Virus record (IMG/VR): IMGVR_UViG_3300012983_000048 | Origin: a virus | DNA length: 64,000 nt | Direction: 5' to 3' (one strand) | Shown: positions 1-64,000 of the stretch, piece by piece | How positions within the stretch are numbered: position 1 is the stretch's first letter | Layout of the letters: every line of letters begins with the position of its first letter | Position numbers and translations under genes: made by a program | The notes under the pieces: generated by a model | Database searches by the model: none | What the model was told of the DNA's origin: nothing | The model's input: the letters and a program-made list of their open reading frames with translations, nothing else

Positions 1-158
1 TTATTGTTAATATTGGATATTGATTTTAAATTTGAACATTCAGCAAATGCATATGATATTGAATTTCCTTTCCATACTACATTATTACAATCAATATGTT
101 CAATTAATTGATTATTTTGAAATGTTGTTGATGTTAAAAATGTTTGTCTTGTCTTCAT
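1..158 (-). CDS. BspA-like LRR protein, N-terminal fragment (gene runs off the window start)
   Basis: ATG at 158..156 is preceded by a GAGGGG SD. Minus-strand translation MKTRQTFLTSTTFQNNQLIEHIDCNNVVWKGNSISYAFAECSNLKSISNIN stays open to position 1. The YAFAECSNLKSI unit matches the LRR repeats of the next gene. Confidence 0.45.
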   Translation of the reverse strand, partial: MKTRQTFLTSTTFQNNQLIEHIDCNNVVWKGNSISYAFAECSNLKSISNINN

Positions 159-160
159 TG

Positions 161-1360
161 TTACCCCTCAAACCCAGTTGATGGAACAACAACACTTGTA
201 TTGGTTCCAATATATTTTATTAACTCTGTTTTATAATTTGATGTTCTTGTTTCATATTCACTTAAATTTATATCTACGACATCTTCAGGTATTTGTGGAA
301 GTTGAGATGTTAAAATGTCTTTAATGTATACACCATCATATGTTCCATATCCATCATATCCTGCATCAATAAAAGACTTTAATGTCAATGATTGTGAACC
401 ATTTGTGTGATTTATTAATATATTATTTGATGTATCTATTGAATATGTTGATGTATTTGAATATGATTCAACAATGATTTCTGTTTTTGATTCATTGAAT
501 TGAATATTCTTGATGTTATCATTTATAGAACCGTTTTGGTAATAAACTTGTGCTGAATTTTTGAAACATTTTATATAAATTGAATCATAACCATAATCAG
601 AACTATAACAATATAGAGTTTCAGCATAATCATTTGTAAAATTAAATGGAATGTATATATTTTTTATTTGAGAAGTTCCATTAAATATATTTTTACAATC
701 TAAAACTTTGTCAGAAAGTATGTAAATATCTCCACTAACATTAATACATCCCTCAAATGTTCCATATAAATCTGTTACTGATGCTGGTATGTTTGGAATA
801 GATGTTATATTATCACAATATGCATATGTTCCTCTTAAGCACTCAATATTTGTTGGATATGTGATAACACCATTAATATTTTTACAAAGTGCATAGGTTT
901 GTGTCATATCTGATACACTATTTGGTATTGTTGGAAATGATGTTAAATTAGAACAATTATAAAATGTAGATTGCAAATTGGTTATATTTTCTGGAATTGT
1001 TGGTGTATATGTTAATGAATGGCAATCTGCAAAACAACCAACAATGTTTGTTACACTATTTGGTATTGTTGGTGCAACATTCAAATTGTTACAACCACAA
1101 AATGTATAACTCATATTTGATACATTTGATGGAATTTCCGGGCATTTTGTTAAATTTGAACAATTATAAAAAGTGTAACTTAAATTTATAACATCATTTG
1201 AAATGTTATGAACCTCTTTAAGGTTATAACAATTGCTGAAACTATATTCCATAGAGTCATTTTCCCATGGAATATTCATTGTATCAACAGAAACTATATT
1301 TGAATTGTTTCTAAAAGTAGTTGGAGATGCAAGTATTTCTTTTGCTAATGTTATTGCCAT
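161..1360 (-). CDS. BspA-type leucine-rich-repeat protein (LRR_5-like), probable receptor-binding/adhesin
   Basis: 399-aa ORF. About 9 tandem 22-24 aa repeats of the form NxxxMxYTFxxCxNLxxxPxIPxSVTN (for example NLSYTFYNCSNLTKCPEIPSNVSNMSYTFCGCNNLNVAPTIPNSVTNIVGCFADCHSL), typical of BspA-like LRR. The C-terminus LIKYIGTNTSVVVP is shared with the upstream small ORF. Confidence 0.65.
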   Translation of the reverse strand: MAITLAKEILASPTTFRNNSNIVSVDTMNIPWENDSMEYSFSNCYNLKEVHNISNDVINLSYTFYNCSNLTKCPEIPSNVSNMSYTFCGCNNLNVAPTIPNSVTNIVGCFADCHSLTYTPTIPENITNLQSTFYNCSNLTSFPTIPNSVSDMTQTYALCKNINGVITYPTNIECLRGTYAYCDNITSIPNIPASVTDLYGTFEGCINVSGDIYILSDKVLDCKNIFNGTSQIKNIYIPFNFTNDYAETLYCYSSDYGYDSIYIKCFKNSAQVYYQNGSINDNIKNIQFNESKTEIIVESYSNTSTYSIDTSNNILINHTNGSQSLTLKSFIDAGYDGYGTYDGVYIKDILTSQLPQIPEDVVDINLSEYETRTSNYKTELIKYIGTNTSVVVPSTGFEG

Positions 1361-1363
1361 TTA

Positions 1364-1615
1364 TCACCCCATTAAAACAGGCATAATCACGTTTGTTTCG
1401 GAACCTATATATTTTGTTAATGTTACAATATTATCTTCATTTGTAAATTCATAATCAATAATATCTACTTCAACCGGAATTAACTCTAAATCAACTAAAA
1501 GTCTTTTATTTCCGGTAATTGTTTCAATACCGGATTCTTCTTCATATCCATCACAATATACTCTCCATCGGACAGTAGTTCCATTCGGAACAACAATAGA
1601 TTTCTCCATATACAT
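1364..1615 (-). CDS. hypothetical small protein, co-transcribed with the LRR gene
   Basis: 83-aa ORF. Its stop lies 3 nt before the start of ORF 161..1360. Contains LTKYIGSETNVIMP, matching the C-terminal motif of the LRR protein. Confidence 0.45.
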   Translation of the reverse strand: MYMEKSIVVPNGTTVRWRVYCDGYEEESGIETITGNKRLLVDLELIPVEVDIIDYEFTNEDNIVTLTKYIGSETNVIMPVLMG

Positions 1616-1693
1616 TCTCCTACATTATATTTTTATTTATGTTCTTTTGAGTGGTAAATAATTGTATAAATAATTCTATATATGGAGAAATAA
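1616..1693. promoter_or_regulatory. divergent intergenic region with putative promoters (TTGAGT ... TGTATAAAT) between the minus 1615 gene and the plus 1694 gene
   Basis: AT-rich 78-nt gap between divergently oriented starts. A -35/-10-like TTGAGT(1647) and TGnTATAAA(1663-1670) and an RBS GGAGAAATAAATG are visible. Spacing is imperfect. Confidence 0.25.
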
Positions 1694-2053
1694 ATGCCAA
1701 TAAGATTAGGTACCACATTAAAAATCAACAATGATAGATTGAATGTAATATATACAGATTTGTATAATAAATTAAATAGTTCAAAATCATGGAAAAATAC
1801 AATTAATAATGATGAAATTGTTTATACAACACAATATCCACAAATAGGTAACAATATATATGATAATTGTGATTTGAAAGTAAAAACAATTATTAAGAGA
1901 GTTGTAGGTGATAATACTATTGTTGGTGAAAATGGTATGATTTATGTTTTGAATGACAAAAATAGCATATCATTTAATAAAATACCACAAGAATCATATA
2001 ATGAACCTATTATGCTTGGTCATTTATTGGAATTATTAAAAGAAACAGAATAA
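1694..2053 (+). CDS. hypothetical protein
   Basis: 119-aa ORF with RBS GGAGAAATAAATG. No recognisable motif. Confidence 0.45.
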   Translation: MPIRLGTTLKINNDRLNVIYTDLYNKLNSSKSWKNTINNDEIVYTTQYPQIGNNIYDNCDLKVKTIIKRVVGDNTIVGENGMIYVLNDKNSISFNKIPQESYNEPIMLGHLLELLKETE

Positions 2054-2065
2054 GAGAGATTATAA

Positions 2066-2665
2066 ATGGCAAATACTGAGAATACAACAAATTTACAAAT
2101 AAATGTGTTATCAAAAGAGCAATATGATTCTTTAACAACAAAAAATTTAAATGAAATCTATGTGGTTAAAGAAGACTTAAATGATACAGACTTTTCTGTA
2201 TCAAGTAGAACATATGCAGATGTTGGTAGAAATGCTGTAATTATTAGTAATGAAGAACCAAGTGTAGAAAAATCAAAAATATGGATAAATCCAGATGGTG
2301 ATATGGCTGCAATTTCACCAGCTGATACAGATTTAAGTAATATTACAAGTGTTGCAAAAACAAAAATTTCATCATTGATTGTTCCTGATTATAATTCAGG
2401 TGAAACAATTGATGAAATAACAGGACAAACATTTGTTGCACCAATGAATGGTTTTATTTATGTTCGTGTAAGTAATGGTGGTATTATTAGATTTAAACCA
2501 TCAGAGTCATCACCTGTGATTATATTAGAATTGTGGGCAGGTGAAAATCAATCATATACAACAACAATAATGATTGGAAAAAATGATAGTGTGTATATTG
2601 ATGAAAGAAGTTCTGGAACAGTTCAATTATCATTCTATCCATTTAAAGGAGAAGTAGATGAGTAA
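2066..2665 (+). CDS. hypothetical tail-associated protein
   Basis: 199-aa ORF with RBS AGAGAG. Its N-terminus (LQINVLSKEQYDSLTTKNLNEIYVV) is paralogous to the N-terminus of ORF 8966..9871 (LTNINMMTKEKFDSLTSIDDSQLYAV). Confidence 0.5.
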   Translation: MANTENTTNLQINVLSKEQYDSLTTKNLNEIYVVKEDLNDTDFSVSSRTYADVGRNAVIISNEEPSVEKSKIWINPDGDMAAISPADTDLSNITSVAKTKISSLIVPDYNSGETIDEITGQTFVAPMNGFIYVRVSNGGIIRFKPSESSPVIILELWAGENQSYTTTIMIGKNDSVYIDERSSGTVQLSFYPFKGEVDE

Positions 2666-2999
2666 GATGTGGGCAATAATAACAAATACAAGAACAAAAA
2701 AATGTAAAGTTGGATTAGGTAATAATGTAGAACTTTATAAAAAAAGAGGTATGCAATTATTAGATGTTGAACAATCTTATAATGGTAATTGGTATATAAA
2801 AGGTTATGCACCATTAAGTGGTTACACACCAAATAATGAAAAAAGAATATTTGAATTGAAAAAAGAATTAAAAAGTTATGATTATATTGGTGTTAAAATA
2901 GCAACAGGTTGTGCAACAATTGATGATTATAAAGATGAAATAGAACGTTGTGAAGAAATTAGAAATGAAATAAGAATTTTAGAAAAAGTGGGTGGTTAA
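2658..2999 (+). CDS. hypothetical protein
   Basis: 113-aa ORF overlapping the upstream stop. No motif recognised. Confidence 0.45.
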   Translation: MSKMWAIITNTRTKKCKVGLGNNVELYKKRGMQLLDVEQSYNGNWYIKGYAPLSGYTPNNEKRIFELKKELKSYDYIGVKIATGCATIDDYKDEIERCEEIRNEIRILEKVGG

Positions 3000-3002
3000 C
3001 AT

Positions 3003-4136
3003 ATGCCAAAAATTAAGTATAATAGTGGAAACAATTGGGTTGATTTACAAAACAATTTAAAAGCAACTGAAACAACAGATGGTGTATCAAAAATAGCAAC
3101 ATCAGAAATGGTTAGTCAAGGAATTGATGATTATACATATATAACACCAAAAAAATTGAGAGAAGTTGTTAATACATTACCAATTGAAAATATGGTTGTA
3201 CATAAAGCAGGTAATGAATCAATTACTGGATTAAAAACATTTAGAGGAACAGATAATGGTGTTGGTGTTGTTGCATTAAATAGTACATCCACTGGAATTA
3301 ATGACACAGTATCAGATAATCCATATTTTGGAAAAATTGACATTACAGATAAAAATGATATTTCTGTTGGTGTTTTGGGATTTGTAAGAGGTATAGATGA
3401 TACAAAATTGTATAATTCTGCTAAATTAGAAATAGCAAGTAATAATGGGGTTTTTACACCAATTCCATTAGAAATAAGATTTTATGATAATGGTGATATA
3501 ATTGCATATGCACCAACCACAAAAGCAGATGCAAAAGATAATGAAATAGCAACAGCAGGTTGGGTATTAACAAAATTAAGTGAAGAAACATCAGCAAGAA
3601 CAGAGGCTGAAACACAACTACAATCACAAATAACATCAAATACAAATAGTATAACAAATATCAATGCAAGCATTTTGGGTATAAATGGTGATATTTCTGG
3701 AATTAATAATAGTATAACAAATATAAATGGTGATATTACTGAATTAAATAAAGATATTACAGATATAAACACAGAATTGGGAAATAAGCAGGCAACCTTA
3801 ACATCTGAACAACTTGCCGCCGTTAACAGTGGTGTTACATCATCAACACTTGAACAAATTGCATCAAATACATCAAATATAGCAACAAAAGCAGACCAAC
3901 TAACAACATATACAAAAGATGAAGTTGATGGATTGATTGATAATATTACTATTGATGAAACAAATATAGTTCATAAAAGTGGTAATGAAACAATTGATGG
4001 AACAAAAACATTTACTTCAAGTCCAAATGTTCCTACTGTTAGTGATTTATCGGATTCATCACAAAGTGTTGCATCAACAGCATTTGTTCAAAATGTTGTA
4101 AATAATAATAAATTAACAATAACATATGTGGAATAG
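3003..4136 (+). CDS. tail fibre protein (coiled-coil shaft with conserved fibre motifs)
   Basis: 377 aa. Two copies of the phage-fibre signature VHKAGNESITGLKTF / VHKSGNETIDGTKTFTSSPNVPTVSD...ASTAFVQN. Heptad-like repeats ITNINASILGINGDISGINNSITNINGDITELNKDITDIN. Confidence 0.65.
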   Translation: MPKIKYNSGNNWVDLQNNLKATETTDGVSKIATSEMVSQGIDDYTYITPKKLREVVNTLPIENMVVHKAGNESITGLKTFRGTDNGVGVVALNSTSTGINDTVSDNPYFGKIDITDKNDISVGVLGFVRGIDDTKLYNSAKLEIASNNGVFTPIPLEIRFYDNGDIIAYAPTTKADAKDNEIATAGWVLTKLSEETSARTEAETQLQSQITSNTNSITNINASILGINGDISGINNSITNINGDITELNKDITDINTELGNKQATLTSEQLAAVNSGVTSSTLEQIASNTSNIATKADQLTTYTKDEVDGLIDNITIDETNIVHKSGNETIDGTKTFTSSPNVPTVSDLSDSSQSVASTAFVQNVVNNNKLTITYVE

Positions 4137-4139
4137 ATA

Positions 4140-7100
4140 ATGAATTTAAGAGATTATGTATTTGCAAGAAAAATCAATGGACAAACAAGATTGTTTTCAT
4201 TTAAACAAAAGTTGAACTCATCAACAGGTGGGTTTAAACATTTTTGTCTTAAAGGTAAATACTTAACCTCATTCATTAGAATCAAAGCAACACCATCAAC
4301 TGCAACTATTTCAATTGTTTCTGATAATTGTATTCAAAAAGGTAATACAATGATAGTTCCAATTGGTAACACTGTATATGTTACTGTTGAAAATGATGAT
4401 TATTTGACACAAGAGTTTGAATTTGTTGCAGGAAAAGAGGATTATTATTTAGATATTGGATTGGATTTATCTGCTGAGTTTGTATTAAGGGTTGATACAA
4501 CAAAGAATGTTTCTAATACAAATGATAATACATTTATTGTTCCATTTACAAGTGGAACATATTCTGAATTATCAGATGATTCAATTAATATAGATTGGGG
4601 TGATGGAAATAATACAACAATTGAAAATGGTGTCTTTACACAAGAAAATTGTTCTCATATATATAGTAATCCTGGTTCTTATGATATTTCTATTACATCA
4701 TCAAGTGATAAAATACCTGCATTATCATTTAATGATAATTATAGTTCAATAAACAATAATAACTTAAAACTTGTGGAAATTAAAAGTCCATTGGTTCCGA
4801 TGATTGGAACTAATGGAGAATTGGAAACAAATTTACCAAATTTGTTTGGTGGTTGTTCTAATTTATCATCTATTGTTGAGGATATTTTTAAATATAATCA
4901 TCAGATTAAAAATATTTCTGGTTGTTTTGAAGGTTGTAATTCATTATTAACAATACCAGAAAATATATTAATATATACACCAAATATTATAAATGTATCA
5001 TATATGTTCAATAATTGTGATGGTATAGAGGAAGTTCCATTTGGTTTATTAACATCAATAACAACTTTAAGAAACTGTGAAAGTATGTTTAATAATTGTG
5101 ATAATTTAAAAATAATACCAAATGGATTATTTTCAACAAATAAAACTATAACAAACTTCACAAAATGTTTTGAAAATTGTAAAAATTTAACAATTAATCC
5201 AAATATATTTGGTGATGATTATACATATCTTTCTGATATAAATGGAATAAACTTCTCAAATATGTTTTATAGAGAACAATTTGATGGAACCGATTGTGGG
5301 TCAGCACCAGAAATATATAAGTTGGATTATAATGAACTTGGTGGTTCTATAAACTGCTTTGGTGGTATTGGTAACGAAGGATTATTAAACTATTGGGATA
5401 TACCACATACTTGGGGTGGTCCAGAAAAAATAGAATTAACAATGGATTTAGAACCAAATGATGTGAATGCCATATTATATGATTATGATTTATTTGAATT
5501 GCCTTATTATAAAGATGAAGGTTGGAATAGAGTTCAAGTAAATACAACACCTAATGATGCTTCGGTAAATGTTGTTCATGCATTAAATGGATATCCAGAT
5601 GAATATCAACAAAATGTTATTTTTAGTAGAAATCCAGGGGTGATTTATAATGGTGTGGCAAGTGGATTTACATCAACAGAATATTTAAAACTGCCACAAA
5701 CAATACCAAATTGTTCTAAAATAGAATTTGGTGGGAAATTTAAATGCAATGCTACATCTGGTGTTAGATGTATTTTTGAATTATCAAAAAATAATTGGAC
5801 TGGGTTTAATATTGCTATTCATGATGATTTATTAAGACTTTGGTGTTCAAGTAGTAGTAGTAAAATTACTCAATTAACAAAAGACAAATATTATTGGTTT
5901 AAATGTGTATGTGATACAAGTGGTAATAAACTATATATATCAACTGATGGGATAAATTATGTTGAAGATGTTGTTCAAACCACAAATGAGTTTTCTTCAT
6001 ATGTTGATTCTATTGTATATATTGGTATAAGAGGATATAATAAAAGTGAAGTATTTACTGATGGACATATAGATTTAAATGAATGTTATATAAAAATAGA
6101 TGACAGTTTGTGGTGGGATTGTCATGATTTAAATTCCAATGTGGTTTCAGCAAATAACACTAAGAAAGAATTTAGTAGTGGATCATATTATATTAATTTA
6201 AGTGGTGGTGAATATGATGTTATAGTTGTTGGTGCCGGTGGTGGTGGTTCTGGTTGTTCTAAACACTCTGATGGTGCAAGTGGTGCATCTGGAGCTGCAT
6301 TTGTAGGTAAAGTAAACATACCAAAAGGCATTTATAAAATAACAGTTGGTGCAGGTGGCACTGGAACTCCTAGAATGGATTGGAGTCGCGGTGGAACGGG
6401 TGGTAGTTCATCAATTGGTGATGTAATAATTGCTGGTGGTGGAACTGGTGGTGCATTGGATGCATCAGGTGGAACTGGTGGAACTTTGACATTAAATACT
6501 CAACCATTATCATATACTGTTAAATCAAATGGTAATAATGGTGCAGGTGGTTATGGTTGGGGACAAACATCTACAGTTGCATCTCCATATGGTTCTTATG
6601 GTTATGGTGGTTATGGTGGTGCTTGTGATTGGCAAGGTGGTGGAACTGGTGGTAATGGATATATAAGTATTTCCGGTTTATTTGAATTAAATTCATTTAC
6701 AGTCGAAAAGATTGGTTTTTGGAACAATGATGGTATAATTAGTGGATTTACAACTTCTAATTATATTAAACATGCATCATCTATTGGAACAATAACATCA
6801 TTTGAACAAGTTATGAAAGTAACAACAACAACAGATATAACAACACGACAAACAATTTGTGCGGGTGATGCATATTTGGGATTGGGATCATTTATGATAA
6901 TTGATGGTAAAATAAAATTATATGCATCATCAGATGGAACGACAAATGATATTGCTGGAACAGATGGAACTTTAAGTACATTAGATGTATTACCAAATAC
7001 TGAATATTATGTAAAATATCATTGGAATGGAACAGATTATAAAATTGATTTATCAACAAATGGTATAGATTATGTCAACTATATATCAATATCAAAAAAC

Positions 7101-8528
7101 ATTTCACCCAAATTTAATGGTGTGGTTGGTATTGGGACAGATACAGGTGCATCAAACCAATATCCATGGTTTGGCATGATTGATATATCAAAATCATATA
7201 TTAAAATAAATGGTCAATTGTGGTGGAACAATAAAACAAATACTTATAAATATTGGGATGAAAAGTATATCCAAAATTATAGCATTAATGGTACAATGCT
7301 TTCTGTTGAGAATGGTATTGCAAAAGGATTTAATGAAACCAATTATTTGTTATTACCACAATTATTTACCCCAGGAAACTCTAAATGGGAAATAGTATTG
7401 AAATTTAATATTTCTTCATTTAATACAACATCTACATGGATAAATTTATTTGGTAATGGTAATACAACAGATAGAACAGCTGGGATACATATTTTTTATA
7501 ATACATCAGGAAGTATTCGTGTTGAGGCATGTACACTTGGTGCATCATCATGGAATATAATGAATGTCTCTGGAACAACCATATTGACAACAAACAAAGA
7601 TTATTGGGTTAAAGTTCAATATACAGGAACACAATACATTGTCTATATATCTACAGATGGAATTACATATAATCAAGAAGCAAGTGTATCATCATCAGAA
7701 GTAATTGGAGCTTCAGCAACACAATCATTGGGTATTAGTGTATCACACCCAACTTTATATCATAATGGAATCATATATTTAAATGAATCATATATTAAAA
7801 TAGATGATGAAATTTGGTGGGATGGTAAACAATATAACAAGGTTGGATATTATGATAGTAATGGTATATTAACCGGCATAAATGCAACAAATTATATAAC
7901 ATTAAAAAATCAATTTAATCCTTCAACATCACCATGGGAAGTTGGATTAAAATTCAATACTGGTTCAGATTTTTCAACATCCAAATATCCATTTGGATGT
8001 ACAAATGCAGATAATGGGGTTTTATTTGGTTGGGATGTAAATGGTGTTGCAAGACTGTGGGTTTCAAGCGATGGTTCAAGTTGGAATGTTGTGAATAGTT
8101 CATATACTGGTAATTATGCAATGTCATTAAATACTGAATACTATGCAAAAATTATATTTGATGGTAAAAGATATACAACTTTATTATCAAAAGATGGTAA
8201 GACATGGAGATATGGAACACGTGTTGATTCAACAGTTGCCGTCCGTCATTGTACATTCCATTTGGGTGCAGCATGGGATAGATCATCTTCACATTTGCCA
8301 ACCAATGGATATATTGATTTGAATGAATGTTATATCAATATTAATGGTGTAAGATGGTGGGATTGTATTAATAAAGATACATCAAATTATGCTGTAAATA
8401 TTAAAGATAAAGAATTTTTAACATTACAAAATTCAAAAGTTTTAATAAATGTATCAAAAAATGGTTATAATGATAATACTAAATATTATACAATTGCAGA
8501 TGATACAACATTAAATATATCATTATAG
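4140..8528 (+). CDS. giant multidomain receptor-binding / tail fibre protein (PEGA-like N-term, BspA-LRR, Gly-rich segment, 4x LamG/ConA-like repeats)
   Basis: 1462-aa uninterrupted ORF immediately after the fibre gene. BspA-LRR units at roughly aa 230-380 (NISGCFEGCNSLLTIPENI..VSYMFNNCDGIEEVP..CESMFNNCDNLKIIPNGLF). A Gly-rich block (GAGGGGSGCSKHSDGASGASGAAF..GGTGGTLTLN..GYGGYGGACDWQGGGTGGNGY). Four ~180-aa repeats, each ending in (N/S)E(C/S)YIKI(D/N)xxxWWD/N. Confidence 0.75.
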   Translation: MNLRDYVFARKINGQTRLFSFKQKLNSSTGGFKHFCLKGKYLTSFIRIKATPSTATISIVSDNCIQKGNTMIVPIGNTVYVTVENDDYLTQEFEFVAGKEDYYLDIGLDLSAEFVLRVDTTKNVSNTNDNTFIVPFTSGTYSELSDDSINIDWGDGNNTTIENGVFTQENCSHIYSNPGSYDISITSSSDKIPALSFNDNYSSINNNNLKLVEIKSPLVPMIGTNGELETNLPNLFGGCSNLSSIVEDIFKYNHQIKNISGCFEGCNSLLTIPENILIYTPNIINVSYMFNNCDGIEEVPFGLLTSITTLRNCESMFNNCDNLKIIPNGLFSTNKTITNFTKCFENCKNLTINPNIFGDDYTYLSDINGINFSNMFYREQFDGTDCGSAPEIYKLDYNELGGSINCFGGIGNEGLLNYWDIPHTWGGPEKIELTMDLEPNDVNAILYDYDLFELPYYKDEGWNRVQVNTTPNDASVNVVHALNGYPDEYQQNVIFSRNPGVIYNGVASGFTSTEYLKLPQTIPNCSKIEFGGKFKCNATSGVRCIFELSKNNWTGFNIAIHDDLLRLWCSSSSSKITQLTKDKYYWFKCVCDTSGNKLYISTDGINYVEDVVQTTNEFSSYVDSIVYIGIRGYNKSEVFTDGHIDLNECYIKIDDSLWWDCHDLNSNVVSANNTKKEFSSGSYYINLSGGEYDVIVVGAGGGGSGCSKHSDGASGASGAAFVGKVNIPKGIYKITVGAGGTGTPRMDWSRGGTGGSSSIGDVIIAGGGTGGALDASGGTGGTLTLNTQPLSYTVKSNGNNGAGGYGWGQTSTVASPYGSYGYGGYGGACDWQGGGTGGNGYISISGLFELNSFTVEKIGFWNNDGIISGFTTSNYIKHASSIGTITSFEQVMKVTTTTDITTRQTICAGDAYLGLGSFMIIDGKIKLYASSDGTTNDIAGTDGTLSTLDVLPNTEYYVKYHWNGTDYKIDLSTNGIDYVNYISISKNISPKFNGVVGIGTDTGASNQYPWFGMIDISKSYIKINGQLWWNNKTNTYKYWDEKYIQNYSINGTMLSVENGIAKGFNETNYLLLPQLFTPGNSKWEIVLKFNISSFNTTSTWINLFGNGNTTDRTAGIHIFYNTSGSIRVEACTLGASSWNIMNVSGTTILTTNKDYWVKVQYTGTQYIVYISTDGITYNQEASVSSSEVIGASATQSLGISVSHPTLYHNGIIYLNESYIKIDDEIWWDGKQYNKVGYYDSNGILTGINATNYITLKNQFNPSTSPWEVGLKFNTGSDFSTSKYPFGCTNADNGVLFGWDVNGVARLWVSSDGSSWNVVNSSYTGNYAMSLNTEYYAKIIFDGKRYTTLLSKDGKTWRYGTRVDSTVAVRHCTFHLGAAWDRSSSHLPTNGYIDLNECYININGVRWWDCINKDTSNYAVNIKDKEFLTLQNSKVLINVSKNGYNDNTKYYTIADDTTLNISL
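5640..8375 (+). repeat. four tandem in-frame ~540-nt repeats encoding LamG/ConA-like lectin modules inside the giant ORF
   Basis: Repeat openers GFTSTEYLKLPQ / GFTTSNYIKHAS / GFNETNYLLLPQ / GINATNYITLKNQ. Repeat closers NECYIKIDDSLWWDCHDLN / SKSYIKINGQLWWNNKTN / NESYIKIDDEIWWDGKQYN / NECYININGVRWWDCINKD. Confidence 0.6.
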
Positions 8529-8536
8529 GAGTATGT

Positions 8537-8935
8537 ATGATAAGAAAAAAATTAACAGGTAGAAAAAATACATCAGCATCATACTTAATTTATAATGATA
8601 AAGATGGTTATAAAATTGGCAATTTAATTTGGGATAAAACAAAAACAGAATTACTTACATTATATGCATATACAACCTTAACAATAAATGTCAATCCTTC
8701 TGATGCAAAAATAACATTTGATGCAGGTGAATATAAACAAAATGGAAACAGTATATCTGTTCCAATTGGAACTGAAGTAAATTATAAAATTGAAAGAGAT
8801 GGTTATGTTCCTATTGAAAGAAGATTGATTATGACATCAGATACTGAATTAAATATTGATTTAATTGAGCTTGTAACTATTACAATAGAACCAACCCCAT
8901 CAAATGCTATTGTAACTATAACATTTATTGAATAA
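8537..8935 (+). CDS. small PEGA/Ig-like beta-sandwich domain protein (tail-associated)
   Basis: 132 aa. VNPSDAKITFDAGEYKQNGNSISVPIGTEVNYKIERDGYVPIERRLIMTSDTELNIDLIE matches the module also seen in ORFs 4140 (N-term), 36426 (-) and 41452 (twice). Confidence 0.5.
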   Translation: MIRKKLTGRKNTSASYLIYNDKDGYKIGNLIWDKTKTELLTLYAYTTLTINVNPSDAKITFDAGEYKQNGNSISVPIGTEVNYKIERDGYVPIERRLIMTSDTELNIDLIELVTITIEPTPSNAIVTITFIE

Positions 8936-8965
8936 ATAATTTATATAATAACTTAGAGGTAAATT

Positions 8966-9871
8966 ATGGCAGATACAAAAGTTGAATTGACTAATATTAA
9001 TATGATGACAAAAGAAAAATTTGATTCATTGACATCAATTGATGATAGTCAATTGTATGCTGTTGAATTTCCATTTGCAGATGAAGATTTAGTTCATACA
9101 AAATATGATGAAACAATTGGTGGAGCAAAAACATTTTTAAATAATGTTTATAGAAAATCATCAATTAATTCAAATAAAGATACTACACGTTCTGCCAATA
9201 CATATATGGCATTTACTTTTGTTGATAAAAATGGTTCTCCATCTGGATATATTGAAGAAGCATATGTAAATGATGGTAGCAGATACTTTAATATTGTTGT
9301 GAGGAATAGCGAAGATACAGGTGTCGAGGTTCCATTTCGAATTATTACCCCTGTTTATGGTTCTAATTCACCATCATATGTAAATTGTTCAGGAACATGG
9401 AATTTTAGTTCAACAATTCAAGGAACTGCTTATAGAGCATTATGGGGAGACTTGGCAGAATATTATAAATCTGATAACAACTACCCAAAAGGAACACTGG
9501 TTCAATTTGGTGGTGAAAAAGAAATAACAATTGCAACGGAAGAAGTTAATGCAGTAATTACATCAGAACCAGGATTTATATTAAATACACAAGATTCATT
9601 TAATGATGAATCATCACAAGCAATAGCATTGGTTGGTAAAGTTCCAGTAAGAGTTATTGGAAAATGTCATAAGTTTGATAGATTGGTATTATCAAACATT
9701 CCTGGTGTTGCTATATCTTATGATAGCATTGATGAAAATGATGAATCATTGGATATGCATAGAAATACTTATACAGGTATGAATTCAAATATTATAGCAA
9801 GAGCATTAGAAGAAAAAACATCAGATGAGGAAGGACTTATTATCTGTACAGTTAAATTTGACATTATGTAG
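8966..9871 (+). CDS. hypothetical tail-associated protein (N-terminal paralog of ORF 2066)
   Basis: 301 aa with RBS AGAGG. The N-terminal 40 aa align with ORF 2066..2665. Confidence 0.5.
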   Translation: MADTKVELTNINMMTKEKFDSLTSIDDSQLYAVEFPFADEDLVHTKYDETIGGAKTFLNNVYRKSSINSNKDTTRSANTYMAFTFVDKNGSPSGYIEEAYVNDGSRYFNIVVRNSEDTGVEVPFRIITPVYGSNSPSYVNCSGTWNFSSTIQGTAYRALWGDLAEYYKSDNNYPKGTLVQFGGEKEITIATEEVNAVITSEPGFILNTQDSFNDESSQAIALVGKVPVRVIGKCHKFDRLVLSNIPGVAISYDSIDENDESLDMHRNTYTGMNSNIIARALEEKTSDEEGLIICTVKFDIM

Positions 9872-9925
9872 AAACTATTGTATTATATTCTATAATGATA
9901 AAATTTAACTGAGGAGATATATTAA

Positions 9926-10558
9926 GTGAAGACTATTATGGTGGATTTTGATGATACAATTGTATCACTTAGTGAAATGTTTTGTGATAGATGGAATCAA
10001 TGGGTTACATTAAACCATGATGATTATTTAGATACAACCTTAAGATTGAGATTGGAAAATATCACACAATATAATTATACAGATAGTATCTATGAATTTT
10101 ATAAGAAAAAAGACACACTTATGGAATATCAATATATTTCATCTATTGTTGACAAATTTATGGATAAAATCTTCTTTGATACAACATTTTATGATAATTC
10201 TTATCTAGCAAATGATTGTAATAAAATATTTGAATTATTAAGAACTGATTTCAAAGATTATTATAAAGTATTGCATACAAAGAATGCTTCAATGAATATG
10301 ATTATATCTAAATCAAATTTTATTAAAAAATGTCAAGAAGAAAAAATAGTTGATTTTTCAATTTTTGATAAGATATTATTTGAATTGGAAATGAATGACA
10401 ATCCAAAAGATACAAATATGTATGATGTTATTATTGATGATTCACCAAAAAACATTGAGTATTTTTTAAACAATAACAAAGATGGTAAAGTTTATATGCC
10501 ACTAAAACCATTTAATAAACATTTGCATAATAGTGATACAAGGATTATAACACTATGA
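9926..10558 (+). CDS. HAD-superfamily hydrolase, possibly 5'(3')-deoxyribonucleotidase-like
   Basis: GTG start 9 nt after GAGGAG. N-terminal HAD motif I MKTIMVDFDDTIV (DxDxT). First gene of the long plus-strand operon. Confidence 0.45.
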   Translation: MKTIMVDFDDTIVSLSEMFCDRWNQWVTLNHDDYLDTTLRLRLENITQYNYTDSIYEFYKKKDTLMEYQYISSIVDKFMDKIFFDTTFYDNSYLANDCNKIFELLRTDFKDYYKVLHTKNASMNMIISKSNFIKKCQEEKIVDFSIFDKILFELEMNDNPKDTNMYDVIIDDSPKNIEYFLNNNKDGKVYMPLKPFNKHLHNSDTRIITL

Positions 10559-10944
10559 TAAAAGATAATGAAACATTGAACCAAAGAAGAAAATTATCAT
10601 ATATGATAAATGTTTGGGATGATGTTTCATTACCATATACAATTGATTATGATAATATAATAAACAATGTTATTAAATTTTTTGAGACAGAATCTGAATT
10701 AGTATATCCTGCTAAATCATATTTTGTAGCAATTGTTTATGCTAAATGTTTGGAAAAATATTTTAGCATACCATTCTATGAGTCATTAGATTATGAGGAT
10801 TTATTATTTGATGACAAATATTTTGTGAAATATTCTAATAATAATGATGTATATGATAAAATTATTGAAAAAATTGGTGATATATGGCAATATAAATCAA
10901 TAGATAAAACAGTTGAATATTTTAAAAAAGAGTTTTTAATATGA
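10555..10944 (+). CDS. hypothetical protein
   Basis: 129-aa ORF overlapping its neighbours by 4 nt on each side (translational coupling). Confidence 0.45.
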   Translation: MIKDNETLNQRRKLSYMINVWDDVSLPYTIDYDNIINNVIKFFETESELVYPAKSYFVAIVYAKCLEKYFSIPFYESLDYEDLLFDDKYFVKYSNNNDVYDKIIEKIGDIWQYKSIDKTVEYFKKEFLI

Positions 10945-11738
10945 AAACCATATATGCAATACCAACATATAATTGTAATTTAAATTGTCCTCATTGTGAT
11001 ATACACAAAAGAAAAATACAATTTGATGAAGAAAAATTTATGGAAACACTAATTGATATACATGCAGATAGCATTGTCTTATTTGGTGGTGAACCTTTTT
11101 TAAATAAAGATGTCCTTAAAAAATGTATAGAAACAAATAAAATTAACAGCATATCCACAAATTTATTATTATTAGATAATGACATATTTAACTTAATACA
11201 AGAATATAATATATCATTAGCAACATCATGGAATCCAAAGAGATTTACAACAGAACAATACAAACTATGGTTGAATAATTTATCTAAATTTAAAAATACA
11301 AATACACCAATAGATGTGTTAATAACAATGACAAATGATTTGATAACAATGAGTGATGAAAGATTATTAAAAATATTATCTGATATTGATTATTTGGAAT
11401 CTGTTGATGGTATAGTGTTTGAGCATTTATTAGATAATAACCTTGATAATTTATTTCACCAAAGATGTGATGAGTGGTTATGTAAAATACACAATTTATG
11501 GAAATTTAAATTAAAAAATGTTATTGAAGAACGAGTTTTAAATTGGAATAATGATTGTTCAGATATATGGACATTAGAACCAACAGGTGAATTAAGATTT
11601 GGTTGCCCACAATACATAGGAAGAAAGATTGTTGATAAATGTTTAACATGTGAATTGGTTTCAAAATGCAAACCATGTATGTTACAAAAACATTGTAGTT
11701 TTCCAAAGAAATTATATGAGGTATTAGGCAATGGTTAG
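10941..11738 (+). CDS. radical SAM protein with C-terminal Cys cluster (SPASM/twitch-like), singleton type
   Basis: CNLNCPHC (Cx3Cx2C) at aa 12-19. GGEPFL SAM-binding motif. C-terminal CPQY..CLTCELVSKCKPCMLQKHC. Confidence 0.7.
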   Translation: MKTIYAIPTYNCNLNCPHCDIHKRKIQFDEEKFMETLIDIHADSIVLFGGEPFLNKDVLKKCIETNKINSISTNLLLLDNDIFNLIQEYNISLATSWNPKRFTTEQYKLWLNNLSKFKNTNTPIDVLITMTNDLITMSDERLLKILSDIDYLESVDGIVFEHLLDNNLDNLFHQRCDEWLCKIHNLWKFKLKNVIEERVLNWNNDCSDIWTLEPTGELRFGCPQYIGRKIVDKCLTCELVSKCKPCMLQKHCSFPKKLYEVLGNG

Positions 11739-12795
11739 TTCAGCAATTGATTGTGTTTTGTTTGATATGTGTAATTTAAATTGCAAACATTGTTTTCAAC
11801 AACACAATGTATTTAAATTCAATAAGGATAAAATTGATGAGTTTGTTTATCATATAGATAAAACAATTAGTGATGATATTAAAACCAAATCTATATCAAC
11901 TGTTTTATTATCATTGAGAGGTGGGGAGTTATTCCAGGATAGTTTAGGTGATGATGTATTTGGTCTATATAAACAAATGATAGAAAATATAAATTTTTTA
12001 TGCAAGACAAAATATCCATTAATTAATATTAAATATCATTTTATGACTAATGGAATATATAATAATATTGATAGAGTTGTTGATTTTATTCAATCAGTAA
12101 ATGGTGTCATGACATTATCATATGATCCAATTGGAAGATTTAAAACAGATAAACAATTAGAATTGTTTTATAGAAATTATGAAATTCTTAAAGAGAAAAA
12201 ATTGATAAAAAATATAGCAATAACATTGACAAAGGATTCTATTATAGAATATATTAAGAATAAAAATTTATTAAAACAGTTTTATCAGACAGATATTGAT
12301 ATAAATTATTATATACCAACAATGAATGGATTTGATTTACCATCAGATGATGATATATTTGATTTTTATAAATTTTTATTAGATAATGATATATTTAATG
12401 TGTTATATGTACAAAATATTTTAAACAGTTATATATATGGAACTCCAATTGGTCCAATTTGTTTATGTGATAATACTACTATTATATACAATAACAATTC
12501 ATATAGAAGTTGTAATGTTTATATACCAAATTATAAATTGAGTGACTTTTATGATGATACAAATATAAAAGATTTAGATGCTGTTGAATCAATAAAGAAA
12601 CAAGGTTTAAAGAAAAGAAATTGCATAATGTGTGAATATTATAAAAACTGTTCATATTATTGTTGGATGATGTTGTGTTATAGAAAATTTAAAATGTCAG
12701 AATGTCCCCATAAACGTATATATAAATATATTGAAAATAATTCAAAGATAATAGAAAACTTTAAAATATGGAAAAACACAAATGATATTAAATAA
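11731..12795 (+). CDS. radical SAM/SPASM-like protein, sub-family A (member 1 of 4 tandem)
   Basis: CNLNCKHC. LRGGELFQD. Tail RNCIMCEYYKNCSYYCW..ECPHKRI. Overlaps the previous ORF by 8 nt. Confidence 0.7.
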   Translation: MVSSAIDCVLFDMCNLNCKHCFQQHNVFKFNKDKIDEFVYHIDKTISDDIKTKSISTVLLSLRGGELFQDSLGDDVFGLYKQMIENINFLCKTKYPLINIKYHFMTNGIYNNIDRVVDFIQSVNGVMTLSYDPIGRFKTDKQLELFYRNYEILKEKKLIKNIAITLTKDSIIEYIKNKNLLKQFYQTDIDINYYIPTMNGFDLPSDDDIFDFYKFLLDNDIFNVLYVQNILNSYIYGTPIGPICLCDNTTIIYNNNSYRSCNVYIPNYKLSDFYDDTNIKDLDAVESIKKQGLKKRNCIMCEYYKNCSYYCWMMLCYRKFKMSECPHKRIYKYIENNSKIIENFKIWKNTNDIK

Positions 12796-13882
12796 CATTT
12801 ATCATAAAGAGTATGAAACTAATCTTGGAATTGATTGTATATTGTGGGAACAATGTAATAATAATTGTCTTCATTGTTTTCAACAACATTTAAAACAAGA
12901 TATTGATATAAATTTTTTAAAGACTCTTCCACCAATATTATTAAAAGATATTGATGATGAAATTATAAAAAGAAAAGTATCAAATATAAAATTATCATTG
13001 AGGGGTGGGGAGTTATTCCAGGATAGTTTAGGTGATGAATATTTTACAGAATATGAAAATATTATATCTTATATAAGACATAATTTATCTAATAAGTATC
13101 CAAATATAACAGTAAATTTTGATGTTATTTCAAATGGATTGTTTAAAAAAGTAGATAGATTTATTGATTTTGTTAAGAAGACAAATTGTAAAGTGTCATT
13201 ATCATATGATCCATATGGTAGATTATTTACACAAAAACAAAAAGATGTATTTTTAAATGTATATAATATATTAAATGAAAGTGGATATTTACGTGATATA
13301 TCAATTACACTAACAAAACCTTGTATTCAGCATTATATAAATGGAGATAGTGATTTAGAAATGTTTAGAAAGTGTGATGATATTGATATAAATTATTATA
13401 TACCAAATAAAAATTGGAAATTTTTATTACCAAGTGATGATGATTTATATAATTTTTTCAAATGGTTGGTTGATAATAATTATTTTAATGTTGCATATAT
13501 ACAAAATTTAATAAAAAGTATTATAAACAAAGATTACAGACCAAACAGAAGTTGTTCTTGTAATAATAGAATTATACACAACAAAGGCATCAAAACAACT
13601 AAATGTTCTGAATATATGGGTGGTATGGATGCTAAAGATTTTTATGGTGATGCTTTTGAAACAATGACAGAAGATAATTTTAATATTATTTCTGCATCTA
13701 TTGGTGTTAAAAAAAGAGGTTGCCAAATGTGTAAATATTATGATAAATGTCAAATGTGTTGTTGGTCCTCATTTAATTTTAAACATTATGAAGTTGGGGA
13801 ATGTCCCCATAAAAGAATTACCGAATATATAATAAACAATCAACAAATTATAGAAAGATTTAGGAATACTATTAATGACTGA
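12782..13882 (+). CDS. radical SAM/SPASM-like protein, sub-family A (2 of 4)
   Basis: CNNNCLHC. LRGGELFQD. GCQMCKYYDKCQMCCW..ECPHKRI. Shares a 43/44-nt near-identical tract with ORF 11731. Confidence 0.7.
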   Translation: MILNNIYHKEYETNLGIDCILWEQCNNNCLHCFQQHLKQDIDINFLKTLPPILLKDIDDEIIKRKVSNIKLSLRGGELFQDSLGDEYFTEYENIISYIRHNLSNKYPNITVNFDVISNGLFKKVDRFIDFVKKTNCKVSLSYDPYGRLFTQKQKDVFLNVYNILNESGYLRDISITLTKPCIQHYINGDSDLEMFRKCDDIDINYYIPNKNWKFLLPSDDDLYNFFKWLVDNNYFNVAYIQNLIKSIINKDYRPNRSCSCNNRIIHNKGIKTTKCSEYMGGMDAKDFYGDAFETMTEDNFNIISASIGVKKRGCQMCKYYDKCQMCCWSSFNFKHYEVGECPHKRITEYIINNQQIIERFRNTIND

Positions 13883-15020
13883 ACTTTTAACTTATCCAAA
13901 TTGGTCATATAAAACACCATTTATACCATTTTATAAAGATCCAACCCTTTATGAAATATCTTGTCTTTTATTTGAAAGATGTAATTTAAAATGTAAGTTT
14001 TGTTTTGAAGGTCATAGAAACAATAAAATAGATGTTGATTATATAAGAAAAATACCAAATCTAATAATTGATAACTTCAAAGAAGAATATAAGAAATATA
14101 ACAATATCAAAGAAGTTAATATAATGCTTTGGGGTGGAGAGTTATTTTTTGATGCATTACCTGACTCATTATTTGATGAATATAAGTTGTTGGTAGATAA
14201 TTTTAGAGAGTTATTTAGTGAATCATTTCCAAATATAAAAATTAGATTTTCATGGTTATCAAATGGGGTTTTTACTAAATGGGAAAGAGTGAAAGATATA
14301 ATTGAATATTCTAATGGTATAATTAATTTCTCATATGATCCAATTGATAGGTTTGGTTCATATAAACAAAAGGAATTAATGCTAGAAAATTCTAAAAGAT
14401 TTTATGAATTTGGTTTGAGTGAAGTTGTGTCTATAACACTAACAAAACAAAATATTAATGAATTCATATCAAACACAACAGATATAAACACCATGATGTC
14501 AACCATTGATGTTAATTTTTATATACCAAATAAAAATTGGGAAGAACTAATGCCAACAGATGATGATATATTTAATTTCTTTAAATGGGCATTAGATAAT
14601 AGATTGTTTCATATTAAAGTTATAGAGAAATTAATTTGGTATTATACAACCGAATATATTCAAAGACACTGTGATTGTAAAAGTTGTTCTCAATTAACAT
14701 ATGGTGAATGGAGTGTTGATTGTGCTAAACGAAGTTCTGAACTCCCAACAGAAATGTTTTTTGGTGAATATGCTAATATAATAAATGAAGAAAATAGTAA
14801 TGATATTAAGGTGTCATTGGGTATTAAAAAAAGAGGTTGCCAACTGTGTAAATATTATGATAGATGCCAAATGCCTTGTTGGATAAGTATGGTATTTAGT
14901 GAATATAAAACAACAAGATGCCCATATGAGAAAGCATATGAATATATTGAAATTAATAAAGATATATTATATGATTATATGAATTGGTGTGGTAAGGAAA
15001 TAAAATGTTTAGTAAAATAA
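13875..15020 (+). CDS. radical SAM/SPASM-like protein, sub-family A (3 of 4)
   Basis: CNLKCKFC. LWGGELFFD. GCQLCKYYDRCQMPCW..RCPYEKA. Carries 104-nt and 50-nt tracts identical to ORF 15005. Confidence 0.7.
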   Translation: MTELLTYPNWSYKTPFIPFYKDPTLYEISCLLFERCNLKCKFCFEGHRNNKIDVDYIRKIPNLIIDNFKEEYKKYNNIKEVNIMLWGGELFFDALPDSLFDEYKLLVDNFRELFSESFPNIKIRFSWLSNGVFTKWERVKDIIEYSNGIINFSYDPIDRFGSYKQKELMLENSKRFYEFGLSEVVSITLTKQNINEFISNTTDINTMMSTIDVNFYIPNKNWEELMPTDDDIFNFFKWALDNRLFHIKVIEKLIWYYTTEYIQRHCDCKSCSQLTYGEWSVDCAKRSSELPTEMFFGEYANIINEENSNDIKVSLGIKKRGCQLCKYYDRCQMPCWISMVFSEYKTTRCPYEKAYEYIEINKDILYDYMNWCGKEIKCLVK

Positions 15021-16120
15021 ATTTAGCAAAACAAGATAAAATACATAATGATAATAAGTTTGGTATTGATTGCCTTTTATTTGAAAGGTGTAATTTAAAA
15101 TGTAAGTTTTGTTTAGAAGAACATTCAAATAATAATATTGATTATGATTATATAAGAAAAATACCATATGATATTGTTGATAGAATGAAGGAAGAAATAA
15201 AAACACATAAAGATATCAAAGAAGTTAATATTAGATTATGGGGTGGAGAATTATTTTTTGATGCATTGCCTGACACATTATTTGATGAATATAAGTTGCT
15301 GGTGGATAACTTTAGAAAGTTATTTAGAAAAGATTTGAATGATGTTAATGTAACATTTTCTTGGATTTCTAATGGTGTTTTTACTAAATGGGAAAGAGTG
15401 AAAGATATAATTGAATATTCTAATGGGTTTATAGGATTTAGTTATGATCCAATTGATAGATATTCATCAGACACACAAAAAGAAATGTTTTTTAAAACAG
15501 TAGAATATTTTTATAATAATGACTTATTAAGTGATATATCAATCACATTGACAAAGAGAACAATTAATTGTTATATTAGTGGTAATAGTGATATTGAAAA
15601 GTTAAGAAAATATAAAAAGTTTGATGTTAATTTTTATATACCAAATAAAAATTGGGAAGAACTAATGCCAACAGATGATGATATATTTAATTTCTTTAAA
15701 TGGGCATTAGATAATAGATTGTTTGGTATATATGATATAGAAAAACTTGTTATGACATCAATGAATACTTCAAAAACAATTGGTAGAACCTGTAATTGTG
15801 ATAAACATTTATCACATTGTAAAAATTGTGTAACATATAATTGTGTTAAAAGTTCAACAATATTTGGAAATGATATGTTTTATGCTAATGAAACACAAAA
15901 CATTACAGAAGATTCTGTTTCAAATATTAAAGCATCATTGGGTATATTAAAAAGAGGTTGTTTAACTTGTAAATATTATGGTTCATGCTCAATGCCTTGT
16001 TGGACATCTATATTGTTTAAACATTATAAAATATCAGAATGTCCATATAAGAAAGCACATGATTATATAACAAACAACAAACACATAATAGAGAAATATA
16101 ATGAATACAAAAAATCTTAA
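15005..16120 (+). CDS. radical SAM/SPASM-like protein, sub-family A (4 of 4)
   Basis: CNLKCKFC. LWGGELFFD. GCLTCKYYGSCSMPCW..ECPYKKA. Confidence 0.7.
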   Translation: MFSKINLAKQDKIHNDNKFGIDCLLFERCNLKCKFCLEEHSNNNIDYDYIRKIPYDIVDRMKEEIKTHKDIKEVNIRLWGGELFFDALPDTLFDEYKLLVDNFRKLFRKDLNDVNVTFSWISNGVFTKWERVKDIIEYSNGFIGFSYDPIDRYSSDTQKEMFFKTVEYFYNNDLLSDISITLTKRTINCYISGNSDIEKLRKYKKFDVNFYIPNKNWEELMPTDDDIFNFFKWALDNRLFGIYDIEKLVMTSMNTSKTIGRTCNCDKHLSHCKNCVTYNCVKSSTIFGNDMFYANETQNITEDSVSNIKASLGILKRGCLTCKYYGSCSMPCWTSILFKHYKISECPYKKAHDYITNNKHIIEKYNEYKKS

Positions 16121-16985
16121 TTTATCTATTATACCATTATATCATTGTAATATGAATTGTGATTATTGTTATTTGGGTAATATGAAAAATGATAAAACCA
16201 TATTATCATTAAAAACACTTGATGAAAAAATTGCTGAATTATTACACAATGGTTATGATTTTTCACATATTTCAATATATGGTGGTGAAATAAGTTTATT
16301 AGATAAAAAATATCTTGATAATCTAATATATTTAATTAGAAAATGGGAAATAAATGTAACAACAAATTTGACAAATGATTGGATTATAGATTATTGTAAA
16401 AATAATAATATTCATATAAATGTATCATTAAATGAGGAAAGAAGCAATTATGAATATGTTTTAAAAAAAATAAAAAACATTGATTGTTCAATAACATCTG
16501 TTGTTCTTCCATCATTATTAGAAAAAGATATTAATAGTGTGTTAGAATTTTATAATTTGCTTGGTAAAAACGTTTATTTTTTGGAGTATAACCCGTCAAT
16601 ATATTGTAATAAGTATGATATATCAACAAAAGATTTTATTATATTTTTAAAGAATATTATAAATGAATATAATAAGGGTGACTATTGTTTTGATATAGAA
16701 AATATGAAATATTTAAATGATGATGAATACAATCCAACACAAAGTGGGTTTGTATTTATATTGCCAAATGGAAATTATGGGACAGTTGAATATAAAGATT
16801 CAATAGAACATTTAGTTGAGTTTGAATCAATCAATGAGTGGGAAAAGTATATTGTTAAAGAAAGAAAAGATTATTTAAAAAATTGTTGTTTATGTGAATT
16901 TTTTGATAAGTGTAAAGCAGAGCATTTAAAAACATTTTCAAAACCTTATTGCTCTGGTTTATATGATATTATTAAAAATAAATAA
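16101..16985 (+). CDS. radical SAM protein with short Cys tail
   Basis: CNMNCDYC at aa 16-23. IYGGEISLL. C-terminal CCLCEFFDKCKAEH..YCSG. Confidence 0.65.
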   Translation: MNTKNLNLSIIPLYHCNMNCDYCYLGNMKNDKTILSLKTLDEKIAELLHNGYDFSHISIYGGEISLLDKKYLDNLIYLIRKWEINVTTNLTNDWIIDYCKNNNIHINVSLNEERSNYEYVLKKIKNIDCSITSVVLPSLLEKDINSVLEFYNLLGKNVYFLEYNPSIYCNKYDISTKDFIIFLKNIINEYNKGDYCFDIENMKYLNDDEYNPTQSGFVFILPNGNYGTVEYKDSIEHLVEFESINEWEKYIVKERKDYLKNCCLCEFFDKCKAEHLKTFSKPYCSGLYDIIKNK

Positions 16986-17012
16986 TTGTATAATTTATTA
17001 TAAGGATTAAAG

Positions 17013-17732
17013 ATGGGTGTAACACAAAATCAAAAAATACAAAAAGTTACAGCAAATAATATAGTTGGTGCAATAACTGATTTTAATACAAATGTATTAA
17101 CAAAAGCATATAATCAAGCAACATACCATAGTGGTAATGTTCCAAAATTTTCTGGAACAGCAAATATTGGTTCAAATAATGTTGGGAGTGTTGGTTTTAC
17201 TAATCCAGCAGCATTACCATCAAATCAAATGTTGTCCAAAAGTGTTCCATCTTTAACATTATCTGATACTACTATATCTGCATCATCACTTTGGTCTCAG
17301 ATGTTAACAATGACACGAGCATTAAATAAGATTAGAAAATTTACATCAACATGGTATCATAGACAATTTACAACAGTAAACGATGATGCAAACTCATCTG
17401 ATCCAAATGGTGGTTCATTAATTAATAAAGGTTCAGTTTCAGGGACATGTGTTATAAATGCATCTTTCCCGGCAGTTCCAACAGCATCAAATGCATTAGG
17501 TGGTTCATCAACTTCTTGGGAAAGGAGTGGTACAACCTCAATAACATTGAATCCAAGTAGTGCCCTAACAACAAATGCCCAAATAACAGCTGGAAATATG
17601 AACACAACAATTACAAATTGTTATAATACATGGTATAATACTTGTATATCTGCAAACACATTGACATACAATTTATATACATGCCATTTAAATTGTCATG
17701 GTAATTGTTATGGAACAAGATCAAGGAGATAA
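17013..17732 (+). CDS. Ser/Thr/Asn-rich protein with Cys-rich C-terminal tail, a candidate radical-SAM substrate
   Basis: 239 aa with RBS AAGGA. Low-complexity S/T/N-rich body. The last 40 aa are ITNCYNTWYNTCISANTLTYNLYTCHLNCHGNCYGTRSRR (5 Cys). No enzymatic motif. Sits in the middle of the radical-SAM array. Confidence 0.5.
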   Translation: MGVTQNQKIQKVTANNIVGAITDFNTNVLTKAYNQATYHSGNVPKFSGTANIGSNNVGSVGFTNPAALPSNQMLSKSVPSLTLSDTTISASSLWSQMLTMTRALNKIRKFTSTWYHRQFTTVNDDANSSDPNGGSLINKGSVSGTCVINASFPAVPTASNALGGSSTSWERSGTTSITLNPSSALTTNAQITAGNMNTTITNCYNTWYNTCISANTLTYNLYTCHLNCHGNCYGTRSRR

Positions 17733-18460
17733 TGATGTTAAATAGTGGATTACCATATAGTGATGAAATATTAAACAAACCAATGGATGAACATTTAATT
17801 GTTGATATGTCTGATATTAAGTTTGATGGCATATTAATGTCTCAATATGCAAATATATCTATAATTTATTTAAGAAATACAGATTTAAAAAATATAAAAC
17901 TTGATTTTACAAAATCAGATTATGATTTTAAGTGTGATATGTTAAAGCAATATTTAATTGGTGATATTGAATATCAAATTGTTGAATTAGATGATACTTG
18001 GTTAAAAATCTTGGGAATGTATTATAATACATCATATAATACAAATGATTGTATATTGACAGATGATGAAATGAAGAAATTTATAGAAGATAATGAAAAA
18101 TTAATTATAGATGTTTTAACATTTTGTTTTTCATTACCATTATATCCATTATCAAGGTTAGATATGGTTGAAGAAGATAAATTTACTTTTGATGATGTAA
18201 CACATATTTGTGGTAAACCATTTAATAGTAATATTTGTAACTTGATTAAAAATGAGTGTTTTATGTTATTATTTGATAATAATGATATATCTATTAAACC
18301 ACATTTTTATGATGATATATTTACAGAATCAAACAATAAATTATTTGAATGTGTATCTAAATATACACCATTTACAGCATTATTATATGGGATGAGTAGT
18401 GGTGATGGATGGAAAGAATTTAGTAAAGGTTTAGCAGAATATGTTGATGGGGTAAATTAA
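17732..18460 (+). CDS. hypothetical protein
   Basis: The ORF track starts at 17705, but AGGAG at 17724-17728 followed by ATGATG at 17732 is the likelier start, overlapping the upstream stop as TAATG. Confidence 0.45.
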   Translation: MMLNSGLPYSDEILNKPMDEHLIVDMSDIKFDGILMSQYANISIIYLRNTDLKNIKLDFTKSDYDFKCDMLKQYLIGDIEYQIVELDDTWLKILGMYYNTSYNTNDCILTDDEMKKFIEDNEKLIIDVLTFCFSLPLYPLSRLDMVEEDKFTFDDVTHICGKPFNSNICNLIKNECFMLLFDNNDISIKPHFYDDIFTESNNKLFECVSKYTPFTALLYGMSSGDGWKEFSKGLAEYVDGVN

Positions 18461-18461
18461 T

Positions 18462-19499
18462 ATGCATAATGCTTTGAGTTTGGATATTTTAAAAGAAGAT
18501 ATCAGATATAATGATGACATTGAATATGATGTTGGTGATGATATATATCAACCAATTGTTGAAAGAGAACGAGGGAATATTGAAGATGAACTTGGTGAAA
18601 ACCCTTCATTGCCTGCATATGATAGGTATATTGTTGAAAAACTTGGTTTATCAGAATATTCACCAAAAATAATTACAGAAGATATACCATTGGAAACAAA
18701 TGATTTATCATATATTACTTCAATATCAACAAATGATTATTATGATTTTAATAATGAAATACTTAAAGATTTTCAAAATATCAAAATCTTTACAGAAGAT
18801 CCAATGGATGAAGAAACCTATAATTTATTAATACACGAAAGATATGATGGTATAAGATATTATGCACAAACAGATACCCTTGTTATTCCTGCACCAATTA
18901 AAAAGCATATAGATGATGGTGAAACTGTAAAAGCAAAAGTAACATTATATAATATGGATATGGCAACAGTAAAACATCAAATATTTAAATATCCATCTGA
19001 ACAATATATAAAACCAAAGGTTGAATTCCAATATTTACCAAAAACAGTAAAATGGAGTAAATTAACAGAAGAAAAGTTTGGTGAATTTACATATAAAGAT
19101 AATCCAAATTTTACAACTACATATTTATATAAAAATATGCCACGAGAATATTTAAAACAAATGGTTTATGAAACCGAGGTTTTAACATATGATTTGACTG
19201 ACAAAGCATATTATTGTCATGCAAATGCAAATTTTACAAAAGCAAGTCTGTTGGTTAAAGATTGTGTTGAGAATGGATTAAAGAGAGTTATACAGTTGAA
19301 ATTAACACCAGATGGTGTTTTGAGACCATACTATTCTAATAAAAGAATATTATCGGCATTATATACAAATGTTCCTACAATACCCGTTTGTATTATGATG
19401 AATACAACATATTTGGGAACATATGATTTATATTACAATCCACCAGTGAATAAAGATTTAATTAATAAATTAGTAAACCCACACATAACAATTTTATAA
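18462..19499 (+). CDS. hypothetical protein
   Basis: 345-aa ORF starting 2 nt after the previous stop. No motif recognised. Confidence 0.45.
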   Translation: MHNALSLDILKEDIRYNDDIEYDVGDDIYQPIVERERGNIEDELGENPSLPAYDRYIVEKLGLSEYSPKIITEDIPLETNDLSYITSISTNDYYDFNNEILKDFQNIKIFTEDPMDEETYNLLIHERYDGIRYYAQTDTLVIPAPIKKHIDDGETVKAKVTLYNMDMATVKHQIFKYPSEQYIKPKVEFQYLPKTVKWSKLTEEKFGEFTYKDNPNFTTTYLYKNMPREYLKQMVYETEVLTYDLTDKAYYCHANANFTKASLLVKDCVENGLKRVIQLKLTPDGVLRPYYSNKRILSALYTNVPTIPVCIMMNTTYLGTYDLYYNPPVNKDLINKLVNPHITIL

Positions 19500-19503
19500 A
19501 AGC

Positions 19504-20403
19504 ATGAGCATCATTGATAGAATTAAAATAGCATCAACAAGTATTGATTTATCTTGTAGTAATTTACCAACAGCAGTAAAATTGGAATTATCTGGTGTTT
19601 GCAATCATAAATGTTATTATTGTGTTGTTCCAACATTAAAAGGTTTGAAGAAGTTTATGCCTATTGATGTGGTTAATAAAACAATTGAAGAAATTAGAAG
19701 ATTAAATATAAAAGAAATTGGTTTATTTCATATGGGTGAGGGAACTTTACATCCACAATTTTGTGAAATAATTGATATAATACTTAATGGTTGTAATTCA
19801 AAGTTGTTTATAACAACTAATGGAACAAGAATAGATGAATTAAAATATTTGGTAAAAAATAACATACAATCAATTAAATTTTCATTAAATGGGTATAATA
19901 AAGAAACACACTTAAAAGCAACAGGTGTTGATACATTTGATAAAATAATAGAAAATATAAAATTGCTTATTAAATATAGAAATGATATAATATCATCAAC
20001 AGAAATATCTGCATCATCAATCTTCTACAATAATACAGAACAAGATGATTTTGTTGATAAAATGTCAAAAATTGTTGATAATTATTATTTTACTGAGATA
20101 TATTCTCATGCTGATAAAGTTATAAACAAATACATAGATTTAACAAATAATCCAAGAATTATTAATGGATTGTGTGGAAATATACCATGCTATGGTATGT
20201 ATAATTTATGTCATATAAAGACAAATGGTGATGTAAATTTGTGTAGGTGGGGAGTGGATGATGAGTTTGTTATTGGTAATATTATGGAAACTCCATTGGA
20301 TGAACTATGGTTTTCTGAAAAAGCAATGAATTTGAGAAATGAATCACTTGCAGGTAAATTAAAAACATGTAACATTTGCACGGGTATAAAAAATGGAATA
20401 TAA
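19504..20403 (+). CDS. radical SAM/SPASM-like protein
   Basis: CNHKCYYC. HMGEGTLHP. C-terminal CGNIPCYG..CHIKTNGDVNLCRWG..CNICTG. Confidence 0.65.
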   Translation: MSIIDRIKIASTSIDLSCSNLPTAVKLELSGVCNHKCYYCVVPTLKGLKKFMPIDVVNKTIEEIRRLNIKEIGLFHMGEGTLHPQFCEIIDIILNGCNSKLFITTNGTRIDELKYLVKNNIQSIKFSLNGYNKETHLKATGVDTFDKIIENIKLLIKYRNDIISSTEISASSIFYNNTEQDDFVDKMSKIVDNYYFTEIYSHADKVINKYIDLTNNPRIINGLCGNIPCYGMYNLCHIKTNGDVNLCRWGVDDEFVIGNIMETPLDELWFSEKAMNLRNESLAGKLKTCNICTGIKNGI

Positions 20404-21379
20404 TATATATCTTAAATTAACTAATGGGTGTCAACTTAAATGTGAGCATTGTTATAATGAAATAATGATGAATCATAATCATATGAAAGAAGATGTTTTG
20501 GAAGATGTATTAATCTGGTTAAAAGAATTTTGCAACAAACACCCAAATGATGATATAAATGTCACATTACATGGTGGAGAACCTACCCTATATGATTTAG
20601 ATAAAATTTTATATATTATTGAATCAGTAAATGAAACAAATATAATGTGGGAAATAACAACAAATCTTGTTTATGAATTGACAGATAAACATATTCAAAT
20701 TTTTAAAAAGATGCATAAATCATTTATAAAAACATCTTGGGATTATAAAATAAGGTTTAATGAAGAACAAGAAGAATTGTGGTTGAATAATGTTAGAAAA
20801 CTCAAATCTATTGGTATAGAAGTTCAACCAATTGTTTGTTTGACAAAACAACTTATAAAAGATTTAAACCCAAATTATATTTTTGATATGTTTTCAAATC
20901 TTGGACTCAAATATTTTAATTTTGAAAGAATTACATCAACTGGTAGAGCAGATGTAAATGATGTGAGACCAAACAATTCTGATTTAGATAAATGGTTATT
21001 AGATGCATTTAAAATATATGAGAATACAAAATTTTATATACCATTATTTAGTGGAGTTAAAGAAGGGATTAAGGGGAATTTGATTGGTTGTAGGAGAAGA
21101 CAATGTATGAGAACTGTTACAACCATAAATCCTAATGGAACAATCTCTAGTTGTCCAAATATGGCAAATATTTCATATGGAACATTAAAAACCATTGATG
21201 AAAACAAGAAAAAAATGCTATATAATTTTGAAGATAATAAAAATATTGGTTGTTTGTGTTGTAAATATTTTAAACAATGTAATGGTGATTGTTGTCAATT
21301 ACAATGGGATAACACAGGTTGTCCAGGAATGTTATCAATATATAAATATTTGGAGTTAAAAAATGGAATTAGTAATTAA
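20393..21379 (+). CDS. radical SAM/SPASM-like protein, sub-family B (paralog of 26026)
   Basis: CQLKCEHC. LHGGEPTLYD. CRRRQCMRTV..SSCPNM..CLCCKYFKQCNGDCCQLQWDNTGCPGM. Confidence 0.7.
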   Translation: MEYNIYLKLTNGCQLKCEHCYNEIMMNHNHMKEDVLEDVLIWLKEFCNKHPNDDINVTLHGGEPTLYDLDKILYIIESVNETNIMWEITTNLVYELTDKHIQIFKKMHKSFIKTSWDYKIRFNEEQEELWLNNVRKLKSIGIEVQPIVCLTKQLIKDLNPNYIFDMFSNLGLKYFNFERITSTGRADVNDVRPNNSDLDKWLLDAFKIYENTKFYIPLFSGVKEGIKGNLIGCRRRQCMRTVTTINPNGTISSCPNMANISYGTLKTIDENKKKMLYNFEDNKNIGCLCCKYFKQCNGDCCQLQWDNTGCPGMLSIYKYLELKNGISN

Positions 21380-22301
21380 ACCAACAAGAGCATGTAATTT
21401 CCATTGTTCATTTTGTTCTTCTAATTTGATTCCAAATAAAGTATTGGAGTCGGATAAGGTTATTAGTTTTTTAAAAGAATTTCCAGAAACAAAAAGTATA
21501 ATTGTTAATGGTGGTGATCCATTAATGATGAAACCACAATTCTATTATGATATTATTGAACACATAAGAAGTGAAAAACTAAATTGTATTATATCTTTTA
21601 CAACAAACTTATGGGATTGGTATATTAACACAGATAAATGGGATGATTTGTTTAGACAACCCGAGATTGGTATATGCACATCTTTTCAATATGGAAATGG
21701 ACGGATAAAACCAAATTATACATTATTTACAGAAGATGATTTTTTAAAAATATTTTATAAATTTGAGGAATTATATAATGAAAAATTGACATTTGTTAGT
21801 GTTGTTACAAATGAAAATGCTGGATATGCAATTGATAATGTTAAATTGGCAAAAAAACTTGGAACAGAATGTAAATTAAATCCTGCCGTTAAATCTGGGA
21901 GACAAGGGTATCACTATCCATTGGATAAAATGTATGATATATACTTACAATTATTTGAAACTGATGACTTATATAAATATGAATCAAATTGTTTAAATTT
22001 AATAAATTTCTTTAATAATAGAGATACAACATGTCCATTATCAAACAGAACATGTTATAAAAATATAAAATGTATGGGTCCAGATGGTAATATGTCAACA
22101 TGTCCATCCCTTGATGATGATTATATATATGATTCATATCAGTATAAAATAATAAAGAATGAATGTTATATGTGTGAGTTTTTTAATATTTGTAATGGAT
22201 GTATGAAAAGAGTTCATGATTTAAAGGATGATACATATGATTGTTATAATTTAAAAAACACATTAATGTGTATAAAAAATATTTGTAATAACATAAAATA
22301 A
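21363..22301 (+). CDS. radical SAM/SPASM-like protein
   Basis: CNFHCSFC at aa 11-18. VNGGDPLMM. CPLSNRTCYKNIKCMGPDGNMSTCPSL..CYMCEFFNICNGCMK. Confidence 0.65.
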   Translation: MELVIKPTRACNFHCSFCSSNLIPNKVLESDKVISFLKEFPETKSIIVNGGDPLMMKPQFYYDIIEHIRSEKLNCIISFTTNLWDWYINTDKWDDLFRQPEIGICTSFQYGNGRIKPNYTLFTEDDFLKIFYKFEELYNEKLTFVSVVTNENAGYAIDNVKLAKKLGTECKLNPAVKSGRQGYHYPLDKMYDIYLQLFETDDLYKYESNCLNLINFFNNRDTTCPLSNRTCYKNIKCMGPDGNMSTCPSLDDDYIYDSYQYKIIKNECYMCEFFNICNGCMKRVHDLKDDTYDCYNLKNTLMCIKNICNNIK

Positions 22302-22334
22302 CCAGTAATAAATATACTTATAAGAGGTAAATTA

Positions 22335-23027
22335 ATGATTGAAAAATATGACGAACAGCAATTAAAAGAATTATTAAATGGTGAAGATATTGATATCAAT
22401 TTTTCTGATTCTATTTCAGAAGAAGATTTGGTCAAATCATTATCATATATATATGATTATGAAAATTCTTTAGATATTATTCCAAATATAAGAGTTTTAT
22501 TAAAGGGAATTAATATTGATAAATTATCGGTTGCAATTAAATACTCCTTAGATAGAGAAGATTTAAAAGATCCATTAATGTTATTAAATATTATGAATTT
22601 GATTAAAAGTGGATTAAAACTTAATGAATATTTCTTTAAAGATGAAAACATTTATATTTCATCTATTACTGATTTGTTAAATTTGAAATTAAAAATTAAA
22701 AATGAACTAGAAGCATTTATTCAAAAAATGAGTATTCATTTTATTGCATTGTTTAAATCATATAACAAATTAACATTTACTCCATTAGATAAACACATTC
22801 AATTACCTAACATTTATAGAAATTTGTTTTTATCAAGTGATTTATTAACATTATCTGGTATATTTTCATTGAGTAAACCATTTAATACTGATGAATGTGT
22901 TTATATTGAAAATTCTTGTACCATTATATCTCAATTATTAATGAAGAGTTCAATTGGTATTAGTTTATTGAGTGATTTTTTAAGGAATGAAGATGACAAT
23001 AGAAGTAGGGAAGAAGATAACATATAA
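22335..23027 (+). CDS. hypothetical protein
   Basis: 230 aa with RBS AGAGG. No motif recognised. Confidence 0.45.
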   Translation: MIEKYDEQQLKELLNGEDIDINFSDSISEEDLVKSLSYIYDYENSLDIIPNIRVLLKGINIDKLSVAIKYSLDREDLKDPLMLLNIMNLIKSGLKLNEYFFKDENIYISSITDLLNLKLKIKNELEAFIQKMSIHFIALFKSYNKLTFTPLDKHIQLPNIYRNLFLSSDLLTLSGIFSLSKPFNTDECVYIENSCTIISQLLMKSSIGISLLSDFLRNEDDNRSREEDNI

Positions 23028-23595
23028 AGATTTGGCAGATAAAATATATGAATTAATAATCAATAAATGTGATAATATTGATAAAACTATTCCTATAAAT
23101 GGTCAAACATATACAATATCTTCAACAAGTAAAACAAAATGTACATTAACTATTAATGATAATAAGCTTGTTCCTATAAGTGCATCAGTTGTTAAAACAC
23201 AACTTGATTCATTTTTATCTTCAAGGGGTATAAAATCAAAAGAAAATGAAGTTATTACATTTAAAGGTATGATGAATTTTTATGCAAATATCTCATCCTT
23301 TTTATCTGCAAAGATGGTTTTGGTTGGATCAAGTTTTAGGGGTGAAAAATATGTAATTTATAATGCAAGTGCAACTAATTATACAAGTGTTCAAACTGCA
23401 TTAAAAGATAAGAATTATACAAAAGCACAAATAGAAACAGATGTTAATTCATTATTAAATGCAATTAACTCAACATCAAAAGTATTTTATCCCGCAACAA
23501 CTATTACTTATACATGTTCATCAAGTAGTTCAAGTTCATCAAGTAGTTCTTGTTCATCAAGTAGTTCAATGTTTATAGCATATATGGAAATATAA
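22987..23595 (+). CDS. hypothetical protein with C-terminal poly-Ser/Cys tract
   Basis: 202 aa ending TCSSSSSSSSSSSCSSSSSMFIAYMEI. The N-terminus ITYKDLADKIYELIINKCDN is paralogous to the next ORF. An alternative start MTIEVG lies at 22993. Confidence 0.45.
   Translation: MKMTIEVGKKITYKDLADKIYELIINKCDNIDKTIPINGQTYTISSTSKTKCTLTINDNKLVPISASVVKTQLDSFLSSRGIKSKENEVITFKGMMNFYANISSFLSAKMVLVGSSFRGEKYVIYNASATNYTSVQTALKDKNYTKAQIETDVNSLLNAINSTSKVFYPATTITYTCSSSSSSSSSSSCSSSSSMFIAYMEI
23521..23570 (+). repeat. coding TCA/AGT serine-codon microsatellite (tcatcaagtagttcaagttcatcaagtagttcttgttcatcaagtagttca)
   Basis: A 16-17-nt unit tcatcaagtagttc(a/t) repeated about 3 times. Encodes the Ser18 tract with two Cys. 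Confidence 0.6.
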
Positions 23596-24161
23596 TGATA
23601 AGTGGAAATATAACATATAAAAATATTACAGATAAAATCCTTGCTTTTATCAATAATAATTGTCAAAATGTTGGTAGTAAATATGATAGTATGGATGCAT
23701 GTTTTAAATCATATGATACAGGAAATTTTAAAATTCCGGGTTCTAAAAATGCACTAATAAGATTTTATTTAACCAATAATAAGGTTGAAAGAAAAGAAAC
23801 AAGTAATGTTAATAGTGATTTTGAGAACTTTTTAAAGAATATTGGTGTTTATAATAAATTGAATCAACAAATATTAGATGGAGAATTATATCATTTGATT
23901 AATAATATGGTTGGGTTTTGTATAGAAAATTTAAAATTTTCTATAAGTCAATATTCATCAAAGAAATATCTAATATATACAGGTGGAGTATTATCACTAC
24001 CCACTTCATTATACCATACAATTGGTGATGAAAAAACAGACAGAATTGATGCTAAAGATGTCAATGATATCTTTACTATTATTATGGATAAGTTACATAA
24101 TAAAATTAGAGTCATCCCTGTTGAATATACTGCTTCTTTAAAAGATCCATATACAGAATAG
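23595..24161 (+). CDS. hypothetical protein (paralog of ORF 22987, without the poly-Ser tail)
   Basis: MISGNITYKNITDKILAFINNNCQN aligns with MKMTIEVGKKITYKDLADKIYELIINKCDN. TAATG overlap with the upstream gene. Confidence 0.45.
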   Translation: MISGNITYKNITDKILAFINNNCQNVGSKYDSMDACFKSYDTGNFKIPGSKNALIRFYLTNNKVERKETSNVNSDFENFLKNIGVYNKLNQQILDGELYHLINNMVGFCIENLKFSISQYSSKKYLIYTGGVLSLPTSLYHTIGDEKTDRIDAKDVNDIFTIIMDKLHNKIRVIPVEYTASLKDPYTE

Positions 24162-24223
24162 ATAAAGATTAAATATTGTCATTAATATTAAATTATTATA
24201 TAATATCTCAAAAGGAGAAATAT

Positions 24224-25105
24224 ATGGTATGTAAACCTGTTTATGAATTTTTACTTTGGGATAATTGTAATAATAATTGTAAATTTTGTTTTCAAAGAAA
24301 GAATGGAATTATTCTGTCTCCATTGAATAAAATAAAATCTTTAAATTGTGTGTTAGAATTTTTAGATTCTAATGATTATGTAAATGGCAGTCATGTTTTA
24401 TTAGTTGGTGGTGAAATTTTTGATGAATCTAACCTTTTGATTATTAATGATTACGTAAATTTTTTTGAGAAAATTGTTGATAAAATGAACAGCAACAGTA
24501 TTGATTTATTATACATCAATACAAATTTATTGTATAACAATATGGGAATTTTAAATAAATTATTATCTCTTATTGATTATGATAACTTATGGGATAGGTT
24601 AAAATTTACAACATCATATGACTTAGAAGGTAGATTCTCAACAAAAGAAAAAGAAACCTTATTTTTGACAAATCTTAAATATGTAAAAAATACATATCCA
24701 AAATGTAATATAGTAGTCAACACAATATTAACAAAACAAACATGTGAAAAAATTTTAAACAATGTATTTAATCCAAAAGATTTTTGTGATGAATATAATT
24801 GTGATATAAATCTTATACCATATATTGTTTATACAGAAGAATTATCAGCAACAAGAGAACAAATATTTTCAACCTTAATTAAAGTTAATGAATTAATACC
24901 AAATTATTTTAATAGATATGTTGATAATTTTAGTTTAAAACAGGATAAATTATTATACAAGTATGATAATAAAAAACAATCTTTAACATTTGTATCATGT
25001 GATAATATGGAATGTGGTCATTCACAAAATTTTAAATTATATTCTAGTGATAACAGATGTTTTATATGTGATTTAATAGAATTATCTAAATTGTTTGGAG
25101 AATAA
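24224..25105 (+). CDS. radical SAM protein, sub-family C (1 of 4; motif at extreme N-terminus)
   Basis: AAGGAG 6 nt before ATG at 24224. MVCKPVYEFLLWDNCNNNCKFCFQ. LVGGEIFDE. C-terminal CDNMECGHSQN..CFICD. Confidence 0.65.
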   Translation: MVCKPVYEFLLWDNCNNNCKFCFQRKNGIILSPLNKIKSLNCVLEFLDSNDYVNGSHVLLVGGEIFDESNLLIINDYVNFFEKIVDKMNSNSIDLLYINTNLLYNNMGILNKLLSLIDYDNLWDRLKFTTSYDLEGRFSTKEKETLFLTNLKYVKNTYPKCNIVVNTILTKQTCEKILNNVFNPKDFCDEYNCDINLIPYIVYTEELSATREQIFSTLIKVNELIPNYFNRYVDNFSLKQDKLLYKYDNKKQSLTFVSCDNMECGHSQNFKLYSSDNRCFICDLIELSKLFGE

Positions 25106-25106
25106 G

Positions 25107-26024
25107 ATGAATAACTTTATACAATATGAATTATGGAAAGATTGTTCAAATGGTTGTAAATTCTGCTTTAATAAAGGACAAAAAGATTTAGATAAAATTG
25201 AATCATTAAATTTTGTAATTGATAAGTTAGATGATACAGAAGTTAATGAGTATAATGAAATAGGATTTATTGGTGGTGAGTTTTTTGATAGTCAATTGGA
25301 TAATAAGAATGTAAGACAATTGTTTTATAGATTATTTGATAAATGTATTGACAAAATTAAAAATAATAAAATTAATAAATTGTATATAACAACTGCTTTA
25401 TTGTTTGATATGAATAAACATTTGATACCATTTTTAAATTATTTAAATGATAAAGGTGTATTGGAAAATGTTTTACTTTGTACATCATATGATTTGAAAT
25501 ATAGATTTCATACTAGTGATAGAAAACATATGTGGGAATCTAATATGAAATTATTAAATTATGTATTTCCAAAATTAAGATTGCATACAGAAACAATTGT
25601 TTCTGGATTCTTTATTGAGTCAGTATTGAATGGTGAGTTTAGTATAACAGATTTTTGTAAAGAATATAATACACACATTGATTATATTGAACCCGGTTCT
25701 GGATTTTATTATTATGATAAGAAAGAATGTTCAAAAGATATGCCAGATTTCTTTCCTACAAAAGATAGGTTTATAGAATTTTTATACAAAGTTGCAATAG
25801 AAAATAGAGAAATAGATTTAGATACATTTATATCACCTAATGTTAGGTCTGATAAGATATATTGTAATTATAATGGTAAACGATATATAATGTCTAATAG
25901 AAGAAAAACTAATATGACAATATCTTTTACTGATATGGATGTAAAATATGAAACTGGTTTATTGGATTCTAATGATAAGATGTTAGAAATAGTTAAACAA
26001 GTAAAACAAATGTGTGGTGAATAA
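25107..26024 (+). CDS. radical SAM protein, sub-family C (2 of 4)
   Basis: GGAG then ATG at 25107 (the track's TTG at 25095 is less likely). MNNFIQYELWKDCSNGCKFCFNKG. FIGGEFFDS. Confidence 0.6.
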   Translation: MNNFIQYELWKDCSNGCKFCFNKGQKDLDKIESLNFVIDKLDDTEVNEYNEIGFIGGEFFDSQLDNKNVRQLFYRLFDKCIDKIKNNKINKLYITTALLFDMNKHLIPFLNYLNDKGVLENVLLCTSYDLKYRFHTSDRKHMWESNMKLLNYVFPKLRLHTETIVSGFFIESVLNGEFSITDFCKEYNTHIDYIEPGSGFYYYDKKECSKDMPDFFPTKDRFIEFLYKVAIENREIDLDTFISPNVRSDKIYCNYNGKRYIMSNRRKTNMTISFTDMDVKYETGLLDSNDKMLEIVKQVKQMCGE

Positions 26025-26025
26025 A

Positions 26026-27036
26026 ATGGATAAACATATAACTATTGTCTTAACTAATAAATGTAATTTAAAATGCAAACATTGTTTTGCAATCAGAAAT
26101 ACCACATCAATGTCAATGGATATATTGGAAAAAACAATTACATATCTAATTAATGAGGCAAATAACAATCCAAGTAATAGATATTTAATTGAATTTTTTG
26201 GTGGAGAGATTGGTTTATATGACCCAAATATACTATCTATTATGATAGATTACATGAGAGATAATGTTATTAATAATAATGTTGAAATATATGCACAATC
26301 AAATTTAGTATATAATTTAACAGATGAATGGTTAAATTTATTCAAAAAAATGGATTATTTGGATACATCATATGATTATTCTATTAGATTCTCAAATGAA
26401 CAACAAAGAGAATTATGGTTTAATAATGTTAGAAAAATAACATCTAATGGTATAGAATTGTCTTGTGTCATTACTATTACAAAAGATGTGGTAGAAAATT
26501 TAACACCCAGAGCATTATTTGATATAATGTTAGGATTGGGTATTAAAAAAATAGAATTAGAAAGGTTATTCCCACCATTAAAACCAATGGTAGAATATGA
26601 TAATGGTAATATTGTAGCAACAAACAGAGATGTTGATAAATGGATGTTTGATGCTTATCTTTTGTATGAAAAATTAAAGGATGTTGGTGTATATGTTGAA
26701 ACATTTAATTGTATGGAAGAATCAATATGTGGTAATAATTATTATGAGCATAGTAGGTGTTGCCAAGAAAACAATTTAACATTTTTACCAAATGGTGATG
26801 TATCACAATGTTTTGTAACATCAGTTAAACCATTTTTCAATATATTAAACCCAAATAATAAAAATATGGACATATACAATGAAAATGTTTTATTTGAGAA
26901 GAAATTAAATGATGGTTGTAGAGATTGTCCATATTTAAAATATTGTAGGGGTGATTGTTGTATGATGAAATGGGATTCAACTGGTTGTCCTACACCAAAA
27001 TTAATTTATGAATATCTTTTGACCAAGGGAGAATAA
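26026..27036 (+). CDS. radical SAM/SPASM-like protein, sub-family B
   Basis: ATG at 26026 just after the upstream stop. CNLKCKHC. FFGGEIGLYD. CMEESICGNNYYEHSRCCQEN..GCRDCPYLKYCRGDCCMMKWDSTGCPTP. Confidence 0.7.
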   Translation: MDKHITIVLTNKCNLKCKHCFAIRNTTSMSMDILEKTITYLINEANNNPSNRYLIEFFGGEIGLYDPNILSIMIDYMRDNVINNNVEIYAQSNLVYNLTDEWLNLFKKMDYLDTSYDYSIRFSNEQQRELWFNNVRKITSNGIELSCVITITKDVVENLTPRALFDIMLGLGIKKIELERLFPPLKPMVEYDNGNIVATNRDVDKWMFDAYLLYEKLKDVGVYVETFNCMEESICGNNYYEHSRCCQENNLTFLPNGDVSQCFVTSVKPFFNILNPNNKNMDIYNENVLFEKKLNDGCRDCPYLKYCRGDCCMMKWDSTGCPTPKLIYEYLLTKGE

Positions 27037-27716
27037 TGTTTTTTAAAAATTGTCCATTTTGTAATGAAAATGTTGATTATGTATATAATTCAGATGATAA
27101 ATTATATACTATAAAATGCAATGGTTGTTCAAAAAATGGAATAATTGTGTCTATTTCAAATAATGATTTAACAGAATTACAAAATAAATGGAATAAGAGA
27201 GTATTTGATGATGTGTTATTAAATGATACAGAATATAGTATAAAAATGTTATCATTTTTTAATGGAACATTAAAAAACAAAGAAGATATATCAATATTTA
27301 GAACCGATAAGTATCATAAAGAATTTGATTCATTTAATATATCAGAAGATATATTTGGTTATATGGTTATGCCAAATGGAGATGTTATAATTTGTGATGA
27401 TGAACACTCAAAAGAATTATTAAAATATTTGGGTATTGATGATGAGTTAAATACAGATGAAATAATAAGTATTGCAGTATCATGTGGTATAATTAGAATT
27501 TCTAAACAAGCAAAATGTTTAATGTTTGATTTAGTTCCTAATAAAATAAATAAAACCCAAATAACATCATTGATTAAATTTTTGGTGGAAAATAGTGATA
27601 AATTAAATTATATAAAAACATTTTGTGTATATAAAAATGGTGGAACATGTGCTAGAGATATAGAAGTATTAGATACATTAAATGATTTAATATTATATTT
27701 AGATGGGATAAAATGA
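27036..27716 (+). CDS. Cys4 zinc-ribbon protein, hypothetical
   Basis: N-terminus MFFKNCPFCNE..(15 aa)..CNGCSKNG (CxxC-x17-CxxC). Remainder uncharacterised. Embedded between radical-SAM genes. Confidence 0.45.
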   Translation: MFFKNCPFCNENVDYVYNSDDKLYTIKCNGCSKNGIIVSISNNDLTELQNKWNKRVFDDVLLNDTEYSIKMLSFFNGTLKNKEDISIFRTDKYHKEFDSFNISEDIFGYMVMPNGDVIICDDEHSKELLKYLGIDDELNTDEIISIAVSCGIIRISKQAKCLMFDLVPNKINKTQITSLIKFLVENSDKLNYIKTFCVYKNGGTCARDIEVLDTLNDLILYLDGIK

Positions 27717-27717
27717 T

Positions 27718-28662
27718 ATGATAGAAAATAATTTTCAGCATTGTTGCCAATATGGTGTATGGCCAAATTGTTGTAATAATTGTGATTTTTGTTTGAGAGA
27801 AGAAAGAGAATTTCTTACTAAAAAATTACAATTAAGAAATTTAGATATGATAAAGAAAAATATTGATGTTTTGGATTGGAAGAATAAATTTAGTTATGGT
27901 ATATCTTTATTGGGTGGTGAATTATATTATATTAAAGACAAAGAACTACAAGAATCATTTTTAGAATTAATTGATATAATCATTGAAAAAATTCTCAAAG
28001 TATCTACAAATCCTGGTTGCAGATATTCTACTGTAACAAATGGATTATATGAACCAACTTTTTTATATAAAGTTATTGATAAAATTGTTGATGCTGTGGG
28101 TGTTGGTAAAATTGATGTAAATTTTTCATATGATTTTAAATATAGATATAAAAGTGAAGAAGATTCCAAATTGGTATTAAAGAACATTAATGATTTCCAT
28201 AATAGATATAATTATTGTGTTGGGGTTCAAATGATTTTAACACAGTATTTAATTAATATGTGGAAAGATGGTAAATTTGATGTAAATGAATTTATGAATA
28301 ATGAAATTCCAGGCAATATGTTGTGTTTATTATATCCACATCCAATTAAAACTGGAAAACCATTAGATGATTTTTTCTTTAATAGAGATGATTTCTTGGA
28401 GTTTATTATGTATTTAAAAGAAGAACGATATGAAGTATATGAATCATTCTTACATTCAACTAAGAATTCTTGTTCTTTTAAATATACAGGTTTGAAAGGA
28501 AAAAATTGGTCAAATGATCCATATGAACAACCAGTATTAACTGATGGAAAGGAAATAATAAACGAAGAATGTGGTCATTCAATATTATATAAATGTTATT
28601 CTGATTGTGATAACTGTATGTTATGTGATTTAATGTTATTAGATGGTGAGGTGTATTTATGA
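27718..28662 (+). CDS. radical SAM protein, sub-family C (3 of 4)
   Basis: CCQYGVWPNCCNNCDFCLRE (Cx3Cx2C plus two extra Cys). LLGGELYYI. C-terminal CGHSILYKCYSDCDNCMLCD. Confidence 0.6.
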   Translation: MIENNFQHCCQYGVWPNCCNNCDFCLREEREFLTKKLQLRNLDMIKKNIDVLDWKNKFSYGISLLGGELYYIKDKELQESFLELIDIIIEKILKVSTNPGCRYSTVTNGLYEPTFLYKVIDKIVDAVGVGKIDVNFSYDFKYRYKSEEDSKLVLKNINDFHNRYNYCVGVQMILTQYLINMWKDGKFDVNEFMNNEIPGNMLCLLYPHPIKTGKPLDDFFFNRDDFLEFIMYLKEERYEVYESFLHSTKNSCSFKYTGLKGKNWSNDPYEQPVLTDGKEIINEECGHSILYKCYSDCDNCMLCDLMLLDGEVYL

Positions 28663-29636
28663 GAGGAAAACAATTGCAATTTGAACTTTGGCAAGAGTGT
28701 AATAGTAGATGTAAGTTCTGTTATTTAGCACATGATAATTGTTATACATCAGATAAAATCAAAATAGATTCTATAAAGATGGCATATGATAAAATATCTG
28801 ATTTATCATTATATCCAGAATATTCTACTATATCATATTTGGGTGGTGAATTTTTTCAAGGTCAAATGAAATCAAAAGAAGTAAAAGAAGAGTTTATGAA
28901 CCTTATAGATAAAACCGTTTGGTTGTTAAATAATGAATATATAGATACTGTGTGGATATATGCAACATTAACTATTGGTGATCAAAAAGATTTATATGAA
29001 ACCCTTGAAAAATTTAAGGGTCATAAAGGTAATCTTTGGATATTAACATCATATGATACAATTGGTAGATTTCATACAAAAAAGATGGAAGATAATTGGT
29101 CATATCATATGAAACAAATTCATAAATTATATCCAGATATTTTATTTAATATTACAACAATATTAACAGGGGATTTAATTGACAAGTATTTAAATGATGA
29201 GATTAATTTTGAAAAGATGATGGAAGAATACCATACAAAATTTTTCTTTAAACAATGTGGTAATCCATATATACATAAAACAAAACAAGATATGAATAAT
29301 GTTTTGCCAAATTTCTTTCCTACTAGACAAAAGTTTTTAGATTTTCTTATTAAATTTAAACAGCAAGAATCACCAGAAATGTGGGATAAATTATTTAATA
29401 TTTATTATAGAGCAGATAATTTATATAGAAACTTTAATGATGAAAATGAACATATGGTTGAGTTTGTAAGAGATAAAGACACTTCCATTGAACATTCAAA
29501 ATATTTAGAAGATCCAAGTTTATTAAATACAGTAATATTACCATGTGGTCATATGAATTCATATCAAGCATATATTGATACAGATGATTGTGTTTTATGT
29601 GATAGACAGATGATAGAGGAAATGTGTGGTGACTAA
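28659..29636 (+). CDS. radical SAM protein, sub-family C (4 of 4)
   Basis: LQFELWQECNSRCKFCYLAH. YLGGEFFQG. C-terminal LPCGHMNSYQAYIDTDDCVLCD. Confidence 0.6.
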   Translation: MRGKQLQFELWQECNSRCKFCYLAHDNCYTSDKIKIDSIKMAYDKISDLSLYPEYSTISYLGGEFFQGQMKSKEVKEEFMNLIDKTVWLLNNEYIDTVWIYATLTIGDQKDLYETLEKFKGHKGNLWILTSYDTIGRFHTKKMEDNWSYHMKQIHKLYPDILFNITTILTGDLIDKYLNDEINFEKMMEEYHTKFFFKQCGNPYIHKTKQDMNNVLPNFFPTRQKFLDFLIKFKQQESPEMWDKLFNIYYRADNLYRNFNDENEHMVEFVRDKDTSIEHSKYLEDPSLLNTVILPCGHMNSYQAYIDTDDCVLCDRQMIEEMCGD

Positions 29637-30153
29637 TATTGTTAATAAAGATGATATTGTAAAATTGGTTGTAAGTCCAATTAATTTGGATGAAATACAA
29701 ATTTTAAATAATAGAGATATATATATTAAACCAAATGAATCAATTGAATATAACACAGGTATATACATAGATTGTGGTGGAAATGAAAATGTATTTGTTA
29801 AACACGATATAAAAGAATATCCAATGATTATTATTGAGTGTTGCAGATATTGTGATGATTCATCAAATAATTGTGAAATTATATTACCAATTACAAATAT
29901 TTCTAATAATGAAATTATTATCAAAGAAAATACACGAATTGCAATTATATATAATACTTTAAAACAAAAATTTGATAATAAAGAATCAAAAAGAGTTGTG
30001 TATGATAATGATGATATAGTTGTATTGGATAATGGTGAAAATAGAATTAAAAATTTAGAATTTACTATATCTTCTGAAAATGAATCAAGATTAATAATAG
30101 ATTTTGAAAAGGATATATATAAAAATCCATTAATGTATAATAATGTTGAATAA
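29626..30153 (+). CDS. hypothetical protein (start uncertain, GTG)
   Basis: 175-aa ORF. Only a GTG start at 29626 overlaps the upstream gene. Contains a CCRYCDD..NNC Cys patch. No confident motif. Confidence 0.35.
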   Translation: MVTNIVNKDDIVKLVVSPINLDEIQILNNRDIYIKPNESIEYNTGIYIDCGGNENVFVKHDIKEYPMIIIECCRYCDDSSNNCEIILPITNISNNEIIIKENTRIAIIYNTLKQKFDNKESKRVVYDNDDIVVLDNGENRIKNLEFTISSENESRLIIDFEKDIYKNPLMYNNVE

Positions 30154-30163
30154 AGGATAAAAT

Positions 30164-31177
30164 ATGAATAATATAGTAGAATGGTGGTTAAATGCAGGAA
30201 GATTAAATGATATGGAAATGTTTATTCTTTCCAATACAAGAAGTGAAGATGCTATTTTATATTCTGATAAAGAATATAAAAAAATGGAATCTGAATATTT
30301 TAATAGAATGCCTTTTAGTAACATATCATCTAAAACACATAATATCATGTTTGATACTTGTGCTACAAATCATATTAAAAATTTATTCAAAAAATATGTT
30401 AATGAAGATACATTAGTAATAACATCAATGAATGAACATAATAATGTAAAAGAATTGGTTAATAATTGTAATAATAAACTAATATTAAATCATTATAAAG
30501 ATATTATCACATTAAATGTTGATACTATTGTAACAGAGTGTAAAAAATATAAGAAAGCATTTATATATATTATTGGAACACAAATATCTTCTGGTGAGAT
30601 AACACCACAATTATTTTATGAAACATTGAAGAAACAATTGGTAATTAATAATATTGAACACATTATGGTTTTGGATGATGTTCAAGGAATGTTTATGGTT
30701 CCAAGAGATTATTCAATATTTGATTATGTGGTTGGAACTGCTCATGCATTAATTGAGGGTTATGATATGGGTATTTTAATTAGTAGAAATAATGATTTTG
30801 GAATTAAAGCAATAAATTGGGGTTATGATTATTTAGAATTGTTAGATATAATGTTAAAAAGAAAGGATTTATTGAATAGTTTTACACAAGTAATGACACA
30901 ATATTTTCATTATGATTTGATTAAATATGGATTTTCATTATTTCAAAATACTGCACCACATATATTTGCAATAAAGACAAATGGTATGGAATTTACAGAA
31001 GAAATGCATTCCTTATTAGATAACTATTGTATAAGATTAGAGGGTATTGGTAATGATTATGTTCCAAATATATTCATAAGAATGAGAGCACAACAATATA
31101 TAAAATTTCCGGAGACATGTATTGATGGATTAAAAGTTCTACATAATTTGTTGGAAGAGATAAAGGATAGTAAATAA
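30164..31177 (+). CDS. PLP-fold protein resembling class-V aminotransferase/cysteine-desulfurase, apparently lacking the Schiff-base Lys
   Basis: FDTCATNHIKNLFKKYVNEDTLVITSMNEHNNV resembles NifS/IscS TSGATE..N..IITS..EH.SV. The region that aligns to S-G-H-K of desulfurases reads GTAHALIEG (Lys replaced by Ala). Alignment done from memory only. Confidence 0.3.
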   Translation: MNNIVEWWLNAGRLNDMEMFILSNTRSEDAILYSDKEYKKMESEYFNRMPFSNISSKTHNIMFDTCATNHIKNLFKKYVNEDTLVITSMNEHNNVKELVNNCNNKLILNHYKDIITLNVDTIVTECKKYKKAFIYIIGTQISSGEITPQLFYETLKKQLVINNIEHIMVLDDVQGMFMVPRDYSIFDYVVGTAHALIEGYDMGILISRNNDFGIKAINWGYDYLELLDIMLKRKDLLNSFTQVMTQYFHYDLIKYGFSLFQNTAPHIFAIKTNGMEFTEEMHSLLDNYCIRLEGIGNDYVPNIFIRMRAQQYIKFPETCIDGLKVLHNLLEEIKDSK

Positions 31178-31178
31178 T

Positions 31179-31994
31179 ATGGAAAATAAACAACAATTTA
31201 ATACTTGGAAATCATTGGTTGAAGATATAGAAATAAAAACTCAATTAGATTGTTTAAGAATAATTGAATTAAATATTTCTAATGTTTGTAATTTAAAATG
31301 CAGTTTCTGTCCTCAATCACATGGTTGGAAAACAAATAAAGAAATATTTATGGGATTACATACAGTTAAAGAGATATGCAAACAATTGAATGAAATTGAT
31401 TATAAAGGGTTTGTCTGTATTGCTGGGTGGGGAGAACCATCAACAAATCCAAATTTTTATGAAATTGTTGATATATTAAAATCTTTTAATCCACAGATTG
31501 TTACTAATGGAAAATTATTGGATAAAGATGTTTGGGAAAAAATAACAAAAATTGCACAAATAAAAGTATCTGTTCATGATTGGTCTAATATACAATGGTT
31601 TAAAAATAAATTCCAAAATACAAATGCTTGGTATAGAAATCATGATGTAAATAATCCACAAATGAATTTATATAATAGGGGTGGTTATTTAAATAAACCA
31701 ATAGAAAGAATATATAAAGAGTGTTATTTACCATTTTATAAAATTGCAATTGATGTTGATGGGAAATACATACAATGTGAAGCAGATTGGGAGTGTAAAT
31801 CTGAAACAGAAAATAGTATTTGGAATACACATATAGAAAATTATTTTGTCAATAAATGTGATATTGTTAGAGAAAAAATGTTATCAGAAAATAAAAGACA
31901 ATCATTTAATTGTTGTAAGGATTGTGACATTGATGGTAGATTATATGGTAAAAAATTTGTAGATTTTTGGATTAATAATGTTAAAGAGAAATGA
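31179..31994 (+). CDS. radical SAM protein (short, minimal Cys tail)
   Basis: ISNVCNLKCSFCPQSH at aa 33-48. CIAGWGEPSTNP. C-terminal SFNCCKDCDIDG. Confidence 0.65.
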   Translation: MENKQQFNTWKSLVEDIEIKTQLDCLRIIELNISNVCNLKCSFCPQSHGWKTNKEIFMGLHTVKEICKQLNEIDYKGFVCIAGWGEPSTNPNFYEIVDILKSFNPQIVTNGKLLDKDVWEKITKIAQIKVSVHDWSNIQWFKNKFQNTNAWYRNHDVNNPQMNLYNRGGYLNKPIERIYKECYLPFYKIAIDVDGKYIQCEADWECKSETENSIWNTHIENYFVNKCDIVREKMLSENKRQSFNCCKDCDIDGRLYGKKFVDFWINNVKEK

Positions 31995-32868
31995 ATATGT
32001 AAAGAAAATATATGGTTTGTCAGCACAAAATGAACCAGGTAATGATTGTGTTGTATCTTGTAATGTAAGACAATATCCAGATATGTATTATATATATGAG
32101 AAATTTGGTAATTATTTCAATGTAGAGAGTAATACATTCTTCTTATCAAATGGTTGTGAAAATGCCATTAAAAATGTTTTATTAGCAATTAAACCAAAAA
32201 CAATGTGTTGGTGTATCCCTACTTGGGGTATGATGGATGTTTATTGTGAGGCATTGGATATTAAACCATTAAAAAAAGAATTTAAATATGATAATATAAA
32301 ATCTGAATTTATTACACCAAATTTATCTGATATAAAGTGTGATTGTTTATATACAAATTGCGGATTTACAAATTATTTTAAATATAATTTTAACACAATG
32401 GAATTATATAACAGTAATTTTAATTATAATATTTGTGATATAACATATCAGAATATTGAACAAATGAAATCATCCATACAAACATTGAAACAAAATCCTA
32501 AAAATATTATCATTGGATCATTTGATAAATTGGTTGGGTGTGGGTTAAGACTTGGGTTTGCTATATATTCAAAAGAATTACATGATAGAATGTCATTACA
32601 AAGGGAACAATTTATAAATTCATGTGCATTTGAATGGTTTATGAATACTGATTTTAATATTAGTAAAAATCAATATATTTCTAAATTAAAGAATATAAAA
32701 AATATTCATACTATAAATGATAATTTTATAACAGTTGTTGGAAATATTGATACAACAATTCCATGTGTTCATTTTAATGTTGATGGTTATGATTTCACAA
32801 GATTTGGTATTCCAAATAATTATAATGAATATTCTGAATTAAAATATATCATTGAAAATGAGAAATAA
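31978..32868 (+). CDS. class I/II PLP aminotransferase, HisC-like
   Basis: IYGLSAQNEPGND resembles LdsNENPygp. YPDMYY..LSNGCENAI..CWCIPTWGMMDVYCEAL resembles YPD..GNGSdE.i..P.F.mY...a...G. GSFDKLVGCGLRLGFAIY resembles SLSKafgLAGLRiGYai, with a Lys present. Last gene of the plus-strand operon. Confidence 0.5.
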   Translation: MLKRNEYVKKIYGLSAQNEPGNDCVVSCNVRQYPDMYYIYEKFGNYFNVESNTFFLSNGCENAIKNVLLAIKPKTMCWCIPTWGMMDVYCEALDIKPLKKEFKYDNIKSEFITPNLSDIKCDCLYTNCGFTNYFKYNFNTMELYNSNFNYNICDITYQNIEQMKSSIQTLKQNPKNIIIGSFDKLVGCGLRLGFAIYSKELHDRMSLQREQFINSCAFEWFMNTDFNISKNQYISKLKNIKNIHTINDNFITVVGNIDTTIPCVHFNVDGYDFTRFGIPNNYNEYSELKYIIENEK

Positions 32869-33642
32869 TTATTTTGTTCTTCTCCAAACATTTATAACAT
32901 ATGCAGGTGGTTGAACTGTATCAGAGTTTCCATAAATTGGATTTGAACGAGAAGCATCAAATAGAGTTTGGGCATCATTTGAACCATTATCAACATCGTT
33001 ACCACCTCTCTTAATTCCAGAAGAACCATTATAAAAAGAACCTGTTTTATTCTGTGCCCAAACATGATATTCAAAACCACCAGTAATATTTGGTAATCCT
33101 GCATCTATTGTTGTATTGGCATTGCTTCCATCACCCGTCCATAGTGCTTTATTACTTGTAACTAATTCCCAAGTAGAGTTTGGGATTATAGTCATCATTG
33201 GGCATGTTGTTTGTGTTCCAAAATATAATGAACCAATTGGATATATTGTTTCCAATAATGTTAATATTTTACTTGAAAACATATTATCAAATTCAGATAA
33301 GTCTGGTTGAATAGAAACAATTTCATATCTTTTAATATAAGATATTGAATAATGTATATTAGATTCAATTTCATTTTCTAAAATAACTTTTAAACCATCT
33401 TCTGATAATGTATATAATGATGGTAAAATAATAGTATTTCCAATATTAACTGAAAGTATTTGATTTGGATAATCCAATTTAATTCCATCCAATGGTAATT
33501 CATTTGTATTATTACTTGTTAAACCATTTATAATATTAACTGATGCATATGATTTTGATTCAATTTCTGAATCAATATATTCTTCTATTTGATCTTTATT
33601 AATAGAACCTGCTACTATTTTACCACCATGTCTAATACTCAT
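32869..33642 (-). CDS. short tail fibre protein with C-terminal phage tail-collar-like domain
   Basis: N-terminus MSIRHGGKIVAG matches the other fibre paralogs. The C-terminus LWTGDGSNANTTIDAGLPNITGGFEYHVWAQ..NSDTVQPPAYVINVWRRT resembles the tail-collar (PF07484-like) ending tvrP..alnyiI. The stop abuts the convergent plus-strand stop (taa|tta). Confidence 0.55.
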   Translation of the reverse strand: MSIRHGGKIVAGSINKDQIEEYIDSEIESKSYASVNIINGLTSNNTNELPLDGIKLDYPNQILSVNIGNTIILPSLYTLSEDGLKVILENEIESNIHYSISYIKRYEIVSIQPDLSEFDNMFSSKILTLLETIYPIGSLYFGTQTTCPMMTIIPNSTWELVTSNKALWTGDGSNANTTIDAGLPNITGGFEYHVWAQNKTGSFYNGSSGIKRGGNDVDNGSNDAQTLFDASRSNPIYGNSDTVQPPAYVINVWRRTK

Positions 33643-33662
33643 TAAAAATCCTTATTTTTTGT

Positions 33663-34121
33663 TTATAAATTTGAAGTTGATTGTAGGTCATTAATTTCCT
33701 CAGGTAATGTATCTTCAATATTGATATATGGATTATCAGCACGAATTTCATCTTTCTTTGCTAACCAAGTGTTTTTAGCTTCAATGGTTCGTTCATCTGT
33801 TTCACCATAACGAGCTAATGCTTCATCATAATCAAGCTTTAAAGGGTCAGCTTGTTCTGTAAATAAAGATTGACGTGTTTGACGGATTTGCTCATTATAA
33901 ACTTCTACTGGAATATAAGTTTTAAGCAGGAACTCCCCTTGATAGTGTTCGTATTCGTCAACTGAGTGTTCCGTATCCTCAATGACTTCATCATAAACTA
34001 AACAAGGAAAATGGTCTTTCGGATTAAATGATATAGTTTTAGATACATTATCATAAGTAACTTCAACTTCTTTCTTTTCGCAAATTGCTATGATTTTATT
34101 GTCTTTAATTGCTTTAAACAT
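33663..34121 (-). CDS. hypothetical protein (possible fibre assembly/chaperone)
   Basis: 152-aa acidic protein directly downstream of the 708-aa fibre gene, 1-nt start/stop overlap. Confidence 0.4.
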   Translation of the reverse strand: MFKAIKDNKIIAICEKKEVEVTYDNVSKTISFNPKDHFPCLVYDEVIEDTEHSVDEYEHYQGEFLLKTYIPVEVYNEQIRQTRQSLFTEQADPLKLDYDEALARYGETDERTIEAKNTWLAKKDEIRADNPYINIEDTLPEEINDLQSTSNL

Positions 34122-36247
34122 TATTCTATTTCTCCTTCTGTGTAAATGAATCTGAAAACCTCAACGGTTGATATTGTTCCATTATATACCAAATACACTT
34201 CATCACCCTTTTTAACACGAACACTTACATCTGTCCCTCTAGAACCTAAAGTTCCCCCATCAGCAATATTGCTTGCACTTCTGTTTCTTAAATAAAAATA
34301 ATTTCCAGATGTTCCAACAAGTCTGGTATAATAATAACCACTTGCTGGTGCTATATAAGTCGCACCGTTAGCCCCTAAAGTCAAATCAATATATCTATTT
34401 GAAGGTGCTCCCAGTCCCGACAACCAAGATGTGTCGTTTCTGTCAACTGCTTGAAAGGTGGTTTTTAGTATGACTGATGTGATTTTGCCAGAATCAAGAG
34501 AAATAGAACCTATACTTATAGCCATACTAGTAAATAAATCTGATTTAAAATTATTTATTTTGATGTCATATCCTTGTGTAACTACACCTTCTGGATATAT
34601 AACAGAAAATGAATAATTTGGTCTGTTTGGACTAAATAGTAATAAACAATCACTTATCGAATAAGAACTGGCAAAAGTTCTAGTAATAACATTTTGAGAT
34701 ACATACTCAATATTTCTCAAAGTTCCGTCTGCATTTCTTCCGTTCGGAATTAAACCTTTAACACCTGGAAGTGCAAAGACTGTTGACCCGATATACCCAA
34801 ATCCATTAAATACTTGGTCTATGGAAGTTATTGTTCCTGAATTTCGTGACACAGAACAGATTGGAAAAGATAAATTTGTATGTGTTTCTGTTGAGTCAGA
34901 ATACCTACTTATAACATTTGTGTCCGTGTTGTAAATAAAACCACTAGTTGGTGCCGTCGTTCCTGATACCGAATAAGACCAAACCTCTGCTACTAATTCA
35001 GTACCACTAGAATTTACACAAATACCAAGTTGTGTGGAAGCTGAGCCATAGTTTCCAATACTCAAATCATTATTGATGTTAATAATATTCCCATTAGCAT
35101 CATATACTTTACTTCCAGCCTTTAAAGTCAATGTTCCATCAACTAATTCCAACTTAATATCCTGTGGAATTTCTGTAATACAATTAGTAATTTGATTTGT
35201 TGTTAAATGGTTTTTTGAAATTTCATCTAATTGTGTTTGAACATTACTTGATATACCAGATAAATGACTCAATTCAGTTGCAGTAACTGAAGATGTTGTT
35301 CCATATCCAGAATCATTAGTTATCAACACTTGATTCGCAGCTTGTCCAGAAACGTTCAGCGAAATGGTTGCTGACGACCATACATTGTCAGACGTTACAA
35401 CTACCCGTGTTGCATACATTCCATTCAATAGATTAATGAATCTAATCACACTCGTTGTTATCTGAACTAACGGAAACAGATACTCACCGAATTTGCAATA
35501 ACAGACCTTACCTGCATTATAAGCCGCTGATATTTCAGAATATGTTGTAGTATTATAAGTAGCTATAAAAACTTCTTTTGCAGAAACATCATTATCAAAA
35601 TCATTATCATCTGTGATATAACATATCCATTCAGGATGTTGATTTTCAATATCCTGTTCTTGATACTCTGATAATGTTCCAACCCAATCATAATTAACAA
35701 TTCCTTTATTTCTTTCAACTACACCATTTACTTGTAAATTATTATCATCATTGTATGAAATTGATGTATTATCAACAGTTGTTTCGGTATAGTTTGACAT
35801 TATAGAATCTATCAAATCCATATTTTGAATTGATAATCCTAATGATTGAATATTAATAGATGTTGGATAATTATCTATATTAGTAACAATACCAATCATT
35901 AATGCTTGAATATTATTTCTATCTGATACTGTTCCATATACATATCCAATATCACCTACTTTGATTCCTTCAACATCAAAATTTGGGTTGTAAGATGTTG
36001 ATACATTTGTGGATGCATATTGTTTCCATTGTTCATATGTCCAATTTCTTGTTCCAACTTTATATGCACCACTTGTTGAAAAGTTTGAAATAGCATTTTG
36101 AACAAACTCTGTATTTGCAATTTGTTTGCTATTATCTCCAACAGTTGCTGTTGGAACAGTTGGTGTTCCTGTAAATGATGTAGAATCTAATAATTTTTCT
36201 ACATCTGGCATTCCTGCTAATAAACTTGAACCATATTTAATTGACAT
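34121..36247 (-). CDS. large tail fibre / baseplate-associated protein
   Basis: 708 aa. N-terminus MSIKYGSSLLAGMPDVEKLL..TGTPTVPTATVGDNSKQIANTEFVQNAI is a fibre attachment-like signature. Long S/T/N-rich beta-rich body. Confidence 0.55.
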   Translation of the reverse strand: MSIKYGSSLLAGMPDVEKLLDSTSFTGTPTVPTATVGDNSKQIANTEFVQNAISNFSTSGAYKVGTRNWTYEQWKQYASTNVSTSYNPNFDVEGIKVGDIGYVYGTVSDRNNIQALMIGIVTNIDNYPTSINIQSLGLSIQNMDLIDSIMSNYTETTVDNTSISYNDDNNLQVNGVVERNKGIVNYDWVGTLSEYQEQDIENQHPEWICYITDDNDFDNDVSAKEVFIATYNTTTYSEISAAYNAGKVCYCKFGEYLFPLVQITTSVIRFINLLNGMYATRVVVTSDNVWSSATISLNVSGQAANQVLITNDSGYGTTSSVTATELSHLSGISSNVQTQLDEISKNHLTTNQITNCITEIPQDIKLELVDGTLTLKAGSKVYDANGNIININNDLSIGNYGSASTQLGICVNSSGTELVAEVWSYSVSGTTAPTSGFIYNTDTNVISRYSDSTETHTNLSFPICSVSRNSGTITSIDQVFNGFGYIGSTVFALPGVKGLIPNGRNADGTLRNIEYVSQNVITRTFASSYSISDCLLLFSPNRPNYSFSVIYPEGVVTQGYDIKINNFKSDLFTSMAISIGSISLDSGKITSVILKTTFQAVDRNDTSWLSGLGAPSNRYIDLTLGANGATYIAPASGYYYTRLVGTSGNYFYLRNRSASNIADGGTLGSRGTDVSVRVKKGDEVYLVYNGTISTVEVFRFIYTEGEIE

Positions 36248-36425
36248 AATTGTTTCCTGTATCTATTATAAAATATTATATAGATATTTATGGGTTTTTA
36301 ATTATGTTATATTTCTTATTTTGTTTCTAACCATTCATCATATTCTAATGGGTTTATTAACCACCAATTTTCTGTATCTGTATAATTTAATAGATATTTT
36401 CTATAAGTAGCAATATTTTCTCTTT

Positions 36426-37331
36426 CTATAAAGACTCACCAGTCTTCACATTTATGTTCATACTTTTCTGAATCGTAGTAGTTGATGCACGAGTTGTTTC
36501 ACCACCACCATTTGTACTCATGTATCTACATTCATAATTGGATTCGGTTGACGATATTACACTTCTTATGGTTGTCCAAGGTGTCAAAATTATAGACTTG
36601 TTCAAAACATAATTCTCTGGAAGATACAATATTTGATAAAGGTCATGACTGCTAGTGAATTTGAAAAATTTAACACCCCCCAACGTTATATAATCACTTT
36701 CAGAAACCTTTGTGTATATAATTTCTCCAATCGAACCATCATATTCACTCGTAGTAATGCATTTAATTGAACCACCATCGTAATTATTGTAAGTTATTTG
36801 AGGAGCTGATAAAAGAAAATATGACAATGCTACCCGTTCACCCCAATCAGATGACTCTGTACCTGTAACATACCCACTAGTGTATTGCCCATTTGATGGG
36901 GTTTCTACATTAAAAACTTGTGCACCAGCTGAATATGATGGGTAATAGGTCACATCAACGAGATATTTAAACGTAAAATACCCATATGTTTCTTTTAAAT
37001 AAACTTGGTTACATGATAACAATTTGACATCTTCCTCCAACACCACATTAAGTGTTGTATTCTTATTTACAACAACTGTTCCACTCTTAGTAATGTAACC
37101 ATCAAGACTTACTTCATAACTAACCTCAGTTCCTTCTAAAATAGTTGCACTATTTGTAACCTTACCATTGATTATAACTTTTGCATTACTTGGTGTTGGA
37201 TTAATTGTGAATATATAAAATATTTCAGCATTCCAAATCAATGATGAACCCTTATATATTTTTGTTATATTAGTTGAACCTTTATATACTTTTGTTATAT
37301 TAGTTGAACCTTTGTATAATTTAAATGCCAT
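36426..37331 (-). CDS. tail protein with PEGA-like beta-sandwich module
   Basis: Tandem N-terminal duplication FKLYKGSTNITKVYKGSTNITKIYKGSS. PEGA-like segment INPTPSNAKVIINGKVTNSATILEGTEVSYEVSLDGYITKSGTVVVNKNTTLNVVLEE. Confidence 0.5.
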   Translation of the reverse strand: MAFKLYKGSTNITKVYKGSTNITKIYKGSSLIWNAEIFYIFTINPTPSNAKVIINGKVTNSATILEGTEVSYEVSLDGYITKSGTVVVNKNTTLNVVLEEDVKLLSCNQVYLKETYGYFTFKYLVDVTYYPSYSAGAQVFNVETPSNGQYTSGYVTGTESSDWGERVALSYFLLSAPQITYNNYDGGSIKCITTSEYDGSIGEIIYTKVSESDYITLGGVKFFKFTSSHDLYQILYLPENYVLNKSIILTPWTTIRSVISSTESNYECRYMSTNGGGETTRASTTTIQKSMNINVKTGESL

Positions 37332-37335
37332 ATTA

Positions 37336-38613
37336 TTACCCCGTTACAAAATAATATGTATTAGAATCAGGATTTGCTGGCAATGCTGATACAACCTGTA
37401 TTGATGATTTATCAAGTTTTAAATTCAAAGCATTTTGAGTTGCAGTTGATATTGGTTTATTAACATCACTTGTATTATCTACATTTCCAAGACCGACTTG
37501 TGCTTTTGTAACACTATGTGGATTGTTTTTATCATCTGTATGTGATGTTAAATCACTTGAATTTGCTTTTGATGAAATAGCAGAATCTATATTTGATTTG
37601 ACAAAAGATGTTGTTGCAATCTCGGTTGAATTACTTGATAACTGTGGATTTGGTGCAGATGTAGTAATTGTTCCATTTTTATCAATAGAAATTGATATTG
37701 AACTAGTTATATCTGTTCCATCATCCTTTAATGCTCTTACATTTATTTGATGTATTGATGTTCCATCTGGTGTATAACTTATAGTCGAAAATCCAATATA
37801 GTTTCCATTTTTATCAACAACTCCTGTTGGATAATATGTTTTTTTATATTGAGGTAATGTAGAAGAATCTAAAGATGTGTCTTTGTTTAAAAATAAATCC
37901 TTATATGTCTCTTTATCTGTTTCTGTTGAAAGAACACCTTTTGGTGAAGTATTGAATGTTTTTGTTCCATTAATTGTTTCATCACCACTTCTATGAACTA
38001 ATGTATTTTCATCAATGTTATCTACCCATAATATTTTTGTTCCATCATTTGATAATATTTTTCCACTATTACCATCTAAATCTGGTATGAAATCATCATC
38101 AGCATCATCTGTAATGTTATAAATCCAATTATCATTAATTGTTGTTAATGATTTGTATTCATCTTTTGAACCAACCCACATTTTAACAACTTTATTTTTA
38201 TTTTGTTCAATGATTGCAACAGTTTGTAATTTATCATTGGAATTAGTTGTAATGGTTGATTCATCTGGTTTTTTGAATGTTTCTGTCCAATATGCTGTTT
38301 CACCATCAGTTGTTAATAATTTATCACTATTACCTTCTTGTGTAGGTAATGATTCGAAATTTTCCAAAGATTTATCAACATAATTTTTTACAGAATTATC
38401 AACATATTTTTTATTTGTTATTTGTAAATCATTTGATTGTTCTGTTAGTTCAGGAACTAATGGCATACCAGAAAAGTTTGGTGAATTTAATGGTGCTTTG
38501 TTTGCCAATTTACTAACCAAATCAGCTTGGTTGTCAATAGCACCCTCAATACTACCCCAAGCAGAATTGTTTGTAGATGATGCTATTAATTCTTTACCTT
38601 TTCTAATTGACAT
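37336..38613 (-). CDS. tail fibre protein
   Basis: MSIRKGKELIASS N-terminus. VHRSGDETINGTKTFNTSPKG. NNPHSVTKAQVGLGNVDNTSDVNKPIS, the classic tail-fibre repeat. Confidence 0.65.
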   Translation of the reverse strand: MSIRKGKELIASSTNNSAWGSIEGAIDNQADLVSKLANKAPLNSPNFSGMPLVPELTEQSNDLQITNKKYVDNSVKNYVDKSLENFESLPTQEGNSDKLLTTDGETAYWTETFKKPDESTITTNSNDKLQTVAIIEQNKNKVVKMWVGSKDEYKSLTTINDNWIYNITDDADDDFIPDLDGNSGKILSNDGTKILWVDNIDENTLVHRSGDETINGTKTFNTSPKGVLSTETDKETYKDLFLNKDTSLDSSTLPQYKKTYYPTGVVDKNGNYIGFSTISYTPDGTSIHQINVRALKDDGTDITSSISISIDKNGTITTSAPNPQLSSNSTEIATTSFVKSNIDSAISSKANSSDLTSHTDDKNNPHSVTKAQVGLGNVDNTSDVNKPISTATQNALNLKLDKSSIQVVSALPANPDSNTYYFVTG

Positions 38614-38623
38614 TTATTTCCCC

Positions 38624-39235
38624 TTATCCATATAAAAATTCACCAACATTAGTACTGTTATAATTCATTGTTCCATTTACTATATCATACATACAAGGTC
38701 TATTTTGATTAGTTAAAATTGGAACATAATGTCTAACCAAATTATTATTTACCCAAAATTTTGCACCAAAAATTTTTAATTTTCCTGTATATCCACTACC
38801 ACTTGTTGCAAATAATCCAAATTCTACATCACTTGTTGATGAACCTGTTCTTATAATTGTTTTATCATTGACAGTCAATGTTGCATCAGCATCTCTTCTT
38901 TCAAAAATTACAGTATGTCTATCAGTTGCTAAAACTCCATCAATATATTGACCACCACCAAGTTCAAATTTATCATTTGCATCTTTACCAAAATATTGTG
39001 CTTGTGTTAATGATTGACCTATTAAATTTCTTGATGTAGATGAATCAAATTGTAAATCAATTTCTGCTTTATATTTTCCATTAATACCTGTTAAAATGTT
39101 TTGATTACCATCGCTATACAAATAATTCAGAACAGTATGTGTCAATACCAATGTTGATTTTTTATCATTGGTTTTTATTGTGTATTTCTTTTTAACACCA
39201 TTTGATATAGATACTAATATATTTTTTAAGCTCAT
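38624..39235 (-). CDS. tail fibre-associated protein
   Basis: 203-aa ORF with MSLKNIL N-terminus, between two fibre genes with 10-14 nt spacers. Confidence 0.45.
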   Translation of the reverse strand: MSLKNILVSISNGVKKKYTIKTNDKKSTLVLTHTVLNYLYSDGNQNILTGINGKYKAEIDLQFDSSTSRNLIGQSLTQAQYFGKDANDKFELGGGQYIDGVLATDRHTVIFERRDADATLTVNDKTIIRTGSSTSDVEFGLFATSGSGYTGKLKIFGAKFWVNNNLVRHYVPILTNQNRPCMYDIVNGTMNYNSTNVGEFLYG

Positions 39236-39249
39236 GTGTAATAAAATCC

Positions 39250-40815
39250 TTACCAGTATTTAATAGTAGCAGTTGTTTGTAATCCATTTACCCATTTTTG
39301 ACTTGTTTCATCATATATTAATGTCTGCCCGGATTTTGCATCTGTAATATTTGTGTCATCCATTTCAGCAATATTACAAATATCTCTAACAATTGACCAA
39401 ATGAGTGATGCACCATTATTTGATAAAAACTTTTTGTTATCATTGTTTGTAATCTGAATTGTATTTTGTTTTTTTGATAAACCGGACTGAACAAATGCAG
39501 TTGATGCAGCTTTTGTTGAATTATCTGTATCACTAACAGTAGGAACATTTGGACTTGAAGTAAATGTTTTTGTTCCACCAACTGTTTCATCACCACTTCT
39601 ATGAACAACATTTGTTGATAATGTTGGATCATTTACCCAACCTTGTGATGCAGCAATTGTTGATGTAGTATTATTGGTTGTTTCACCAAGTGGAACAGTT
39701 ACATATGCCTTGTTTTCTGCCTTATCATAAACAACATCAACAGATGCAACCTCAATAGCATTGTCATCAGCAATAGATAAAGAAATATAATTACTTGCAT
39801 CAGATGAAGAACTTGTAATTGATGAAATAGATACACCATCAGAATTTTGAATGTCTAATATTTCACCATCATTTTGAGATATAATTGTTTGGGTGAAAGT
39901 TTTTGTTCCTGTAATTGTTTCATTGTTATCAATATTTACAAATCTATCATCTGCTTCTTCTTTGGTATATGATGCAGAGTCAGAACCAATATATTCAAAT
40001 GCTTTTGTTGTTGCATTCCAACGATAATATGATTGACGACCTTGATGATTTTCATCTGCCAATACTTTGATGATATCATTATCAGATATATATTGATTAT
40101 TATAATTTTCTAATTCAGCAGCAGAACCAACAATATCAACAACGTCTTTTCTTGCATTAATAGCATCAATTTGTTCTTGTAAGTGTGAATCTTCTGAAAC
40201 TCTTTGGTCATGTTCACTATTAATTGCTGAAACCAAATTTGTTTTTGTTAAATCTTGATTTAAGTCTGTTAATTTACCTTCAACACTAATTGCTCTGTCA
40301 GATTCTACTTTTAAATTTGTAGCAATTTGTTTAGGGGTTGCTATAATCTGTTTATCGGTTGGTGTTGATAAATCATTTACAGATTTTATTAACACTTCAC
40401 TATCTGAAGCATATCTTGATACACCATATGAATCATGGTTGATATCAAAATCTGTATCAGATGTTGATTCTTTAATATTTGTATTATCTGCTTTTTTTAT
40501 AGAAATTTTGAAATCATTTGAATTTATTTCTGTTTCTGTTTCTGTAATAATTGGTGTGTCAAAAGAATATGTTTTAACATAATCCCAACATTCAACACCA
40601 TTTTTTATATGTCTATAAAAGACTCTACCAAATGGTTCTGTTCCAATTCTTGTATCGGTTTCATCTAAAATTTCTAATTTTGTTTGAATATATATATCAC
40701 CAACTTTACCAATATCTAATGTTGGTTCAAAATCTCCATAAAATATTGTAATACCATCATTACCAATAGTAAAATATTTGTTTAATGTACCTGCTAAATC
40801 ATAAATTGATGCCAT
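39250..40815 (-). CDS. tail fibre protein
   Basis: 521 aa. VHRSGDETVGGTKTFTSSPNVPTVSDTDNSTKAASTAFVQSGL is nearly identical in motif to the C-terminus of ORF 3003. Coiled-coil segment LQEQIDAINARKDV. Confidence 0.65.
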   Translation of the reverse strand: MASIYDLAGTLNKYFTIGNDGITIFYGDFEPTLDIGKVGDIYIQTKLEILDETDTRIGTEPFGRVFYRHIKNGVECWDYVKTYSFDTPIITETETEINSNDFKISIKKADNTNIKESTSDTDFDINHDSYGVSRYASDSEVLIKSVNDLSTPTDKQIIATPKQIATNLKVESDRAISVEGKLTDLNQDLTKTNLVSAINSEHDQRVSEDSHLQEQIDAINARKDVVDIVGSAAELENYNNQYISDNDIIKVLADENHQGRQSYYRWNATTKAFEYIGSDSASYTKEEADDRFVNIDNNETITGTKTFTQTIISQNDGEILDIQNSDGVSISSITSSSSDASNYISLSIADDNAIEVASVDVVYDKAENKAYVTVPLGETTNNTTSTIAASQGWVNDPTLSTNVVHRSGDETVGGTKTFTSSPNVPTVSDTDNSTKAASTAFVQSGLSKKQNTIQITNNDNKKFLSNNGASLIWSIVRDICNIAEMDDTNITDAKSGQTLIYDETSQKWVNGLQTTATIKYW

Positions 40816-40918
40816 AGTTTAATCCTATATTAAATCTTATATATGATTATTTATTAAATGATAATTGACATAGATGCTGATATAAATATGTTAAAAATAG
40901 TAATGGAGAAATATTATA

Positions 40919-41446
40919 ATGGCAAGCAAATCAAAAACAAAGGGTAAATCAGGAGAACGTGAGGTATGCAAAATATTTGCAGAAGTATTTGGTGGTTCTT
41001 GGATGCGAACACCAACGAGCGGTGCATTTACTGGTGGTAAAAATTTGTTTAGAGCAAAAACATTATCTGAATCACAACTATTAAATAATACAAATGATAT
41101 TGTTCCACCAGATGAATATAAAAATTGTTCATTAGAAGTTAAATCATATAGTGATTTTGAATTTCATCATTTATATAGAGAAGATGGTAATAAAACATTG
41201 AATAAATGGATTGACCAAGTATTTGAATCAGGTATTGATATGGAAAAATCTTTTCCAATGATTTGTATGAAGTTTAATAGAATTGGTTGGTTTTGTTGTG
41301 TTTGGGGTAATAAGTTAGATGAAATTGATTATAACAAATTAAATCATACCAAGTTTGTTTATGATGATAATGTGTATTATGTTTTTGAATTAAATGCATT
41401 TATAAATACTTTTAAAGAAGAATTAAAAGAAAAATTTAAAGGATAA
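40919..41446 (+). CDS. Holliday-junction resolvase, archaeal Hjc-like PD-(D/E)xK nuclease
   Basis: KGKSGEREVCKIFAEVFGG..RTPTSGAF..VPPDEY..SLEVKSYSD fits the Hjc pattern kG...ERel...G..v.R...SG...D...iEvKS. Confidence 0.5.
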   Translation: MASKSKTKGKSGEREVCKIFAEVFGGSWMRTPTSGAFTGGKNLFRAKTLSESQLLNNTNDIVPPDEYKNCSLEVKSYSDFEFHHLYREDGNKTLNKWIDQVFESGIDMEKSFPMICMKFNRIGWFCCVWGNKLDEIDYNKLNHTKFVYDDNVYYVFELNAFINTFKEELKEKFKG

Positions 41447-41451
41447 TTGTC

Positions 41452-42117
41452 ATGGCAGCAGCAAAGGGTGATTTTGTCTTATTTGTATATCCATCAACAA
41501 TACAAGATATAACTATTATTGCAACACCAATAAGTACTCCATCAACAAAAATATATACTTTCACACTTTCTGATGGTGAATTATCCAGTGATGGATCATA
41601 TTTAATATTTGGTCCAGATGATCTTGATACTTTGGGGACTTGGGAATTTGAAATAAGTTCAACTGGATATAAATCTATTAAAACACAATATACTTTCCTT
41701 GAAACATCAAATTTTTTCTTAGATGTTGTGTTAGAACCAAACCCATCAACACATACATTTATGGTTAAAGAGGGTGAACCAATAAAATATATTGTTATGA
41801 GAGATGGTTATAAAACAATTGAAGAAACAGTTACTTTAACAAGTGATATGACAATTGATATTGTTATGGAGAAAGATGGTCCGTTGTATGCATGTTACAC
41901 AATGGATCAAATTTATTTTGAGTATGCTAAATTGCCACTAAATAGTGACACTACAATTTATTGCAACTCTTCTAGTAGAGAGACGCTTGCGACTAGTGTT
42001 TCAGATTTAGATGTGTATGAGGGTGTTGTTTTGTGGAATACATTAACAGAAGATGTTGCTATAGATTCGAAAGGCAAAACGTGGGATAGAATTTCAATTT
42101 ACGATTTATACGAATAG
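41452..42117 (+). CDS. protein with two PEGA-like beta-sandwich modules
   Basis: FVLFVYPSTIQDITIIATPISTPSTKIYTFTLSDGE.. and LEPNPSTHTFMVKEGEPIKYIVMRDGYKTIEETVTLTSDMTIDIVME. Confidence 0.45.
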   Translation: MAAAKGDFVLFVYPSTIQDITIIATPISTPSTKIYTFTLSDGELSSDGSYLIFGPDDLDTLGTWEFEISSTGYKSIKTQYTFLETSNFFLDVVLEPNPSTHTFMVKEGEPIKYIVMRDGYKTIEETVTLTSDMTIDIVMEKDGPLYACYTMDQIYFEYAKLPLNSDTTIYCNSSSRETLATSVSDLDVYEGVVLWNTLTEDVAIDSKGKTWDRISIYDLYE

Positions 42118-42185
42118 TAGTTATAAATGACGGAATTTAATTATGAAGATATTAGTTGTGATGTTAACTTTATGTTAGAACCAAA

Positions 42186-42701
42186 CTAATAACATAACAT
42201 AATATTTGTTACATTACCATAGTGTATTAAATCACCACTTACATCTCTTTTAACAGTAATTTCTTTATTACTCATTGGAATAGAATCATCACTATTAACA
42301 TTTTGAGAACATGTCCCTTGAGTTAAATGATAATTTATTTCAACTGGTGTTTTAATAATGTTTAAATAATCCCTATCCATTTTTGCTTTTAACCAAGTAT
42401 ATGAACCCCTAATGTTTACAAATGTATTATCCATACATTCATTTATAACACCCAGGTGATTAAATTCTAAGTAATCAGTATCTTTTCCAATTGGAATGAT
42501 TGCCCAATCATCATCTGTTGGATTTATTTTAAGAGAACCATATATATAAATTCTTCCAGTGAAATTTTTTGTATGAATGGAAATCGTATTTAATCTATCA
42601 TTTGTTTCATTTATATAATAACCAATTGCTTTAACTGGTTCTCCTTCAACAGATATTTCACCTGAACAATTTGGTAATAATGTTAAATTTTGTCTAATCA
42701 T
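42186..42701 (-). CDS. hypothetical baseplate-module protein
   Basis: 171-aa ORF 10 nt downstream of the next minus gene. No motif. Confidence 0.4.
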   Translation of the reverse strand: MIRQNLTLLPNCSGEISVEGEPVKAIGYYINETNDRLNTISIHTKNFTGRIYIYGSLKINPTDDDWAIIPIGKDTDYLEFNHLGVINECMDNTFVNIRGSYTWLKAKMDRDYLNIIKTPVEINYHLTQGTCSQNVNSDDSIPMSNKEITVKRDVSGDLIHYGNVTNIMLCY

Positions 42702-42710
42702 ATAATTTCC

Positions 42711-43427
42711 TTATTCATCCCACTCTGAACCATCATTAGTTGGTTCAAATGCATCCTCTTTTGTTAAATCCCCTCTTTGACGCATTTCTTCCATACCATT
42801 TAAAGAGACATCTGTTTCTGTAATTCCTGTTTTGTTTGGTTTTAATTGACCTCTTGGAACATTTGGCATATCTTCATATATTATGCGACAAAATACTCTC
42901 ATTGAGTGTGAATCAATATACATATGGTCTATATAAAAATATGAAGGATTTTTTGTATTTGCCCAAAAACAATAATGGTCGCCTTTTTTAAAATAATTTG
43001 TATTTAATATTTTTTGATCTTCTTCACAAACTTCAGCTTTATTTTCTCTTAAGAAACATTCATTAAATTCTTCACCTGTTGTTTCAGGTTCTTCATTTTT
43101 ATCTACATGAATTGGTGTGAATTTTTCATCTAATTCTTGTTCTGAAACAGTTTTATATACTAAATTCCAAGGTGCACCAGTTATAGGAGATGTTATTTCA
43201 TATAATTGTGGTTCTATGATTCCCGGAACATTAAATTTTTTAATAATCTTTTCAATTGTCCATACATCTTTATCAGCATCATGGTTTCTATAAAAAGTGT
43301 CACCAACATGATATTTTGAGTCTTCTAATGGTGAATTATTTTCATTTAAAATATCAAAAAACTGCTGTTTTGAAAGTTTTCTTGATGAACCTTTTTTCCT
43401 TGACTCAAATATTTTTTCTAATCTCAT
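42711..43427 (-). CDS. hypothetical baseplate-module protein
   Basis: The track ORF extends to 43556, but AAGGA then ATG at 43427 (MRLEKIFESRKK) avoids overlap with the gp25-like gene that ends at 43439. Confidence 0.4.
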   Translation of the reverse strand: MRLEKIFESRKKGSSRKLSKQQFFDILNENNSPLEDSKYHVGDTFYRNHDADKDVWTIEKIIKKFNVPGIIEPQLYEITSPITGAPWNLVYKTVSEQELDEKFTPIHVDKNEEPETTGEEFNECFLRENKAEVCEEDQKILNTNYFKKGDHYCFWANTKNPSYFYIDHMYIDSHSMRVFCRIIYEDMPNVPRGQLKPNKTGITETDVSLNGMEEMRQRGDLTKEDAFEPTNDGSEWDE

Positions 43428-43438
43428 TACATAATCCT

Positions 43439-43828
43439 TTATATTAATGGCATAGTTCCATTTGATATATATTCTTTTGCGGTTTCCTCTGTTATTGGTA
43501 TTATCCATTCTTCTGGGACATCTCCCATATATGAAACAACAATGGTGAATGACCAACCTTTATCTATTTCAGTGGCACTTATGTCTTGTAATGATAAAAA
43601 TTCATTATTATCAATAATATTTGTTAATTCTTCTATAATAGTTGATTTAACAGCATTGTTTTTATATTGAAAAATTCTACTTAATATAGTAGAACCAAAC
43701 TCTGGATCCCAATCACATTCACCTTTTTGTGTATATATTTCCATTAATAAATCATGTTTTACTAATTCTTTATCTTGTAAAACTTCCCATTTATCATTTT
43801 GTGTTGTATATCCTTGTAATATTGGCAT
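43439..43828 (-). CDS. baseplate wedge protein, gp25/GPW lysozyme-like fold
   Basis: 129 aa. ..LLMEIYTQKGECDWDPEFGSTILSRIFQYKNN..IIEELTNIID resembles the GPW_gp25 consensus (GE..P.FGs.l...lF...n......i...I.). Confidence 0.55.
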   Translation of the reverse strand: MPILQGYTTQNDKWEVLQDKELVKHDLLMEIYTQKGECDWDPEFGSTILSRIFQYKNNAVKSTIIEELTNIIDNNEFLSLQDISATEIDKGWSFTIVVSYMGDVPEEWIIPITEETAKEYISNGTMPLI

Positions 43829-43928
43829 TTGTATTCCTAAATATTGTTATAAAATTATTTATGAGAAAATATTATTGAAAAATAGTATTTTGTATGAAAT
43901 AATCTATATTAAAATATAAGGAGTAGTC

Positions 43929-44348
43929 ATGGAAAAATTAAATGTTTTTGTATATGGTAGTTTGAAAAAAGGATTTTCAAACCATTATGTAATGAAATTA
44001 GCAAAAGGTGAGTATATTGATGGTGGTGTCTCATCAGATTCAAAATTCACCATGTGTGGTGTTGGAAACTCTTTTCCAGGTTTATTATCTGGAACAGGAA
44101 AATTTAGTGGTGAAGTTTATTCTGTTCCAAAAGAATCAATTTCATATCATTTAGATATGTTAGAGGGTTATCCAGATTTTTATAATAGATGTTCGATAAA
44201 GGTGACATTGAATACATCAAATGATGAAGTTGATGCATTAGTATATTATTTGTCTGATGATTATGTTAAAAATTATGGTGAAAAATTATTATTGAATTCT
44301 CCGAGAATTTCATATACAAATAATGTATATACTTGGAATCAATTATAA
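43929..44348 (+). CDS. gamma-glutamyl cyclotransferase / AIG2-like family protein
   Basis: VFVYGSLKKGFSNHYVM (YGTL.RG motif) and LDMLEGYPDFYNRCSIKV (LEG..YxR catalytic Glu region). Confidence 0.55.
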   Translation: MEKLNVFVYGSLKKGFSNHYVMKLAKGEYIDGGVSSDSKFTMCGVGNSFPGLLSGTGKFSGEVYSVPKESISYHLDMLEGYPDFYNRCSIKVTLNTSNDEVDALVYYLSDDYVKNYGEKLLLNSPRISYTNNVYTWNQL

Positions 44349-44362
44349 GAGGAAAAACATTA

Positions 44363-45367
44363 ATGAAAGTAGTTTTATTTAGTGATATTCACTTTGGTGA
44401 AAAATCAAACTCTGATATACATAATCAACATTGTTTAGAGTTTTTACAATTTGTAAATGATTGGTGTGATGATAATTTAATAGATGATTTTACAACAATA
44501 TTTTTGGGAGATTGGTTTCATAATAGAAACTCAATCAATGTAAAGACATTGAATTATGGGAAAGAGGGTCTGATTAAACTATCAAATATTGGTTCCGAAC
44601 AATATATTTTGGTTGGAAATCATGATTTATATTATTTAGATAGGAGAGATAGTCATTCAATTATTATTCCAGATGAAGCAACAGGAATTAATGTTATTGA
44701 TGAACCAACAATGATTGATGATATGCTTTTATGTCCTTGGTTATTAAAAGATGAATCATTAAAAGAACTTATTCAAGAACACAACCCAAAATATGTGTTT
44801 GGGCATTTTGAATTACCATCATTTCCATTAAATCAAATGGTTAAATATCCGGGTGAATTTAATCCATTTGATTACCAAGGACCATTGAGAATTATGAGTG
44901 GTCATTTCCATACAAGAAGTGAAAAAACAAATATTACTTATATTGGTAATTGTTTTTCACATAATTTTTCTGATAAGAATGATTGGCATAATAAAGGATT
45001 TGCAGTATTAGATACACAAACAAATGAAATTCAATATGTTGAATGGAATAATGCACCAAAATATTGTTATACAAGTGTATCTGAACTTGGTAATGTAAAG
45101 TTTGAAAACAATATGTATATGAAAATTTTAAATGATATTAATTTAGACCAAGATAATGTCAATAAACTATATGATGGTTTAATGCAGAGTGGTAATGTTG
45201 TAGAATGTCATATTATAACAAATGAGTTGGAGATTAGTGGTGATTCAGAATCTGTTGAAATAGAATCTCTTGGTAATGTTAATGATATTATTCCAGAATT
45301 GTTAAATAAGGCAGAAATTAATAATATTAATAATCAAAAACTTATAACAATTTATAATAATTTATAA
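44363..45367 (+). CDS. SbcD/Mre11-like metallophosphoesterase nuclease subunit (T4 gp47-like)
   Basis: AGAGG then ATG at 44363. MKVVLFSDIHFGEK. LGDWFHNR. LVGNHDLYY. GHFELPSF..GHFH, the calcineurin-like motifs I-V in order. Confidence 0.7.
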   Translation: MKVVLFSDIHFGEKSNSDIHNQHCLEFLQFVNDWCDDNLIDDFTTIFLGDWFHNRNSINVKTLNYGKEGLIKLSNIGSEQYILVGNHDLYYLDRRDSHSIIIPDEATGINVIDEPTMIDDMLLCPWLLKDESLKELIQEHNPKYVFGHFELPSFPLNQMVKYPGEFNPFDYQGPLRIMSGHFHTRSEKTNITYIGNCFSHNFSDKNDWHNKGFAVLDTQTNEIQYVEWNNAPKYCYTSVSELGNVKFENNMYMKILNDINLDQDNVNKLYDGLMQSGNVVECHIITNELEISGDSESVEIESLGNVNDIIPELLNKAEINNINNQKLITIYNNL

Positions 45368-45376
45368 CATATGTCA

Positions 45377-45405
45377 TTGACGATTAAAAAATACTGTGAT
45401 ATATT
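45377..45405 (+). promoter_or_regulatory. sigma70-like promoter TTGACG-N17-TGaTATATT
   Basis: Lies in the intergenic gap before ORF 45433 (RBS AAAGGAGAG). Confidence 0.4.
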
Positions 45406-45432
45406 ATATTTGTTAAAGAAAGGAGAGATAAA

Positions 45433-45651
45433 ATGGTAAAAGAACTAAATACACCTGAATTAAAATGGAATTATAAAGATTGTAGGATTGAATTATCTAT
45501 TAATAGACTACGTTATAAAGTATATAATGATAAAAATCAAGTTGTTGCAATGGGTGTTAGTTATAATGGTAAAAAATATACAAAAGATGACATTCATGCA
45601 GAACTTGAAAGAAATAAAGAAAGAAGAATTTATGAAAATGTAATCTGTTGA
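45433..45651 (+). CDS. hypothetical small protein
   Basis: 72-aa ORF with a strong RBS AAAGGAGAGATAAAATG. Confidence 0.45.
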   Translation: MVKELNTPELKWNYKDCRIELSINRLRYKVYNDKNQVVAMGVSYNGKKYTKDDIHAELERNKERRIYENVIC

Positions 45652-45655
45652 TTGG

Positions 45656-45940
45656 TTGTGTATAATGATAAATGATGAACTTACAAATGAATGTGGAACA
45701 TGTTTTGAAACAATTATGAATTATATAATGTGTTCTGAAGATTGTATAGATTATAAAATATGCCTTGAAAACTGTTTAATTTATAATTTATTTCAATGGG
45801 TATTGTTTATTATTCTTATTTTATATCCTTCTGTATGGTTTATTGATTATTTCATGTATAGAGGATTTAGATATGGAAGTGAAGAAGAAAAAGAACAAAA
45901 AAAGAAGAAAAAGAAGAAAAGAAGAAAAAAATTGAAATAG
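45656..45940 (+). CDS. small membrane protein with polybasic C-terminal tail
   Basis: One hydrophobic helix WVLFIILILYPSVWFIDYF followed by EEEKEQKKKKKKKRRKKLK, encoded by a near-homopurine tract 45878..45935. Confidence 0.35.
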   Translation: MCIMINDELTNECGTCFETIMNYIMCSEDCIDYKICLENCLIYNLFQWVLFIILILYPSVWFIDYFMYRGFRYGSEEEKEQKKKKKKKRRKKLK

Positions 45941-46215
45941 GACATATTATTAAATGGGAAGTATTAACAATTGTTTATGAGAAATAAAATATGAGAGGTA
46001 ATATATATGATTTTTTATGAGGAAATAAATCCATTTTTATGTTTTTTTAAAATTCCCTGTATTTTGATAACCATTATTATATTTATAATAGGTTTTTATA
46101 TTGAGGAGAATAGTGTAATAGAACCATATTATATAGCATTTGTATGGTCTTGGTTGTTTCAGTGTTTTTCATATACTTTTTTTTGTTTAGAAGATTTATA
46201 ATAATATATATTTGC

Positions 46216-46244
46216 TTGACATTTATTTTTATATATGGTAATAT
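46216..46244 (+). promoter_or_regulatory. strong sigma70-like promoter TTGACA-N17-TGgTAATAT (extended -10)
   Basis: Perfect -35 at 46216..46221, 17-nt spacer, TG-extended -10 at 46236..46244. RBS AAAGGAGAT and ATG 46268 follow. Confidence 0.55.
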
Positions 46245-46267
46245 ATCTACATTGAAAGGAGATTGAT

Positions 46268-46534
46268 ATGAAAACATATTACTATAAAAACAAAGAATTT
46301 AATGTCTATGATGAAAAAGAAATATATGAAATGTGCATTAAAACAATGCCAGATTCACTGGTTACAATTCAAGTAAGGAATGGTACACGTTCAAGTATGT
46401 GTCCTTATATTACAAGAAAAAATTGTATTTATATGGGTTTAACAGCAGATTGTAAATCAGCAATTTTTGTTAAGGGTAAGAGAAAGTACATATTAAGATT
46501 TGAGCGAGTTATCAACATCATTAAGGAAAACTAA
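46268..46534 (+). CDS. hypothetical small protein
   Basis: 88 aa. Promoter-proximal. Stop is 3 nt before the ligase start. Confidence 0.45.
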   Translation: MKTYYYKNKEFNVYDEKEIYEMCIKTMPDSLVTIQVRNGTRSSMCPYITRKNCIYMGLTADCKSAIFVKGKRKYILRFERVINIIKEN

Positions 46535-46537
46535 ATT

Positions 46538-48544
46538 ATGACAGAACAAATTATTATTGATATTTTAAAAAAAGCATCTGATTGCTATTATAATACAGCA
46601 GACTATTATTGTATGTCAGAAGATGAAGTAAATTGCATTGTGCAAAATTTGCACATTCCTTGCCAAAATGATGTAACAGATGCTATGTATGATGAAATCT
46701 ATTCAAGAGCAAAAGCATTATATTCGACCAATCCTTTTTTCCTTTCTGTTGGGTCGGAAGTTCGTGGGGATAAGGTAAAATTACCTATCCCCCTCGGAAG
46801 TATGGTTGAAGTAAAACTTGGAGAAATACAAAATTGGTTAAATCCAGGACATTATTGTATTTCTGATAAATTAGATGGTATATCTTGTTTATTAGCATAT
46901 GAAAATGGTAAATTGAAAATTGCATATACTCGTGGCAATGGGTTTGAAGGACAAGATATTACAAGACATATCTTGAAAATGACTTATTGCCCAAAAGAGT
47001 TAACTGAAAGTTTTACTGGATATATACGTGGTGAAATTATTATTCCAAAGGATAATATTCAAAAATGCATTGGCGAATTGAGGGAAGAAATTGGTAAAGA
47101 ATATAAAAATGGCAGAAATCTTTGTGCAGGTCAATTAAATGCAAAAGAATGTGCAGATTCTTTTGTCAAATGTGTTCATTTTGTTGCATATTATATTGAT
47201 GGATGGAAAGAAGAAACACATAAGATGTTTGATAAATTAACATTATTGGGGTTTGAAAGTGCCAAATATAGAATCTCAAATAACTTGTTTATTACTGATG
47301 AATATTTGACAAAAATTTTACAAAATGTAAAACTAAATGGTGATTATGAATGTGATGGTATTATTATTACACAAGATGTGATTGATGAGGAACACCAAGG
47401 ATTTGAAACATCTTCATTAAATCCAAAAGCATCAAGAAAATTTAAAATTAGTGGATTGGATGAAACTTTTGTTTCAACAATTGAAAACATTACATGGCAA
47501 ATTTCAAAAGATTTCTTATTGAAACCAGTAATTAATATTACACCAACAGACCATAATGGTGTAACAATATCAAATATTAGTGGGAATAATTATAAATTTC
47601 TTATTGATAATGATTTGAGAATTGGTACTGTCATTAAGGGGAAAAGGTCTGGTGATGTTATTCCACAATATGTTGAGACAATTGAAAAATCTACTAGGAA
47701 AGAAGACCCATATAACTTAAACCAATTTGGTATTGAAATAGGTAGAGATGGTGTTGAGTTAGTATTTTTAGGAACAGAAGATACAAACCCAGAATTATGT
47801 GTTGAAGCATATACTCAAAAGACTCTATATTTTTGTAATAAGTTGGGTGTTGAATTTGGTGGATATGGTAACATTAAGAAACTAATGGAAGAAACTAGAG
47901 ATTATAGATTTCCATATCAACACTTATGTACATTACCTAAAGAAGTGTTTGAATCTGCAATTGGTGTTAATGGTGTTAAGTTTTATAATTCTTTACATGA
48001 AAAACTTATCAGAGCAACCCCTTGCCAATTATGTGATGCTTGTGGAGTATTTGGTAGAGGTATTGGTGAATTGAAACTTCAAAAAATTGTTGATAATTAT
48101 GATGAATTACCAAATGATTATACAAAAGTAATTACTACAGATGGTTGGGCAGAAAAAACAACAGAACAATATATTAGTAATTATCTTAATTATATTGATA
48201 TGGTTGAATTTTTTCAAAGAAATAATATGTGGAAAGGATTTGAAACAATTAAGACATCAACAAAATATTCAAATGTAAAGGTGGTATTTACTGGTGTTAG
48301 AAATGCTGAGTTAGAACAAAGTATTAGAATTAATGGTGGAAAAGTATTGACATCATTTACAAAAGAGTGTAATTTAGTTATTGCAAAAGACCCAATGTCA
48401 TCATCCGGTAAATTAAAGAAAGCAAGAGAAAATGGTGTAGAAATTATTTCATTGGTTGATGCACTAAACAGGTTTGAAAAAGTGGAGAAAGAAGTTGTTC
48501 CATTAGAAAAATTGGATAATCCATTAGCAAAAGTATTACGGTAA
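46538..48544 (+). CDS. ligA: NAD-dependent DNA ligase (LigA-like)
   Basis: Adenylation motif ISDKLDGISC (KxDG). Cys cluster PCQLCDACG. C-terminal BRCT-like VFTGVRNAELEQSIRINGGKVLTSFTKECNLVIAKDP..GKLKKARENGVEII. Confidence 0.75.
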   Translation: MTEQIIIDILKKASDCYYNTADYYCMSEDEVNCIVQNLHIPCQNDVTDAMYDEIYSRAKALYSTNPFFLSVGSEVRGDKVKLPIPLGSMVEVKLGEIQNWLNPGHYCISDKLDGISCLLAYENGKLKIAYTRGNGFEGQDITRHILKMTYCPKELTESFTGYIRGEIIIPKDNIQKCIGELREEIGKEYKNGRNLCAGQLNAKECADSFVKCVHFVAYYIDGWKEETHKMFDKLTLLGFESAKYRISNNLFITDEYLTKILQNVKLNGDYECDGIIITQDVIDEEHQGFETSSLNPKASRKFKISGLDETFVSTIENITWQISKDFLLKPVINITPTDHNGVTISNISGNNYKFLIDNDLRIGTVIKGKRSGDVIPQYVETIEKSTRKEDPYNLNQFGIEIGRDGVELVFLGTEDTNPELCVEAYTQKTLYFCNKLGVEFGGYGNIKKLMEETRDYRFPYQHLCTLPKEVFESAIGVNGVKFYNSLHEKLIRATPCQLCDACGVFGRGIGELKLQKIVDNYDELPNDYTKVITTDGWAEKTTEQYISNYLNYIDMVEFFQRNNMWKGFETIKTSTKYSNVKVVFTGVRNAELEQSIRINGGKVLTSFTKECNLVIAKDPMSSSGKLKKARENGVEIISLVDALNRFEKVEKEVVPLEKLDNPLAKVLR

Positions 48545-48560
48545 AAATGAAAGGAGCTAT

Positions 48561-49448
48561 ATGCAATATAATATTAAAAAAATGGAAGAAACATTATTAG
48601 ATGTTTCAAAATTGTGGCAATATGAAACATGGATTGAAAGAAAATATTCTAATTCAAATGTAAGATTAATGTTTGATGGTATTGGAAAGCACACAGAATT
48701 ACTATCTTGCCAATTAACTGGATTTGTTGGTAGTGGTTCAGGTGGTATGGGATTTGATTTAATTGATTATGAAACAAAAAAAGTATTAGAAATCAAATCA
48801 TGTTGTACAATTCAAAATGCTACATGTAATATATGTGGAAAAAAGTTTAACCATATTTTTTATAATAAATGTCCTCATTGCCAATCTGATGATTTCAAAA
48901 TACCATTTGATAGCAGGTTTTCAATTAATTCAACAGAAACATTAAATCAACTTGAGGAAGGTGTTTTTAATGGTTTGTTGATGCACTGCATAACATTGAT
49001 TAAATATACAAATACTTCTGTTTCTGTTAATATCAAAACTTATTTAATTGATTTTAATGATGATGAATTGAAAACGATTAAAAAAGACTATTTTATTAAA
49101 CAATCAGAAAACGGAAAACAAGCAACTTGTAATTTGTTACCAAATAAGTATGATTTTTATAAACTATGTCCAACTATGATTTGTTCATATGATGTTGAAT
49201 TTGATTTTATGGATTTGACTAAAGAACCCATAATTATAAAAAATAATGTTGAAAATGAATTAAGAGTTCCAATAGATGTTATTGATAATAGGGATATTGA
49301 AAAATTCAAGAGTCTTGAAACATATGATGAAACAACCAACACTGTTTTGTGTAAAGATTTTACATTACATTTTGGTTATAAGAAAAAGACACATGGAAAA
49401 GTTAGAGGAAATACTAGAAAAAAACTATATGAAACTCTAAATCAGTAA
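48561..49448 (+). CDS. putative PD-(D/E)xK nuclease with zinc ribbon, candidate restriction endonuclease partner of the downstream MTase
   Basis: GMGFDLIDYETKKVLEIKSCC has the D-x10-E-x-K arrangement. CNICGKKFNHIFYNKCPHCQ zinc ribbon. Lies 73 nt upstream of the MTase on the same strand. Confidence 0.4.
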   Translation: MQYNIKKMEETLLDVSKLWQYETWIERKYSNSNVRLMFDGIGKHTELLSCQLTGFVGSGSGGMGFDLIDYETKKVLEIKSCCTIQNATCNICGKKFNHIFYNKCPHCQSDDFKIPFDSRFSINSTETLNQLEEGVFNGLLMHCITLIKYTNTSVSVNIKTYLIDFNDDELKTIKKDYFIKQSENGKQATCNLLPNKYDFYKLCPTMICSYDVEFDFMDLTKEPIIIKNNVENELRVPIDVIDNRDIEKFKSLETYDETTNTVLCKDFTLHFGYKKKTHGKVRGNTRKKLYETLNQ

Positions 49449-49521
49449 GTGATTTAATATTGAAATTATTTATGTAATGATATATTATTAAACAAATTGG
49501 ATTTTTTGTAAGGATATTTTT

Positions 49522-50571
49522 ATGGCAAACTTGGGAAATAAAACAGATTTTAACAAAACATATGTTAATTTATCAAAAGAAATTCTTGATGAAATGAAAA
49601 AATCAAATGCATGTTTTGATTATTATATGGATAATGACTATGTAATGATTAATGGAGAATGTATTACTGTCATGAAATTTCTTATTAACAAAGGTGTCCA
49701 AGTTAATCATATCCTTACAGATATTCCATATGGAACAGTTCAAGGATTATCATTAGAGGGATGGAAGAAAAAGGGATATGTTCCAAATTGGGATGTAAGA
49801 ATAAATCCATATGAAATGCTTGAATGTTGTTTCTATATATCAAAATCAAATAGCAATTTAATGTTATTCTCACAAGAACCAAATACATATGATATATTCA
49901 AGGCAAATGAAGAATTTCAAAAATATGTATTATCAAATAAAATGATATGGGAAAAAAATAATCATGCAAATAGTTTTGCAGCAAAGACAACACCTGTTAA
50001 TATGTATGAAGAAATACTTTTGTTTAGAAAATCTTTAGATGAAACTAATTCAGTTGAACTAAGAACTTATTTCAAAAATATGTTGGATTATATAGGTGTT
50101 TCAAAAAAAGAAGTAATGAATCAGCTTGGTCAAGGACTTGATCATTGCTTTAGATATGCTAACAGAACATTTTATATTCCAACCGAAAAAAATTATAATG
50201 CTCTAATAGAAACATATGGTATTGATAAAATGGTTGGGTTTATACCATATTCAGACCTTAAAAATATGTGGAAACAAGAAAATGACATCATATTTAATAT
50301 TCCAAGTGGGCAAAATTTGGTTAGAAATGTATTTCAATTTAAAAAGGATTTAAATAATATACATCCTACACAGAAACCAGTGGCATTATTAGAAGAATTA
50401 TTGTCAATCTTTACAAGAGAACATGATATTGTGTTAGATTTTACATCAGGAAGTGGTTCAACAGGAATTGCCTGCTTAAATAAAAATAGAAAATTTATAG
50501 GAATTGAATTGGATGAAACTTTTTACAAAGAATCAATTAAGTGGTATAATGAAGTAAGTAATAATAGATAA
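49522..50571 (+). CDS. DNA methyltransferase, beta-class N6-adenine/N4-cytosine (N6_N4_Mtase family)
   Basis: Motif IV variant ILTDIPYG comes first, motif I HPTQKPVALLEELLSIFT..VLDFTSGSGSTGIAC last, which is the beta-class order. Confidence 0.7.
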   Translation: MANLGNKTDFNKTYVNLSKEILDEMKKSNACFDYYMDNDYVMINGECITVMKFLINKGVQVNHILTDIPYGTVQGLSLEGWKKKGYVPNWDVRINPYEMLECCFYISKSNSNLMLFSQEPNTYDIFKANEEFQKYVLSNKMIWEKNNHANSFAAKTTPVNMYEEILLFRKSLDETNSVELRTYFKNMLDYIGVSKKEVMNQLGQGLDHCFRYANRTFYIPTEKNYNALIETYGIDKMVGFIPYSDLKNMWKQENDIIFNIPSGQNLVRNVFQFKKDLNNIHPTQKPVALLEELLSIFTREHDIVLDFTSGSGSTGIACLNKNRKFIGIELDETFYKESIKWYNEVSNNR

Positions 50572-50601
50572 TGCTTGAAGTGAATAAATTTAGATAATTA
50601 A

Positions 50602-51156
50602 TTGGTAAATATTTTTAAAAAAGAATTACAATATGGAGATATTATGGAAGAAACACAAGTTAAAAGAGGTCGTGGAAGACCAAAAAAGGTAAAAGAACAA
50701 ACTTATGAAACAAAGGTTGTTAAAGCAACAGAAGAAATTACAATGGATGACATTTCAAATGCAATGAAAGAAATTGTAAATGAAAAAATGCACGAGGCTG
50801 GTATTATTCAAAAAGATGAACAAAAACCAATTAAAGAACCATCATATAATATTGATGAACAATACTATAAATCATTTATTATGAATGATGATTCTAATAA
50901 TATTGATGAAGTTACATATGAGTGGCAACCAATATATAATGTTTTGACTAGAATGTATGAGTGTAGTGAAGAAAATTATTTAAATGTCAAATATGATGGT
51001 AAAACTGATTCAATTTATGTTAATTTAGATAAAAAAATTTATAAATCAGAAGAAACAGAACTTTCAAAAATTAAAATGTCATTATGTAGTGATGCAATAA
51101 AATATAATATGAAAGTTTCTGATGATAGAATTATTATTCATATTGAAAAGAAATAA
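50602..51156 (+). CDS. AT-hook-containing acidic protein, putative DNA-binding
   Basis: N-terminus EETQVKRGRGRPKKVKEQ contains the GRP AT-hook core. The remainder is acidic. Confidence 0.4.
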   Translation: MVNIFKKELQYGDIMEETQVKRGRGRPKKVKEQTYETKVVKATEEITMDDISNAMKEIVNEKMHEAGIIQKDEQKPIKEPSYNIDEQYYKSFIMNDDSNNIDEVTYEWQPIYNVLTRMYECSEENYLNVKYDGKTDSIYVNLDKKIYKSEETELSKIKMSLCSDAIKYNMKVSDDRIIIHIEKK

Positions 51157-51174
51157 TTTAATTGACTATATATT

Positions 51175-51211
51175 AAACCTGATGTATGATTATATCAGGT
51201 TTAATTTTTTA
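51175..51211 (+). terminator. rho-independent terminator-like hairpin AAACCTGAT-N10-ATCAGGTTT then AATTTTTT
   Basis: 9-bp perfect stem and a T-run. Follows the stop of ORF 50602..51156. Confidence 0.4.
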
Positions 51212-51225
51212 TAGGGACAAATTTA

Positions 51226-53337
51226 ATGAAACTTGAATTTATAGAATTGAAATTAAAAAACTTTTTATCATTTGGTAATGTTGAGCAAGTAATTAAGTTA
51301 AATACTAATCCATATACTATTATCACAGGATTTAACAAAGATATTTCTAATGATGATAGTGGTAATAAAAATGGGGTAGGTAAATCCACAATATTCAATG
51401 CTTTGCACTATGCATTGTTTGGGAGAGCAATTGGTAATAAAGTTACATTACCAAATTTAGTTAATAACATTAATAAAAAACATATGGAAGTTTCATTAAC
51501 TTTCAAAAAGAATGATGTATTGTATACAATTGAAAGAGGTAGAAGCCCAAACTATTTAAGATTCTATAAGGATGAAGAAGAAATCACTGATGAATCATTG
51601 GGTGATTCAAGAGATACACAGTCTGTTATTGAAGAAATAATTGGAATGAATGAAGAATTGTTTAACCAAACAGTTATGTTATCTTGTGGTGTTCCAATTT
51701 TTATGAATCAATCAACATCAAATCAAAAACTTATCATTGAAAAAGTTTTGGGGGTTGATGTTATTACAGATAAAATTAATAAATTGAAAGAAGTTATTAA
51801 AGAAACAAAGAATAACATTAATAATGAAGAATTTAAAATAACTACATTAAAAAATCAACAAGAAACTCTTAAAAATGATTATGAAAATCAAATTACAAAA
51901 TATAAACAACAAAAGAAATTGTGGTATGATATACAAGAAACTGAAATTAAATCCATTAAAGAACAAATAGATAAATTGAAATCTATTGATTATGATAAAG
52001 AATTAAGATTGATTAATGAAACAAAAGATTATTTGGACAATCTTTCTAAATGGCAAAATAATGAAAAAACTAAACAGGGTTTGATTTCATCTATCAACAG
52101 AGAACAACAAATGTTGGAAAATATTAATAAGCAAATTAATGCCATTGATTCTATTGATTTTGATAAAGAATTGGAAATTATTAATTATAATGAAGATTTG
52201 AAGAAGAAAGAAGAAGAATATAAAAATCAACTTTTAGTTAAACAGCAATTAAAGAATAGATACAATGAATTGTCTAATGGTTATATTACATTGGGTAATG
52301 AGAAGAAAAAGGTTCAAGAAAAGATTGAAAAATATCAAAGTAATTTATGTCCTACATGTGGTCAGGTATTAGATAAAGAAAAAGCAGAACAAGAAGTTAA
52401 TAAATTGACAATTGAAATGCAACATTATGATTCTGCTATGCACCAAGTAGATATTGAAATATTGGAAACAAATGCTAAATTATCTGATTGTGTTGAAGAT
52501 GGAAAGATGTTTGATTATCAACAAGGAAGATATAGTAATATTGAATTATTGAACATTGATAAAAATAAATCATCAGAATTAAATGCATCTAAATTGGAAA
52601 TTGTTGGTAGAATCAATGAATTAAATACTGAATTGCGTGCATATGATATGGAAAAACCAACTGAACCATCTGAATATTCACAATTTATGACTATTAATGA
52701 ATATTATGAATCAAAGTCATCAATGGATGGGTTGAATAATGAGTTGAACACTGTTAAAACACAAATAGAACCATATAGTAAGTTAATTAGTGAATTGGAA
52801 TCAAAGTTGAAATCTATTGAACCAATTGATGAGTCATTATTGAAGGATATGTTAAATGAACAAGAGCATAATAATGTATTATTAAAGTTATTAAATGCAC
52901 CAAACTCTTATATCAGACAATCAATTTTGGATAAATCCTTGTCATATTTAAACACAAAGATTAAACAATATTTAGAACAACTTGGTTCAACAATTTCTGT
53001 TAAATTTAATTCAGATATGACAATTGATATGAGAAGAAGAGGGTTGGATTTAGGATATGTATCCAGTGGTGAAGAAGGAAGAATTGCAATTGCCTTGACA
53101 TTGGCATTTAGAGATACTTGGGAAAGTTTATCTGGAATTGAATGTAATTTATTAATGGTTGATGAACTATTAGATAAAATTGGATTGGATGTTAATGGTA
53201 AGCAAATGATGGTTAAATGTTTGAGGCATATACCAAATAGAAACATATTCTTGGTATCACATGATGTTGAGATAAACACACAGGGGAATAAAATATTAAC
53301 AATTGTAAAAGAAAAAAATTTTAGTAATGTAGAATAA
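51226..53337 (+). CDS. SbcC/Rad50-like recombination ATPase (T4 gp46-like)
   Basis: Walker A GNKNGVGKSTIFNAL. Long coiled coil with a central zinc-hook NLCPTCGQ. ABC signature SSGEEGRIAIALTLAF. Walker B LLMVDELLD. Confidence 0.75.
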   Translation: MKLEFIELKLKNFLSFGNVEQVIKLNTNPYTIITGFNKDISNDDSGNKNGVGKSTIFNALHYALFGRAIGNKVTLPNLVNNINKKHMEVSLTFKKNDVLYTIERGRSPNYLRFYKDEEEITDESLGDSRDTQSVIEEIIGMNEELFNQTVMLSCGVPIFMNQSTSNQKLIIEKVLGVDVITDKINKLKEVIKETKNNINNEEFKITTLKNQQETLKNDYENQITKYKQQKKLWYDIQETEIKSIKEQIDKLKSIDYDKELRLINETKDYLDNLSKWQNNEKTKQGLISSINREQQMLENINKQINAIDSIDFDKELEIINYNEDLKKKEEEYKNQLLVKQQLKNRYNELSNGYITLGNEKKKVQEKIEKYQSNLCPTCGQVLDKEKAEQEVNKLTIEMQHYDSAMHQVDIEILETNAKLSDCVEDGKMFDYQQGRYSNIELLNIDKNKSSELNASKLEIVGRINELNTELRAYDMEKPTEPSEYSQFMTINEYYESKSSMDGLNNELNTVKTQIEPYSKLISELESKLKSIEPIDESLLKDMLNEQEHNNVLLKLLNAPNSYIRQSILDKSLSYLNTKIKQYLEQLGSTISVKFNSDMTIDMRRRGLDLGYVSSGEEGRIAIALTLAFRDTWESLSGIECNLLMVDELLDKIGLDVNGKQMMVKCLRHIPNRNIFLVSHDVEINTQGNKILTIVKEKNFSNVE

Positions 53338-53391
53338 ATTTTATGGTGTTCAATCTATGAACACCATAAAATTTAAATATTGGTTTTTTTA
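53338..53391 (+). terminator. rho-independent terminator: 16-bp perfect hairpin AATTTTATGGTGTTCA/TGAACACCATAAAATT followed by a T7 run
   Basis: Begins immediately after the SbcC stop. Stem 53338..53353 / 53359..53374, T-run 53384..53390. Confidence 0.55.
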
Positions 53392-53435
53392 TAAACCCAA
53401 TATATAAATATTGTCATAAAAGATATGGAGAATAT

Positions 53436-54053
53436 ATGAAAATATCATCATTCTATTTAAGTGATATAACCAAATATGAAGATATATCTGAATATATGTA
53501 TACTGTTATAAAAGATAGATATTATGGTATTGGTGTGAATTCCATATCAATAAGTAGATTAGTATCAACAATTAAAAAAGTATTGAGAACATATATCAGA
53601 TTGAGATATGGAAAGACAATAACCATTATTGCATTATTACCACGAATTGATGAAAAAATAATTGGGAATACAAATATAAACAATAATATAGTAAAACTTA
53701 GATTAAACTATGATGTTATCACATCTATATTAAATGGTTGTTATGATGATTTAAAAAATTATATTAATGAAATATTAGAACAAATGGATATGGAATTAAC
53801 ATCAAACAATAAGTTTAGGTTTATAAATTATTTAACACTTCAAATATCTATGTTGGCATATATATGTTCTAATGAATTAAAGATGATATATACATCTAAT
53901 ATGTTGAGAGATATGATAATAAAAAAAGATTGTTGGATTAAATTATCACAACAATCTTCTGTATTCAAAGATTATTATTTAGCATATATGGAAACAAATG
54001 ATAATAAAGCACTATTTTATTCATTTTTAAAGGAATTATCTAAAGTTATTTAA
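53436..54053 (+). CDS. hypothetical protein
   Basis: 205-aa ORF with RBS GGAGAATATATG. No motif. Confidence 0.45.
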   Translation: MKISSFYLSDITKYEDISEYMYTVIKDRYYGIGVNSISISRLVSTIKKVLRTYIRLRYGKTITIIALLPRIDEKIIGNTNINNNIVKLRLNYDVITSILNGCYDDLKNYINEILEQMDMELTSNNKFRFINYLTLQISMLAYICSNELKMIYTSNMLRDMIIKKDCWIKLSQQSSVFKDYYLAYMETNDNKALFYSFLKELSKVI

Positions 54054-55762
54054 CCATATATGTGAAAACCGATACCTTTTGATCTTGTTTCTAATTTAAC
54101 ATTTCCCTCAAAATGTGCAGGATATTGAACTGACCATTCATAATTAAATGTTGAACTATTTAATTTTGGCAATGAATTTATTTGTGCAAAGTCATATTTT
54201 TGTCTATTTAAAATTCCCATTACAATATTTGTTACATTAAAGTGTGTATTAACAAAATTACAGAATTCTGTTCTTATATCATTTTTTCCAGGCAATGTTA
54301 TGTTCATGCCAAACAATTTGCCTCTTTTTAAAATTGTTTCTATTGCTTTAACATGGCGTGTTGGTGGTAAACCACCAAAAAGAAGGATTATACTTATCTC
54401 TGTTGGAGAATCATTAAACATTTCAATACCATATTGAGAGCAATTTTGTTTTATAAATGATTTGATATTTTCTTCTAAATCATTACCAACAAGTAAATCA
54501 TTAATATTTTTTGTAAAAACGTGTCCACGAGTCTTAAATTTATCTCTCTTTTGGTCATAAACTCTTGTTTCTTTATCAAACAATAATCTAAATATAGAAA
54601 TTAAAGATGCTTGTGATCCATGACCATTTAATCCACCCTTTGTTGATATACCAATTTTTTTATATTTTCCATCAGATGGAATTGCAACTTCCGAGTCAAC
54701 TAATTCACCACCAATTGAGGTATCAAATGATATTAAACCTTTTTTAAATACACTATCATCACCAAAAATGTAATTAAGTATTTCTTTAGATGTTTTAGAA
54801 CCCTCTTTACCCCATTTAATTGAATTATCCATAGATAAGAACACCAATGGAGATAATAATTCTGGTGGATATACACTTAATAATTTATCTAGTTCATGTA
54901 AATTGATTTTTGATGTATCAATATTATATTTTGAACCAAGTGAATTTTTATCTAGTTCAATTTTATCACTTGCCTTGTTTGATATTGAGTTTTCTAATGC
55001 AACGTGCAAGACATCACAAGCAACTGTAAATAGGTTTTCTTCATCATTTACATATGCAGTTTTTTGCCAATTGATTAATGATGATTCTGCTTTTTGTTTG
55101 GTTGCATTTATAGATCTAAAAATATTATCACCAATCATATCTTGAACTTTAAATTGGACACTTGATTTTTTTATAAATTTTGGGTCTTGTATTCCCTTGT
55201 TATCATCTGTTTTTTCAATATCTGTATTTTGTAATCTTGAAGATTTATTATATATATCTTTTGCTAATTGACTATCAAAGTTATCAAAAGAGTTATTATT
55301 TGTTTTTGTTGTATTTCTTTTGTTTAATCCAAGATTAGTTATTAATTTAGAACAATAATTATCTACATCTTTATAAGGTAACCATTTACCATTGATGAGA
55401 GTTATTATTTCTGAATATGTTTTTTTAAAAAAATATTCTTTGGATATATCAAATTTACATGTTGTTCGTTTTGTATCATAGGACAGAGTATAAACATTAA
55501 ATGTATAATCACATATATATTCATTGTTTCTTTTTTCATTACCATCATAATCACGGGTAAATTGACATCTTCTTTCAATATAAAAAGATGTGTGAGTGTC
55601 ATCCCCACTAACCCACATACCATTATCATCTTGTTTAACTGGTAAATTACCATATCTCATTGTTGATAAGAAATCACGAAGAATATTATTGTGTTCTTCT
55701 ATATCATTATTTTCTTTAATCAATGATTTTGTTAAATAGTTTTTATATCCAAATTTTTCCAT
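54050..55762 (-). CDS. hypothetical large protein (570 aa), minus-strand orphan
   Basis: Uninterrupted 570-aa ORF convergent with the upstream plus gene (4-nt overlap). No confident domain call. Confidence 0.5.
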   Translation of the reverse strand: MEKFGYKNYLTKSLIKENNDIEEHNNILRDFLSTMRYGNLPVKQDDNGMWVSGDDTHTSFYIERRCQFTRDYDGNEKRNNEYICDYTFNVYTLSYDTKRTTCKFDISKEYFFKKTYSEIITLINGKWLPYKDVDNYCSKLITNLGLNKRNTTKTNNNSFDNFDSQLAKDIYNKSSRLQNTDIEKTDDNKGIQDPKFIKKSSVQFKVQDMIGDNIFRSINATKQKAESSLINWQKTAYVNDEENLFTVACDVLHVALENSISNKASDKIELDKNSLGSKYNIDTSKINLHELDKLLSVYPPELLSPLVFLSMDNSIKWGKEGSKTSKEILNYIFGDDSVFKKGLISFDTSIGGELVDSEVAIPSDGKYKKIGISTKGGLNGHGSQASLISIFRLLFDKETRVYDQKRDKFKTRGHVFTKNINDLLVGNDLEENIKSFIKQNCSQYGIEMFNDSPTEISIILLFGGLPPTRHVKAIETILKRGKLFGMNITLPGKNDIRTEFCNFVNTHFNVTNIVMGILNRQKYDFAQINSLPKLNSSTFNYEWSVQYPAHFEGNVKLETRSKGIGFHIYG

Positions 55763-55796
55763 AATTTTTCCTTGAATGATATAAAATATTTATACT

Positions 55797-55830
55797 AAAA
55801 AAGGTTCAATGGTTAATTGAACCTTTTTAA
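55797..55830 (-). terminator. hairpin AAAAAGGTTCAAT-ggtt-AATTGAACCTTTTT, bidirectional terminator-like
   Basis: 13-bp stem flanked by A/T runs on both sides. Lies between the Hsp20 stop (55847) and the 570-aa gene start (55762). Confidence 0.45.
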
Positions 55831-55846
55831 AAATAAAAGATATTTC

Positions 55847-56350
55847 TTATTTAATTTCAACAAATGATGATTTAATAGTTGTTGGTTCTTTTTTTCTAAA
55901 TTCAATGATTAAACAACCATCTTCATAAGTTGCACCAACTAATTCTAAATCTTTAGAAATAGTTTTTGTAATTTTGAAGTTTCTTTCAGCAATACCTAAT
56001 CTAATATTTTTTCTAGTGCCATTGGCAACTTTTTCTTCAACGGTTTTATCTTTAACATTTGATACTGTTAAGATATTTTCATCATCAAAAGAAACTCTAA
56101 TGTTTTCTTTTTTAATACCTGCTAATGCAAATTTAATAAATGTATGTGTTTCTTTGTGTAAGTCTGCATTTTTATCTTTTTGTTTAAATACATTTACATC
56201 TTCTGTATAAATGTCATATGGTGGGAAACCCATATCCATTTTTGTATTCATTGCAGCATCCATTTCACTAAACAAATTATCAAAACCAATGAATCTATCT
56301 GTTAATTTTGTAAATTGTGGAATTTCAAATAAACTTAATGCTTTATTCAT
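55847..56350 (-). CDS. small heat-shock protein, Hsp20/alpha-crystallin family
   Basis: 167 aa. ACD-like core HTFIKFALAGIKKENIRVSFDDENILTVS.. and C-terminal VGATYEDGCLIIEFRKKEP (G-x-L-x-I). Confidence 0.55.
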   Translation of the reverse strand: MNKALSLFEIPQFTKLTDRFIGFDNLFSEMDAAMNTKMDMGFPPYDIYTEDVNVFKQKDKNADLHKETHTFIKFALAGIKKENIRVSFDDENILTVSNVKDKTVEEKVANGTRKNIRLGIAERNFKITKTISKDLELVGATYEDGCLIIEFRKKEPTTIKSSFVEIK

Positions 56351-56446
56351 CTTTTTTCTCCTTATATTTAAGCAAGTTATTGAATGAAATAACCCTTACT
56401 GGCATTATTTCAGCTTTTATTTATGTGACATAATAGTAATTTTTTA

Positions 56447-56476
56447 ACTTGACAATAGAATTTTTATGTGATATAT
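56447..56476 (+). promoter_or_regulatory. sigma70-like promoter TTGACA-N18-TGaTATATT
   Basis: Upstream of RBS AAGGAGATAAGAATG (ATG 56506). Confidence 0.4.
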
Positions 56477-56505
56477 TTCTTAATGTTAATAAAAAGGAGA
56501 TAAGA

Positions 56506-56724
56506 ATGACTTTTGGATTATTTTTCGTTTTACTAACAATTTTTATTTTAATTTTTGCATTTTTGAGGTATAAAATATTTGTTGATAATATGTTCTTCAA
56601 TAATGAATTAAGAAAAGATAAGGAATTGTTGGGAATGTATGAGGATTATTTGGAGTTCAAGACTAAATATCCTGATTTTGAGAAAAAAATTAAATTGGTT
56701 AAAAAATATATGGAGAAGAAATAA
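56506..56724 (+). CDS. small single-pass membrane protein (possible NfeD-like partner of the SPFH protein)
   Basis: Start reassigned to the ATG after AAGGAG. MTFGLFFVLLTIFILIFAFL TM helix. ATGA overlap with the SPFH gene. Confidence 0.45.
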   Translation: MTFGLFFVLLTIFILIFAFLRYKIFVDNMFFNNELRKDKELLGMYEDYLEFKTKYPDFEKKIKLVKKYMEKK

Positions 56725-57878
56725 TGTTAAAAGAAGTTATGTTAGTGTCTGGGGTTGCTGGTGCAATTATTCTTGGTATTTGTTCGGCTCAATTGTTTGA
56801 GACAAACACATTTGGAAACTATCAGGTAAAACAAGCTGCAGTTTCTGGTGAAATCACTGTAAAGAATGATGCTGGTTTATATTGGCAAGGGTTTGGTTCA
56901 ATTACCACATATCCTATTTCAGAAGATGTGGATTTTGAAACCGAGAATTTGGAAGTTAGATTCAATGATGGTTCTGTTGCAAAGGTTAAGGGAACAGTAA
57001 AATTTAGACTTCCATCTAATCCTGAAAAGCAAAAAGAACTTCACAGAGATTATGCAACATATGAAAATGTTGAAAGAGATTTGATTATTAGAAATGTTGG
57101 TGAAGCACTTTCAAATACAGCAACATTTATGGTTGCAGAAGATTCTTATGCCGCTGGTCGTGCTGTATTCTCTGATTTAGCAATGCAACAATTAAAAGAA
57201 GGTATTTTCAAAACTTCTACAAAAACAGTTGATGTAATTGATACAGATGGTACAAAGTTTAAAAAGAAAGAAATTCGCATTGTTTATGATGCAGAGGGAA
57301 AACCAGAAATTCAGAAAGAATCTACACTTAAATATTATGGTATTGAAGTTGTTCAATTTGTAGTAAATGATTTTAAGTATGATGAAAAAATTGAAGATTT
57401 GATTGCTCGTAAGAAAGATGCTGAACAAAACAAAGTTGTAGCAATGGCAAATGCTGAAAAAGCAAAGCAAGATGCAATTACTGCTGAGGAACAAGGTAAA
57501 GCAAGAGTTGCAGAAGCAAAAGCAAAAGCAGAAGTTGAAAAAATTACAGCAGTTGTAGAAGCTCAAAAGAAAGCAGAAGTTGCTAAATTAGAAGCTGAAC
57601 AAGCAAAATATGAGGCACAAAAAATTGCTGAAAAGGGTAAAGCAGAAGCAGAAGTTGCTAAACAAAAAGTTATTGCAGGTCTTACTCCCCTTGAAAAAGC
57701 AACTATTGAAAAAGAAACACAAATTGGTGTTGCTGCTGAGTTGGCCAAAGTGAAATTCCCTGAAACAATGGTAATTTCTGGTGGTAATGGAATATCAGGT
57801 GGGGCAAATCCTTTTGATGCAGTTGGATTAAAAGCACTATATGATTTGTCTAAACAAATGTCCAATGATAAAATGTAA
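56724..57878 (+). CDS. SPFH/band-7 (prohibitin/flotillin-like) domain membrane protein
   Basis: N-terminal TM LVSGVAGAIILGICSAQLF. SPFH-like core. Ala/Glu/Lys-rich coiled coil AKAKAEVEKITAVVEAQKKAEVAKLEAEQAKYEAQKIAEKGKAEAEVAKQ. Confidence 0.55.
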   Translation: MLKEVMLVSGVAGAIILGICSAQLFETNTFGNYQVKQAAVSGEITVKNDAGLYWQGFGSITTYPISEDVDFETENLEVRFNDGSVAKVKGTVKFRLPSNPEKQKELHRDYATYENVERDLIIRNVGEALSNTATFMVAEDSYAAGRAVFSDLAMQQLKEGIFKTSTKTVDVIDTDGTKFKKKEIRIVYDAEGKPEIQKESTLKYYGIEVVQFVVNDFKYDEKIEDLIARKKDAEQNKVVAMANAEKAKQDAITAEEQGKARVAEAKAKAEVEKITAVVEAQKKAEVAKLEAEQAKYEAQKIAEKGKAEAEVAKQKVIAGLTPLEKATIEKETQIGVAAELAKVKFPETMVISGGNGISGGANPFDAVGLKALYDLSKQMSNDKM

Positions 57879-57884
57879 TAAGTA

Positions 57885-57913
57885 GGGGGATTTTATATCC
57901 CCCAAAATTTTTG
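57885..57913 (+). terminator. rho-independent terminator GGGGGAT-tttat-ATCCCCC then AAAATTTTT
   Basis: GC-rich 7-bp stem in an AT-rich genome, 7 nt after the SPFH stop. Confidence 0.5.
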
Positions 57914-57933
57914 AAATAAATATTAATATTATT

Positions 57934-58254
57934 ATGACAAAAGAAGAAATATTAAATTTTGCAAAAGAACACAAAGTAAAACTATCAGTAACTTGGTGGG
58001 ATGATGAAATTTGGTTAAATAAAATTATTGTTCCAAAATCACAAAGAGGAAAAGGTTTTGGTGGAAAAATCATTAAAATGTTAAAAAAGTATGTTGATGA
58101 TAAGGGAATCCCATTAAAACTATTGGCAGATTCTTGTTATGGAACAGAATTAAATAAGTTAAAAAGTATATATAGATCTCTTGGATTTGAAGAATATAAA
58201 GAGGGAAAGAAAAAAAGTAATAATTATATGGCATATAATTTAAAAAAGGATTGA
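57934..58254 (+). CDS. GNAT-family N-acetyltransferase
   Basis: 106 aa. VPKSQRGKGFGGKIIKMLKKYVDD matches the acetyl-CoA binding motif A (Q/RxxGxG/A). Confidence 0.45.
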   Translation: MTKEEILNFAKEHKVKLSVTWWDDEIWLNKIIVPKSQRGKGFGGKIIKMLKKYVDDKGIPLKLLADSCYGTELNKLKSIYRSLGFEEYKEGKKKSNNYMAYNLKKD

Positions 58255-58279
58255 CAATATAAAAAGCATCTGTTATAAT
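58251..58279 (+). promoter_or_regulatory. strong sigma70-like promoter TTGACA-N17-TGtTATAAT
   Basis: Consensus -35 and -10 with TG extension, perfect 17-nt spacing. Upstream of ORF 58303. Confidence 0.55.
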
Positions 58280-58302
58280 AAATGCTATGAAAGGTCAGTA
58301 TT

Positions 58303-58605
58303 ATGAATAAAATTAATATATTTTTAGATGATTGCAGAATTACTCCACAAGGTTTTAATAGAACATATACTGTTGAAGAAACAATTAGTATGTTAAAACA
58401 TTTTGAAGGAAGAGTTGGCATATTGTCATTGGATAATGATTTAGGTGATGGATTATTAGAAGGACAAGAGGTTGCAAAATGGATTGAAGAAGAACATTTT
58501 GTTAATGGTTATCAACTTCCCTTAAAGATAATTCCACACACAATGAATCCGGTTGCAAGAAAAAATATGCAAACTATTATTGACATATTGTATAGAAAGG
58601 GTTAA
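58303..58605 (+). CDS. hypothetical protein
   Basis: 100-aa ORF following the consensus promoter. Confidence 0.4.
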   Translation: MNKINIFLDDCRITPQGFNRTYTVEETISMLKHFEGRVGILSLDNDLGDGLLEGQEVAKWIEEEHFVNGYQLPLKIIPHTMNPVARKNMQTIIDILYRKG

Positions 58606-58609
58606 ATAT

Positions 58610-58975
58610 ATGAAATATAAGATAAAAAGATTTTTTCAACGTCTATTTAGGGGTTGGGATGATTCTGAAACATGGGATATACATTATAATTTTTTATTAT
58701 GGTTGCAACCAAGATTGGAACGCTTTATTAAACTAACTAATGGATATCCAATGCATTATAATTCATATAATGAATGGATAGATGAATTAAAGAGAAGGAA
58801 TGCTCAATTAAAGTTAGTTATTGAATACTATTATGATGAATATAATTTTCCAAACACATCATATTCTGATAAAAAGGATGATGACATCATGTGTGTTAGA
58901 ATGAATTCGTATTATAAATTTCAGACAGATTTTATTAAATGGTTCTCTGAAAATATTAATTATTTATGGTGGTAA
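58610..58975 (+). CDS. hypothetical protein
   Basis: Start moved to ATG 58610 (AAGGG RBS) after the upstream stop. The track's 58553 start overlaps ORF 58303. Confidence 0.4.
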   Translation: MKYKIKRFFQRLFRGWDDSETWDIHYNFLLWLQPRLERFIKLTNGYPMHYNSYNEWIDELKRRNAQLKLVIEYYYDEYNFPNTSYSDKKDDDIMCVRMNSYYKFQTDFIKWFSENINYLWW

Positions 58976-59056
58976 AAGTGTTATAAACTTATTTTTGCTA
59001 TTTTGACAAATATATATTATTATATAAAGTGTTCAGTAAGATAAGGAGATAGCGAA

Positions 59057-59548
59057 ATGAACGAAAACAGTGGATTTTTATATAAACTTAATTGGGATAA
59101 TGAATTTAGTGTAAGATTTAATATTGAAAATGAGTCATTAACTCACATTCCAAATAATATTTTTAGTGTGGAATTACCGGAAATTGCTGCCGAAGATATG
59201 ACATCTGATGAAATAGATAGAACATTAAAAATAACATTACGTTCAACAACTAATGGTTTGGTTGAAAAAGAAATGTTTGGTATTTTATTTAGAAAAATGT
59301 TTGATGTCGACATTTCATTATCTAATCCAAATATTATTTCTTGGAAATATAAGTCTTGTATTCTTGAAAAAATTGGATTTTCACCATTGATAGGAAGAAA
59401 ATCAAGATCAAACCCATTTAATTTTACATTATACATTAAGGTTGGACAAATTGTTTATAATGGAGATAATACAATCATTGAGTTTGGTAACCCATCTGCA
59501 TATGATTCATATACACCAATTGATGAAAAACAAGAAGGAGAACAATAA
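59057..59548 (+). CDS. hypothetical protein
   Basis: 163 aa with RBS AAGGAGATAGCGAAATG. Confidence 0.45.
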   Translation: MNENSGFLYKLNWDNEFSVRFNIENESLTHIPNNIFSVELPEIAAEDMTSDEIDRTLKITLRSTTNGLVEKEMFGILFRKMFDVDISLSNPNIISWKYKSCILEKIGFSPLIGRKSRSNPFNFTLYIKVGQIVYNGDNTIIEFGNPSAYDSYTPIDEKQEGEQ

Positions 59549-60045
59549 TGATGGAATATGTAGTTTCACAATCCACTGATGATGCATTCATTGTTACAAT
59601 TTTAAATGGTGATTATAAAGGTGTCGTTGTAAAAATTATTGATTTACAATTTGATGAAACGGGTGAATTGACATTTGATATTGAACTTCCAACTAATAAA
59701 ACAGAATTATTTACAGATGATGTATTTAAGGAAGAAATTGGTAAAGTTGTTGGAGAAATTGTCAAGAAATCTATTGATGCCTTATATAAAACACAAGAAG
59801 ATATTGCTAAAATAGAAGAACATGTTGGTGAAATATTGAAAAAACATGATGTATCCATTGATAAAGATATCTTATTAATTGAAAAATTTATGTTAAAAGG
59901 ATTTTTATTAAAGATTGAAACAGAAGATAATAATGATAAGTATATTGCTGTTGATATCAAAGAGAATAGATTCTATGATTTAGAAAATGACAATGATTTT
60001 AATGTAGTAAGACGGAAAGTTTTTCAAAATATTATATTAAATTAA
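59548..60045 (+). CDS. hypothetical acidic protein
   Basis: 165 aa with ATGATG overlap onto the upstream stop. Confidence 0.45.
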   Translation: MMEYVVSQSTDDAFIVTILNGDYKGVVVKIIDLQFDETGELTFDIELPTNKTELFTDDVFKEEIGKVVGEIVKKSIDALYKTQEDIAKIEEHVGEILKKHDVSIDKDILLIEKFMLKGFLLKIETEDNNDKYIAVDIKENRFYDLENDNDFNVVRRKVFQNIILN

Positions 60046-60056
60046 ATAAATTGAAT

Positions 60057-60088
60057 GGGTAGGAAATGGTTTCCTACCCATTTTTAAC
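60057..60088 (+). terminator. rho-independent terminator GGGTAGGAAA-tgg-TTTCCTACCC then ATTTTTAA
   Basis: 10-bp perfect stem 12 nt after the stop at 60045. Confidence 0.55.
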
Positions 60089-60126
60089 ATAAATAATCAT
60101 ATAGTATAATAATATAGGAATTAAAT

Positions 60127-60648
60127 ATGAATTTGTTTATTTTGTCTCAATATAAATTAATACAAGAATTATATAAAGATGATACATTTTTAGATACTTT
60201 AATCAATGTTGATGATTTTTTTGATATACTAAATCTGTATGTTTATCCAAATTGGTTAGATTGTGAAGTAGTTGAAGTTAAATTTCTCAAATATTTTACA
60301 TCTATTAAATTAAAATCACCATATAATAAAATGCCACATCCAAGGGGGGCAGTATTATTGACAAAATATGATTGTCAGGTAAAATATAAAGAAACACATG
60401 AATATGTTGTAAAAGAAGTTAATAATATTAATGACACATATGTTGATGAAAAATCAGGTGAAAGGAAACCAAAAGTAGAAAAGAAGAAAGTTTGGATTGT
60501 TGACATATTAATACCAAATAAACACATTATCAATGATGAAATTTATGATTTAGATGGTGCACAAGAAAAAATCCATGATGAACAAGAAATTGAAGAAGAT
60601 ATGGAGAATGCTATCACCAATAATTCTGAAGGAGAAATGAATGCCTAA
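60127..60648 (+). CDS. hypothetical protein
   Basis: 173 aa with an acidic C-terminus. Confidence 0.45.
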   Translation: MNLFILSQYKLIQELYKDDTFLDTLINVDDFFDILNLYVYPNWLDCEVVEVKFLKYFTSIKLKSPYNKMPHPRGAVLLTKYDCQVKYKETHEYVVKEVNNINDTYVDEKSGERKPKVEKKKVWIVDILIPNKHIINDEIYDLDGAQEKIHDEQEIEEDMENAITNNSEGEMNA

Positions 60649-61570
60649 TATGGTTAATGATATGAAATATAATATTGGTGATATAGTATATATACCATCA
60701 AAACATATAGATGGGGAAATTGTTGACATTGTAAATACAAATCAGTATAGAATATCAACAAAAAATGGATTAATATTATCACCAGAATCAATGATTGAAT
60801 TAGTTAGTAATGAATACAAAGAAATAAATGAATCAACAGTATATGAGGGCAAATTAATGAAATATGCAAAAGATTTTTTTAAAAAAATGAAATTAAGAAA
60901 AAATTTAAATGAATCATTAAGGCAATCAGATTTAGAATATCTTGTATCACCATATGTTTCTATTGATCAATATACATCAAAATTATCAGAAGATAATATA
61001 ACAATTGCATTTTTTTGTAATGAAAGAGATGTTGCCAAAGATTTATCAGATTTTTTGGAAAAAATGTATGTTATGGAAATAAGAGACATTGAAGTATCTG
61101 AATCATTGACTGAAGATAACAAATACATTTTATATGTTGAATTTGATAGAAATCAACAGTTTCCAAAGATATTGGTAGATATATTGGATTCTATTAATTT
61201 TTTGATTAATAAAGATATTGATGATTGGGATTTTAAATCATTTAATATGGAAGAAAAACAGAAAGTAAGTGTTGACAAAATCAGACAATATGTAAGATTA
61301 TCACCAATAGTTGATAGTGATAATAATAAAAATGATAAGGTAGAAGAAACAGTTGAGTATAAGTTGAATAATATATCTCGCAAATATTTAGATGAGGGTT
61401 ATATGTCATTGGATGATTTTGATAAAGTATTAGAAACATCAGACATAGATATGGGTTTATCATTAGATAAAGATGTATTGGAATATAATTTTCCAAATTC
61501 AACTATTATTATGACAGAAACACATGCATATATAGTTAATGATGATGTCAAAAAACTAAGGATGTTATAA
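60641..61570 (+). CDS. hypothetical protein
   Basis: 309 aa overlapping its neighbours by 8 nt and 1 nt. Confidence 0.45.
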   Translation: MPNMVNDMKYNIGDIVYIPSKHIDGEIVDIVNTNQYRISTKNGLILSPESMIELVSNEYKEINESTVYEGKLMKYAKDFFKKMKLRKNLNESLRQSDLEYLVSPYVSIDQYTSKLSEDNITIAFFCNERDVAKDLSDFLEKMYVMEIRDIEVSESLTEDNKYILYVEFDRNQQFPKILVDILDSINFLINKDIDDWDFKSFNMEEKQKVSVDKIRQYVRLSPIVDSDNNKNDKVEETVEYKLNNISRKYLDEGYMSLDDFDKVLETSDIDMGLSLDKDVLEYNFPNSTIIMTETHAYIVNDDVKKLRML

Positions 61571-61977
61571 TGACATTAACTTTATTGAGGAAATTTTTAC
61601 CATGGATTTTAATAATACTATTGGGTGTTGTAATTTATGGTGGATTTAGATATTATGCTAATAAGGTTGAGGAATTAACAATTTCTAATACAACCTTACA
61701 AACACAATTATCACAAGTTAATACAAATTATTCTACCCTGCAAAATATGTATAGTATTAGTATAAAACAATATGAGGAATTGCAAAAGAGTCAAAAAGAA
61801 TCCTTAGAATATGTTTCAGAATTAAAACAGAAACTTACAGAGTTGAATTTTAGAGAAGAATATGGTAAAGATAAAGAAGCATTATTAATAAACATAAATG
61901 ATTATGAGAAATGTTATTCAAAAAATGTGATAAAAGACCCATCATACAAATGTTATGGAGAAAAGAATGTCAAGTAA
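61570..61977 (+). CDS. membrane-anchored coiled-coil protein
   Basis: N-terminal TM FLPWILIILLGVVIYGGF then heptad-rich LQTQLSQVNTNYSTLQNMYS..ELQKSQKESLEYVSELKQKLTEL. Confidence 0.4.
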   Translation: MTLTLLRKFLPWILIILLGVVIYGGFRYYANKVEELTISNTTLQTQLSQVNTNYSTLQNMYSISIKQYEELQKSQKESLEYVSELKQKLTELNFREEYGKDKEALLININDYEKCYSKNVIKDPSYKCYGEKNVK

Positions 61978-64000
61978 AACATTATATATTATCAGGGGTG
62001 TTCCTGGTTCAGGTAAATCAACATTAGCACATCAATTAACAAAAAATGTTGTTGAAACAGATGATTTTATGATGGTTGATGGTGAGTATAAGTATGATAA
62101 AGATAAAGTATATGCTTGTCATAAGAAATGTTATAATAAAGTATTGGATTATATGGCACATGGTGTTACACCAATTGCTGTTGCTAATACATTTATTAAA
62201 AAGAAAGATTATAAACCATACGTTGATTTAGCAAAAGAATTTGAATATAATGTTGAAATAAAAGTTTGTAAGGGTGATTATAAAAATGTTCATAATGTTC
62301 CACAGGACAGAGTTGAACAGATGAAAAGTAAGTTTCAAGAAAGCATTAATTCAATTTTGGAAATGAATGGTGATGTTGGAATTACTGAAACAATAGAAAA
62401 TAAAAAACAATTAAATATTAATGATAATTTTAAGAAATGGTTTGGAAATTCAAAAAGTATCAATGAATCTTTTGTAAAAAATCCATTTACTAATGAAGTT
62501 GAATGTTATTATTCTAAATCAGAATCAGAAGTTAAACAAATTGTTAAAAATTTATTTAAAGATATACCGGTTAGAATATTATATGATTTTAAAAATGAAG
62601 TATATATTTTTGGAAATGCTAATGATAAAATTCATATACAATTATTAGAAATAATGAATTCCTATGGTAAATTTAGATATCCATCATCAGAAGAAAAAAT
62701 GTATGAATATATGGACAAATATTGTGCTATGTTTAAAATCATTAATACAAATGATTATAAATCATATTCTCGTTCAGATGGGTACAAAATGGGTATTATT
62801 GGTAAATTAGATACTGATATGTATGTAATTTTAAGAGATAATACACTTGCTATTGAACGTTCAAGTATTACTGGTAAATTTGTTCCCGATGAATTGGTTA
62901 AATGTAAAAAAGTTCCTATGTTACAAAATGTTAAATTTGTTAATTATGATATTAGAGGAACAATATTAAAGAGTAAAGAACAATTGCCACAAAATTTGGT
63001 TAATGAATCATTTGAACCAAAATTAAATGATAACTTTTGGAAATGGTTTGGTAATAGTAAATGTGTAGATAAAAATGGCAATCCAAAAGTCTTTATACAC
63101 CGTTCAAATGCCAAGTTTAATGCATTTGATAAATCTAAAATTGGTCAAAGAGATTATGGTTGGTATGGTAAGGGATTCTATTTTGGTTCTGCAAAACAAA
63201 AAGATTATAAATTATATGGAAAACATGTTTATAAATGTTTTTTAAGAATTGAAAATCCATTTTATTATAATGAGTTTTTTAGAAGTTATACACCAGATGA
63301 TTATCAAAAAATTGTTGGATATAATAAACTTGGTATATTAACACCACAAGAATCAGACTTTCTTAAAAAATATATGGTTGCATATAACCATTTTGATTTT
63401 AATGTGAAATTAAAGAAAGTTCCACAAAAAGTAAAAGGTTATAATGGAAAAGTATATGATTCATTTTATTGGGTTGCTCAATATAATGGTAAAACTACTA
63501 AAACAGACCCAGATAAAAATCCAGATTATAATACAGAGGATTATGCTAAAGAGATGTTTTGGAGAGAACATTATGGGAAACATATTGAAAAGATAAAAGA
63601 AATAAATCGTGAATGTTATAAAACTCGTATGGATAAGATGTCCAATAGTATTAGAAATATGGGTTATGATGGTATTATTAATGCTGATGAGTATGTTGTA
63701 TTTGAACCAACACAAATTAAGTCTGTTAAAAACAATGGTAATTGGTCATTAGAAGTAGATAATATTAATGAGGAAAAAGAAGTTATTGAAGAAAGACTTT
63801 TCCCAGAAATATCTGATAGAAAATATAATGAATTATTATGGTTTACATCACCAAATATGACAGCAAATGCTTATACCAAATTCTTTGGTAAAGAAATGAT
63901 TGCTGATAGAATCCCAGCAAAATATTTAGTTACACTTTCATCTAATGATATTTCTTTAAAAGACTTGGTTGAAAAACATAGAAAATTATATAATGCTAAA
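61967..64000 (+). CDS. P-loop kinase (AAA_33/PNK-like) fused to PARP-like ADP-ribosyltransferase-fold domain(s); 3'-partial (open to window end)
   Basis: Manual translation in frame 2 from ATG 61967 has no stop through 64000 (at least 678 aa); it is absent from the ORF track because it has no stop. N-terminus MSSKTLYIIRGVPGSGKSTLAHQL (Walker A). Downstream FIHRSNAKFNAFDKSKIGQRDYGWYGKGFYFGSAKQ resembles the PARP catalytic H-G-S ... GKGIYFA..SKS region. Internal duplication NDNFKKWFGNSKSI / NDNFWKWFGNSKCV. Confidence 0.55.
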   Translation, partial: MSSKTLYIIRGVPGSGKSTLAHQLTKNVVETDDFMMVDGEYKYDKDKVYACHKKCYNKVLDYMAHGVTPIAVANTFIKKKDYKPYVDLAKEFEYNVEIKVCKGDYKNVHNVPQDRVEQMKSKFQESINSILEMNGDVGITETIENKKQLNINDNFKKWFGNSKSINESFVKNPFTNEVECYYSKSESEVKQIVKNLFKDIPVRILYDFKNEVYIFGNANDKIHIQLLEIMNSYGKFRYPSSEEKMYEYMDKYCAMFKIINTNDYKSYSRSDGYKMGIIGKLDTDMYVILRDNTLAIERSSITGKFVPDELVKCKKVPMLQNVKFVNYDIRGTILKSKEQLPQNLVNESFEPKLNDNFWKWFGNSKCVDKNGNPKVFIHRSNAKFNAFDKSKIGQRDYGWYGKGFYFGSAKQKDYKLYGKHVYKCFLRIENPFYYNEFFRSYTPDDYQKIVGYNKLGILTPQESDFLKKYMVAYNHFDFNVKLKKVPQKVKGYNGKVYDSFYWVAQYNGKTTKTDPDKNPDYNTEDYAKEMFWREHYGKHIEKIKEINRECYKTRMDKMSNSIRNMGYDGIINADEYVVFEPTQIKSVKNNGNWSLEVDNINEEKEVIEERLFPEISDRKYNELLWFTSPNMTANAYTKFFGKEMIADRIPAKYLVTLSSNDISLKDLVEKHRKLYNAK

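Follow-up and report, generated by a model that had tools for sequence, protein, structure and literature searches.

The giant open reading frame in this DNA is an intact modular fiber adhesin gene of an uncultured phage, whose module types are all already known from phage fibers and were put together by recombination. We therefore regard its product, hereafter the giant, as a clear but fairly ordinary modular host-recognition protein. We propose that it is a virion fiber adhesin of a large uncultured phage, and a tail or side fiber (receptor-binding) protein is the role we consider probable. The gene lies within the window, the whole 64,000-nt stretch of DNA analyzed here (Table 1), and is uninterrupted on the + strand, with the length given in the initial annotation. 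An identical 1462-aa protein is on record in both the JGI and ENA assemblies, and on that account we see no sign of splitting or fusion by sequencing error. The domain order is a short N-terminal peptide, a PEGA-like and a PKD-like sandwich and a five-unit BspA/DUF285 leucine-rich repeat (LRR) solenoid, followed by repeat R1, a glycine-rich domain, repeats R2 to R4 and a short conserved tail.

Table 1. Giant gene, its segments and neighboring genes (positions in the window; residues of the giant)
Feature	Position (nt)	Residues (aa)	Strand	Remarks
Second LRR protein gene, 5' end	1..158		-	~52 codons in window, rest beyond window start
399-aa BspA-type LRR protein	161..1360		-	PF13306 LRR_5 E 7.6e-16, 58.6 bits
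Upstream 377-aa fiber protein	3003..4136		+	Tail-fiber-like N-terminus, coiled coil, C-terminal BppL_N motif
Whole gene, modular fiber/adhesin protein	4140..8528		+	1462 aa, one ORF without internal stop
N-terminal segment, candidate virion-attachment peptide	4140..4271	1-44	+	Conserved with P0002 N-terminus
PEGA-like/Head_fiber_dimeric-like beta-sandwich	4272..4466	45-109	+	From hhalign
PKD-like beta-sandwich	4479..4754	114-205 (approximate)	+	WGDG motif; PKD_4 E 0.003, PKD E 0.022, both sub-threshold
LRR solenoid, BspA/DUF285 type	4812..5477	225-446	+	Five 27-residue units (aa 232-366) and C-terminal cap
Linker	5478..5627	447-496	+	64% identical to P0002; low pLDDT
Repeat R1	5628..6125	497-662	+	Ends YIKIDDSLWWD
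Glycine-rich domain (Pfam Gly_rich_2)	6126..6683	663-848	+	27% Gly
ELNSFTVEKIGFW, remnant of last strand of ancestral R1 (recombination scar)	6684..6722	849-861	+	P0002 match
Repeat R2	6723..7235	862-1032	+	Ends YIKINGQLWWN
Repeat R3	7266..7829	1043-1230	+	Ends YIKIDDEIWWD; structure model made
Repeat R4	7845..8369	1236-1410	+	Ends YININGVRWWD; 57% identical to P0002 R4
Conserved C-terminal tail	8370..8525	1411-1462	+	57% identical to P0002 C-terminus
Downstream 132-aa PEGA-like protein	8537..8935		+	PF25641 E 4.6e-6, PEGA E 0.0045, both sub-threshold

Alignment with its relatives shows the giant gene to be a recombinational mosaic. P0002, the closest full-length relative, is 43-48% identical and lacks the glycine-rich domain. 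R1 is 60% identical to repeat 1 of P0156 and only 33% to any P0002 repeat, and the core of the glycine-rich domain shares 82% of its residues and 85% of its nucleotides with the C-terminal domain of P0156, which comes from a different phage contig. In the 13-residue scar ELNSFTVEKIGFW, 9 residues match P0002 657-682 ('DLNEFTVKR...VGFW'), the end of that protein's first repeat. The comparison shows that in a P0002-like backbone most of the first ConA repeat was swapped for a cassette of R1 and the glycine-rich domain, related to the fiber gene of another phage. The 3' ends of the repeats are conserved (62-63 bp, 77-79% nt identity) and are plausible crossover sites. This direct evidence of mosaicism supports the earlier suggestion of modular, exchangeable binding units. 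The glycine-rich block noted at the same time was also borne out, matching PF21722 above threshold (E 1e-8, 35.9 bits; cutoff 24.3) as well as the PHROG tail-fiber families phrog_863 (E 5e-17) and phrog_6202 (E 5e-6).

The genomic neighborhood is that of a fiber-gene cluster. The 377-aa upstream protein matches BppL_N (E 5e-15) and PHROG tail collar fiber and proximal tail fiber families, shares 58% identity over its last 62 aa with the C-terminal end of the protein encoded upstream of P0002, and is a candidate proximal partner of the giant. The genes flanking the giant are syntenic between loci; the downstream 132-aa protein, 44% identical to L001 7123..7977, has its syntenic counterpart in the gene that follows P0002. 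The P0002 gene follows a Phage_tail_C protein, that of P0156 sits two genes ahead of a Phage_tail_APC gene, and most annotated PHROG matches of other members of the repeat family are tail fiber or tail. No tail tube, baseplate or sheath gene lies within the 64,000-nt window, so the link of the giant to the tail comes only from its fiber-type neighbors. Against a tail fiber, moreover, we found no evidence in the giant of a recognized fiber N-terminal anchor domain or of trimerization.

The main alternative is a decoration fiber on the capsid or neck, comparable to crassvirus head fibers or T4 Hoc, whose lectin-fold and LRR domains would grip environmental glycans (mucus, plant polysaccharide) rather than a host receptor. 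Decoration proteins are typically beads-on-a-string chains of Ig-like and lectin-like domains, as is the chain proposed here, and related contigs come from animal-gut MAGs. Resemblance to Pfam Head_fiber_dimeric is seen in both the N-terminal module (aa 45-109) and the 132-aa protein encoded downstream. Though the N-terminal module has no Pfam match in the giant, it aligns by hhalign with the 132-aa protein (97.3%, E 2e-11) and with P0008 (93.6%), and the corresponding aa 47-97 of P0002 match PF25641 below threshold (E 5e-6). Short N-terminal peptides anchor the head fibers of PhiCrAss001 to its capsid (PMC10172136). Residues 1-44 of the giant, predicted with low confidence (pLDDT 35-46) and free of any hydrophobic or signal-like stretch, are a candidate virion-attachment peptide. 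A capsid or neck location thus keeps a small share of probability because PF25641 is named after a crassvirus head fiber (PMC10172136). However, the immediate neighbors match the tail-fiber types BppL_N, tail collar fiber, Phage_tail_C and Phage_tail_APC, proteins of the repeat family carry Collar and Phage_tail_fib domains fused at their N-termini, and glycine-rich domains like that of the giant match PHROG tail-fiber families, so we consider a decoration fiber unlikely.

The lectin-like part of the protein had been described as four tandem repeats, each closing with YIKI. There are indeed four homologous repeats, but they are arranged as one plus three, with the glycine-rich domain between R1 and R2-R4 (aa 862-1410), and the fourth motif departs from YIKI (Table 1). 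Exactly four copies of the pattern Y[IV][KN]I[ND]xx.WW[DN] are present in the giant (aa 650-660, 1020-1030, 1218-1228 and 1398-1408), and the units that it terminates (~165-190 aa) are 25-36% identical to one another (blastp E 1e-8 to 6e-25), a mutual homology that, by these alignments, far exceeds what chance would give. No Pfam ConA-clan model recognizes the repeats, and their family, with 4310 clusters in metagenomes, has no model in Pfam or PHROGs and no tblastn match in 50,697 GenBank phage records. An AF2 model of R3 (pLDDT 85.8, pTM 0.85) supports a ConA/LamG-like beta-sandwich as the predicted fold of R1-R4. With this model, Foldseek returned 220 PDB matches at E<=1e-3, led by CBM40 (E 2e-6) and including NanB, BoNT Hc, VIP36, pentraxins and LNS domains; the best 50 all have the ConA-like fold (lectin, LNS, pentraxin, CBM40). 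In BFVD it found 326 viral matches at E<=1e-3, tail fiber and baseplate proteins among them. On the strength of this fold glycan targeting is plausible. The residues that stay invariant across the repeats seem to have a structural role, and no ligand-binding residues were identified. That the giant is instead a polysaccharide-degrading, tailspike-like enzyme with glucanase-type (GH16/GH43-associated) catalytic or accessory modules is very improbable: the ConA-like clan contains glycoside hydrolases and relatives match GH43_C2 and DUF1349 marginally, but the GH43_C2 matches lie below or at threshold and Pfam describes that domain as a non-catalytic C-terminal one, the GH16 catalytic motif E-x-D-x-x-E occurs nowhere in the giant, and the fold search ranks non-catalytic lectins and CBMs highest.

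The LRR solenoid (pLDDT >90) keeps an exact 27-residue register with the consensus FxxCxxLxxIPxxLFxxN and aligns with the neighboring LRR_5 protein (hhalign 97.7%, E 2e-12) and with phrog_9915 (E 7e-20). It matches DUF285 at E 3e-4 (21 bits; cutoff 25), and its best Foldseek PDB matches are LRR proteins, but with E of only 0.01-0.03. Two BspA-type LRR genes had been noted on the opposite strand near the start of the window: one is complete there, but the second contributes only its first ~52 codons and in full (349 aa; L002 262..1311, - strand) matches LRR_5/DUF285 weakly. The domain before the solenoid, which was missed in the initial annotation, is PKD-like (pLDDT >90), and its relatives do pass PKD models. 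The linker behind the solenoid is possibly a degenerate PEGA-like segment; the C-terminal tail gave no hhalign match to the PEGA-like profile. The suggested acquisition of the LRR modules from the host finds no support. The PKD and LRR module has its closest relatives (36-39% over ~330 aa) among phage-type proteins that carry Head_fiber_dimeric repeats, cellular Bacteroidales-type proteins match it less well and over shorter stretches, and no close relative turned up when 185,579 species genomes were scanned by pattern. The same observations make it hard to credit that the giant is a non-virion 'moron', a BspA-type surface adhesin recently taken from a bacterial host and expressed to its benefit; LRR_5/DUF285 modules are a typical feature of surface proteins in Bacteroidales and Mollicutes, and the cellular matches carry BACON, Mfa-like and DUF4988 domains, but a sequence scan of the giant found neither a signal peptide nor a lipobox nor a transmembrane segment, and its gene is located within the fiber-gene cluster.

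We therefore return to a tail or side fiber as the preferred reading. Its beads-on-a-string chain would show the host envelope several independent binding surfaces, namely four lectin-fold beads that have diverged from one another, the concave face of the LRR and a glycine-rich knob, and so may provide multivalent, reversible and probably glycan-directed adsorption. The analysis establishes ORF integrity, the domain folds and homologies, the mosaicism and the fiber-gene context; virion presence, tail location, glycan ligands and oligomeric state we infer. The initial annotation is thus partly confirmed in what it observed and partly supported in what it concluded. PF13306 (LRR), PF13385 (LamG) and PF08308 (PEGA) all stay below threshold on the giant itself, but the fold and family calls were right at superfamily level: hhalign to the LRR_5 neighbor and the 27-residue periodicity bear out a BspA/DUF285-type LRR, structure prediction and fold search a ConA/LamG-like fold, and hhalign a PEGA-like N-terminal module. 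Its description of the architecture as unusual for a phage fiber was overstated, given the viral ConA/LamG matches above, the LRR module within annotated tail proteins of cultured phages, the PHROG tail-fiber matches of the glycine-rich domains and the recurrence of the same partner domains, including Collar and Phage_tail_fib, across the repeat family.

Several modules have counterparts in known systems. The solenoid shares the 27-residue F-x-x-C-x-x-L-x-x-I-P units of BspA-type LRR_5/DUF285 proteins and is homologous to many PF03382/PF13306 proteins, though it reaches the Pfam cutoff of neither LRR_5 nor DUF285; annotated tail proteins of Phapecoctavirus and Klebsiella phages share the module at 29-31% identity, and ORF287 of the Vibrio jumbo phage pir03 is annotated among phage BspA-type LRR/DUF285 proteins (PMC7765460). 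With the preceding PKD-like domain it forms one conserved PKD, LRR and cap unit common to the uncultured-phage proteins P0003-P0008, of which P0005, P0006 and P0008 join it to three to six domains of the PF25641/PEGA type. Residues 45-109 are homologous to domains matching PF25641/PEGA, as in the dimeric head fiber gp29 of PhiCrAss001, but the giant has only one clear copy, below the Pfam threshold, and its neighbors are tail-fiber-like rather than capsid genes. Its compact glycine-rich domain with repeated GGxGG recalls the distal host-recognition tips of Pam3 gp24 and Salmonella phage S16 gp38 (PMC9608196), and is C-terminal, as in those proteins, in 5 of 7 relatives within the repeat family, whereas in the giant it is internal, with three more lectin-fold domains after it. 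We found no sequence link from it to any solved structure; a weak similarity to the ALK/LTK glycine-rich domain (ALK_LTK_GRD, Pfam E 0.2, hhalign 72%) makes a relationship to the ALK type only suggestive, and a polyglycine-lattice architecture is what we would expect. Among solved structures, the repeat model is best matched by CBM40 sialic-acid-binding modules, L-type lectins, pentraxins and neurexin/agrin LNS domains (E 2e-6 to 8e-5, TM 0.45-0.60, identity 8-18%), a likeness of fold and not of family, and the repeat profile touches a pentraxin weakly (E 0.11). The repeats have the same fold as phage LamG/ConA jellyrolls such as the cyanophage 'baseplate wedge initiator', the tail fiber of Stenotrophomonas phage DLP_5 and 'LamG domain-containing' proteins (BFVD E down to 2.5e-8, TM 0.56-0.67), but at only 11-25% identity they form a sequence family of their own, ending G-x-I-D-L-x-E-x-Y-I-K-I-N-G-x-x-W-W. 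Such phage jellyrolls often occur in several copies within large fiber or baseplate proteins, as they do in the giant.

The giant protein is read in one uninterrupted frame, and an identical protein is recorded twice, on a 106.5-kb JGI contig and in an ENA assembly; nothing therefore hints at a frameshift artefact, and the initial annotation's caveat that sequencing errors might have split the gene falls away. That annotation had described an unusual phage fibre with a PEGA-like module, BspA-type leucine-rich repeats (LRR) possibly acquired from the host, a Gly-rich block and four tandem LamG-like repeats, an account that proved largely right as description and partly right as interpretation. 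We consider it reasonably probable that the giant is a fibre adhesin carried on the virion, probably as a tail or side fibre, whose several binding modules, independent of one another, would be presented for multivalent, likely glycan-directed adsorption. Its domain folds, its mosaic make-up and its setting among fibre genes are demonstrated; in this reading we infer virion location, ligand and oligomeric state alike.

Features of the giant fibre protein and its surroundings (positions in nt of the window, or in aa of the protein where marked)
Feature	Position	Strand	Remarks
Giant fibre protein	4140..8528	+	1462 aa
PEGA-like module	aa 45-109		
PKD-like sandwich	aa ~114-205		WGDG motif
LRR units	aa 232-366		five units, exact 27-residue register, consensus FxxCxxLxxIPxxLFxxN
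Repeat R1	aa 497-662		ends in YIKI..WW-type motif (aa 650)
Gly-rich domain			186 residues, 27% Gly, between R1 and R2
Residues directly after Gly-rich domain	aa 849-861		ELNSFTVEKIGFW
Repeat R2	aa 862-1032		ends in YIKI..WW-type motif (aa 1020)
Repeat R3	aa 1043-1230		ends in YIKI..WW-type motif (aa 1218)
Repeat R4	aa 1236-1410		ends in YIKI..WW-type motif (aa 1398)
LRR_5 neighbour	161..1360	-	399 aa
Upstream protein	3003..4136	+	377 aa; tail-fibre N-terminal matches, coiled coil, C-terminal BppL_N motif
BppL_N module of upstream protein	3942..4127	+	aa 314-375
Downstream neighbour	8537..8935	+	132 aa, PEGA-like
Radical-SAM array	10941..32868	+	~22 kb, 25 consecutive tightly packed ORFs
Second fibre-type cluster	32869..40815	-	PHROG tail fibre and tail collar matches
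Gene in second cluster	32869..33642	-	54% to L003 10821..12446
Gene in second cluster	34121..36247	-	parts shared with three different genes on other phage contigs
Fibre proteins with BppL_N module	37336..38613, 39250..40815	-	
Gamma-glutamyl cyclotransferase-like protein	43929..44348		
Replication/recombination genes	44333..45367, 46538..48544, 49522..50571, 51226..53337		SbcD-like and SbcC/gp46-like nucleases, NAD-dependent DNA ligase, DNA methyltransferase

Neither the whole giant nor any of eight separate segments of it matched LRR_5, Laminin_G_3 or PEGA, the Pfam models named for checking its domains. Membership of these Pfam families was therefore dropped in favour of profile-profile and fold evidence, from which the LRR, ConA/LamG-like and PEGA-like assignments are still recovered at superfamily level. 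An NCBIfam search gave nothing meaningful.

The four conserved repeat endings are present, the motif Y[IV][KN]I[ND]xx.WW[DN] occurring four times, and R1-R4 are mutually homologous (25-36% identity, E 1e-8 to 6e-25, pairwise blastp), though not all in tandem, as the Gly-rich domain parts R1 from R2-R4. Their LamG-like character holds as a fold but not as a Pfam family: Laminin_G_3 (PF13385) found nothing on the whole protein or its segments, and the sole ConA-clan match, DUF1349, stayed at 15.7-17.6 bits, below its threshold of 32.4. R3 was modelled with AlphaFold2 from an alignment of all eight repeats in the giant and its orthologue P0002; the model is confident (pLDDT 85.8, pTM 0.85) and all-beta, with 15 strands and the two-sheet jellyroll of the ConA-like superfamily. 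Foldseek searches of the PDB with this model returned 220 matches at E<=1e-3, and all of the top 50 had the ConA-like fold, among them CBM40, the NanB lectin domain, BoNT Hc, VIP36/ERGIC-53, pentraxins and neurexin/agrin LNS; among the viral structures of BFVD, 326 matches reached the same level, many of them named as LamG/ConA-like, tail fibre or baseplate proteins. The repeat profile, searched against PDB sequences, recovered just one pentraxin (E 0.11). Invariant residues of the repeats are Y27, E42, K46, Y113, G156, G168, I170 and W185 (R3 numbering).

For the BspA-type LRR, homology and periodicity stand while the Pfam match does not. LRR_5 (PF13306, threshold 27.7 bits) was silent on the whole giant and on aa 111-430 even at E<=10, but the region aligns with the LRR_5 neighbour (hhalign 97.7%, E 2e-12), itself a PF13306 match at E 7.6e-16, and forms the Leu/Phe/Cys-rich periodic solenoid of the LRR_5 type. 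The region was modelled at pLDDT >90, and its best Foldseek PDB matches are LRR proteins, albeit weak ones (E 0.01-0.03). DUF285 (PF03382) scored 21.0 bits on aa 231-352 (E 3e-4), below its 25-bit threshold, which relatives aligned over the same region do clear. N-terminal to the LRR lies a PKD-like domain that had been overlooked, modelled as a confident beta-sandwich with PKD scores (PF00801/PF18911) of 15.2-18 bits, below the cutoffs of 23.5 and 27. The N-terminal PEGA-like module likewise survives through homology to PEGA/Head_fiber_dimeric-matching domains, aligning with the 132-aa neighbour (hhalign 97.3%) and with the phage-type relative P0008 (93.6%), though PEGA (PF08308) and Head_fiber_dimeric (PF25641) found nothing on aa 1-110, and P0002 itself scores only 26.6 bits, short of the cutoff of 30; the model of the module in the giant has seven short strands at pLDDT 71-80. 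The last 52 aa of the giant were also tried as a PEGA-like domain and rejected, hhalign being negative.

The Gly-rich block was confirmed as Gly_rich_2 (PF21722; 32.5 bits for the full protein, 35.9 bits with E 1e-8 for the segment alone, threshold 24.3), the only Pfam model above threshold on the giant. ALK_LTK_GRD gave a weak signal (E 0.2), and the domain aligned with the ALK_LTK_GRD-type domain of P0062 (hhalign 72%, E 3e-5) over 55 columns. Neither the domain nor its profile had a relevant match among PDB sequences, and tblastn against GenBank phages found none, in a search whose low-complexity filter may hide Gly-rich matches. In Pam3 gp24 and S16 gp38, a polyglycine-lattice domain forms the receptor-binding tip (PMC9608196). 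From its Pfam family, the weak ALK_LTK_GRD signal and the hhalign match, the domain of the giant is plausibly of this polyglycine-lattice type. Five relatives carry a Gly-rich domain at the C-terminus (P0156, P0206, P0134, P0202 and P0063), in P0064 it is internal, and P0077 has it in both positions.

Comparison with two related proteins points to how the giant was assembled. Only one relative, P0002 (1283 aa), spans its full length. The two are collinear, sharing 43-64% identity across aa 1-496 and 38-57% from R2 to the C-terminus; P0002 is without the Gly-rich block, and its four repeats are truly tandem. R1 of the giant shares only 33% identity with any repeat of P0002 but 60% with the first one in P0156, a fibre protein of 674 aa on a different phage contig (L003, 72 kb, with Phage_tail_APC and GroES/GroEL genes), and the Gly-rich domain matches the C-terminal domain of P0156 at 82% amino acid and 85% nucleotide identity. 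The step in identity at this cassette is sharp (82% vs 33-48%), and elsewhere the similarity between the window contig and L003 is limited to a few shorter stretches (68-79% nucleotide identity). Residues 849-861 match the end of the first repeat of P0002 (DLNEFTVKR...VGFW). These alignments show the gene to be a mosaic, in which R1 and the Gly-rich domain are imported and the 13 residues are the scar of the domain that they replaced. At the nucleotide level, the last 62-63 bp at the 3' end of each repeat are 77-79% identical among the repeats, and these conserved ends could serve as crossover sites. No further module copies, whether cassettes or shufflon-type or DGR-type template repeats, were found within the window. 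Modular fibre proteins set phage host range, and the giant offers an unusually legible case of fibre rebuilding, with a backbone, an imported cassette and the scar, though it leaves the understanding of phage adsorption unchanged.

The ConA-like repeat belongs to a family that is easily missed. A word-indexed search with the repeat profile yielded three proteins only, and exhaustive HMMER against 1.84 billion cluster representatives (clusters at 50% identity) was needed to reveal at least 4310 proteins at E<=1e-3 (3030 at E<=1e-10, 732 at E<=1e-30), most with two to nine copies of the module, which is ConA-like, ~170 aa long and closes with G-x-I-D-L-x-E-x-Y-I-K-I-N-G-x-x-W-W. It lies outside all Pfam and PHROG models: among 42 sampled members, Pfam matches on the repeat are marginal, to DUF1349, GH43_C2 and Laminin_G_3, the last at E<=1e-3 in 2 of the 42, while a third, P0176, just clears the Laminin_G_3 cutoff (27.7 vs 27.6 bits). 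Partner domains in the sample include F5/8 type C, Gly_rich_2, ALK_LTK_GRD, LRR_5, Head_fiber_dimeric, Collar and Phage_tail_fib, and of the annotated PHROG families matched, most are tail fibre or tail. R2-R4 had no tblastn match in 50,697 GenBank phage records; members whose source was traced belonged to uncultured phage-like contigs and to gut MAGs, and a motif scan of species genomes gave three true members, in gut MAGs labelled Alphaproteobacteria, Lachnospiraceae and Bacilli. The MAG-binned contigs with members (L005, L006 and L007) have a locus GC of 31-38%, the alphaproteobacterial one coming from roe deer cecum. Such a lectin-fold family of uncultured phages, missed by current profile libraries, affects how receptor-binding proteins are annotated and which modules are chosen for host-range engineering. 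It is possible, if on balance doubtful, that this module defines a very large unmodelled family of phage-fibre glycan-binding beads, in which recombination at the conserved repeat ends would reshuffle copy number and order, and that a polyglycine-type receptor-binding domain, normally the distal tip, can work mid-chain; in that case the host would be recognised laterally and multivalently, not through a tip.

The giant lies within a small plus-strand cluster of fibre-type genes, as befits a tail fibre or receptor-binding protein, and its neighbours match BppL_N, tail collar fibre and Phage_tail_C. The loci of its relatives carry Phage_tail_C and Phage_tail_APC and have flanks syntenic with its own: the last 62 aa of the upstream 377-aa protein are 58% identical to the end of a 970-aa protein upstream of P0002, and the downstream 132-aa protein shares 44% identity with the gene that follows P0002. 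A head or neck decoration fibre, the main rival, is suggested by the Head_fiber_dimeric-like modules; with tail-type genes around the giant and its relatives, we regard it as unlikely. An enzyme is also unlikely, as a GH16-type catalytic motif was sought in the giant and none found, and so is a host-moron protein, a signal peptide and a transmembrane segment having been sought with the same outcome. No tail tube, sheath or baseplate genes occur in the window. A BppL_N-containing module of ~50-110 aa recurs in three fibre proteins of the window and at the C-terminus of the 970-aa protein (39-58% identity) and may serve these proteins as a common junction or trimerisation element. The second fibre cluster is partly common to the genes flanking P0002 and P0156. 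Between the two fibre clusters, the array of radical-SAM ORFs has an N-terminal CxxxCxxC motif in 15 of 25, Radical_SAM/Fer4_12 (Pfam) in 7 of 9 sampled and many mutual BLAST relatives; a paralogue array of this size looks highly unusual in a phage genome. On L003, 16439..18025 and 6467..6886 encode GroES-/GroEL-like chaperonins and a GGACT-family protein. No tRNAs were found, and so they give no host clue; the closest cultured phages to the gp46-like nuclease, jumbo phages of Yersinia, Vibrio and Erwinia, are only ~31% identical, so the lineage is not assignable.

The suggestion that the LRR was taken from the host fared less well. In a word-indexed search of 5.8 billion proteins with the giant, 59 of 60 relatives matched the PKD+LRR unit (aa ~115-446) only. 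The closest of these, P0005, P0006 and P0008 (36-39% identity over ~330 aa), are phage-type, with three to six Head_fiber_dimeric/PEGA domains after the unit, and the uncultured-phage proteins P0003 and P0004 each have four copies of it; cellular-looking matches (with BACON, Mfa-like and DUF4988 domains) gave weaker, shorter alignments. A pattern scan based on a five-sequence alignment and run across 185,579 species genomes found no close relative, and an IMG/VR scan with the giant had no match. Recent host acquisition is therefore not supported by the PKD+LRR relatives and the empty species-genome scan. The architecture is also less exceptional than had been claimed, because all of its module types are already known from phage fibres; what is of real but modest interest is how cleanly the recombination can be read, the position of the Gly-rich domain in mid-chain and the size of a lectin-fold repeat family that has no profile. 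BspA/DUF285 proteins are annotated in a Vibrio jumbo phage (PMC7765460), and among cultured phages, Phapecoctavirus and Klebsiella phages carry the PKD+LRR unit itself under annotated tail proteins, at ~29-31% identity to that of the giant.

Follow-up and report, generated by a model that had tools for sequence, protein, structure and literature searches.

What does a phage do with fifteen radical-SAM (rSAM) genes in a row? The question is raised by a viral window of 64 kb (the whole stretch of DNA that was analysed), in which 15 co-directional rSAM ORFs span positions 10941-31994. The source phage is large, probably jumbo, and AT-rich. An earlier note on this DNA, stating that "phages occasionally carry one" such gene, had presented the phenomenon as undescribed; however, genomes carrying 6-12 rSAM genes have been published, namely CP220 with 11 and CPt10 with 12 (PMC2853527), a T4-like genome from Tara with 12 (PMC5332604) and DT01 with 6 (PMC8541153), all of them unexplained.

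The enzymes of the array

All 15 ORFs belong to the radical-SAM superfamily and fall into sub-families. The CX3CX2C motif, starting at residue 11-37, occurs in exactly 15 of the 28 consecutive ORFs (g01-g28, all on the + strand) between 8966 and 32868, and the motif scan found it absent from the other 13. HMM searches, which the earlier note had proposed as a check on its reading of the motifs, called radical-SAM cores (PF04055 and/or PF13353, E<0.01) in all 15. Scores above gathering were obtained for eight genes with PF04055 (g04, g07, g08, g09, g13, g14, g15, and g27) and for two further genes with PF13353 (g05 and g21); g06, g19, g20, g23, and g24 remained below threshold for both, yet are clear paralogues (blastp 6e-84 for g05 vs g06 and about 1e-8 for C-type vs A-type). 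The single C-type member run against PHROGs, g24, matched phrog_1802 (E 1.6e-12). GGE/GGD lies downstream of CX3CX2C in 13/15 genes and is replaced by GEG and GWGEP variants in g13 and g27.

The array lies between tail-fibre genes, and its ORFs are tightly packed on one strand, as described earlier, but adjacent ORFs overlap by 1-35 nt at 17 junctions and are separated by 1-62 nt at the other 10, instead of overlapping by 4-20 nt. The estimate of one quarter of the window suits the rSAM coding sequence alone (22.7%), whereas the array span covers 33%.

The all-vs-all blastp comparison recovered the proposed sub-families A (g05-g08, 35-59% mutual identity), B (g14 and g21, 37% identity, with g04 as a distant B-like member) and C (g19, g20, g23, and g24, 23-33% identity), besides the singletons g09, g13, g15, and g27. 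A SPASM/twitch tail in every member was an overstatement: the core CX2CX5CX2-3C is found only in eight genes (g04-g08, g14, g15, and g21), or 8-9 if the partial motif of g09 is counted, the Pfam SPASM threshold is reached only by g13, and the tails of the C-type enzymes and g27 are not demonstrably of this type from their sequences. Likewise, the CGH..CxxCD tail attributed to sub-family C is present in g23 and g24 and missing from g20. None of the 15 ORFs has room for an N-terminal RRE, as had been noted, and none of the proteins reached the curated cutoff of a characterised NCBIfam family. Among the NCBIfam families, g09, g14, and g15 most resemble, though weakly, crosslinking peptide maturases (DynA, YhhB, AmcB, FxsB, GrrM, XyeB, and PapB), DynA being the closest to g14 (50 bits, cutoff 450).

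Module 1 and the TAIL protein

Four rSAM types, here represented by B (g14/g21), A (g05-g08), R15 (g15), and R9 (g09), form module 1 together with g03 and the TAIL protein g10. Relatives of g15 number 362 in IMG/VR; module 1 is present in at least 362 contigs there, and most copies carry the four typed rSAMs. It was likewise found in Bacteriovoracaceae/Bdellovibrio MAGs and in the cultured jumbo phages Atu_ph07, Phosso, RSL2/RSF1/FLC/S13, and DT01; some of the phage hosts are aerobic (Pseudomonas, Ralstonia, and Agrobacterium). Homologues of types A, B, and R15 co-occur in the same 15 of 50,697 phage records, and synteny with Atu_ph07 and RSL2 extends to g03, g09, and the g10 tail. Among the loci with full flanks (n=34), A and B were present in 34/34, R9 in 33/34, and TAIL and g03 in 27/34 each, TAIL being missing within +/-10 kb in 7/34; the gene orders 'B TAIL A R15 R9 g03' and 'B R15 R9 g03 A' are recurrent. 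In cultured relatives, genes for a cupin, for 2OG-Fe(II) oxygenases, and for DHFR, as well as an MgoB-like gene, are placed inside or close to module 1, and in RSL2-type phages the DHFR gene lies within it.

In this stretch the members of module 1 are g03, g04, g05-g08, g09, g10, g11, g12, g14, g15, and g21, with g13 among them and also part of a third unit. The most conserved component, g03 (10555-10944), encodes a small all-helical protein. It is followed by g04 (10941-11738), a short rSAM that is a remote relative of type B and has a CX2CX5CX2C tail (PF04055 37.2 bits, core_B HMM 66 bits), and by the four tandem type-A radical-SAM/SPASM paralogues g05-g08 (11731-16120; 11731-12795, 12782-13882, 13875-15020, and 15005-16120), which score 160-185 bits with the core_A HMM and carry a CX2CX5CX3C motif and an ECP(H/Y) tail. 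Three of these, g05, g07, and g08, each best match a separate one of the three A copies in locus L004, which argues for distinct retained functions and not for recent amplification. The R9 enzyme is g09 (16101-16985; PF04055 43.1 bits, core_R9 HMM 152 bits). Farther downstream, the core type-B radical-SAM/SPASM gene g14 (20393-21379; core_B HMM 277 bits) is 34% identical to gp171 of Atu_ph07, and g15 (21363-22301; core_R15 HMM 347 bits), the best-conserved enzyme of the module, is 36-40% identical to genes of cultured jumbo phages; g21 (26014-27036; core_B HMM 204 bits) is a second type-B radical-SAM/SPASM gene.

The TAIL protein g10 (17013-17732) consists of a folded alpha/beta domain and a disordered C-terminal CHLNCHGNCYGTRSRR; in the structure prediction the tail is disordered and attached to a confidently folded domain. 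Its extreme C-terminus, C-H-x-S/N-C-H-x-S/N-C-H-x-S-R-G/S-R-R-COOH, is nearly invariant over 403 clusters, while the remainder of the protein diverges. Moreover, the operons at loci L051, L058, and L076 open with short TAIL genes (one or two, 113-136 aa), behind which lie five further rSAM genes, the classic precursor-then-maturase layout. We infer that g10 is a candidate substrate of module 1. In this lineage TAIL is followed by g11 (17735-18460), which adjoins g10 in L003, L004, L007, and L103, and g12 (18462-19499), which lies beside it in L003, L004, and L007; neither matched a family in HMM family searches.

Module 2, the third unit and neighbouring genes

Module 2 comprises the non-enzyme genes g16 (22335-23027), g17 (22993-23595), and g18 (23595-24161, a paralogue lacking the tail), the C-type rSAMs g19 (24176/24224-25105; core_A HMM 71 bits), g20 (25095-26024, without the Cys tail), and g23 and g24 (27718-29636), and g26 (30164-31177). 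The Cys-punctuated poly-Ser tail of g17, ending in (M)FIAYM(D/E)I, is conserved in at least 10 further contigs, so that g10 and g17, both with conserved and unusual C-terminal tails, bear out the idea of candidate substrates embedded in the array. C-type rSAMs always lie beside g16/g17/g18/g26, g26 is embedded among them in at least 10 contigs, and homologues of g23/g24 (48-64% identical) are found on IMG/VR contigs of 200-290 kb. Module 2 is found separately in other phage contigs of 200-290 kb, and the separate recurrence of the modules in other phages contradicts an operon-specific invention: as judged by these comparisons, the array is a composite, expanded version of separately recurring phage modules, not a one-off.

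The third unit groups g13, g27, and g28. The most canonical radical-SAM/SPASM member is g13 (19504-20403; PF04055 72.6 bits, PF13186 39.6 bits), whose C-terminus weakly matches BtrN (PDB 4m7t, E 2.4e-5, 27 bits). Paired with g28 is g27 (31179-31994; PF04055 48.7 bits), with BtrN/SPASM-like relatives, sharing 28-29% identity with a SPASM protein from a Synechococcus phage and with genes annotated 'BtrN' in Campylobacter phages. Regarding the embedded PLP enzymes claimed previously, g28 (31978-32868) is a credible HisC-like fold-type-I aminotransferase or decarboxylase (PF00155 20.7 bits vs gathering 19.7; TIGR01141 E 8e-8) carrying the SFDKLVGCGLRLGF motif (SFDK..G..GLRLGF), but g26 is not demonstrably one: its best class-V-like score is 13.5 bits, and its family has no invariant Lys, showing a T-A-H-A motif with an invariant Ala at the Schiff-base Lys position. 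In L003 a g28 homologue (58% identical) lies beside a g27 homologue, and the order g27-g28-g13 is kept.

Upstream, g01 (8966-9871) is fibre-like, with a conserved C-terminal domain, a phrog_6427 match, and 37% identity to the C-terminus of Atu_ph07 gp176; its homologues adjoin both module types in other phages (11/34 core loci and most module-2 loci). Outside the conserved module, g02 (9926-10558) is possibly, on weak similarity, a HAD/NT5C-like phosphatase (N-terminal DFDDT motif; PF06941 E 0.003, below cutoff). A Lar-like zinc ribbon is found at the N-terminus of g22 (27036-27716; PF14354 E 1.8e-4, phrog_599 E 8.5e-7, TIGR03655 E 2e-5, with Pfam and TIGR scores below cutoffs), and g25 (29626-30153) is an ORF between g24 and g26.

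Proposed function

We give slightly better than even odds (about 0.55) to the 21-kb stretch being an island composed of modules for RiPP-like maturation of proteins, with the tails as substrates. The enzymes probably modify the conserved Cys/His/Ser-rich tail ends of proteins encoded beside them, and post-translational protein modification, already suggested in the earlier note, is the interpretation that the context favours most. In module 1, types B, A, R15, and R9 and the small helical partner g03 would act on the flexible C-terminal end of the co-encoded TAIL, (C-H-x-S/N)3-R-G/S-R-R. The CX3CX2C motif would bind a [4Fe-4S] cluster in each enzyme, and cleavage of SAM would yield a 5'-deoxyadenosyl radical that removes a hydrogen atom from a residue of the tail. 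Intramolecular crosslinks would be the likeliest products, either a His-to-Ser/Asn C-beta cyclophane, considered because H-x-S is an omega1-X2-X3 motif, or a Cys thioether; rSAM enzymes forming His-C2-to-Lys-C-beta cyclophanes exist (PMC11499958). Module 2 (g16, g17, g18, the four C-type enzymes, and g26) would act in a similar way on the g17 tail, and g27/g13 with g28 may turn a hydroxyl into an amine, be it on the same substrate or on a different one. The modified proteins probably act at the virion or cell-envelope interface, since both module types adjoin fibre genes and module 1 is also found in predatory Bacteriovoracaceae.

Some observations speak against the RiPP-like reading: all 15 proteins score below the curated cutoffs of the peptide-maturase families, 7/34 full-flank loci showed no TAIL within +/-10 kb, three Cys and three His could be a mere metal-binding site, 15 enzymes far exceed the obvious need of two short tails, and the cupin, 2OG-Fe(II) oxygenase, DHFR, and MgoB-like genes of relatives also fit small-molecule chemistry.

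Alternative explanations

It is unlikely that the enzymes carry out the successive steps of a pathway for small molecules, nucleotides or DNA hypermodification, with TAIL and g17 as unrelated passengers or scaffolds. The precedents invoked are a 7-deazapurine-type route and phage thymidine hypermodification, in which radical-SAM and PLP enzymes are used (PMC8989533), and the PLP aminotransferase-like g28, the weakly NT5C/HAD-like g02, the DHFR gene inside the module in RSL2-type phages, and the weak relatives of g13 and g27 in Campylobacter phage arrays are compatible with them. However, dUMP hydroxymethylase/thymidylate-synthase, 5-hmdU DNA kinase, aGPT-Pplase, QueC/D/E, and DpdA-like genes were not detected among the scanned ORFs of the window (64 kb of a contig >100 kb), the enzymes are SPASM-type and most like peptide maturases, and the near-invariant TAIL terminus and its strict linkage to the enzymes would be left unexplained. 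Overall, the DNA-hypermodification alternative raised in the earlier note found no positive support in the 64-kb window.

Still less probable is that the TAIL terminus, perhaps together with the g17 tail, binds metal, Fe-S or nucleic acid instead of serving as a substrate, and that the rSAMs are auxiliary metabolic genes for host anaerobic metabolism or cofactor supply during infection, as proposed for Campylobacter phages. A metabolic or Fe-S-related role was suggested for multi-rSAM phages in the CP220 and Tara papers (PMC2853527; PMC5332604), and a terminus with three Cys and three His ahead of RGRR might coordinate Zn, Fe or Ni as well as bind to nucleic acid. Nevertheless, no NCBIfam match above cutoff to MoaA, BioB, LipA, HemN, NrdG or QueE was found in the 15 proteins, the module is also present in the phages of aerobic hosts, operons headed by the precursor gene suit a maturation pathway, and the joint inheritance of four enzyme types and a single small-protein family in unrelated phage lineages is the signature of a dedicated pathway.

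Equally improbable is sugar or glycan modification, such as the addition of an aminosugar to a fibre glycoprotein or to a host surface polysaccharide, by BtrN-like rSAM dehydrogenases and an aminotransferase, which would draw on the BtrN match of g13, the BtrN annotation of g27 relatives, the conserved g27-g28 pairing, the flanking fibre genes, and the conserved poly-Ser of g17 as an O-glycosylation tract. The BtrN similarity is weak (27 bits), however, this reading explains at most g13, g27, and g28 and not the twelve others, and no glycosyltransferase, nucleotidyltransferase or sugar-nucleotide enzyme was detected in the island.

Comparison with known systems

Taken together, these results describe the array as an unusually large form of a widespread, unstudied phage gene module; no description of the TAIL-centred module was found in the literature. 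The combination of g27/g13 and g28 resembles a BtrN/BtrS-type pair, in which a radical-SAM dehydrogenase is followed by transamination. For the logic of module 1, a precedent is offered by the His-Xaa-Ser repeat protein HxsA, which is matured by the rSAM enzymes HxsB and HxsC and the small protein HxsD (PMC13128918).

The radical-SAM array and its genomic setting

Positions 8966-32868 of the AT-rich window (22-32% GC) hold an unbroken run of 28 ORFs, numbered g01 to g28 and all on the + strand; 15 of them carry a CX3CX2C motif starting at residue 11-37, and the remaining 13 do not. The radical-SAM (rSAM) identity of these 15 genes, proposed in the earlier note, is established: every one matched PF04055 and/or PF13353 at E<0.01 in an HMM scan, and ten passed the gathering scores (eight for PF04055 and two further genes for PF13353). 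The five members below these scores (g06, g19, g20, g23, and g24) are clear paralogues of passing members according to all-vs-all BLASTP. A GGE/GGD motif lies downstream of the cluster motif in 13 of the proteins, with the variants GEG in g13 and GWGEP in g27.

The all-vs-all comparison also recovered the sub-families that had been recognized before. Type A comprises g05 (11731-12795), g06 (12782-13882), g07 (13875-15020), and g08 (15005-16120), with 35-59% mutual identity, while type B pairs g14 (20393-21379) with g21 (26014-27036) at 37% identity and has a distant relative in g04 (10941-11738). Type C consists of g19 (24176-25105), g20 (25095-26024), g23 (27718-28662), and g24 (28659-29636), which share 23-33% identity; g24, the scanned member of this type, matched the phage family phrog_1802. 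Four genes are singletons, namely g09 (16101-16985; R9 type), g13 (19504-20403), g15 (21363-22301; R15 type), and g27 (31179-31994). The SPASM/twitch tail assigned to all 15 proteins was found as CX2CX5CX2-3C in g04-g08, g14, g15, and g21 and partially in g09, but the tails of the C-type proteins and of g27 differ, and g20 lacks the CGH..CxxCD ending ascribed to the four C-type genes. The PF13186 (SPASM) threshold was passed only by g13 (39.6 bits vs. 21.5). Judged from these motifs, predicted SPASM-type tails are present in at least 8-9 of the 15 enzymes. Besides, the position of the cluster motif leaves too little room for a fused RRE, in line with the reported absence of N-terminal RRE domains, and no PqqD match that could represent a discrete PqqD-like RRE partner was obtained on any ORF scanned.

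Neighbouring genes overlap by 1-35 nt at 17 junctions and are separated by 1-62 nt at 10, instead of overlapping by 4-20 nt, and the array spans 33% of the window, instead of about one quarter (the rSAM coding sequence alone represents 22.7%). Scans for consensus promoters and terminators gave no signal above chance level, so the single-operon claim is based only on strand and spacing. Inside the array, g22 (27036-27716) combines an N-terminal Lar-like restriction-alleviation zinc ribbon with a 170-aa domain, according to sub-threshold matches in three libraries.

The source of the window, a 102.8-kb contig from an ENA metagenome (ERZ27246346 k141_330651), is probably a jumbo phage. Genes on both flanks of the array matched tail-fibre PHROGs and Pfam fibre domains, and the window also encodes a NAD-dependent ligase and a gp46/SbcC-like protein whose best relatives (about 31% identity) belong to 350-kb Rak2-like jumbo phages; moreover, metagenome contigs that carry A-type homologues reach 480 kb. 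A megablast search of the 21-kb region against 50,697 phage records returned zero nucleotide-level matches, a tblastn search of a flanking fibre-like gene against phage records returned no match, and tRNA and Rfam scans of the window detected none. Elsewhere in the window, at 48561-50571 (+), a N6/N4 DNA methyltransferase gene (PF01555, E 6e-32) lies directly 3' of an ORF with weak similarity to the MamI restriction endonuclease, which could be a phage-borne restriction-modification-like pair or an orphan methylase. Accessory genes encode a phage PDDEXK nuclease (40919-41446, +), a GGACT/AIG2-like gamma-glutamyl cyclotransferase (43929-44348, +), a Hsp20 small heat-shock protein (55847-56350, -), and a SPFH/Band-7 protein (56724-57878, +). 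About 1.2 kb at 45367-46538 contain no ORF of at least 100 aa, no Rfam family and no tRNA, and include an A/G-rich AAGAAGAAA-type repeat at 45882-45931.

Recurrence of a core module in phages and bacteria

Searches with tblastn using the A-, B-, and g15-type proteins returned an identical set of 15 phage records each time among the 50,697 records, belonging to Agrobacterium phage Atu_ph07, Sinorhizobium phage Phosso, Pseudomonas phage pPa_SNUABM_DT01, and a phiKZ-related Ralstonia/Burkholderia group (RSL2, RSF1, FLC4/6/8, S13, and RsoM3USA). In Atu_ph07 and RSL2 these matches were clustered beside structural genes, and local BLASTP revealed a core common to both phages and the window, formed by the B, A, g15-type, and g09-type enzymes, a g03-like protein of 130 aa, and TAIL, the g10 protein and its homologues. 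The g15-type enzyme is the best conserved (38-40% identity), while the similarity of g10 to its cultured-phage counterpart is confined to the C-terminus.

A pattern-seeded scan with the g15-type alignment found a g15-type relative in 362 IMG/VR contigs, and ORFs, taken by a mechanical longest-ORF rule, were typed in the best 80 loci; the counts are lower bounds, since the loci were fetched with +/-10 kb only. Among the loci with full 10-kb flanks, A and B were each present in 34/34, R9 in 33/34, and TAIL and g03 in 27/34 each, and exactly four typed rSAM genes were counted in 27 of the 34. The gene orders "B TAIL A R15 R9 g03" and "B R15 R9 g03 A" were recurrent. The four enzyme types, g03 and TAIL are strictly linked in unrelated phage lineages.

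HMMs built from 57-69 orthologues per core type placed the genes of the window in these types: core_A matched g05-g08 (160-185 bits) and weakly g19 (71 bits), core_B matched g14 (277 bits), g21 (204 bits), and weakly g04 (66 bits), core_R15 matched g15 (347 bits), and core_R9 matched g09 (152 bits). The window holds all six components, with C-Y instead of C-H in the third repeat of g10. Counting ORFs of at least 200 aa with CX3CX2C in the first 90 residues, 6-9 rSAM genes occur within 21 kb in 26 of the 80 loci, and the 15 of the window form the largest array among the loci compared. The array combines recurring modules in an enlarged form. Moreover, one fetched locus (L004) has three A copies, and g05, g07, and g08 each match a different one of them best; the A paralogues thus appear to be old, and may have been retained with distinct roles.

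Homologues about 65% identical to the g03 of the window (P0200, P0211, and others) are encoded by ~218-kb contigs in dozens of independent assemblies, and a single homologue cluster was found on 53 contigs, which implies that a common related jumbo phage is present in public data. In the aerobic-host phages, a cupin, 2OG-Fe(II) oxygenases, DHFR, and a MgoB-like gene occur alongside the module (RSL2 72.4-84.9 kb, locus L006; locus L008, 8312-8947; S13 and RP12/RP31 papers), and AT-rich relatives carry multiplied rSAM paralogues in place of the cupin/oxygenase set. This may represent an O2-dependent vs. O2-independent split of one pathway.

Eight full-length matches to the g15-type enzyme were also obtained in metagenome-assembled genomes (MAGs), which carry the labels Bacteriovoracaceae, Bdellovibrio, Rhodobacteraceae, and Rickettsiales. 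The module of four rSAM genes, TAIL and g03 is present in the Bacteriovoracaceae/Bdellovibrio-labelled ones (loci L010, L011, L012, and L017), including a 2.45-Mb contig of a Bacteriovoracaceae MAG (L011; CBDCDT010000002.1, 2.20-2.22 Mb). The neighbours of the latter, which encode LolA, signal peptidase II, a DinG-like helicase and a FGE-sulfatase, indicate a probable chromosomal copy in a predatory bacterium that is not prophage-like, while the other MAG matches could be mis-binned phage contigs.

Candidate substrates of the two modules

The g10 family combines a nearly invariant terminal 16-mer with an otherwise divergent protein. When the best 150 of 403 family clusters were compared through their 50%-identity representatives, 98 terminated exactly in C-H-x-[S/N]-C-H-x-[S/N]-C-H-[G/S]-S-R-[G/S]-R-R-COOH, and nearly all the other representatives are minor variants with a RxRR end. 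The AlphaFold2 model of g10 (pLDDT 81, pTM 0.77) shows a folded alpha/beta domain with the last 14 residues disordered, so the near-invariant TAIL terminus is predicted to be disordered. The NCBIfam scan of g10 gave no match, a locus search with a narrower TAIL alignment retrieved only one IMG/VR contig, and the text of the RP12/RP31 paper yielded no virion proteomics data on a TAIL homologue. In some lineages the operon layout is precursor-first: in three loci (L051, L058, and L076), a minus-strand operon opens with one or two TAIL genes that are short (113-136 aa), continues with five more rSAM genes, and lies opposite the B-R15-R9-g03-A genes.

A second module, composed of g16, g17, g18, the C-type enzymes and g26, is separable from the first, since it occurs on 203-287-kb IMG/VR contigs in the order "g01-like, g16, g17, g18, C, C, g26, C x3-4", and a core module was absent from the surrounding 10 kb; a g01-like fibre gene adjoins both modules alike. 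The g17 protein ends in 20-30 Ser punctuated by 1-4 Cys, followed by [M/I/V]-F-I-A-Y-M-[D/K]-I-COOH. This tail is kept on more than 10 other contigs, the tract varying from about 20 to about 36 Ser among relatives, and g18 is a g17 paralogue without it. An 18-nt tandem DNA repeat at 23516-23569 encodes the poly-Ser tract. On another contig (L133; IMGVR_UViG_3300045988_157480), the second module is tandemly duplicated, with two g16/g17(poly-Ser)/g17-like units, each between C-type rSAM genes. The embedded PLP enzymes mentioned in the earlier note are represented by the HisC-like g28, but not demonstrably by g26, which was rejected because its family has no invariant Lys and shows a T-A-H-A motif with an invariant Ala at the Schiff-base Lys position.

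Proposed function and alternative explanations

We infer that the core enzymes modify the TAIL terminus and that the second module modifies the g17 tail. The H-x-S of TAIL would correspond to the omega1-X2-X3 motif, the kind crosslinked by cyclophane-forming rSAM/SPASM enzymes, and thioethers from the three TAIL Cys would be an alternative product. A related maturation is known in the HXS anti-phage system, where the rSAM enzymes HxsB and HxsC act with the small HxsD on HxsA, a folded protein with His-Xaa-Ser repeats (PMC13128918). A more far-reaching and rather improbable reading, to which we assign a probability of roughly 15%, is that several unrelated jumbo/T4-like phage lineages and predatory Bacteriovoracaceae share a dedicated rSAM pathway that introduces unprecedented crosslinks in the (Cys-His-x-Ser)3-Arg-Gly-Arg-Arg terminus, yielding an effector that acts at the prey/host envelope, and that in AT-rich phages this pathway diversified to 15 enzymes and a Cys-punctuated poly-Ser substrate class. 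Such an effector could aid DNA or cell entry, counter HXS-like periplasmic barriers, or exclude superinfecting phages.

It is unlikely that the array serves a DNA or nucleotide hypermodification pathway. The combination of rSAM and PLP enzymes has a precedent in thymidine hypermodification (PMC8989533); however, no dUMP hydroxymethylase, 5-hmdU DNA kinase, aGPT-Pplase or Que genes were detected among the ORFs scanned in the 64-kb window, and hypermodification leaves TAIL unexplained. We consider very unlikely a metal-binding tail accompanied by auxiliary metabolic enzymes, a metabolic role having been proposed for Campylobacter phage CP220 (PMC2853527) and for a Tara genome (PMC5332604), and disfavour it because the module shows dedicated co-inheritance and none of the 15 enzymes matched metabolic rSAM families.

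The third unit of the array, g27, g28, and g13, stays together in another locus (L003) and brings chemistry on glycans or aminosugars into consideration. The g28 protein is HisC-like (PF00155, 20.7 bits vs. 19.7; TIGR01141, E 8e-8) with the PLP-lysine motif SFDK, the C-terminus of g13 matches BtrN, and weak similarity (23-31% identity) links g13 and g27 to proteins of a Synechococcus phage and of Campylobacter phages, the latter in some cases annotated "BtrN". The g27-g28 pair, with g13 nearby, resembles the twitch-domain rSAM dehydrogenase and the aminotransferase of BtrN/BtrS in 2-deoxystreptamine biosynthesis, whose logic, if applicable, would be to oxidize C-OH to C=O and then transaminate, but the similarity is very weak and no sugar-pathway neighbours were seen. 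This explanation is highly improbable for the array, as it accounts for at most g13, g27, and g28.

Phage genomes with many rSAM genes have been reported before, without explanation, and have been a puzzle since 2010. The largest array here is now tied to a conserved, testable unit, made up of rSAM enzymes of four types, a single small partner, and a protein whose last 16 residues are near-invariant. The presence of this unit in the culturable phages Atu_ph07, RSL2/RSF1, DT01, and S13 makes genetics and mass spectrometry already feasible. We found no description of the TAIL motif, the four-enzyme core or the second module in the open-access literature, which lacks most subscription-journal papers. 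The finding is best described as putative rSAM/SPASM maturation of a ribosomal product that is phage-encoded, with new substrate motifs in the putative substrates and of unusual scale. If the tails are substrates, they would constitute a new rSAM/SPASM substrate motif, probably with new crosslink chemistry, phages would devote up to about 21 kb to protein or peptide maturation, and the system would be a possible phage-side counterpart of HXS. If the effector-crosslinking reading is true, this would be the first large phage-encoded RiPP-like protein-maturation system, with a new class of rSAM substrate motif.

Comparison with known systems

HXS is the nearest functional precedent, and on sequence grounds the phage proteins are not HXS family members. 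As in HXS, a folded protein rather than a short peptide is encoded together with multiple rSAM enzymes and a small partner, tandem His-x-Ser-type repeats lie in basic surroundings, and the proposed maturation is a covalent modification inside the repeat. Unlike HXS, the phage repeat is C-H-x-S/N with a period of 4, occurring three times at the very end of the protein just ahead of RxRR, and there are four core enzymes (15 in the window) instead of two. The scores of 23-27 bits (HxsB, TIGR03978, 27 at best vs. 370; HxsC, TIGR03977, 26 vs. 268) are far from the cutoffs. HXS belongs to Enterobacterales defence islands, whereas the module occurs in phages and Bacteriovoracaceae, and the phage system showed neither a peptidoglycan-binding domain nor an N-terminal processing signal.

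The phage enzymes also resemble the triceptide and darobactin/dynobactin maturases (XyeB, GrrM, FxsB, YhhB, AmcB, HtkB/HaaB, DarE, and DynA) in their predicted SPASM-type tails, in many cases without a fused RRE, and the best NCBIfam resemblances of g09, g14, and g15, all weak, were to DynA, YhhB, AmcB, FxsB, GrrM, XyeB, and PapB. Cyclophane maturases act on repeated aromatic-x-x motifs, His included, and H-x-S/N is present in TAIL; His-based cyclophanes are established for HtkB/HaaB (PMC11499958). In contrast, the phage enzymes reach 5-15% of the family cutoffs, remaining below all cyclophane/daropeptide equivalog cutoffs (best DynA, 50 bits vs. 450; YhhB, 29 vs. 445). Cyclophane substrates are short secreted peptides from bacterial gene clusters, whereas the phage candidates are whole proteins of 113-320 aa with a Cys before every His of the repeat. 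Other families are more distant: the anSME equivalog TIGR03942 gave 37-49 bits vs. a cutoff of 349, and the window has no sulfatase gene. A PADLOC match to viperin-like pVip was confined to the N-terminal ~100 residues (NF038283, 18-37 bits vs. 180), defence-system models gave generic viperin-core matches only, and PDB sequence searches with g13, g14, g15, g26, g28, and g01 gave weak or no matches.

Among phages, the window resembles Campylobacter phages CP220 and CPt10, with 11 and 12 rSAM genes, respectively, which are grouped about five at a time with others elsewhere (PMC2853527), and TARA_ERS488813_N000010, a marine T4-like genome with 12 (PMC5332604), as a large lytic myovirus-type genome with many rSAM genes without an explained role; unlike these genomes, it has 15 in a single 21-kb run. 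The Campylobacter arrays were rejected as the same system with regard to the core types, since A, B, R15, and C had no tblastn match in Campylobacter phages (E<=1e-3), only g13 and g27 being weakly related; the CP220 sequence retrieved comprised its first 50 kb.

The array also resembles rSAM clusters in jumbo phages that have been cultured (Atu_ph07 gp164-172; Phosso; RSL2 gp066-081; RSF1/FLC6/FLC8/S13/RsoM3USA; pPa_SNUABM_DT01 gp057-066), where the annotation does not go beyond "radical SAM domain protein" or "hypothetical". Six rSAM genes have been reported in DT01 (PMC8541153), and 3-4 with oxygenases in RP12/RP31 and S13. The cultured jumbo-phage clusters listed have 4-6 rSAM genes with 25-40% identity to those of the window and lack the second module (C-type, g16-18, and g26), but, like the window, they carry true homologues of the core module (B, TAIL, A, R15, R9, and g03-like) in synteny beside structural genes.

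What the first reader, a model, noticed from the sequence alone, without database searches (positions are those of the whole stretch)
14506..15724. Perfectly identical 104-nt and 50-nt tracts between adjacent diverged radical-SAM paralogs
ORFs 13875..15020 and 15005..16120 differ at many positions over most of their length, yet 14506..14609 is identical to 15621..15724 (104 nt, encoding VNFYIPNKNWEELMPTDDDIFNFFKWALDNRLF). In addition, 14269..14318 is identical to 15377..15426 (50 nt, encoding the SNGVFTKWERVKDIIEYSNG region). Likewise 11911..11954 matches 12991..13034 at 43/44 nt between ORFs 11731 and 12782. Mosaic identity islands inside diverged tandem paralogs indicate recent gene conversion or recombination. 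This suggests the array is diversifying (concerted/mosaic evolution) and that these particular segments are under strong constraint, for example a shared partner- or substrate-binding surface.
Basis: seen in the sequence. Interest (0 to 1): 0.6.

Follow-up and report, generated by a model that had tools for sequence, protein, structure and literature searches.

The report
Gene conversion between phage enzyme paralogs
Two neighbouring, otherwise strongly diverged radical-SAM enzyme genes of an uncultured giant phage share short stretches of perfectly identical DNA because they have recently copied sequence from each other, an ordinary evolutionary process caught here in unusually clear detail.

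Summary
14506-14609 equals 15621-15724 exactly (104 nt). A 50-nt exact repeat is 14268-14317 = 15377-15426 (reader off by 1). The 43/44 match is 11911-11954 vs 12995-13038 (reader off by 4).

The two genes are 68% identical in DNA and 56% in protein. Shuffles give a longest run of about 21 nt, and orthologue pairs at equal divergence give 16-25 nt. With the amino acids held fixed, the 34-codon run has P = 1e-4. The tracts share rare codons. dS is 0 inside the tract and pS is 0.40-0.80 outside.

g13875 belongs to subfamily A throughout. g15005 belongs to subfamily B at both ends, but residues 41-160 and 206-240 are closest to g13875. This points to repeated interlocus gene conversion, mostly A to B.

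Six further contigs (MEGAHIT-style k141, SPAdes-style NODE, Logan and scaffold names) reproduce the locus, and tract borders differ between strains. One 2.2-kb contig carries a single in-frame A-core/B-tail hybrid gene whose switch lies inside the 104-nt tract. That is either an unequal-crossover deletion or an assembly collapse.

Protein constraint explains where the tracts lie, at the family's best conserved stretch. It does not explain their DNA identity. This is a known mechanism: a new, well-documented example, of moderate interest.

The parts
13875..15020 (+). g13875, 381 aa, radical-SAM enzyme with a Cys-rich C-terminal domain. It is subfamily A along its whole length and is the likely donor of the 104-nt tract and of the older central block.
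   Evidence: Pfam PF04055 33.6 bits against a cut-off of 29.5. CX3CX2C at residue 36 and CX2CX5CX3C at residue 322. A-type in every informative segment. AlphaFold2 model pLDDT 94. Best PDB fold matches are ChlB, a viperin-like enzyme and SkfB.
15005..16120 (+). g15005, 371 aa, radical-SAM paralogue. It is a mosaic: subfamily B at residues 1-40 and 241-371, and g13875-like at residues 41-160 and 206-240.
   Evidence: Pfam PF04055 30.9 bits. Segment identities and column bootstraps. Second-best BLASTP subject of the B gene of L009, after L6_4873.
14506..14609 (+). 104-nt identity tract, copy in g13875 (residues 212-245: last beta strand and following helices of the radical-SAM core).
   Evidence: Exact identity. 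dS = 0. Secondary structure E210-215, H222-225, H229-241. The amino-acid motif DVNFY...WALDNRLF is A-type.
15621..15724 (+). 104-nt identity tract, copy in g15005 (likely acceptor). Its right end is the point where g15005 returns to B-type sequence.
   Evidence: In strain L008 this copy carries one SNP (window 15628), which shortens the run to 96 nt.
14268..14317 (+). 50-nt identity tract, copy in g13875 (residues 132-148, helix 136-145).
   Evidence: It is extended to 56 nt in L008.
15377..15426 (+). 50-nt identity tract, copy in g15005.
15125..15484 (+). Older exchanged block in g15005 (residues 41-160), about 80% identical in DNA to g13875 14016-14375. It contains the 50-nt tract and further exact runs of 22-26 nt.
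   Evidence: 300 nt at 79% identity (family D3). 72% amino-acid identity to the paralogue against a mean of 51% to A and 44% to B orthologues. Bootstrap that the paralogue beats the best orthologue = 1.00. dN 0.19, pS 0.44.
11731..12795 (+). g11731, 354 aa, subfamily C radical-SAM paralogue and donor of the short tract. It is largely deleted in strain L008.
12782..13882 (+). g12782, 366 aa, second subfamily C paralogue and acceptor of the short tract.
11911..11954 (+). Short tract, copy in g11731 (43/44 identical; 35-nt exact core 11920-11954). It encodes SLRGGELFQDSLGD and uses rare codons.
12995..13038 (+). Short tract, copy in g12782. Strain L008 differs here at 5 sites within 33 nt (12998-13030), and at all five the window allele equals g11731.
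   Evidence: 24 SNPs over the 1,079 nt compared, so about 1 is expected in 44 nt.
12292..12319 (+). 28-nt exact run with 13379-13406, at the same DIDINYYIP motif that carries the 104-nt tract in the other pair.
10941..32868 (+). Context: a co-directional, tightly packed array of 25 ORFs, 16 of which carry the radical-SAM CX3CX2C motif. Fibre-like genes flank it on both sides.
51226..53337 (+). Context: phage gp46-like (SbcC/Rad50-type) recombination nuclease subunit. It is consistent with a phage-encoded homologous-recombination system that could drive the exchanges.
   Evidence: PHROG 77, E = 5e-91. 31-32% identity to features that several jumbo-phage records annotate as Gp46 / recombination endonuclease subunit.

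Best explanation
The identity tracts are footprints of recent non-allelic (interlocus) gene conversion between neighbouring radical-SAM paralogues in the genome of an uncultured jumbo myovirus.

Shown:
- g13875 is the subfamily-A gene and g15005 the subfamily-B gene of a conserved C-A-B gene order.
- g15005 has taken up g13875-like sequence at least twice. The older exchange covers residues 41-160 and is now about 80% identical in DNA. The recent exchange or exchanges left the perfect 104-nt and 50-nt tracts.
- The adjacent pair g11731/g12782 shows the same pattern on a smaller scale.
- Other strains carry the same tracts with shifted borders.

Inferred:
- During replication-coupled homologous recombination, probably by the phage's own T4-like machinery, strand invasion starts where the paralogues still share enough DNA identity. 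Those places are the best conserved protein motifs of an AT-rich, codon-biased genome. Repair of the heteroduplex then copies a patch of some 50-150 nt from one gene into the other.
- The tracts in turn provide homology for unequal crossing-over. The predicted product, one in-frame gene with the A radical-SAM core and the B Cys-rich tail and 1,115 bp deleted, is exactly what contig L004 shows.
For: - Exact tracts of 104, 50 and 35 nt.
- Shuffle tests: P < 5e-5 by codon columns; P = 1e-4 and 0.003 at silent sites only.
- Shared rare codons: P = 2.9e-6, 1.6e-4 and 5.7e-6.
- dS is 0 in the tract, against pS 0.40-0.80 in all other segments.
- Empirical control: seven pairs with 64-67% DNA identity or from the same locus have longest aligned exact runs of 14-27 nt.
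- Segment incongruence. g15005 is B-type at residues 1-40 and 241-371 (bootstrap P(A>B) = 0.01 and 0.00). At residues 41-160 and 206-240 it is closer to g13875 than to any of 32 orthologues (bootstrap 1.00).
- The tract motif DVNFY...WALDN is A-type.
- The C-A-B order recurs in L006 and L009.
- Independent assemblies. L002 is identical over 9.1 kb. L003 has 26 SNPs, none in the two genes. L008 (SPAdes-style name, 98.4% identical) has both genes with runs of 96, 56 and 46 nt.
- Polarity for the short tract: in L008, g12782 differs at 5 sites in 33 nt exactly in the tract, and the window allele equals g11731.
- The five window-specific alleles of g13875 all fall within 102 nt (14166-14267) next to the 50-nt tract. 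At four of them every other strain has the g15005 base.
- L004: 73 consecutive informative sites A-type, later a long uninterrupted B-type stretch, with the switch inside the tract.
- A gp46-like recombination nuclease is encoded in the window.
Against: - No reads were available, so the identity rests on consensus assemblies. Bubble merging by an assembler could hide one or two real differences between the copies.
- Non-reciprocity, the formal hallmark of conversion, cannot be shown from end products.
- The direction for the 104-nt tract rests on a few subfamily-typical residues, and some B members also have WAxDN.
- pS in the older block (0.44) is as high as in the unexchanged C-terminal part (0.45). 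Its age is therefore argued from protein-level incongruence, assuming that synonymous sites are saturated.
- SNPs between strains in the two genes are not, taken as a whole, significantly biased towards the paralogue's base. 22 of 24 have one allele matching the paralogue, against roughly 19 expected by my own estimate.
- L004 may be an assembly collapse.
Confidence: 0.85

Rival explanations
1. There was no sequence exchange. The tracts are the most strongly constrained protein segments, and in a 26% G+C genome with extreme codon bias identical amino acids simply give identical DNA.
For: The 104-nt tract covers the family's best conserved stretch outside the cluster motifs. Same-amino-acid codons are identical in 70% of cases even outside the tracts. 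In other phages the longest exact runs between paralogues, 23-35 nt, also fall on this motif. The third tract is not significant in the silent-site shuffle (P = 0.18).
Against: With amino acids held fixed, the 34-codon run has P = 1e-4. The tracts share rare codons: CTA 4%, TTC 10%, TTG 20%, GTG 8%. Orthologues are only about 64% identical in protein in this segment and have no long runs there. Amino-acid identity jumps from 35% to 97% and back to 39% at the tract borders.
Confidence: 0.04
2. Assembly artefact. The short-read assembler merged or collapsed two similar but non-identical paralogous segments, which produced artificial identity.
For: All data are short-read metagenome assemblies. 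Bubble popping can homogenise near-identical repeats. L004 has exactly the shape of a collapsed tandem loop.
Against: The two-gene arrangement with the tracts is reproduced in the window, in two contigs with k141 names (if that denotes MEGAHIT's largest k-mer, it exceeds the 104-nt repeat) and in one contig with a SPAdes-style NODE name from other samples. Contigs L011-L013 run through the A copy. Assemblers did keep single SNPs inside the tracts in L008 and in L011/L012. Even a few hidden SNPs would leave the contrast with pS of 0.4 or more intact.
Confidence: 0.04
3. The tracts are functional DNA or RNA elements kept identical by selection on the nucleotide sequence. Examples would be a regulatory RNA structure, an internal signal, or a dedicated recombination site for programmed shuffling of enzyme modules.
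For: The 104-nt tract lies at the junction between the radical-SAM core and the Cys-rich C-terminal domain. The only hybrid gene seen switches there.
Against: The RNA fold is not better than shuffles (z = -1.39). There is no Rfam match in 10900-17000. Other strains carry substitutions inside the tract. Relatives with A/B pairs lack it. Pfam scans of 40 ORFs of the window, about 40% of its ORFs of 60 aa or more, found no reverse transcriptase or site-specific recombinase, and PHROG scans of 10 large ORFs found none either. The repeats are direct and sit at homologous, in-frame positions, as plain paralogy predicts.
Confidence: 0.06

Closest known systems
Interlocus (ectopic) gene conversion and concerted evolution of tandem or dispersed paralogues. 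Examples are bacterial rRNA operons (PMC8022953, abstract listed) and Caenorhabditis paralogues (PMC3966223, abstract listed); bacterial tuf genes are an example from my own knowledge.
   Same: Short tracts of complete identity inside otherwise diverged paralogues. Synonymous sites are homogenised. Phylogenetic signal differs between tract and flanks. Exchange is favoured where identity is already high. Tract length of about 50-150 nt is in the usual range.
   Different: Here the partners are only 68% identical overall and belong to two old subfamilies, so exchange is confined to islands at conserved motifs and does not homogenise whole genes. The setting is a lytic-type jumbo phage, not a cellular chromosome. 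Strain-level snapshots show tract borders moving.
Unequal crossing-over between tandem paralogues that yields fusion genes (classical examples from my own knowledge: haemoglobin Lepore, opsin hybrids).
   Same: L004 carries a single in-frame hybrid with the 5' part of the upstream gene and the 3' part of the downstream gene. Exactly one repeat unit (1,115 bp) is missing, and the switch lies in the longest identity tract.
   Different: The hybrid is not verified at read level and could be an assembly collapse. It joins the catalytic core of one subfamily to the auxiliary-cluster domain of another.
Recombination-dependent replication and high-frequency homologous recombination of T4-like phages (PMC3016280, abstract listed).
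   Same: The window encodes a gp46-like nuclease subunit, so the same kind of machinery is plausibly present.
   Different: A recombinase (UvsX-like) was not looked for or seen in this window. The link between this machinery and the tracts is inference.
Radical-SAM/SPASM peptide maturases (ChlB, SkfB, PapB, anSME).
   Same: CX3CX2C motif, partial TIM-barrel core, and a C-terminal Cys-rich domain with CX2CX5CX3C. The best fold match is ChlB (E = 1e-9).
   Different: All NCBIfam scores are far below the family cut-offs (for example PapB 20.6 against 340). No precursor peptide gene was recognised. Sixteen such genes stand in one phage array.

Membership tests
Interlocus gene conversion between paralogues | The identity tract is significantly longer than background divergence allows. 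| tested here: met
   104 and 50 nt, against a shuffle mean of 21 and a maximum of 60 in 20,000 trials. Comparison pairs give 14-27 nt.
Interlocus gene conversion between paralogues | Synonymous sites are homogenised in the tract but not in the flanks. | tested here: met
   dS is 0 in the tract and pS is 0.40-0.80 elsewhere. Silent-label shuffle P = 1e-4. Rare codons are shared.
Interlocus gene conversion between paralogues | Phylogenetic incongruence: the tract groups the paralogues together, while the flanks group each gene with its orthologues. | tested here: met
   Identity-based segment analysis with column bootstraps against 17 A and 15 B orthologues. A full tree for each segment was not built.
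Interlocus gene conversion between paralogues | Non-reciprocal transfer: the donor stays unchanged and the acceptor is overwritten. | tested here: inconclusive
   Direction is inferred from subfamily-typical residues and from the unconverted g12782 allele of L008. The event itself cannot be observed in end products.
Interlocus gene conversion between paralogues | The feature is not an assembly artefact. | tested here: met
   Seven contigs from other samples cover the locus; four contain both genes and show the tracts, and three span only the A gene and the start of B. Their names follow four conventions. No read-level check was possible.
Radical SAM superfamily (PF04055) | CX3CX2C cluster motif and a Pfam score above the gathering threshold. 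| tested here: met
   g13875 scores 33.6 bits and g15005 30.9 bits against 29.5. Motifs at residues 36 and 29. Fold matches to radical-SAM structures.
SPASM/twitch auxiliary-cluster domain (PF13186, TIGR04085) | C-terminal CX2CX5CX3C motif with a profile match. | tested here: inconclusive
   The motif is present in both genes, and the Cys residues are invariant in 60 homologues. Neither gene has a PF13186 or TIGR04085 hit; only g19504 (PF13186) and g26014 (TIGR04085) reach the cut-offs.
Named RiPP maturase families (PapB, anSME, YhhB and others) | Score above the NCBIfam curated cut-off. | tested here: not met
   Best scores are 16-25 bits against cut-offs of 180-445.
Diversity-generating retroelement (template/variable repeat pair) | A reverse transcriptase nearby, a non-coding template repeat, and adenine-specific differences between the repeats. 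| tested here: not met
   Both copies are coding, sit at homologous positions of homologous genes and are identical. Pfam scans of 40 of the window's ORFs found no reverse transcriptase; the remaining, mostly smaller ORFs were not scanned.

The most novel reading that the evidence does not exclude
The identity islands are not just passive footprints. Because the longest one sits at the joint between the radical-SAM core and the auxiliary-cluster domain, it would work as a recombination joint. Through it the phage population would keep producing in-frame module-swapped enzymes, such as the A-core/B-tail gene of L004. The 16-gene radical-SAM battery between the fibre-like genes would then diversify combinatorially, in the way tail-fibre mosaics or antigen cassettes do.
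Probability: 0.12. Interest if true: 0.7.

Novelty: new member of a known kind. Interest (0 to 1): 0.38.

Why it matters
The finding dates and orders exchange events in a large, so far undescribed array of radical-SAM genes in uncultured jumbo phages. It shows that the array is structurally fluid at strain level. Subfamily copy number ranges from 1 to 4 among relatives. One gene is deleted in one strain. A possible core/tail fusion gene occurs in another. Conversion patches have shifting borders.

For anyone who builds trees or infers orthology and function for these enzymes, the mosaicism matters. A whole-gene tree wrongly makes g13875 and g15005 sister genes. For assembly and binning of such phages, exact intragenic repeats of about 100 nt are a concrete source of collapse.

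The mechanism itself is textbook biology.

Tried and rejected
- BLASTN ('distant' mode) of 11731-16985 against 50,697 phage records gave no match. Cultured jumbo phages have only single homologues at 22-27% identity.
- An exact-pattern scan for the tract core in the JGI metagenome contigs and in IMG/VR gave no hits, so no further strains came from there.
- RNA element: the fold z-score is -1.39 and there is no Rfam hit. Rejected.
- DGR or site-specific shuffling: Pfam scans of 40 ORFs and PHROG scans of 10 large ORFs found no reverse transcriptase or recombinase, and the repeats are direct, coding and homologous. Rejected.
- SNP direction test between the window and L008 in the two genes: 22 of 24 SNPs have one allele equal to the paralogue. 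That is close to what 68% identity predicts by my own estimate, so the test is uninformative as a whole. Only the clusters are informative.
- Search for a paralogue donor of the window-specific patch 14166-14267: neither g11731 nor g12782 fits.
- dS as a clock for the older block: pS is 0.44 in the exchanged block and 0.45 in the unexchanged C-terminal part, which I read as saturation, so it is uninformative.
- An all-against-all codon alignment of the 16 radical-SAM genes timed out. Only the pair g20393/g26014 was examined.
- Literature searches for phage radical-SAM arrays found nothing relevant.
Full report
**1. Observation**

The window has 26% G+C and looks like a phage. It carries fibre-like genes at 3003-8528 and 34121-40815, an NAD-dependent ligase and a gp46-like nuclease. 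Between 10941 and 32868 lie 25 co-directional, mostly overlapping ORFs. Sixteen of them carry the radical-SAM CX3CX2C motif.

- 104 nt, 14506-14609 = 15621-15724, not extendable on either side.
- 50 nt, 14268-14317 = 15377-15426.
- 35 nt, 11920-11954 = 13004-13038, the core of a 43/44 match 11911-11954 vs 12995-13038.

A further 28-nt run, 12292-12319 = 13379-13406, lies on the same protein motif as the 104-nt tract.

**2. More than chance and more than protein constraint**

g13875 and g15005 are 56% identical in protein and 67.7% in DNA.
- Shuffling codon columns gives a mean longest run of 21 nt and a maximum of 60 in 20,000 trials.
- Shuffling only the synonymous same/different labels, with the amino-acid pattern fixed, gives P = 1e-4 for the 34-codon run and P = 0.003 for the 16-codon run.
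- The tracts share rare codons (CTA 4%, GTG 8%, TTC 10%, TTG 20%; GGG, GAG and CAG at 10-15% in the third tract). The probability that a second gene picks the same codons for the same amino acids is 2.9e-6, 1.6e-4 and 5.7e-6 respectively.
- By Nei-Gojobori counting, dS is 0 in the tract and pS is 0.40-0.80 in every other segment.
- As an empirical control, the comparison pairs at similar divergence (orthologues from other phages, and paralogues within those phages) have longest aligned exact runs of only 14-27 nt.
- The third tract is weaker on its own: column shuffle P = 6e-4, silent-site shuffle P = 0.18.

**3. What the two genes are**

Protein searches found about 150 homologues. Nearly all are unnamed and come from metagenomes. 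Several sit on contigs of 200-480 kb. Cultured jumbo phages have only single homologues at 22-27% identity.

A neighbour-joining tree and locus comparisons define three subfamilies:
- A: g13875, L6_3780, L5_8512, L1_6745, L9_10001.
- B: L6_4873, L5_9659, L9_11094.
- C: g11731, g12782, L6_2690, L9_8958.

The order C-A-B is found in L006 and L009, and A-B-C in L005. Only a single A gene is present in L001 and L010.

The whole-gene tree makes g13875 and g15005 sisters, but segment analysis shows this is a mosaic effect. g13875 is A-type everywhere. g15005 behaves differently along its length:
- Residues 1-40 are B-type: mean identity 0.63 to B against 0.43 to A, bootstrap P(A>B) = 0.01.
- Residues 241-371 are B-type: 0.47 to B against 0.38 to A, bootstrap P(A>B) = 0.00.
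- Residues 41-160 are closer to g13875 (0.72) than to any of 32 orthologues (bootstrap 1.00).
- Residues 206-240 are likewise closest to g13875 (0.97; bootstrap 1.00).
- Residues 161-205 are fast-evolving and uninformative.

The tract's amino-acid motif, DVNFY...WALDNRLF, matches the A consensus rather than the B consensus DINYY...WVvDN. Immediately outside the tract each gene returns to its own type.

I conclude that g15005 is the positional B orthologue that has received g13875-like sequence at least twice. The older block is now about 80% identical (family D3). The recent patch or patches are still perfect. The age ranking of the older block rests on protein-level incongruence, because pS is as high there as elsewhere.

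**4. Strain-level evidence**

The database holds seven contigs of this locus from other samples.
- L002 (k141 name, 102.8 kb) is identical to the window over 9.1 kb. L003 (k141 name) has 26 clustered SNPs, none in 13316-18191.
- L008 has a SPAdes-style NODE name and is 98.4% identical. It has both genes, but with exact runs of 96, 56 and 46 nt instead of 104, 50 and 23 nt.
- L011, L012 and L013 carry the complete A gene followed by the start of B.

If k141 denotes MEGAHIT's largest k-mer, as the naming suggests, those assemblies spanned the 104-nt repeat. The tracts are thus reproducible across assemblies with different naming conventions, and assemblers did retain single SNPs inside them (15628 in L008; 14291 and 14556 in L011/L012).

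Three observations point to conversion rather than conservation.
- In L008, g12782 differs from the window at 5 sites within 33 nt (12998-13030), exactly in the short tract. About 1 is expected from 24 SNPs in the 1,079 nt compared. At all five sites the window allele equals g11731, including the rare codons TTC and CAG. L008 itself lacks most of g11731.
- All five window-specific alleles of g13875 fall within 102 nt (14166-14267), directly left of the 50-nt tract. At four of them every other strain has the g15005 base. By my estimate the chance of such clustering is roughly 3e-4. No other paralogue fits as donor.
- Tract borders therefore differ between strains that are only 1.5-2% apart.

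**5. The hybrid gene**

Contig L004 (2,198 bp) runs from the 3' part of g12782 into g16101 but contains one 376-aa gene in place of two.
- Among sites that distinguish the paralogues, the first 73 are all A-type and the last part is almost purely B-type. The switch lies inside the 104-nt tract.
- Isolated B-type sites occur in the A part (7 of 15 differences) and A-type sites in the B part (3 of 6).
- Its A part is identical, at all 20 sites that are polymorphic among strains, to the A gene of L011/L012. L012 comes from another sample with the same study prefix in its record name and has the normal two-gene arrangement.

The hybrid is exactly the product expected from unequal crossing-over in the tract: a 1,115-bp deletion, in frame, joining the A radical-SAM core to the B Cys-rich domain. 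It is equally the shape of a collapsed tandem loop in a de Bruijn graph. I cannot decide between these without reads, and I put it at about 60:40 in favour of a real variant. Either way, it confirms that the tract is a true repeat in that haplotype too.

Because A and B subfamilies exist in tandem in other phages, the two-gene state is ancestral and the hybrid is derived.

**6. Where the tracts lie in the protein**

An AlphaFold2 model built from a 60-sequence alignment has pLDDT 94 and pTM 0.92.
- The 104-nt tract encodes residues 212-245: strand 210-215 and helices 222-225 and 229-241. This is the last beta/alpha unit of the radical-SAM core. It comes just before the C-terminal domain that holds C266, C268, C283, the CX2CX5CX3C motif (322-335) and C349.
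- The segment is the best conserved stretch of the family apart from the cluster motifs.
- The 50-nt tract encodes residues 132-148 (helix 136-145).

The best solved-structure matches are the RiPP enzymes ChlB (E = 1e-9, TM 0.55) and SkfB, and a viperin-like enzyme. All NCBIfam hits to named maturase families are far below their cut-offs.

Constraint thus explains where exchange can start and be tolerated: residual DNA identity is highest at conserved motifs. In L009 and L006 the longest paralogue runs (35 and 23-27 nt) fall on the same motifs. It does not explain perfect DNA identity. A partner- or substrate-binding role for the segment was not tested.

**7. Rivals**

- An RNA or regulatory element is unsupported: fold z = -1.39, no Rfam match, and SNPs inside the tract in other strains.
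- A DGR or a site-specific system is unsupported. Both copies are coding and homologous, the repeats are direct, and no reverse transcriptase or recombinase appeared in the roughly 50 of about 100 ORFs scanned.
- Assembly artefact is unlikely given the independent assemblies, though read-level proof is missing.

**8. Mechanism and verdict**

The best explanation is homology-driven, non-allelic gene conversion during phage recombination, with confidence 0.85. The window encodes a gp46-like nuclease, and T4-type phages recombine at high frequency (PMC3016280). The link between that machinery and these tracts is inference. Exchange is seeded at conserved motifs and acts repeatedly and probably in both directions: A to B for the 104-nt tract and the older block, and B to A for the 14166-14267 patch in the other strains. 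The resulting tracts probably serve as substrates for unequal crossing-over.

This is a known kind of process. The example is new, clean and informative about the dynamics of a so far undescribed radical-SAM gene array in jumbo phages, for which literature searches found nothing. Interest is moderate.

Noticed in passing
window 10941-32868 (+): An array of 25 co-directional, overlapping ORFs, 16 of which have the radical-SAM CX3CX2C motif and several a SPASM-like C-terminus. It lies between fibre-like gene blocks (3003-8528 and 34121-40815). Relatives (L001, L005, L006, L009, L010) have similar arrays, partly next to large fibre- or RHS-like genes, and homologues sit on contigs of up to 480 kb. 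Full-text searches found no paper that describes such phage arrays.
   Followed up: partly
window 11784-12649, compared with L008 640-762: Strain L008 lacks about 866 bp inside g11731. This leaves an in-frame 40-aa remnant (N-terminal 5 aa joined to the C-terminal tail). The junction shows only loose T/G-rich microhomology, so this deletion is not a paralogue crossover.
   Followed up: partly
window 10827-11096 and 12869-13315, compared with L003: The 26 SNPs that separate L003 from the window over 9.1 kb are clustered: 13 in 270 nt, 10 in 447 nt and 3 in 387 nt, with none in 13316-18191. This suggests patchwise recombination between strains.
   Followed up: no
window 20759-20821 vs 26395-26457: A 63-nt patch at 86% identity (encoding NEEQEELWLNNVRK..IGIE) between the non-adjacent paralogues g20393 and g26014, which are only 56% identical in DNA and 40% in protein overall. 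It may be an older conversion between distant array members.
   Followed up: partly
window 17013-19499 (+): Three ORFs without radical-SAM motifs or Pfam hits (239, 251 and 345 aa) interrupt the array. By size and position they recur in relatives: 229/241/338 aa in L001, 230/238/343 in L006 and 226/234 in L009. They are candidates for partners or substrates of the enzymes.
   Followed up: no
window 48561-50571 (+): An ORF with a sub-threshold MamI restriction-endonuclease match (21.7 bits against 25) sits next to an N6/N4 DNA methylase (111.7 bits). This may be a phage-borne restriction-modification pair.
   Followed up: no
window 37260-37313 and 37975-37998 vs 39583-39606 (- strand fibre-like genes): Short exact repeats of 24 nt within and between the fibre-like genes 36426-37331, 37336-38613 and 39250-40815. 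These are the only other exact repeats of 24 nt or more in the window.
   Followed up: no
L004 1-32: The first 32 nt of the hybrid-bearing contig match nothing in the window (best 28/45), although the contig is collinear with g12782 from position 33 onwards. This may be a variable segment, a contig-end artefact or another junction.
   Followed up: partly
window 161-1360 (-): A 399-aa protein with BspA-type leucine-rich repeats (PF13306, 58.6 bits) lies at the edge of the fibre-like gene block.
   Followed up: no
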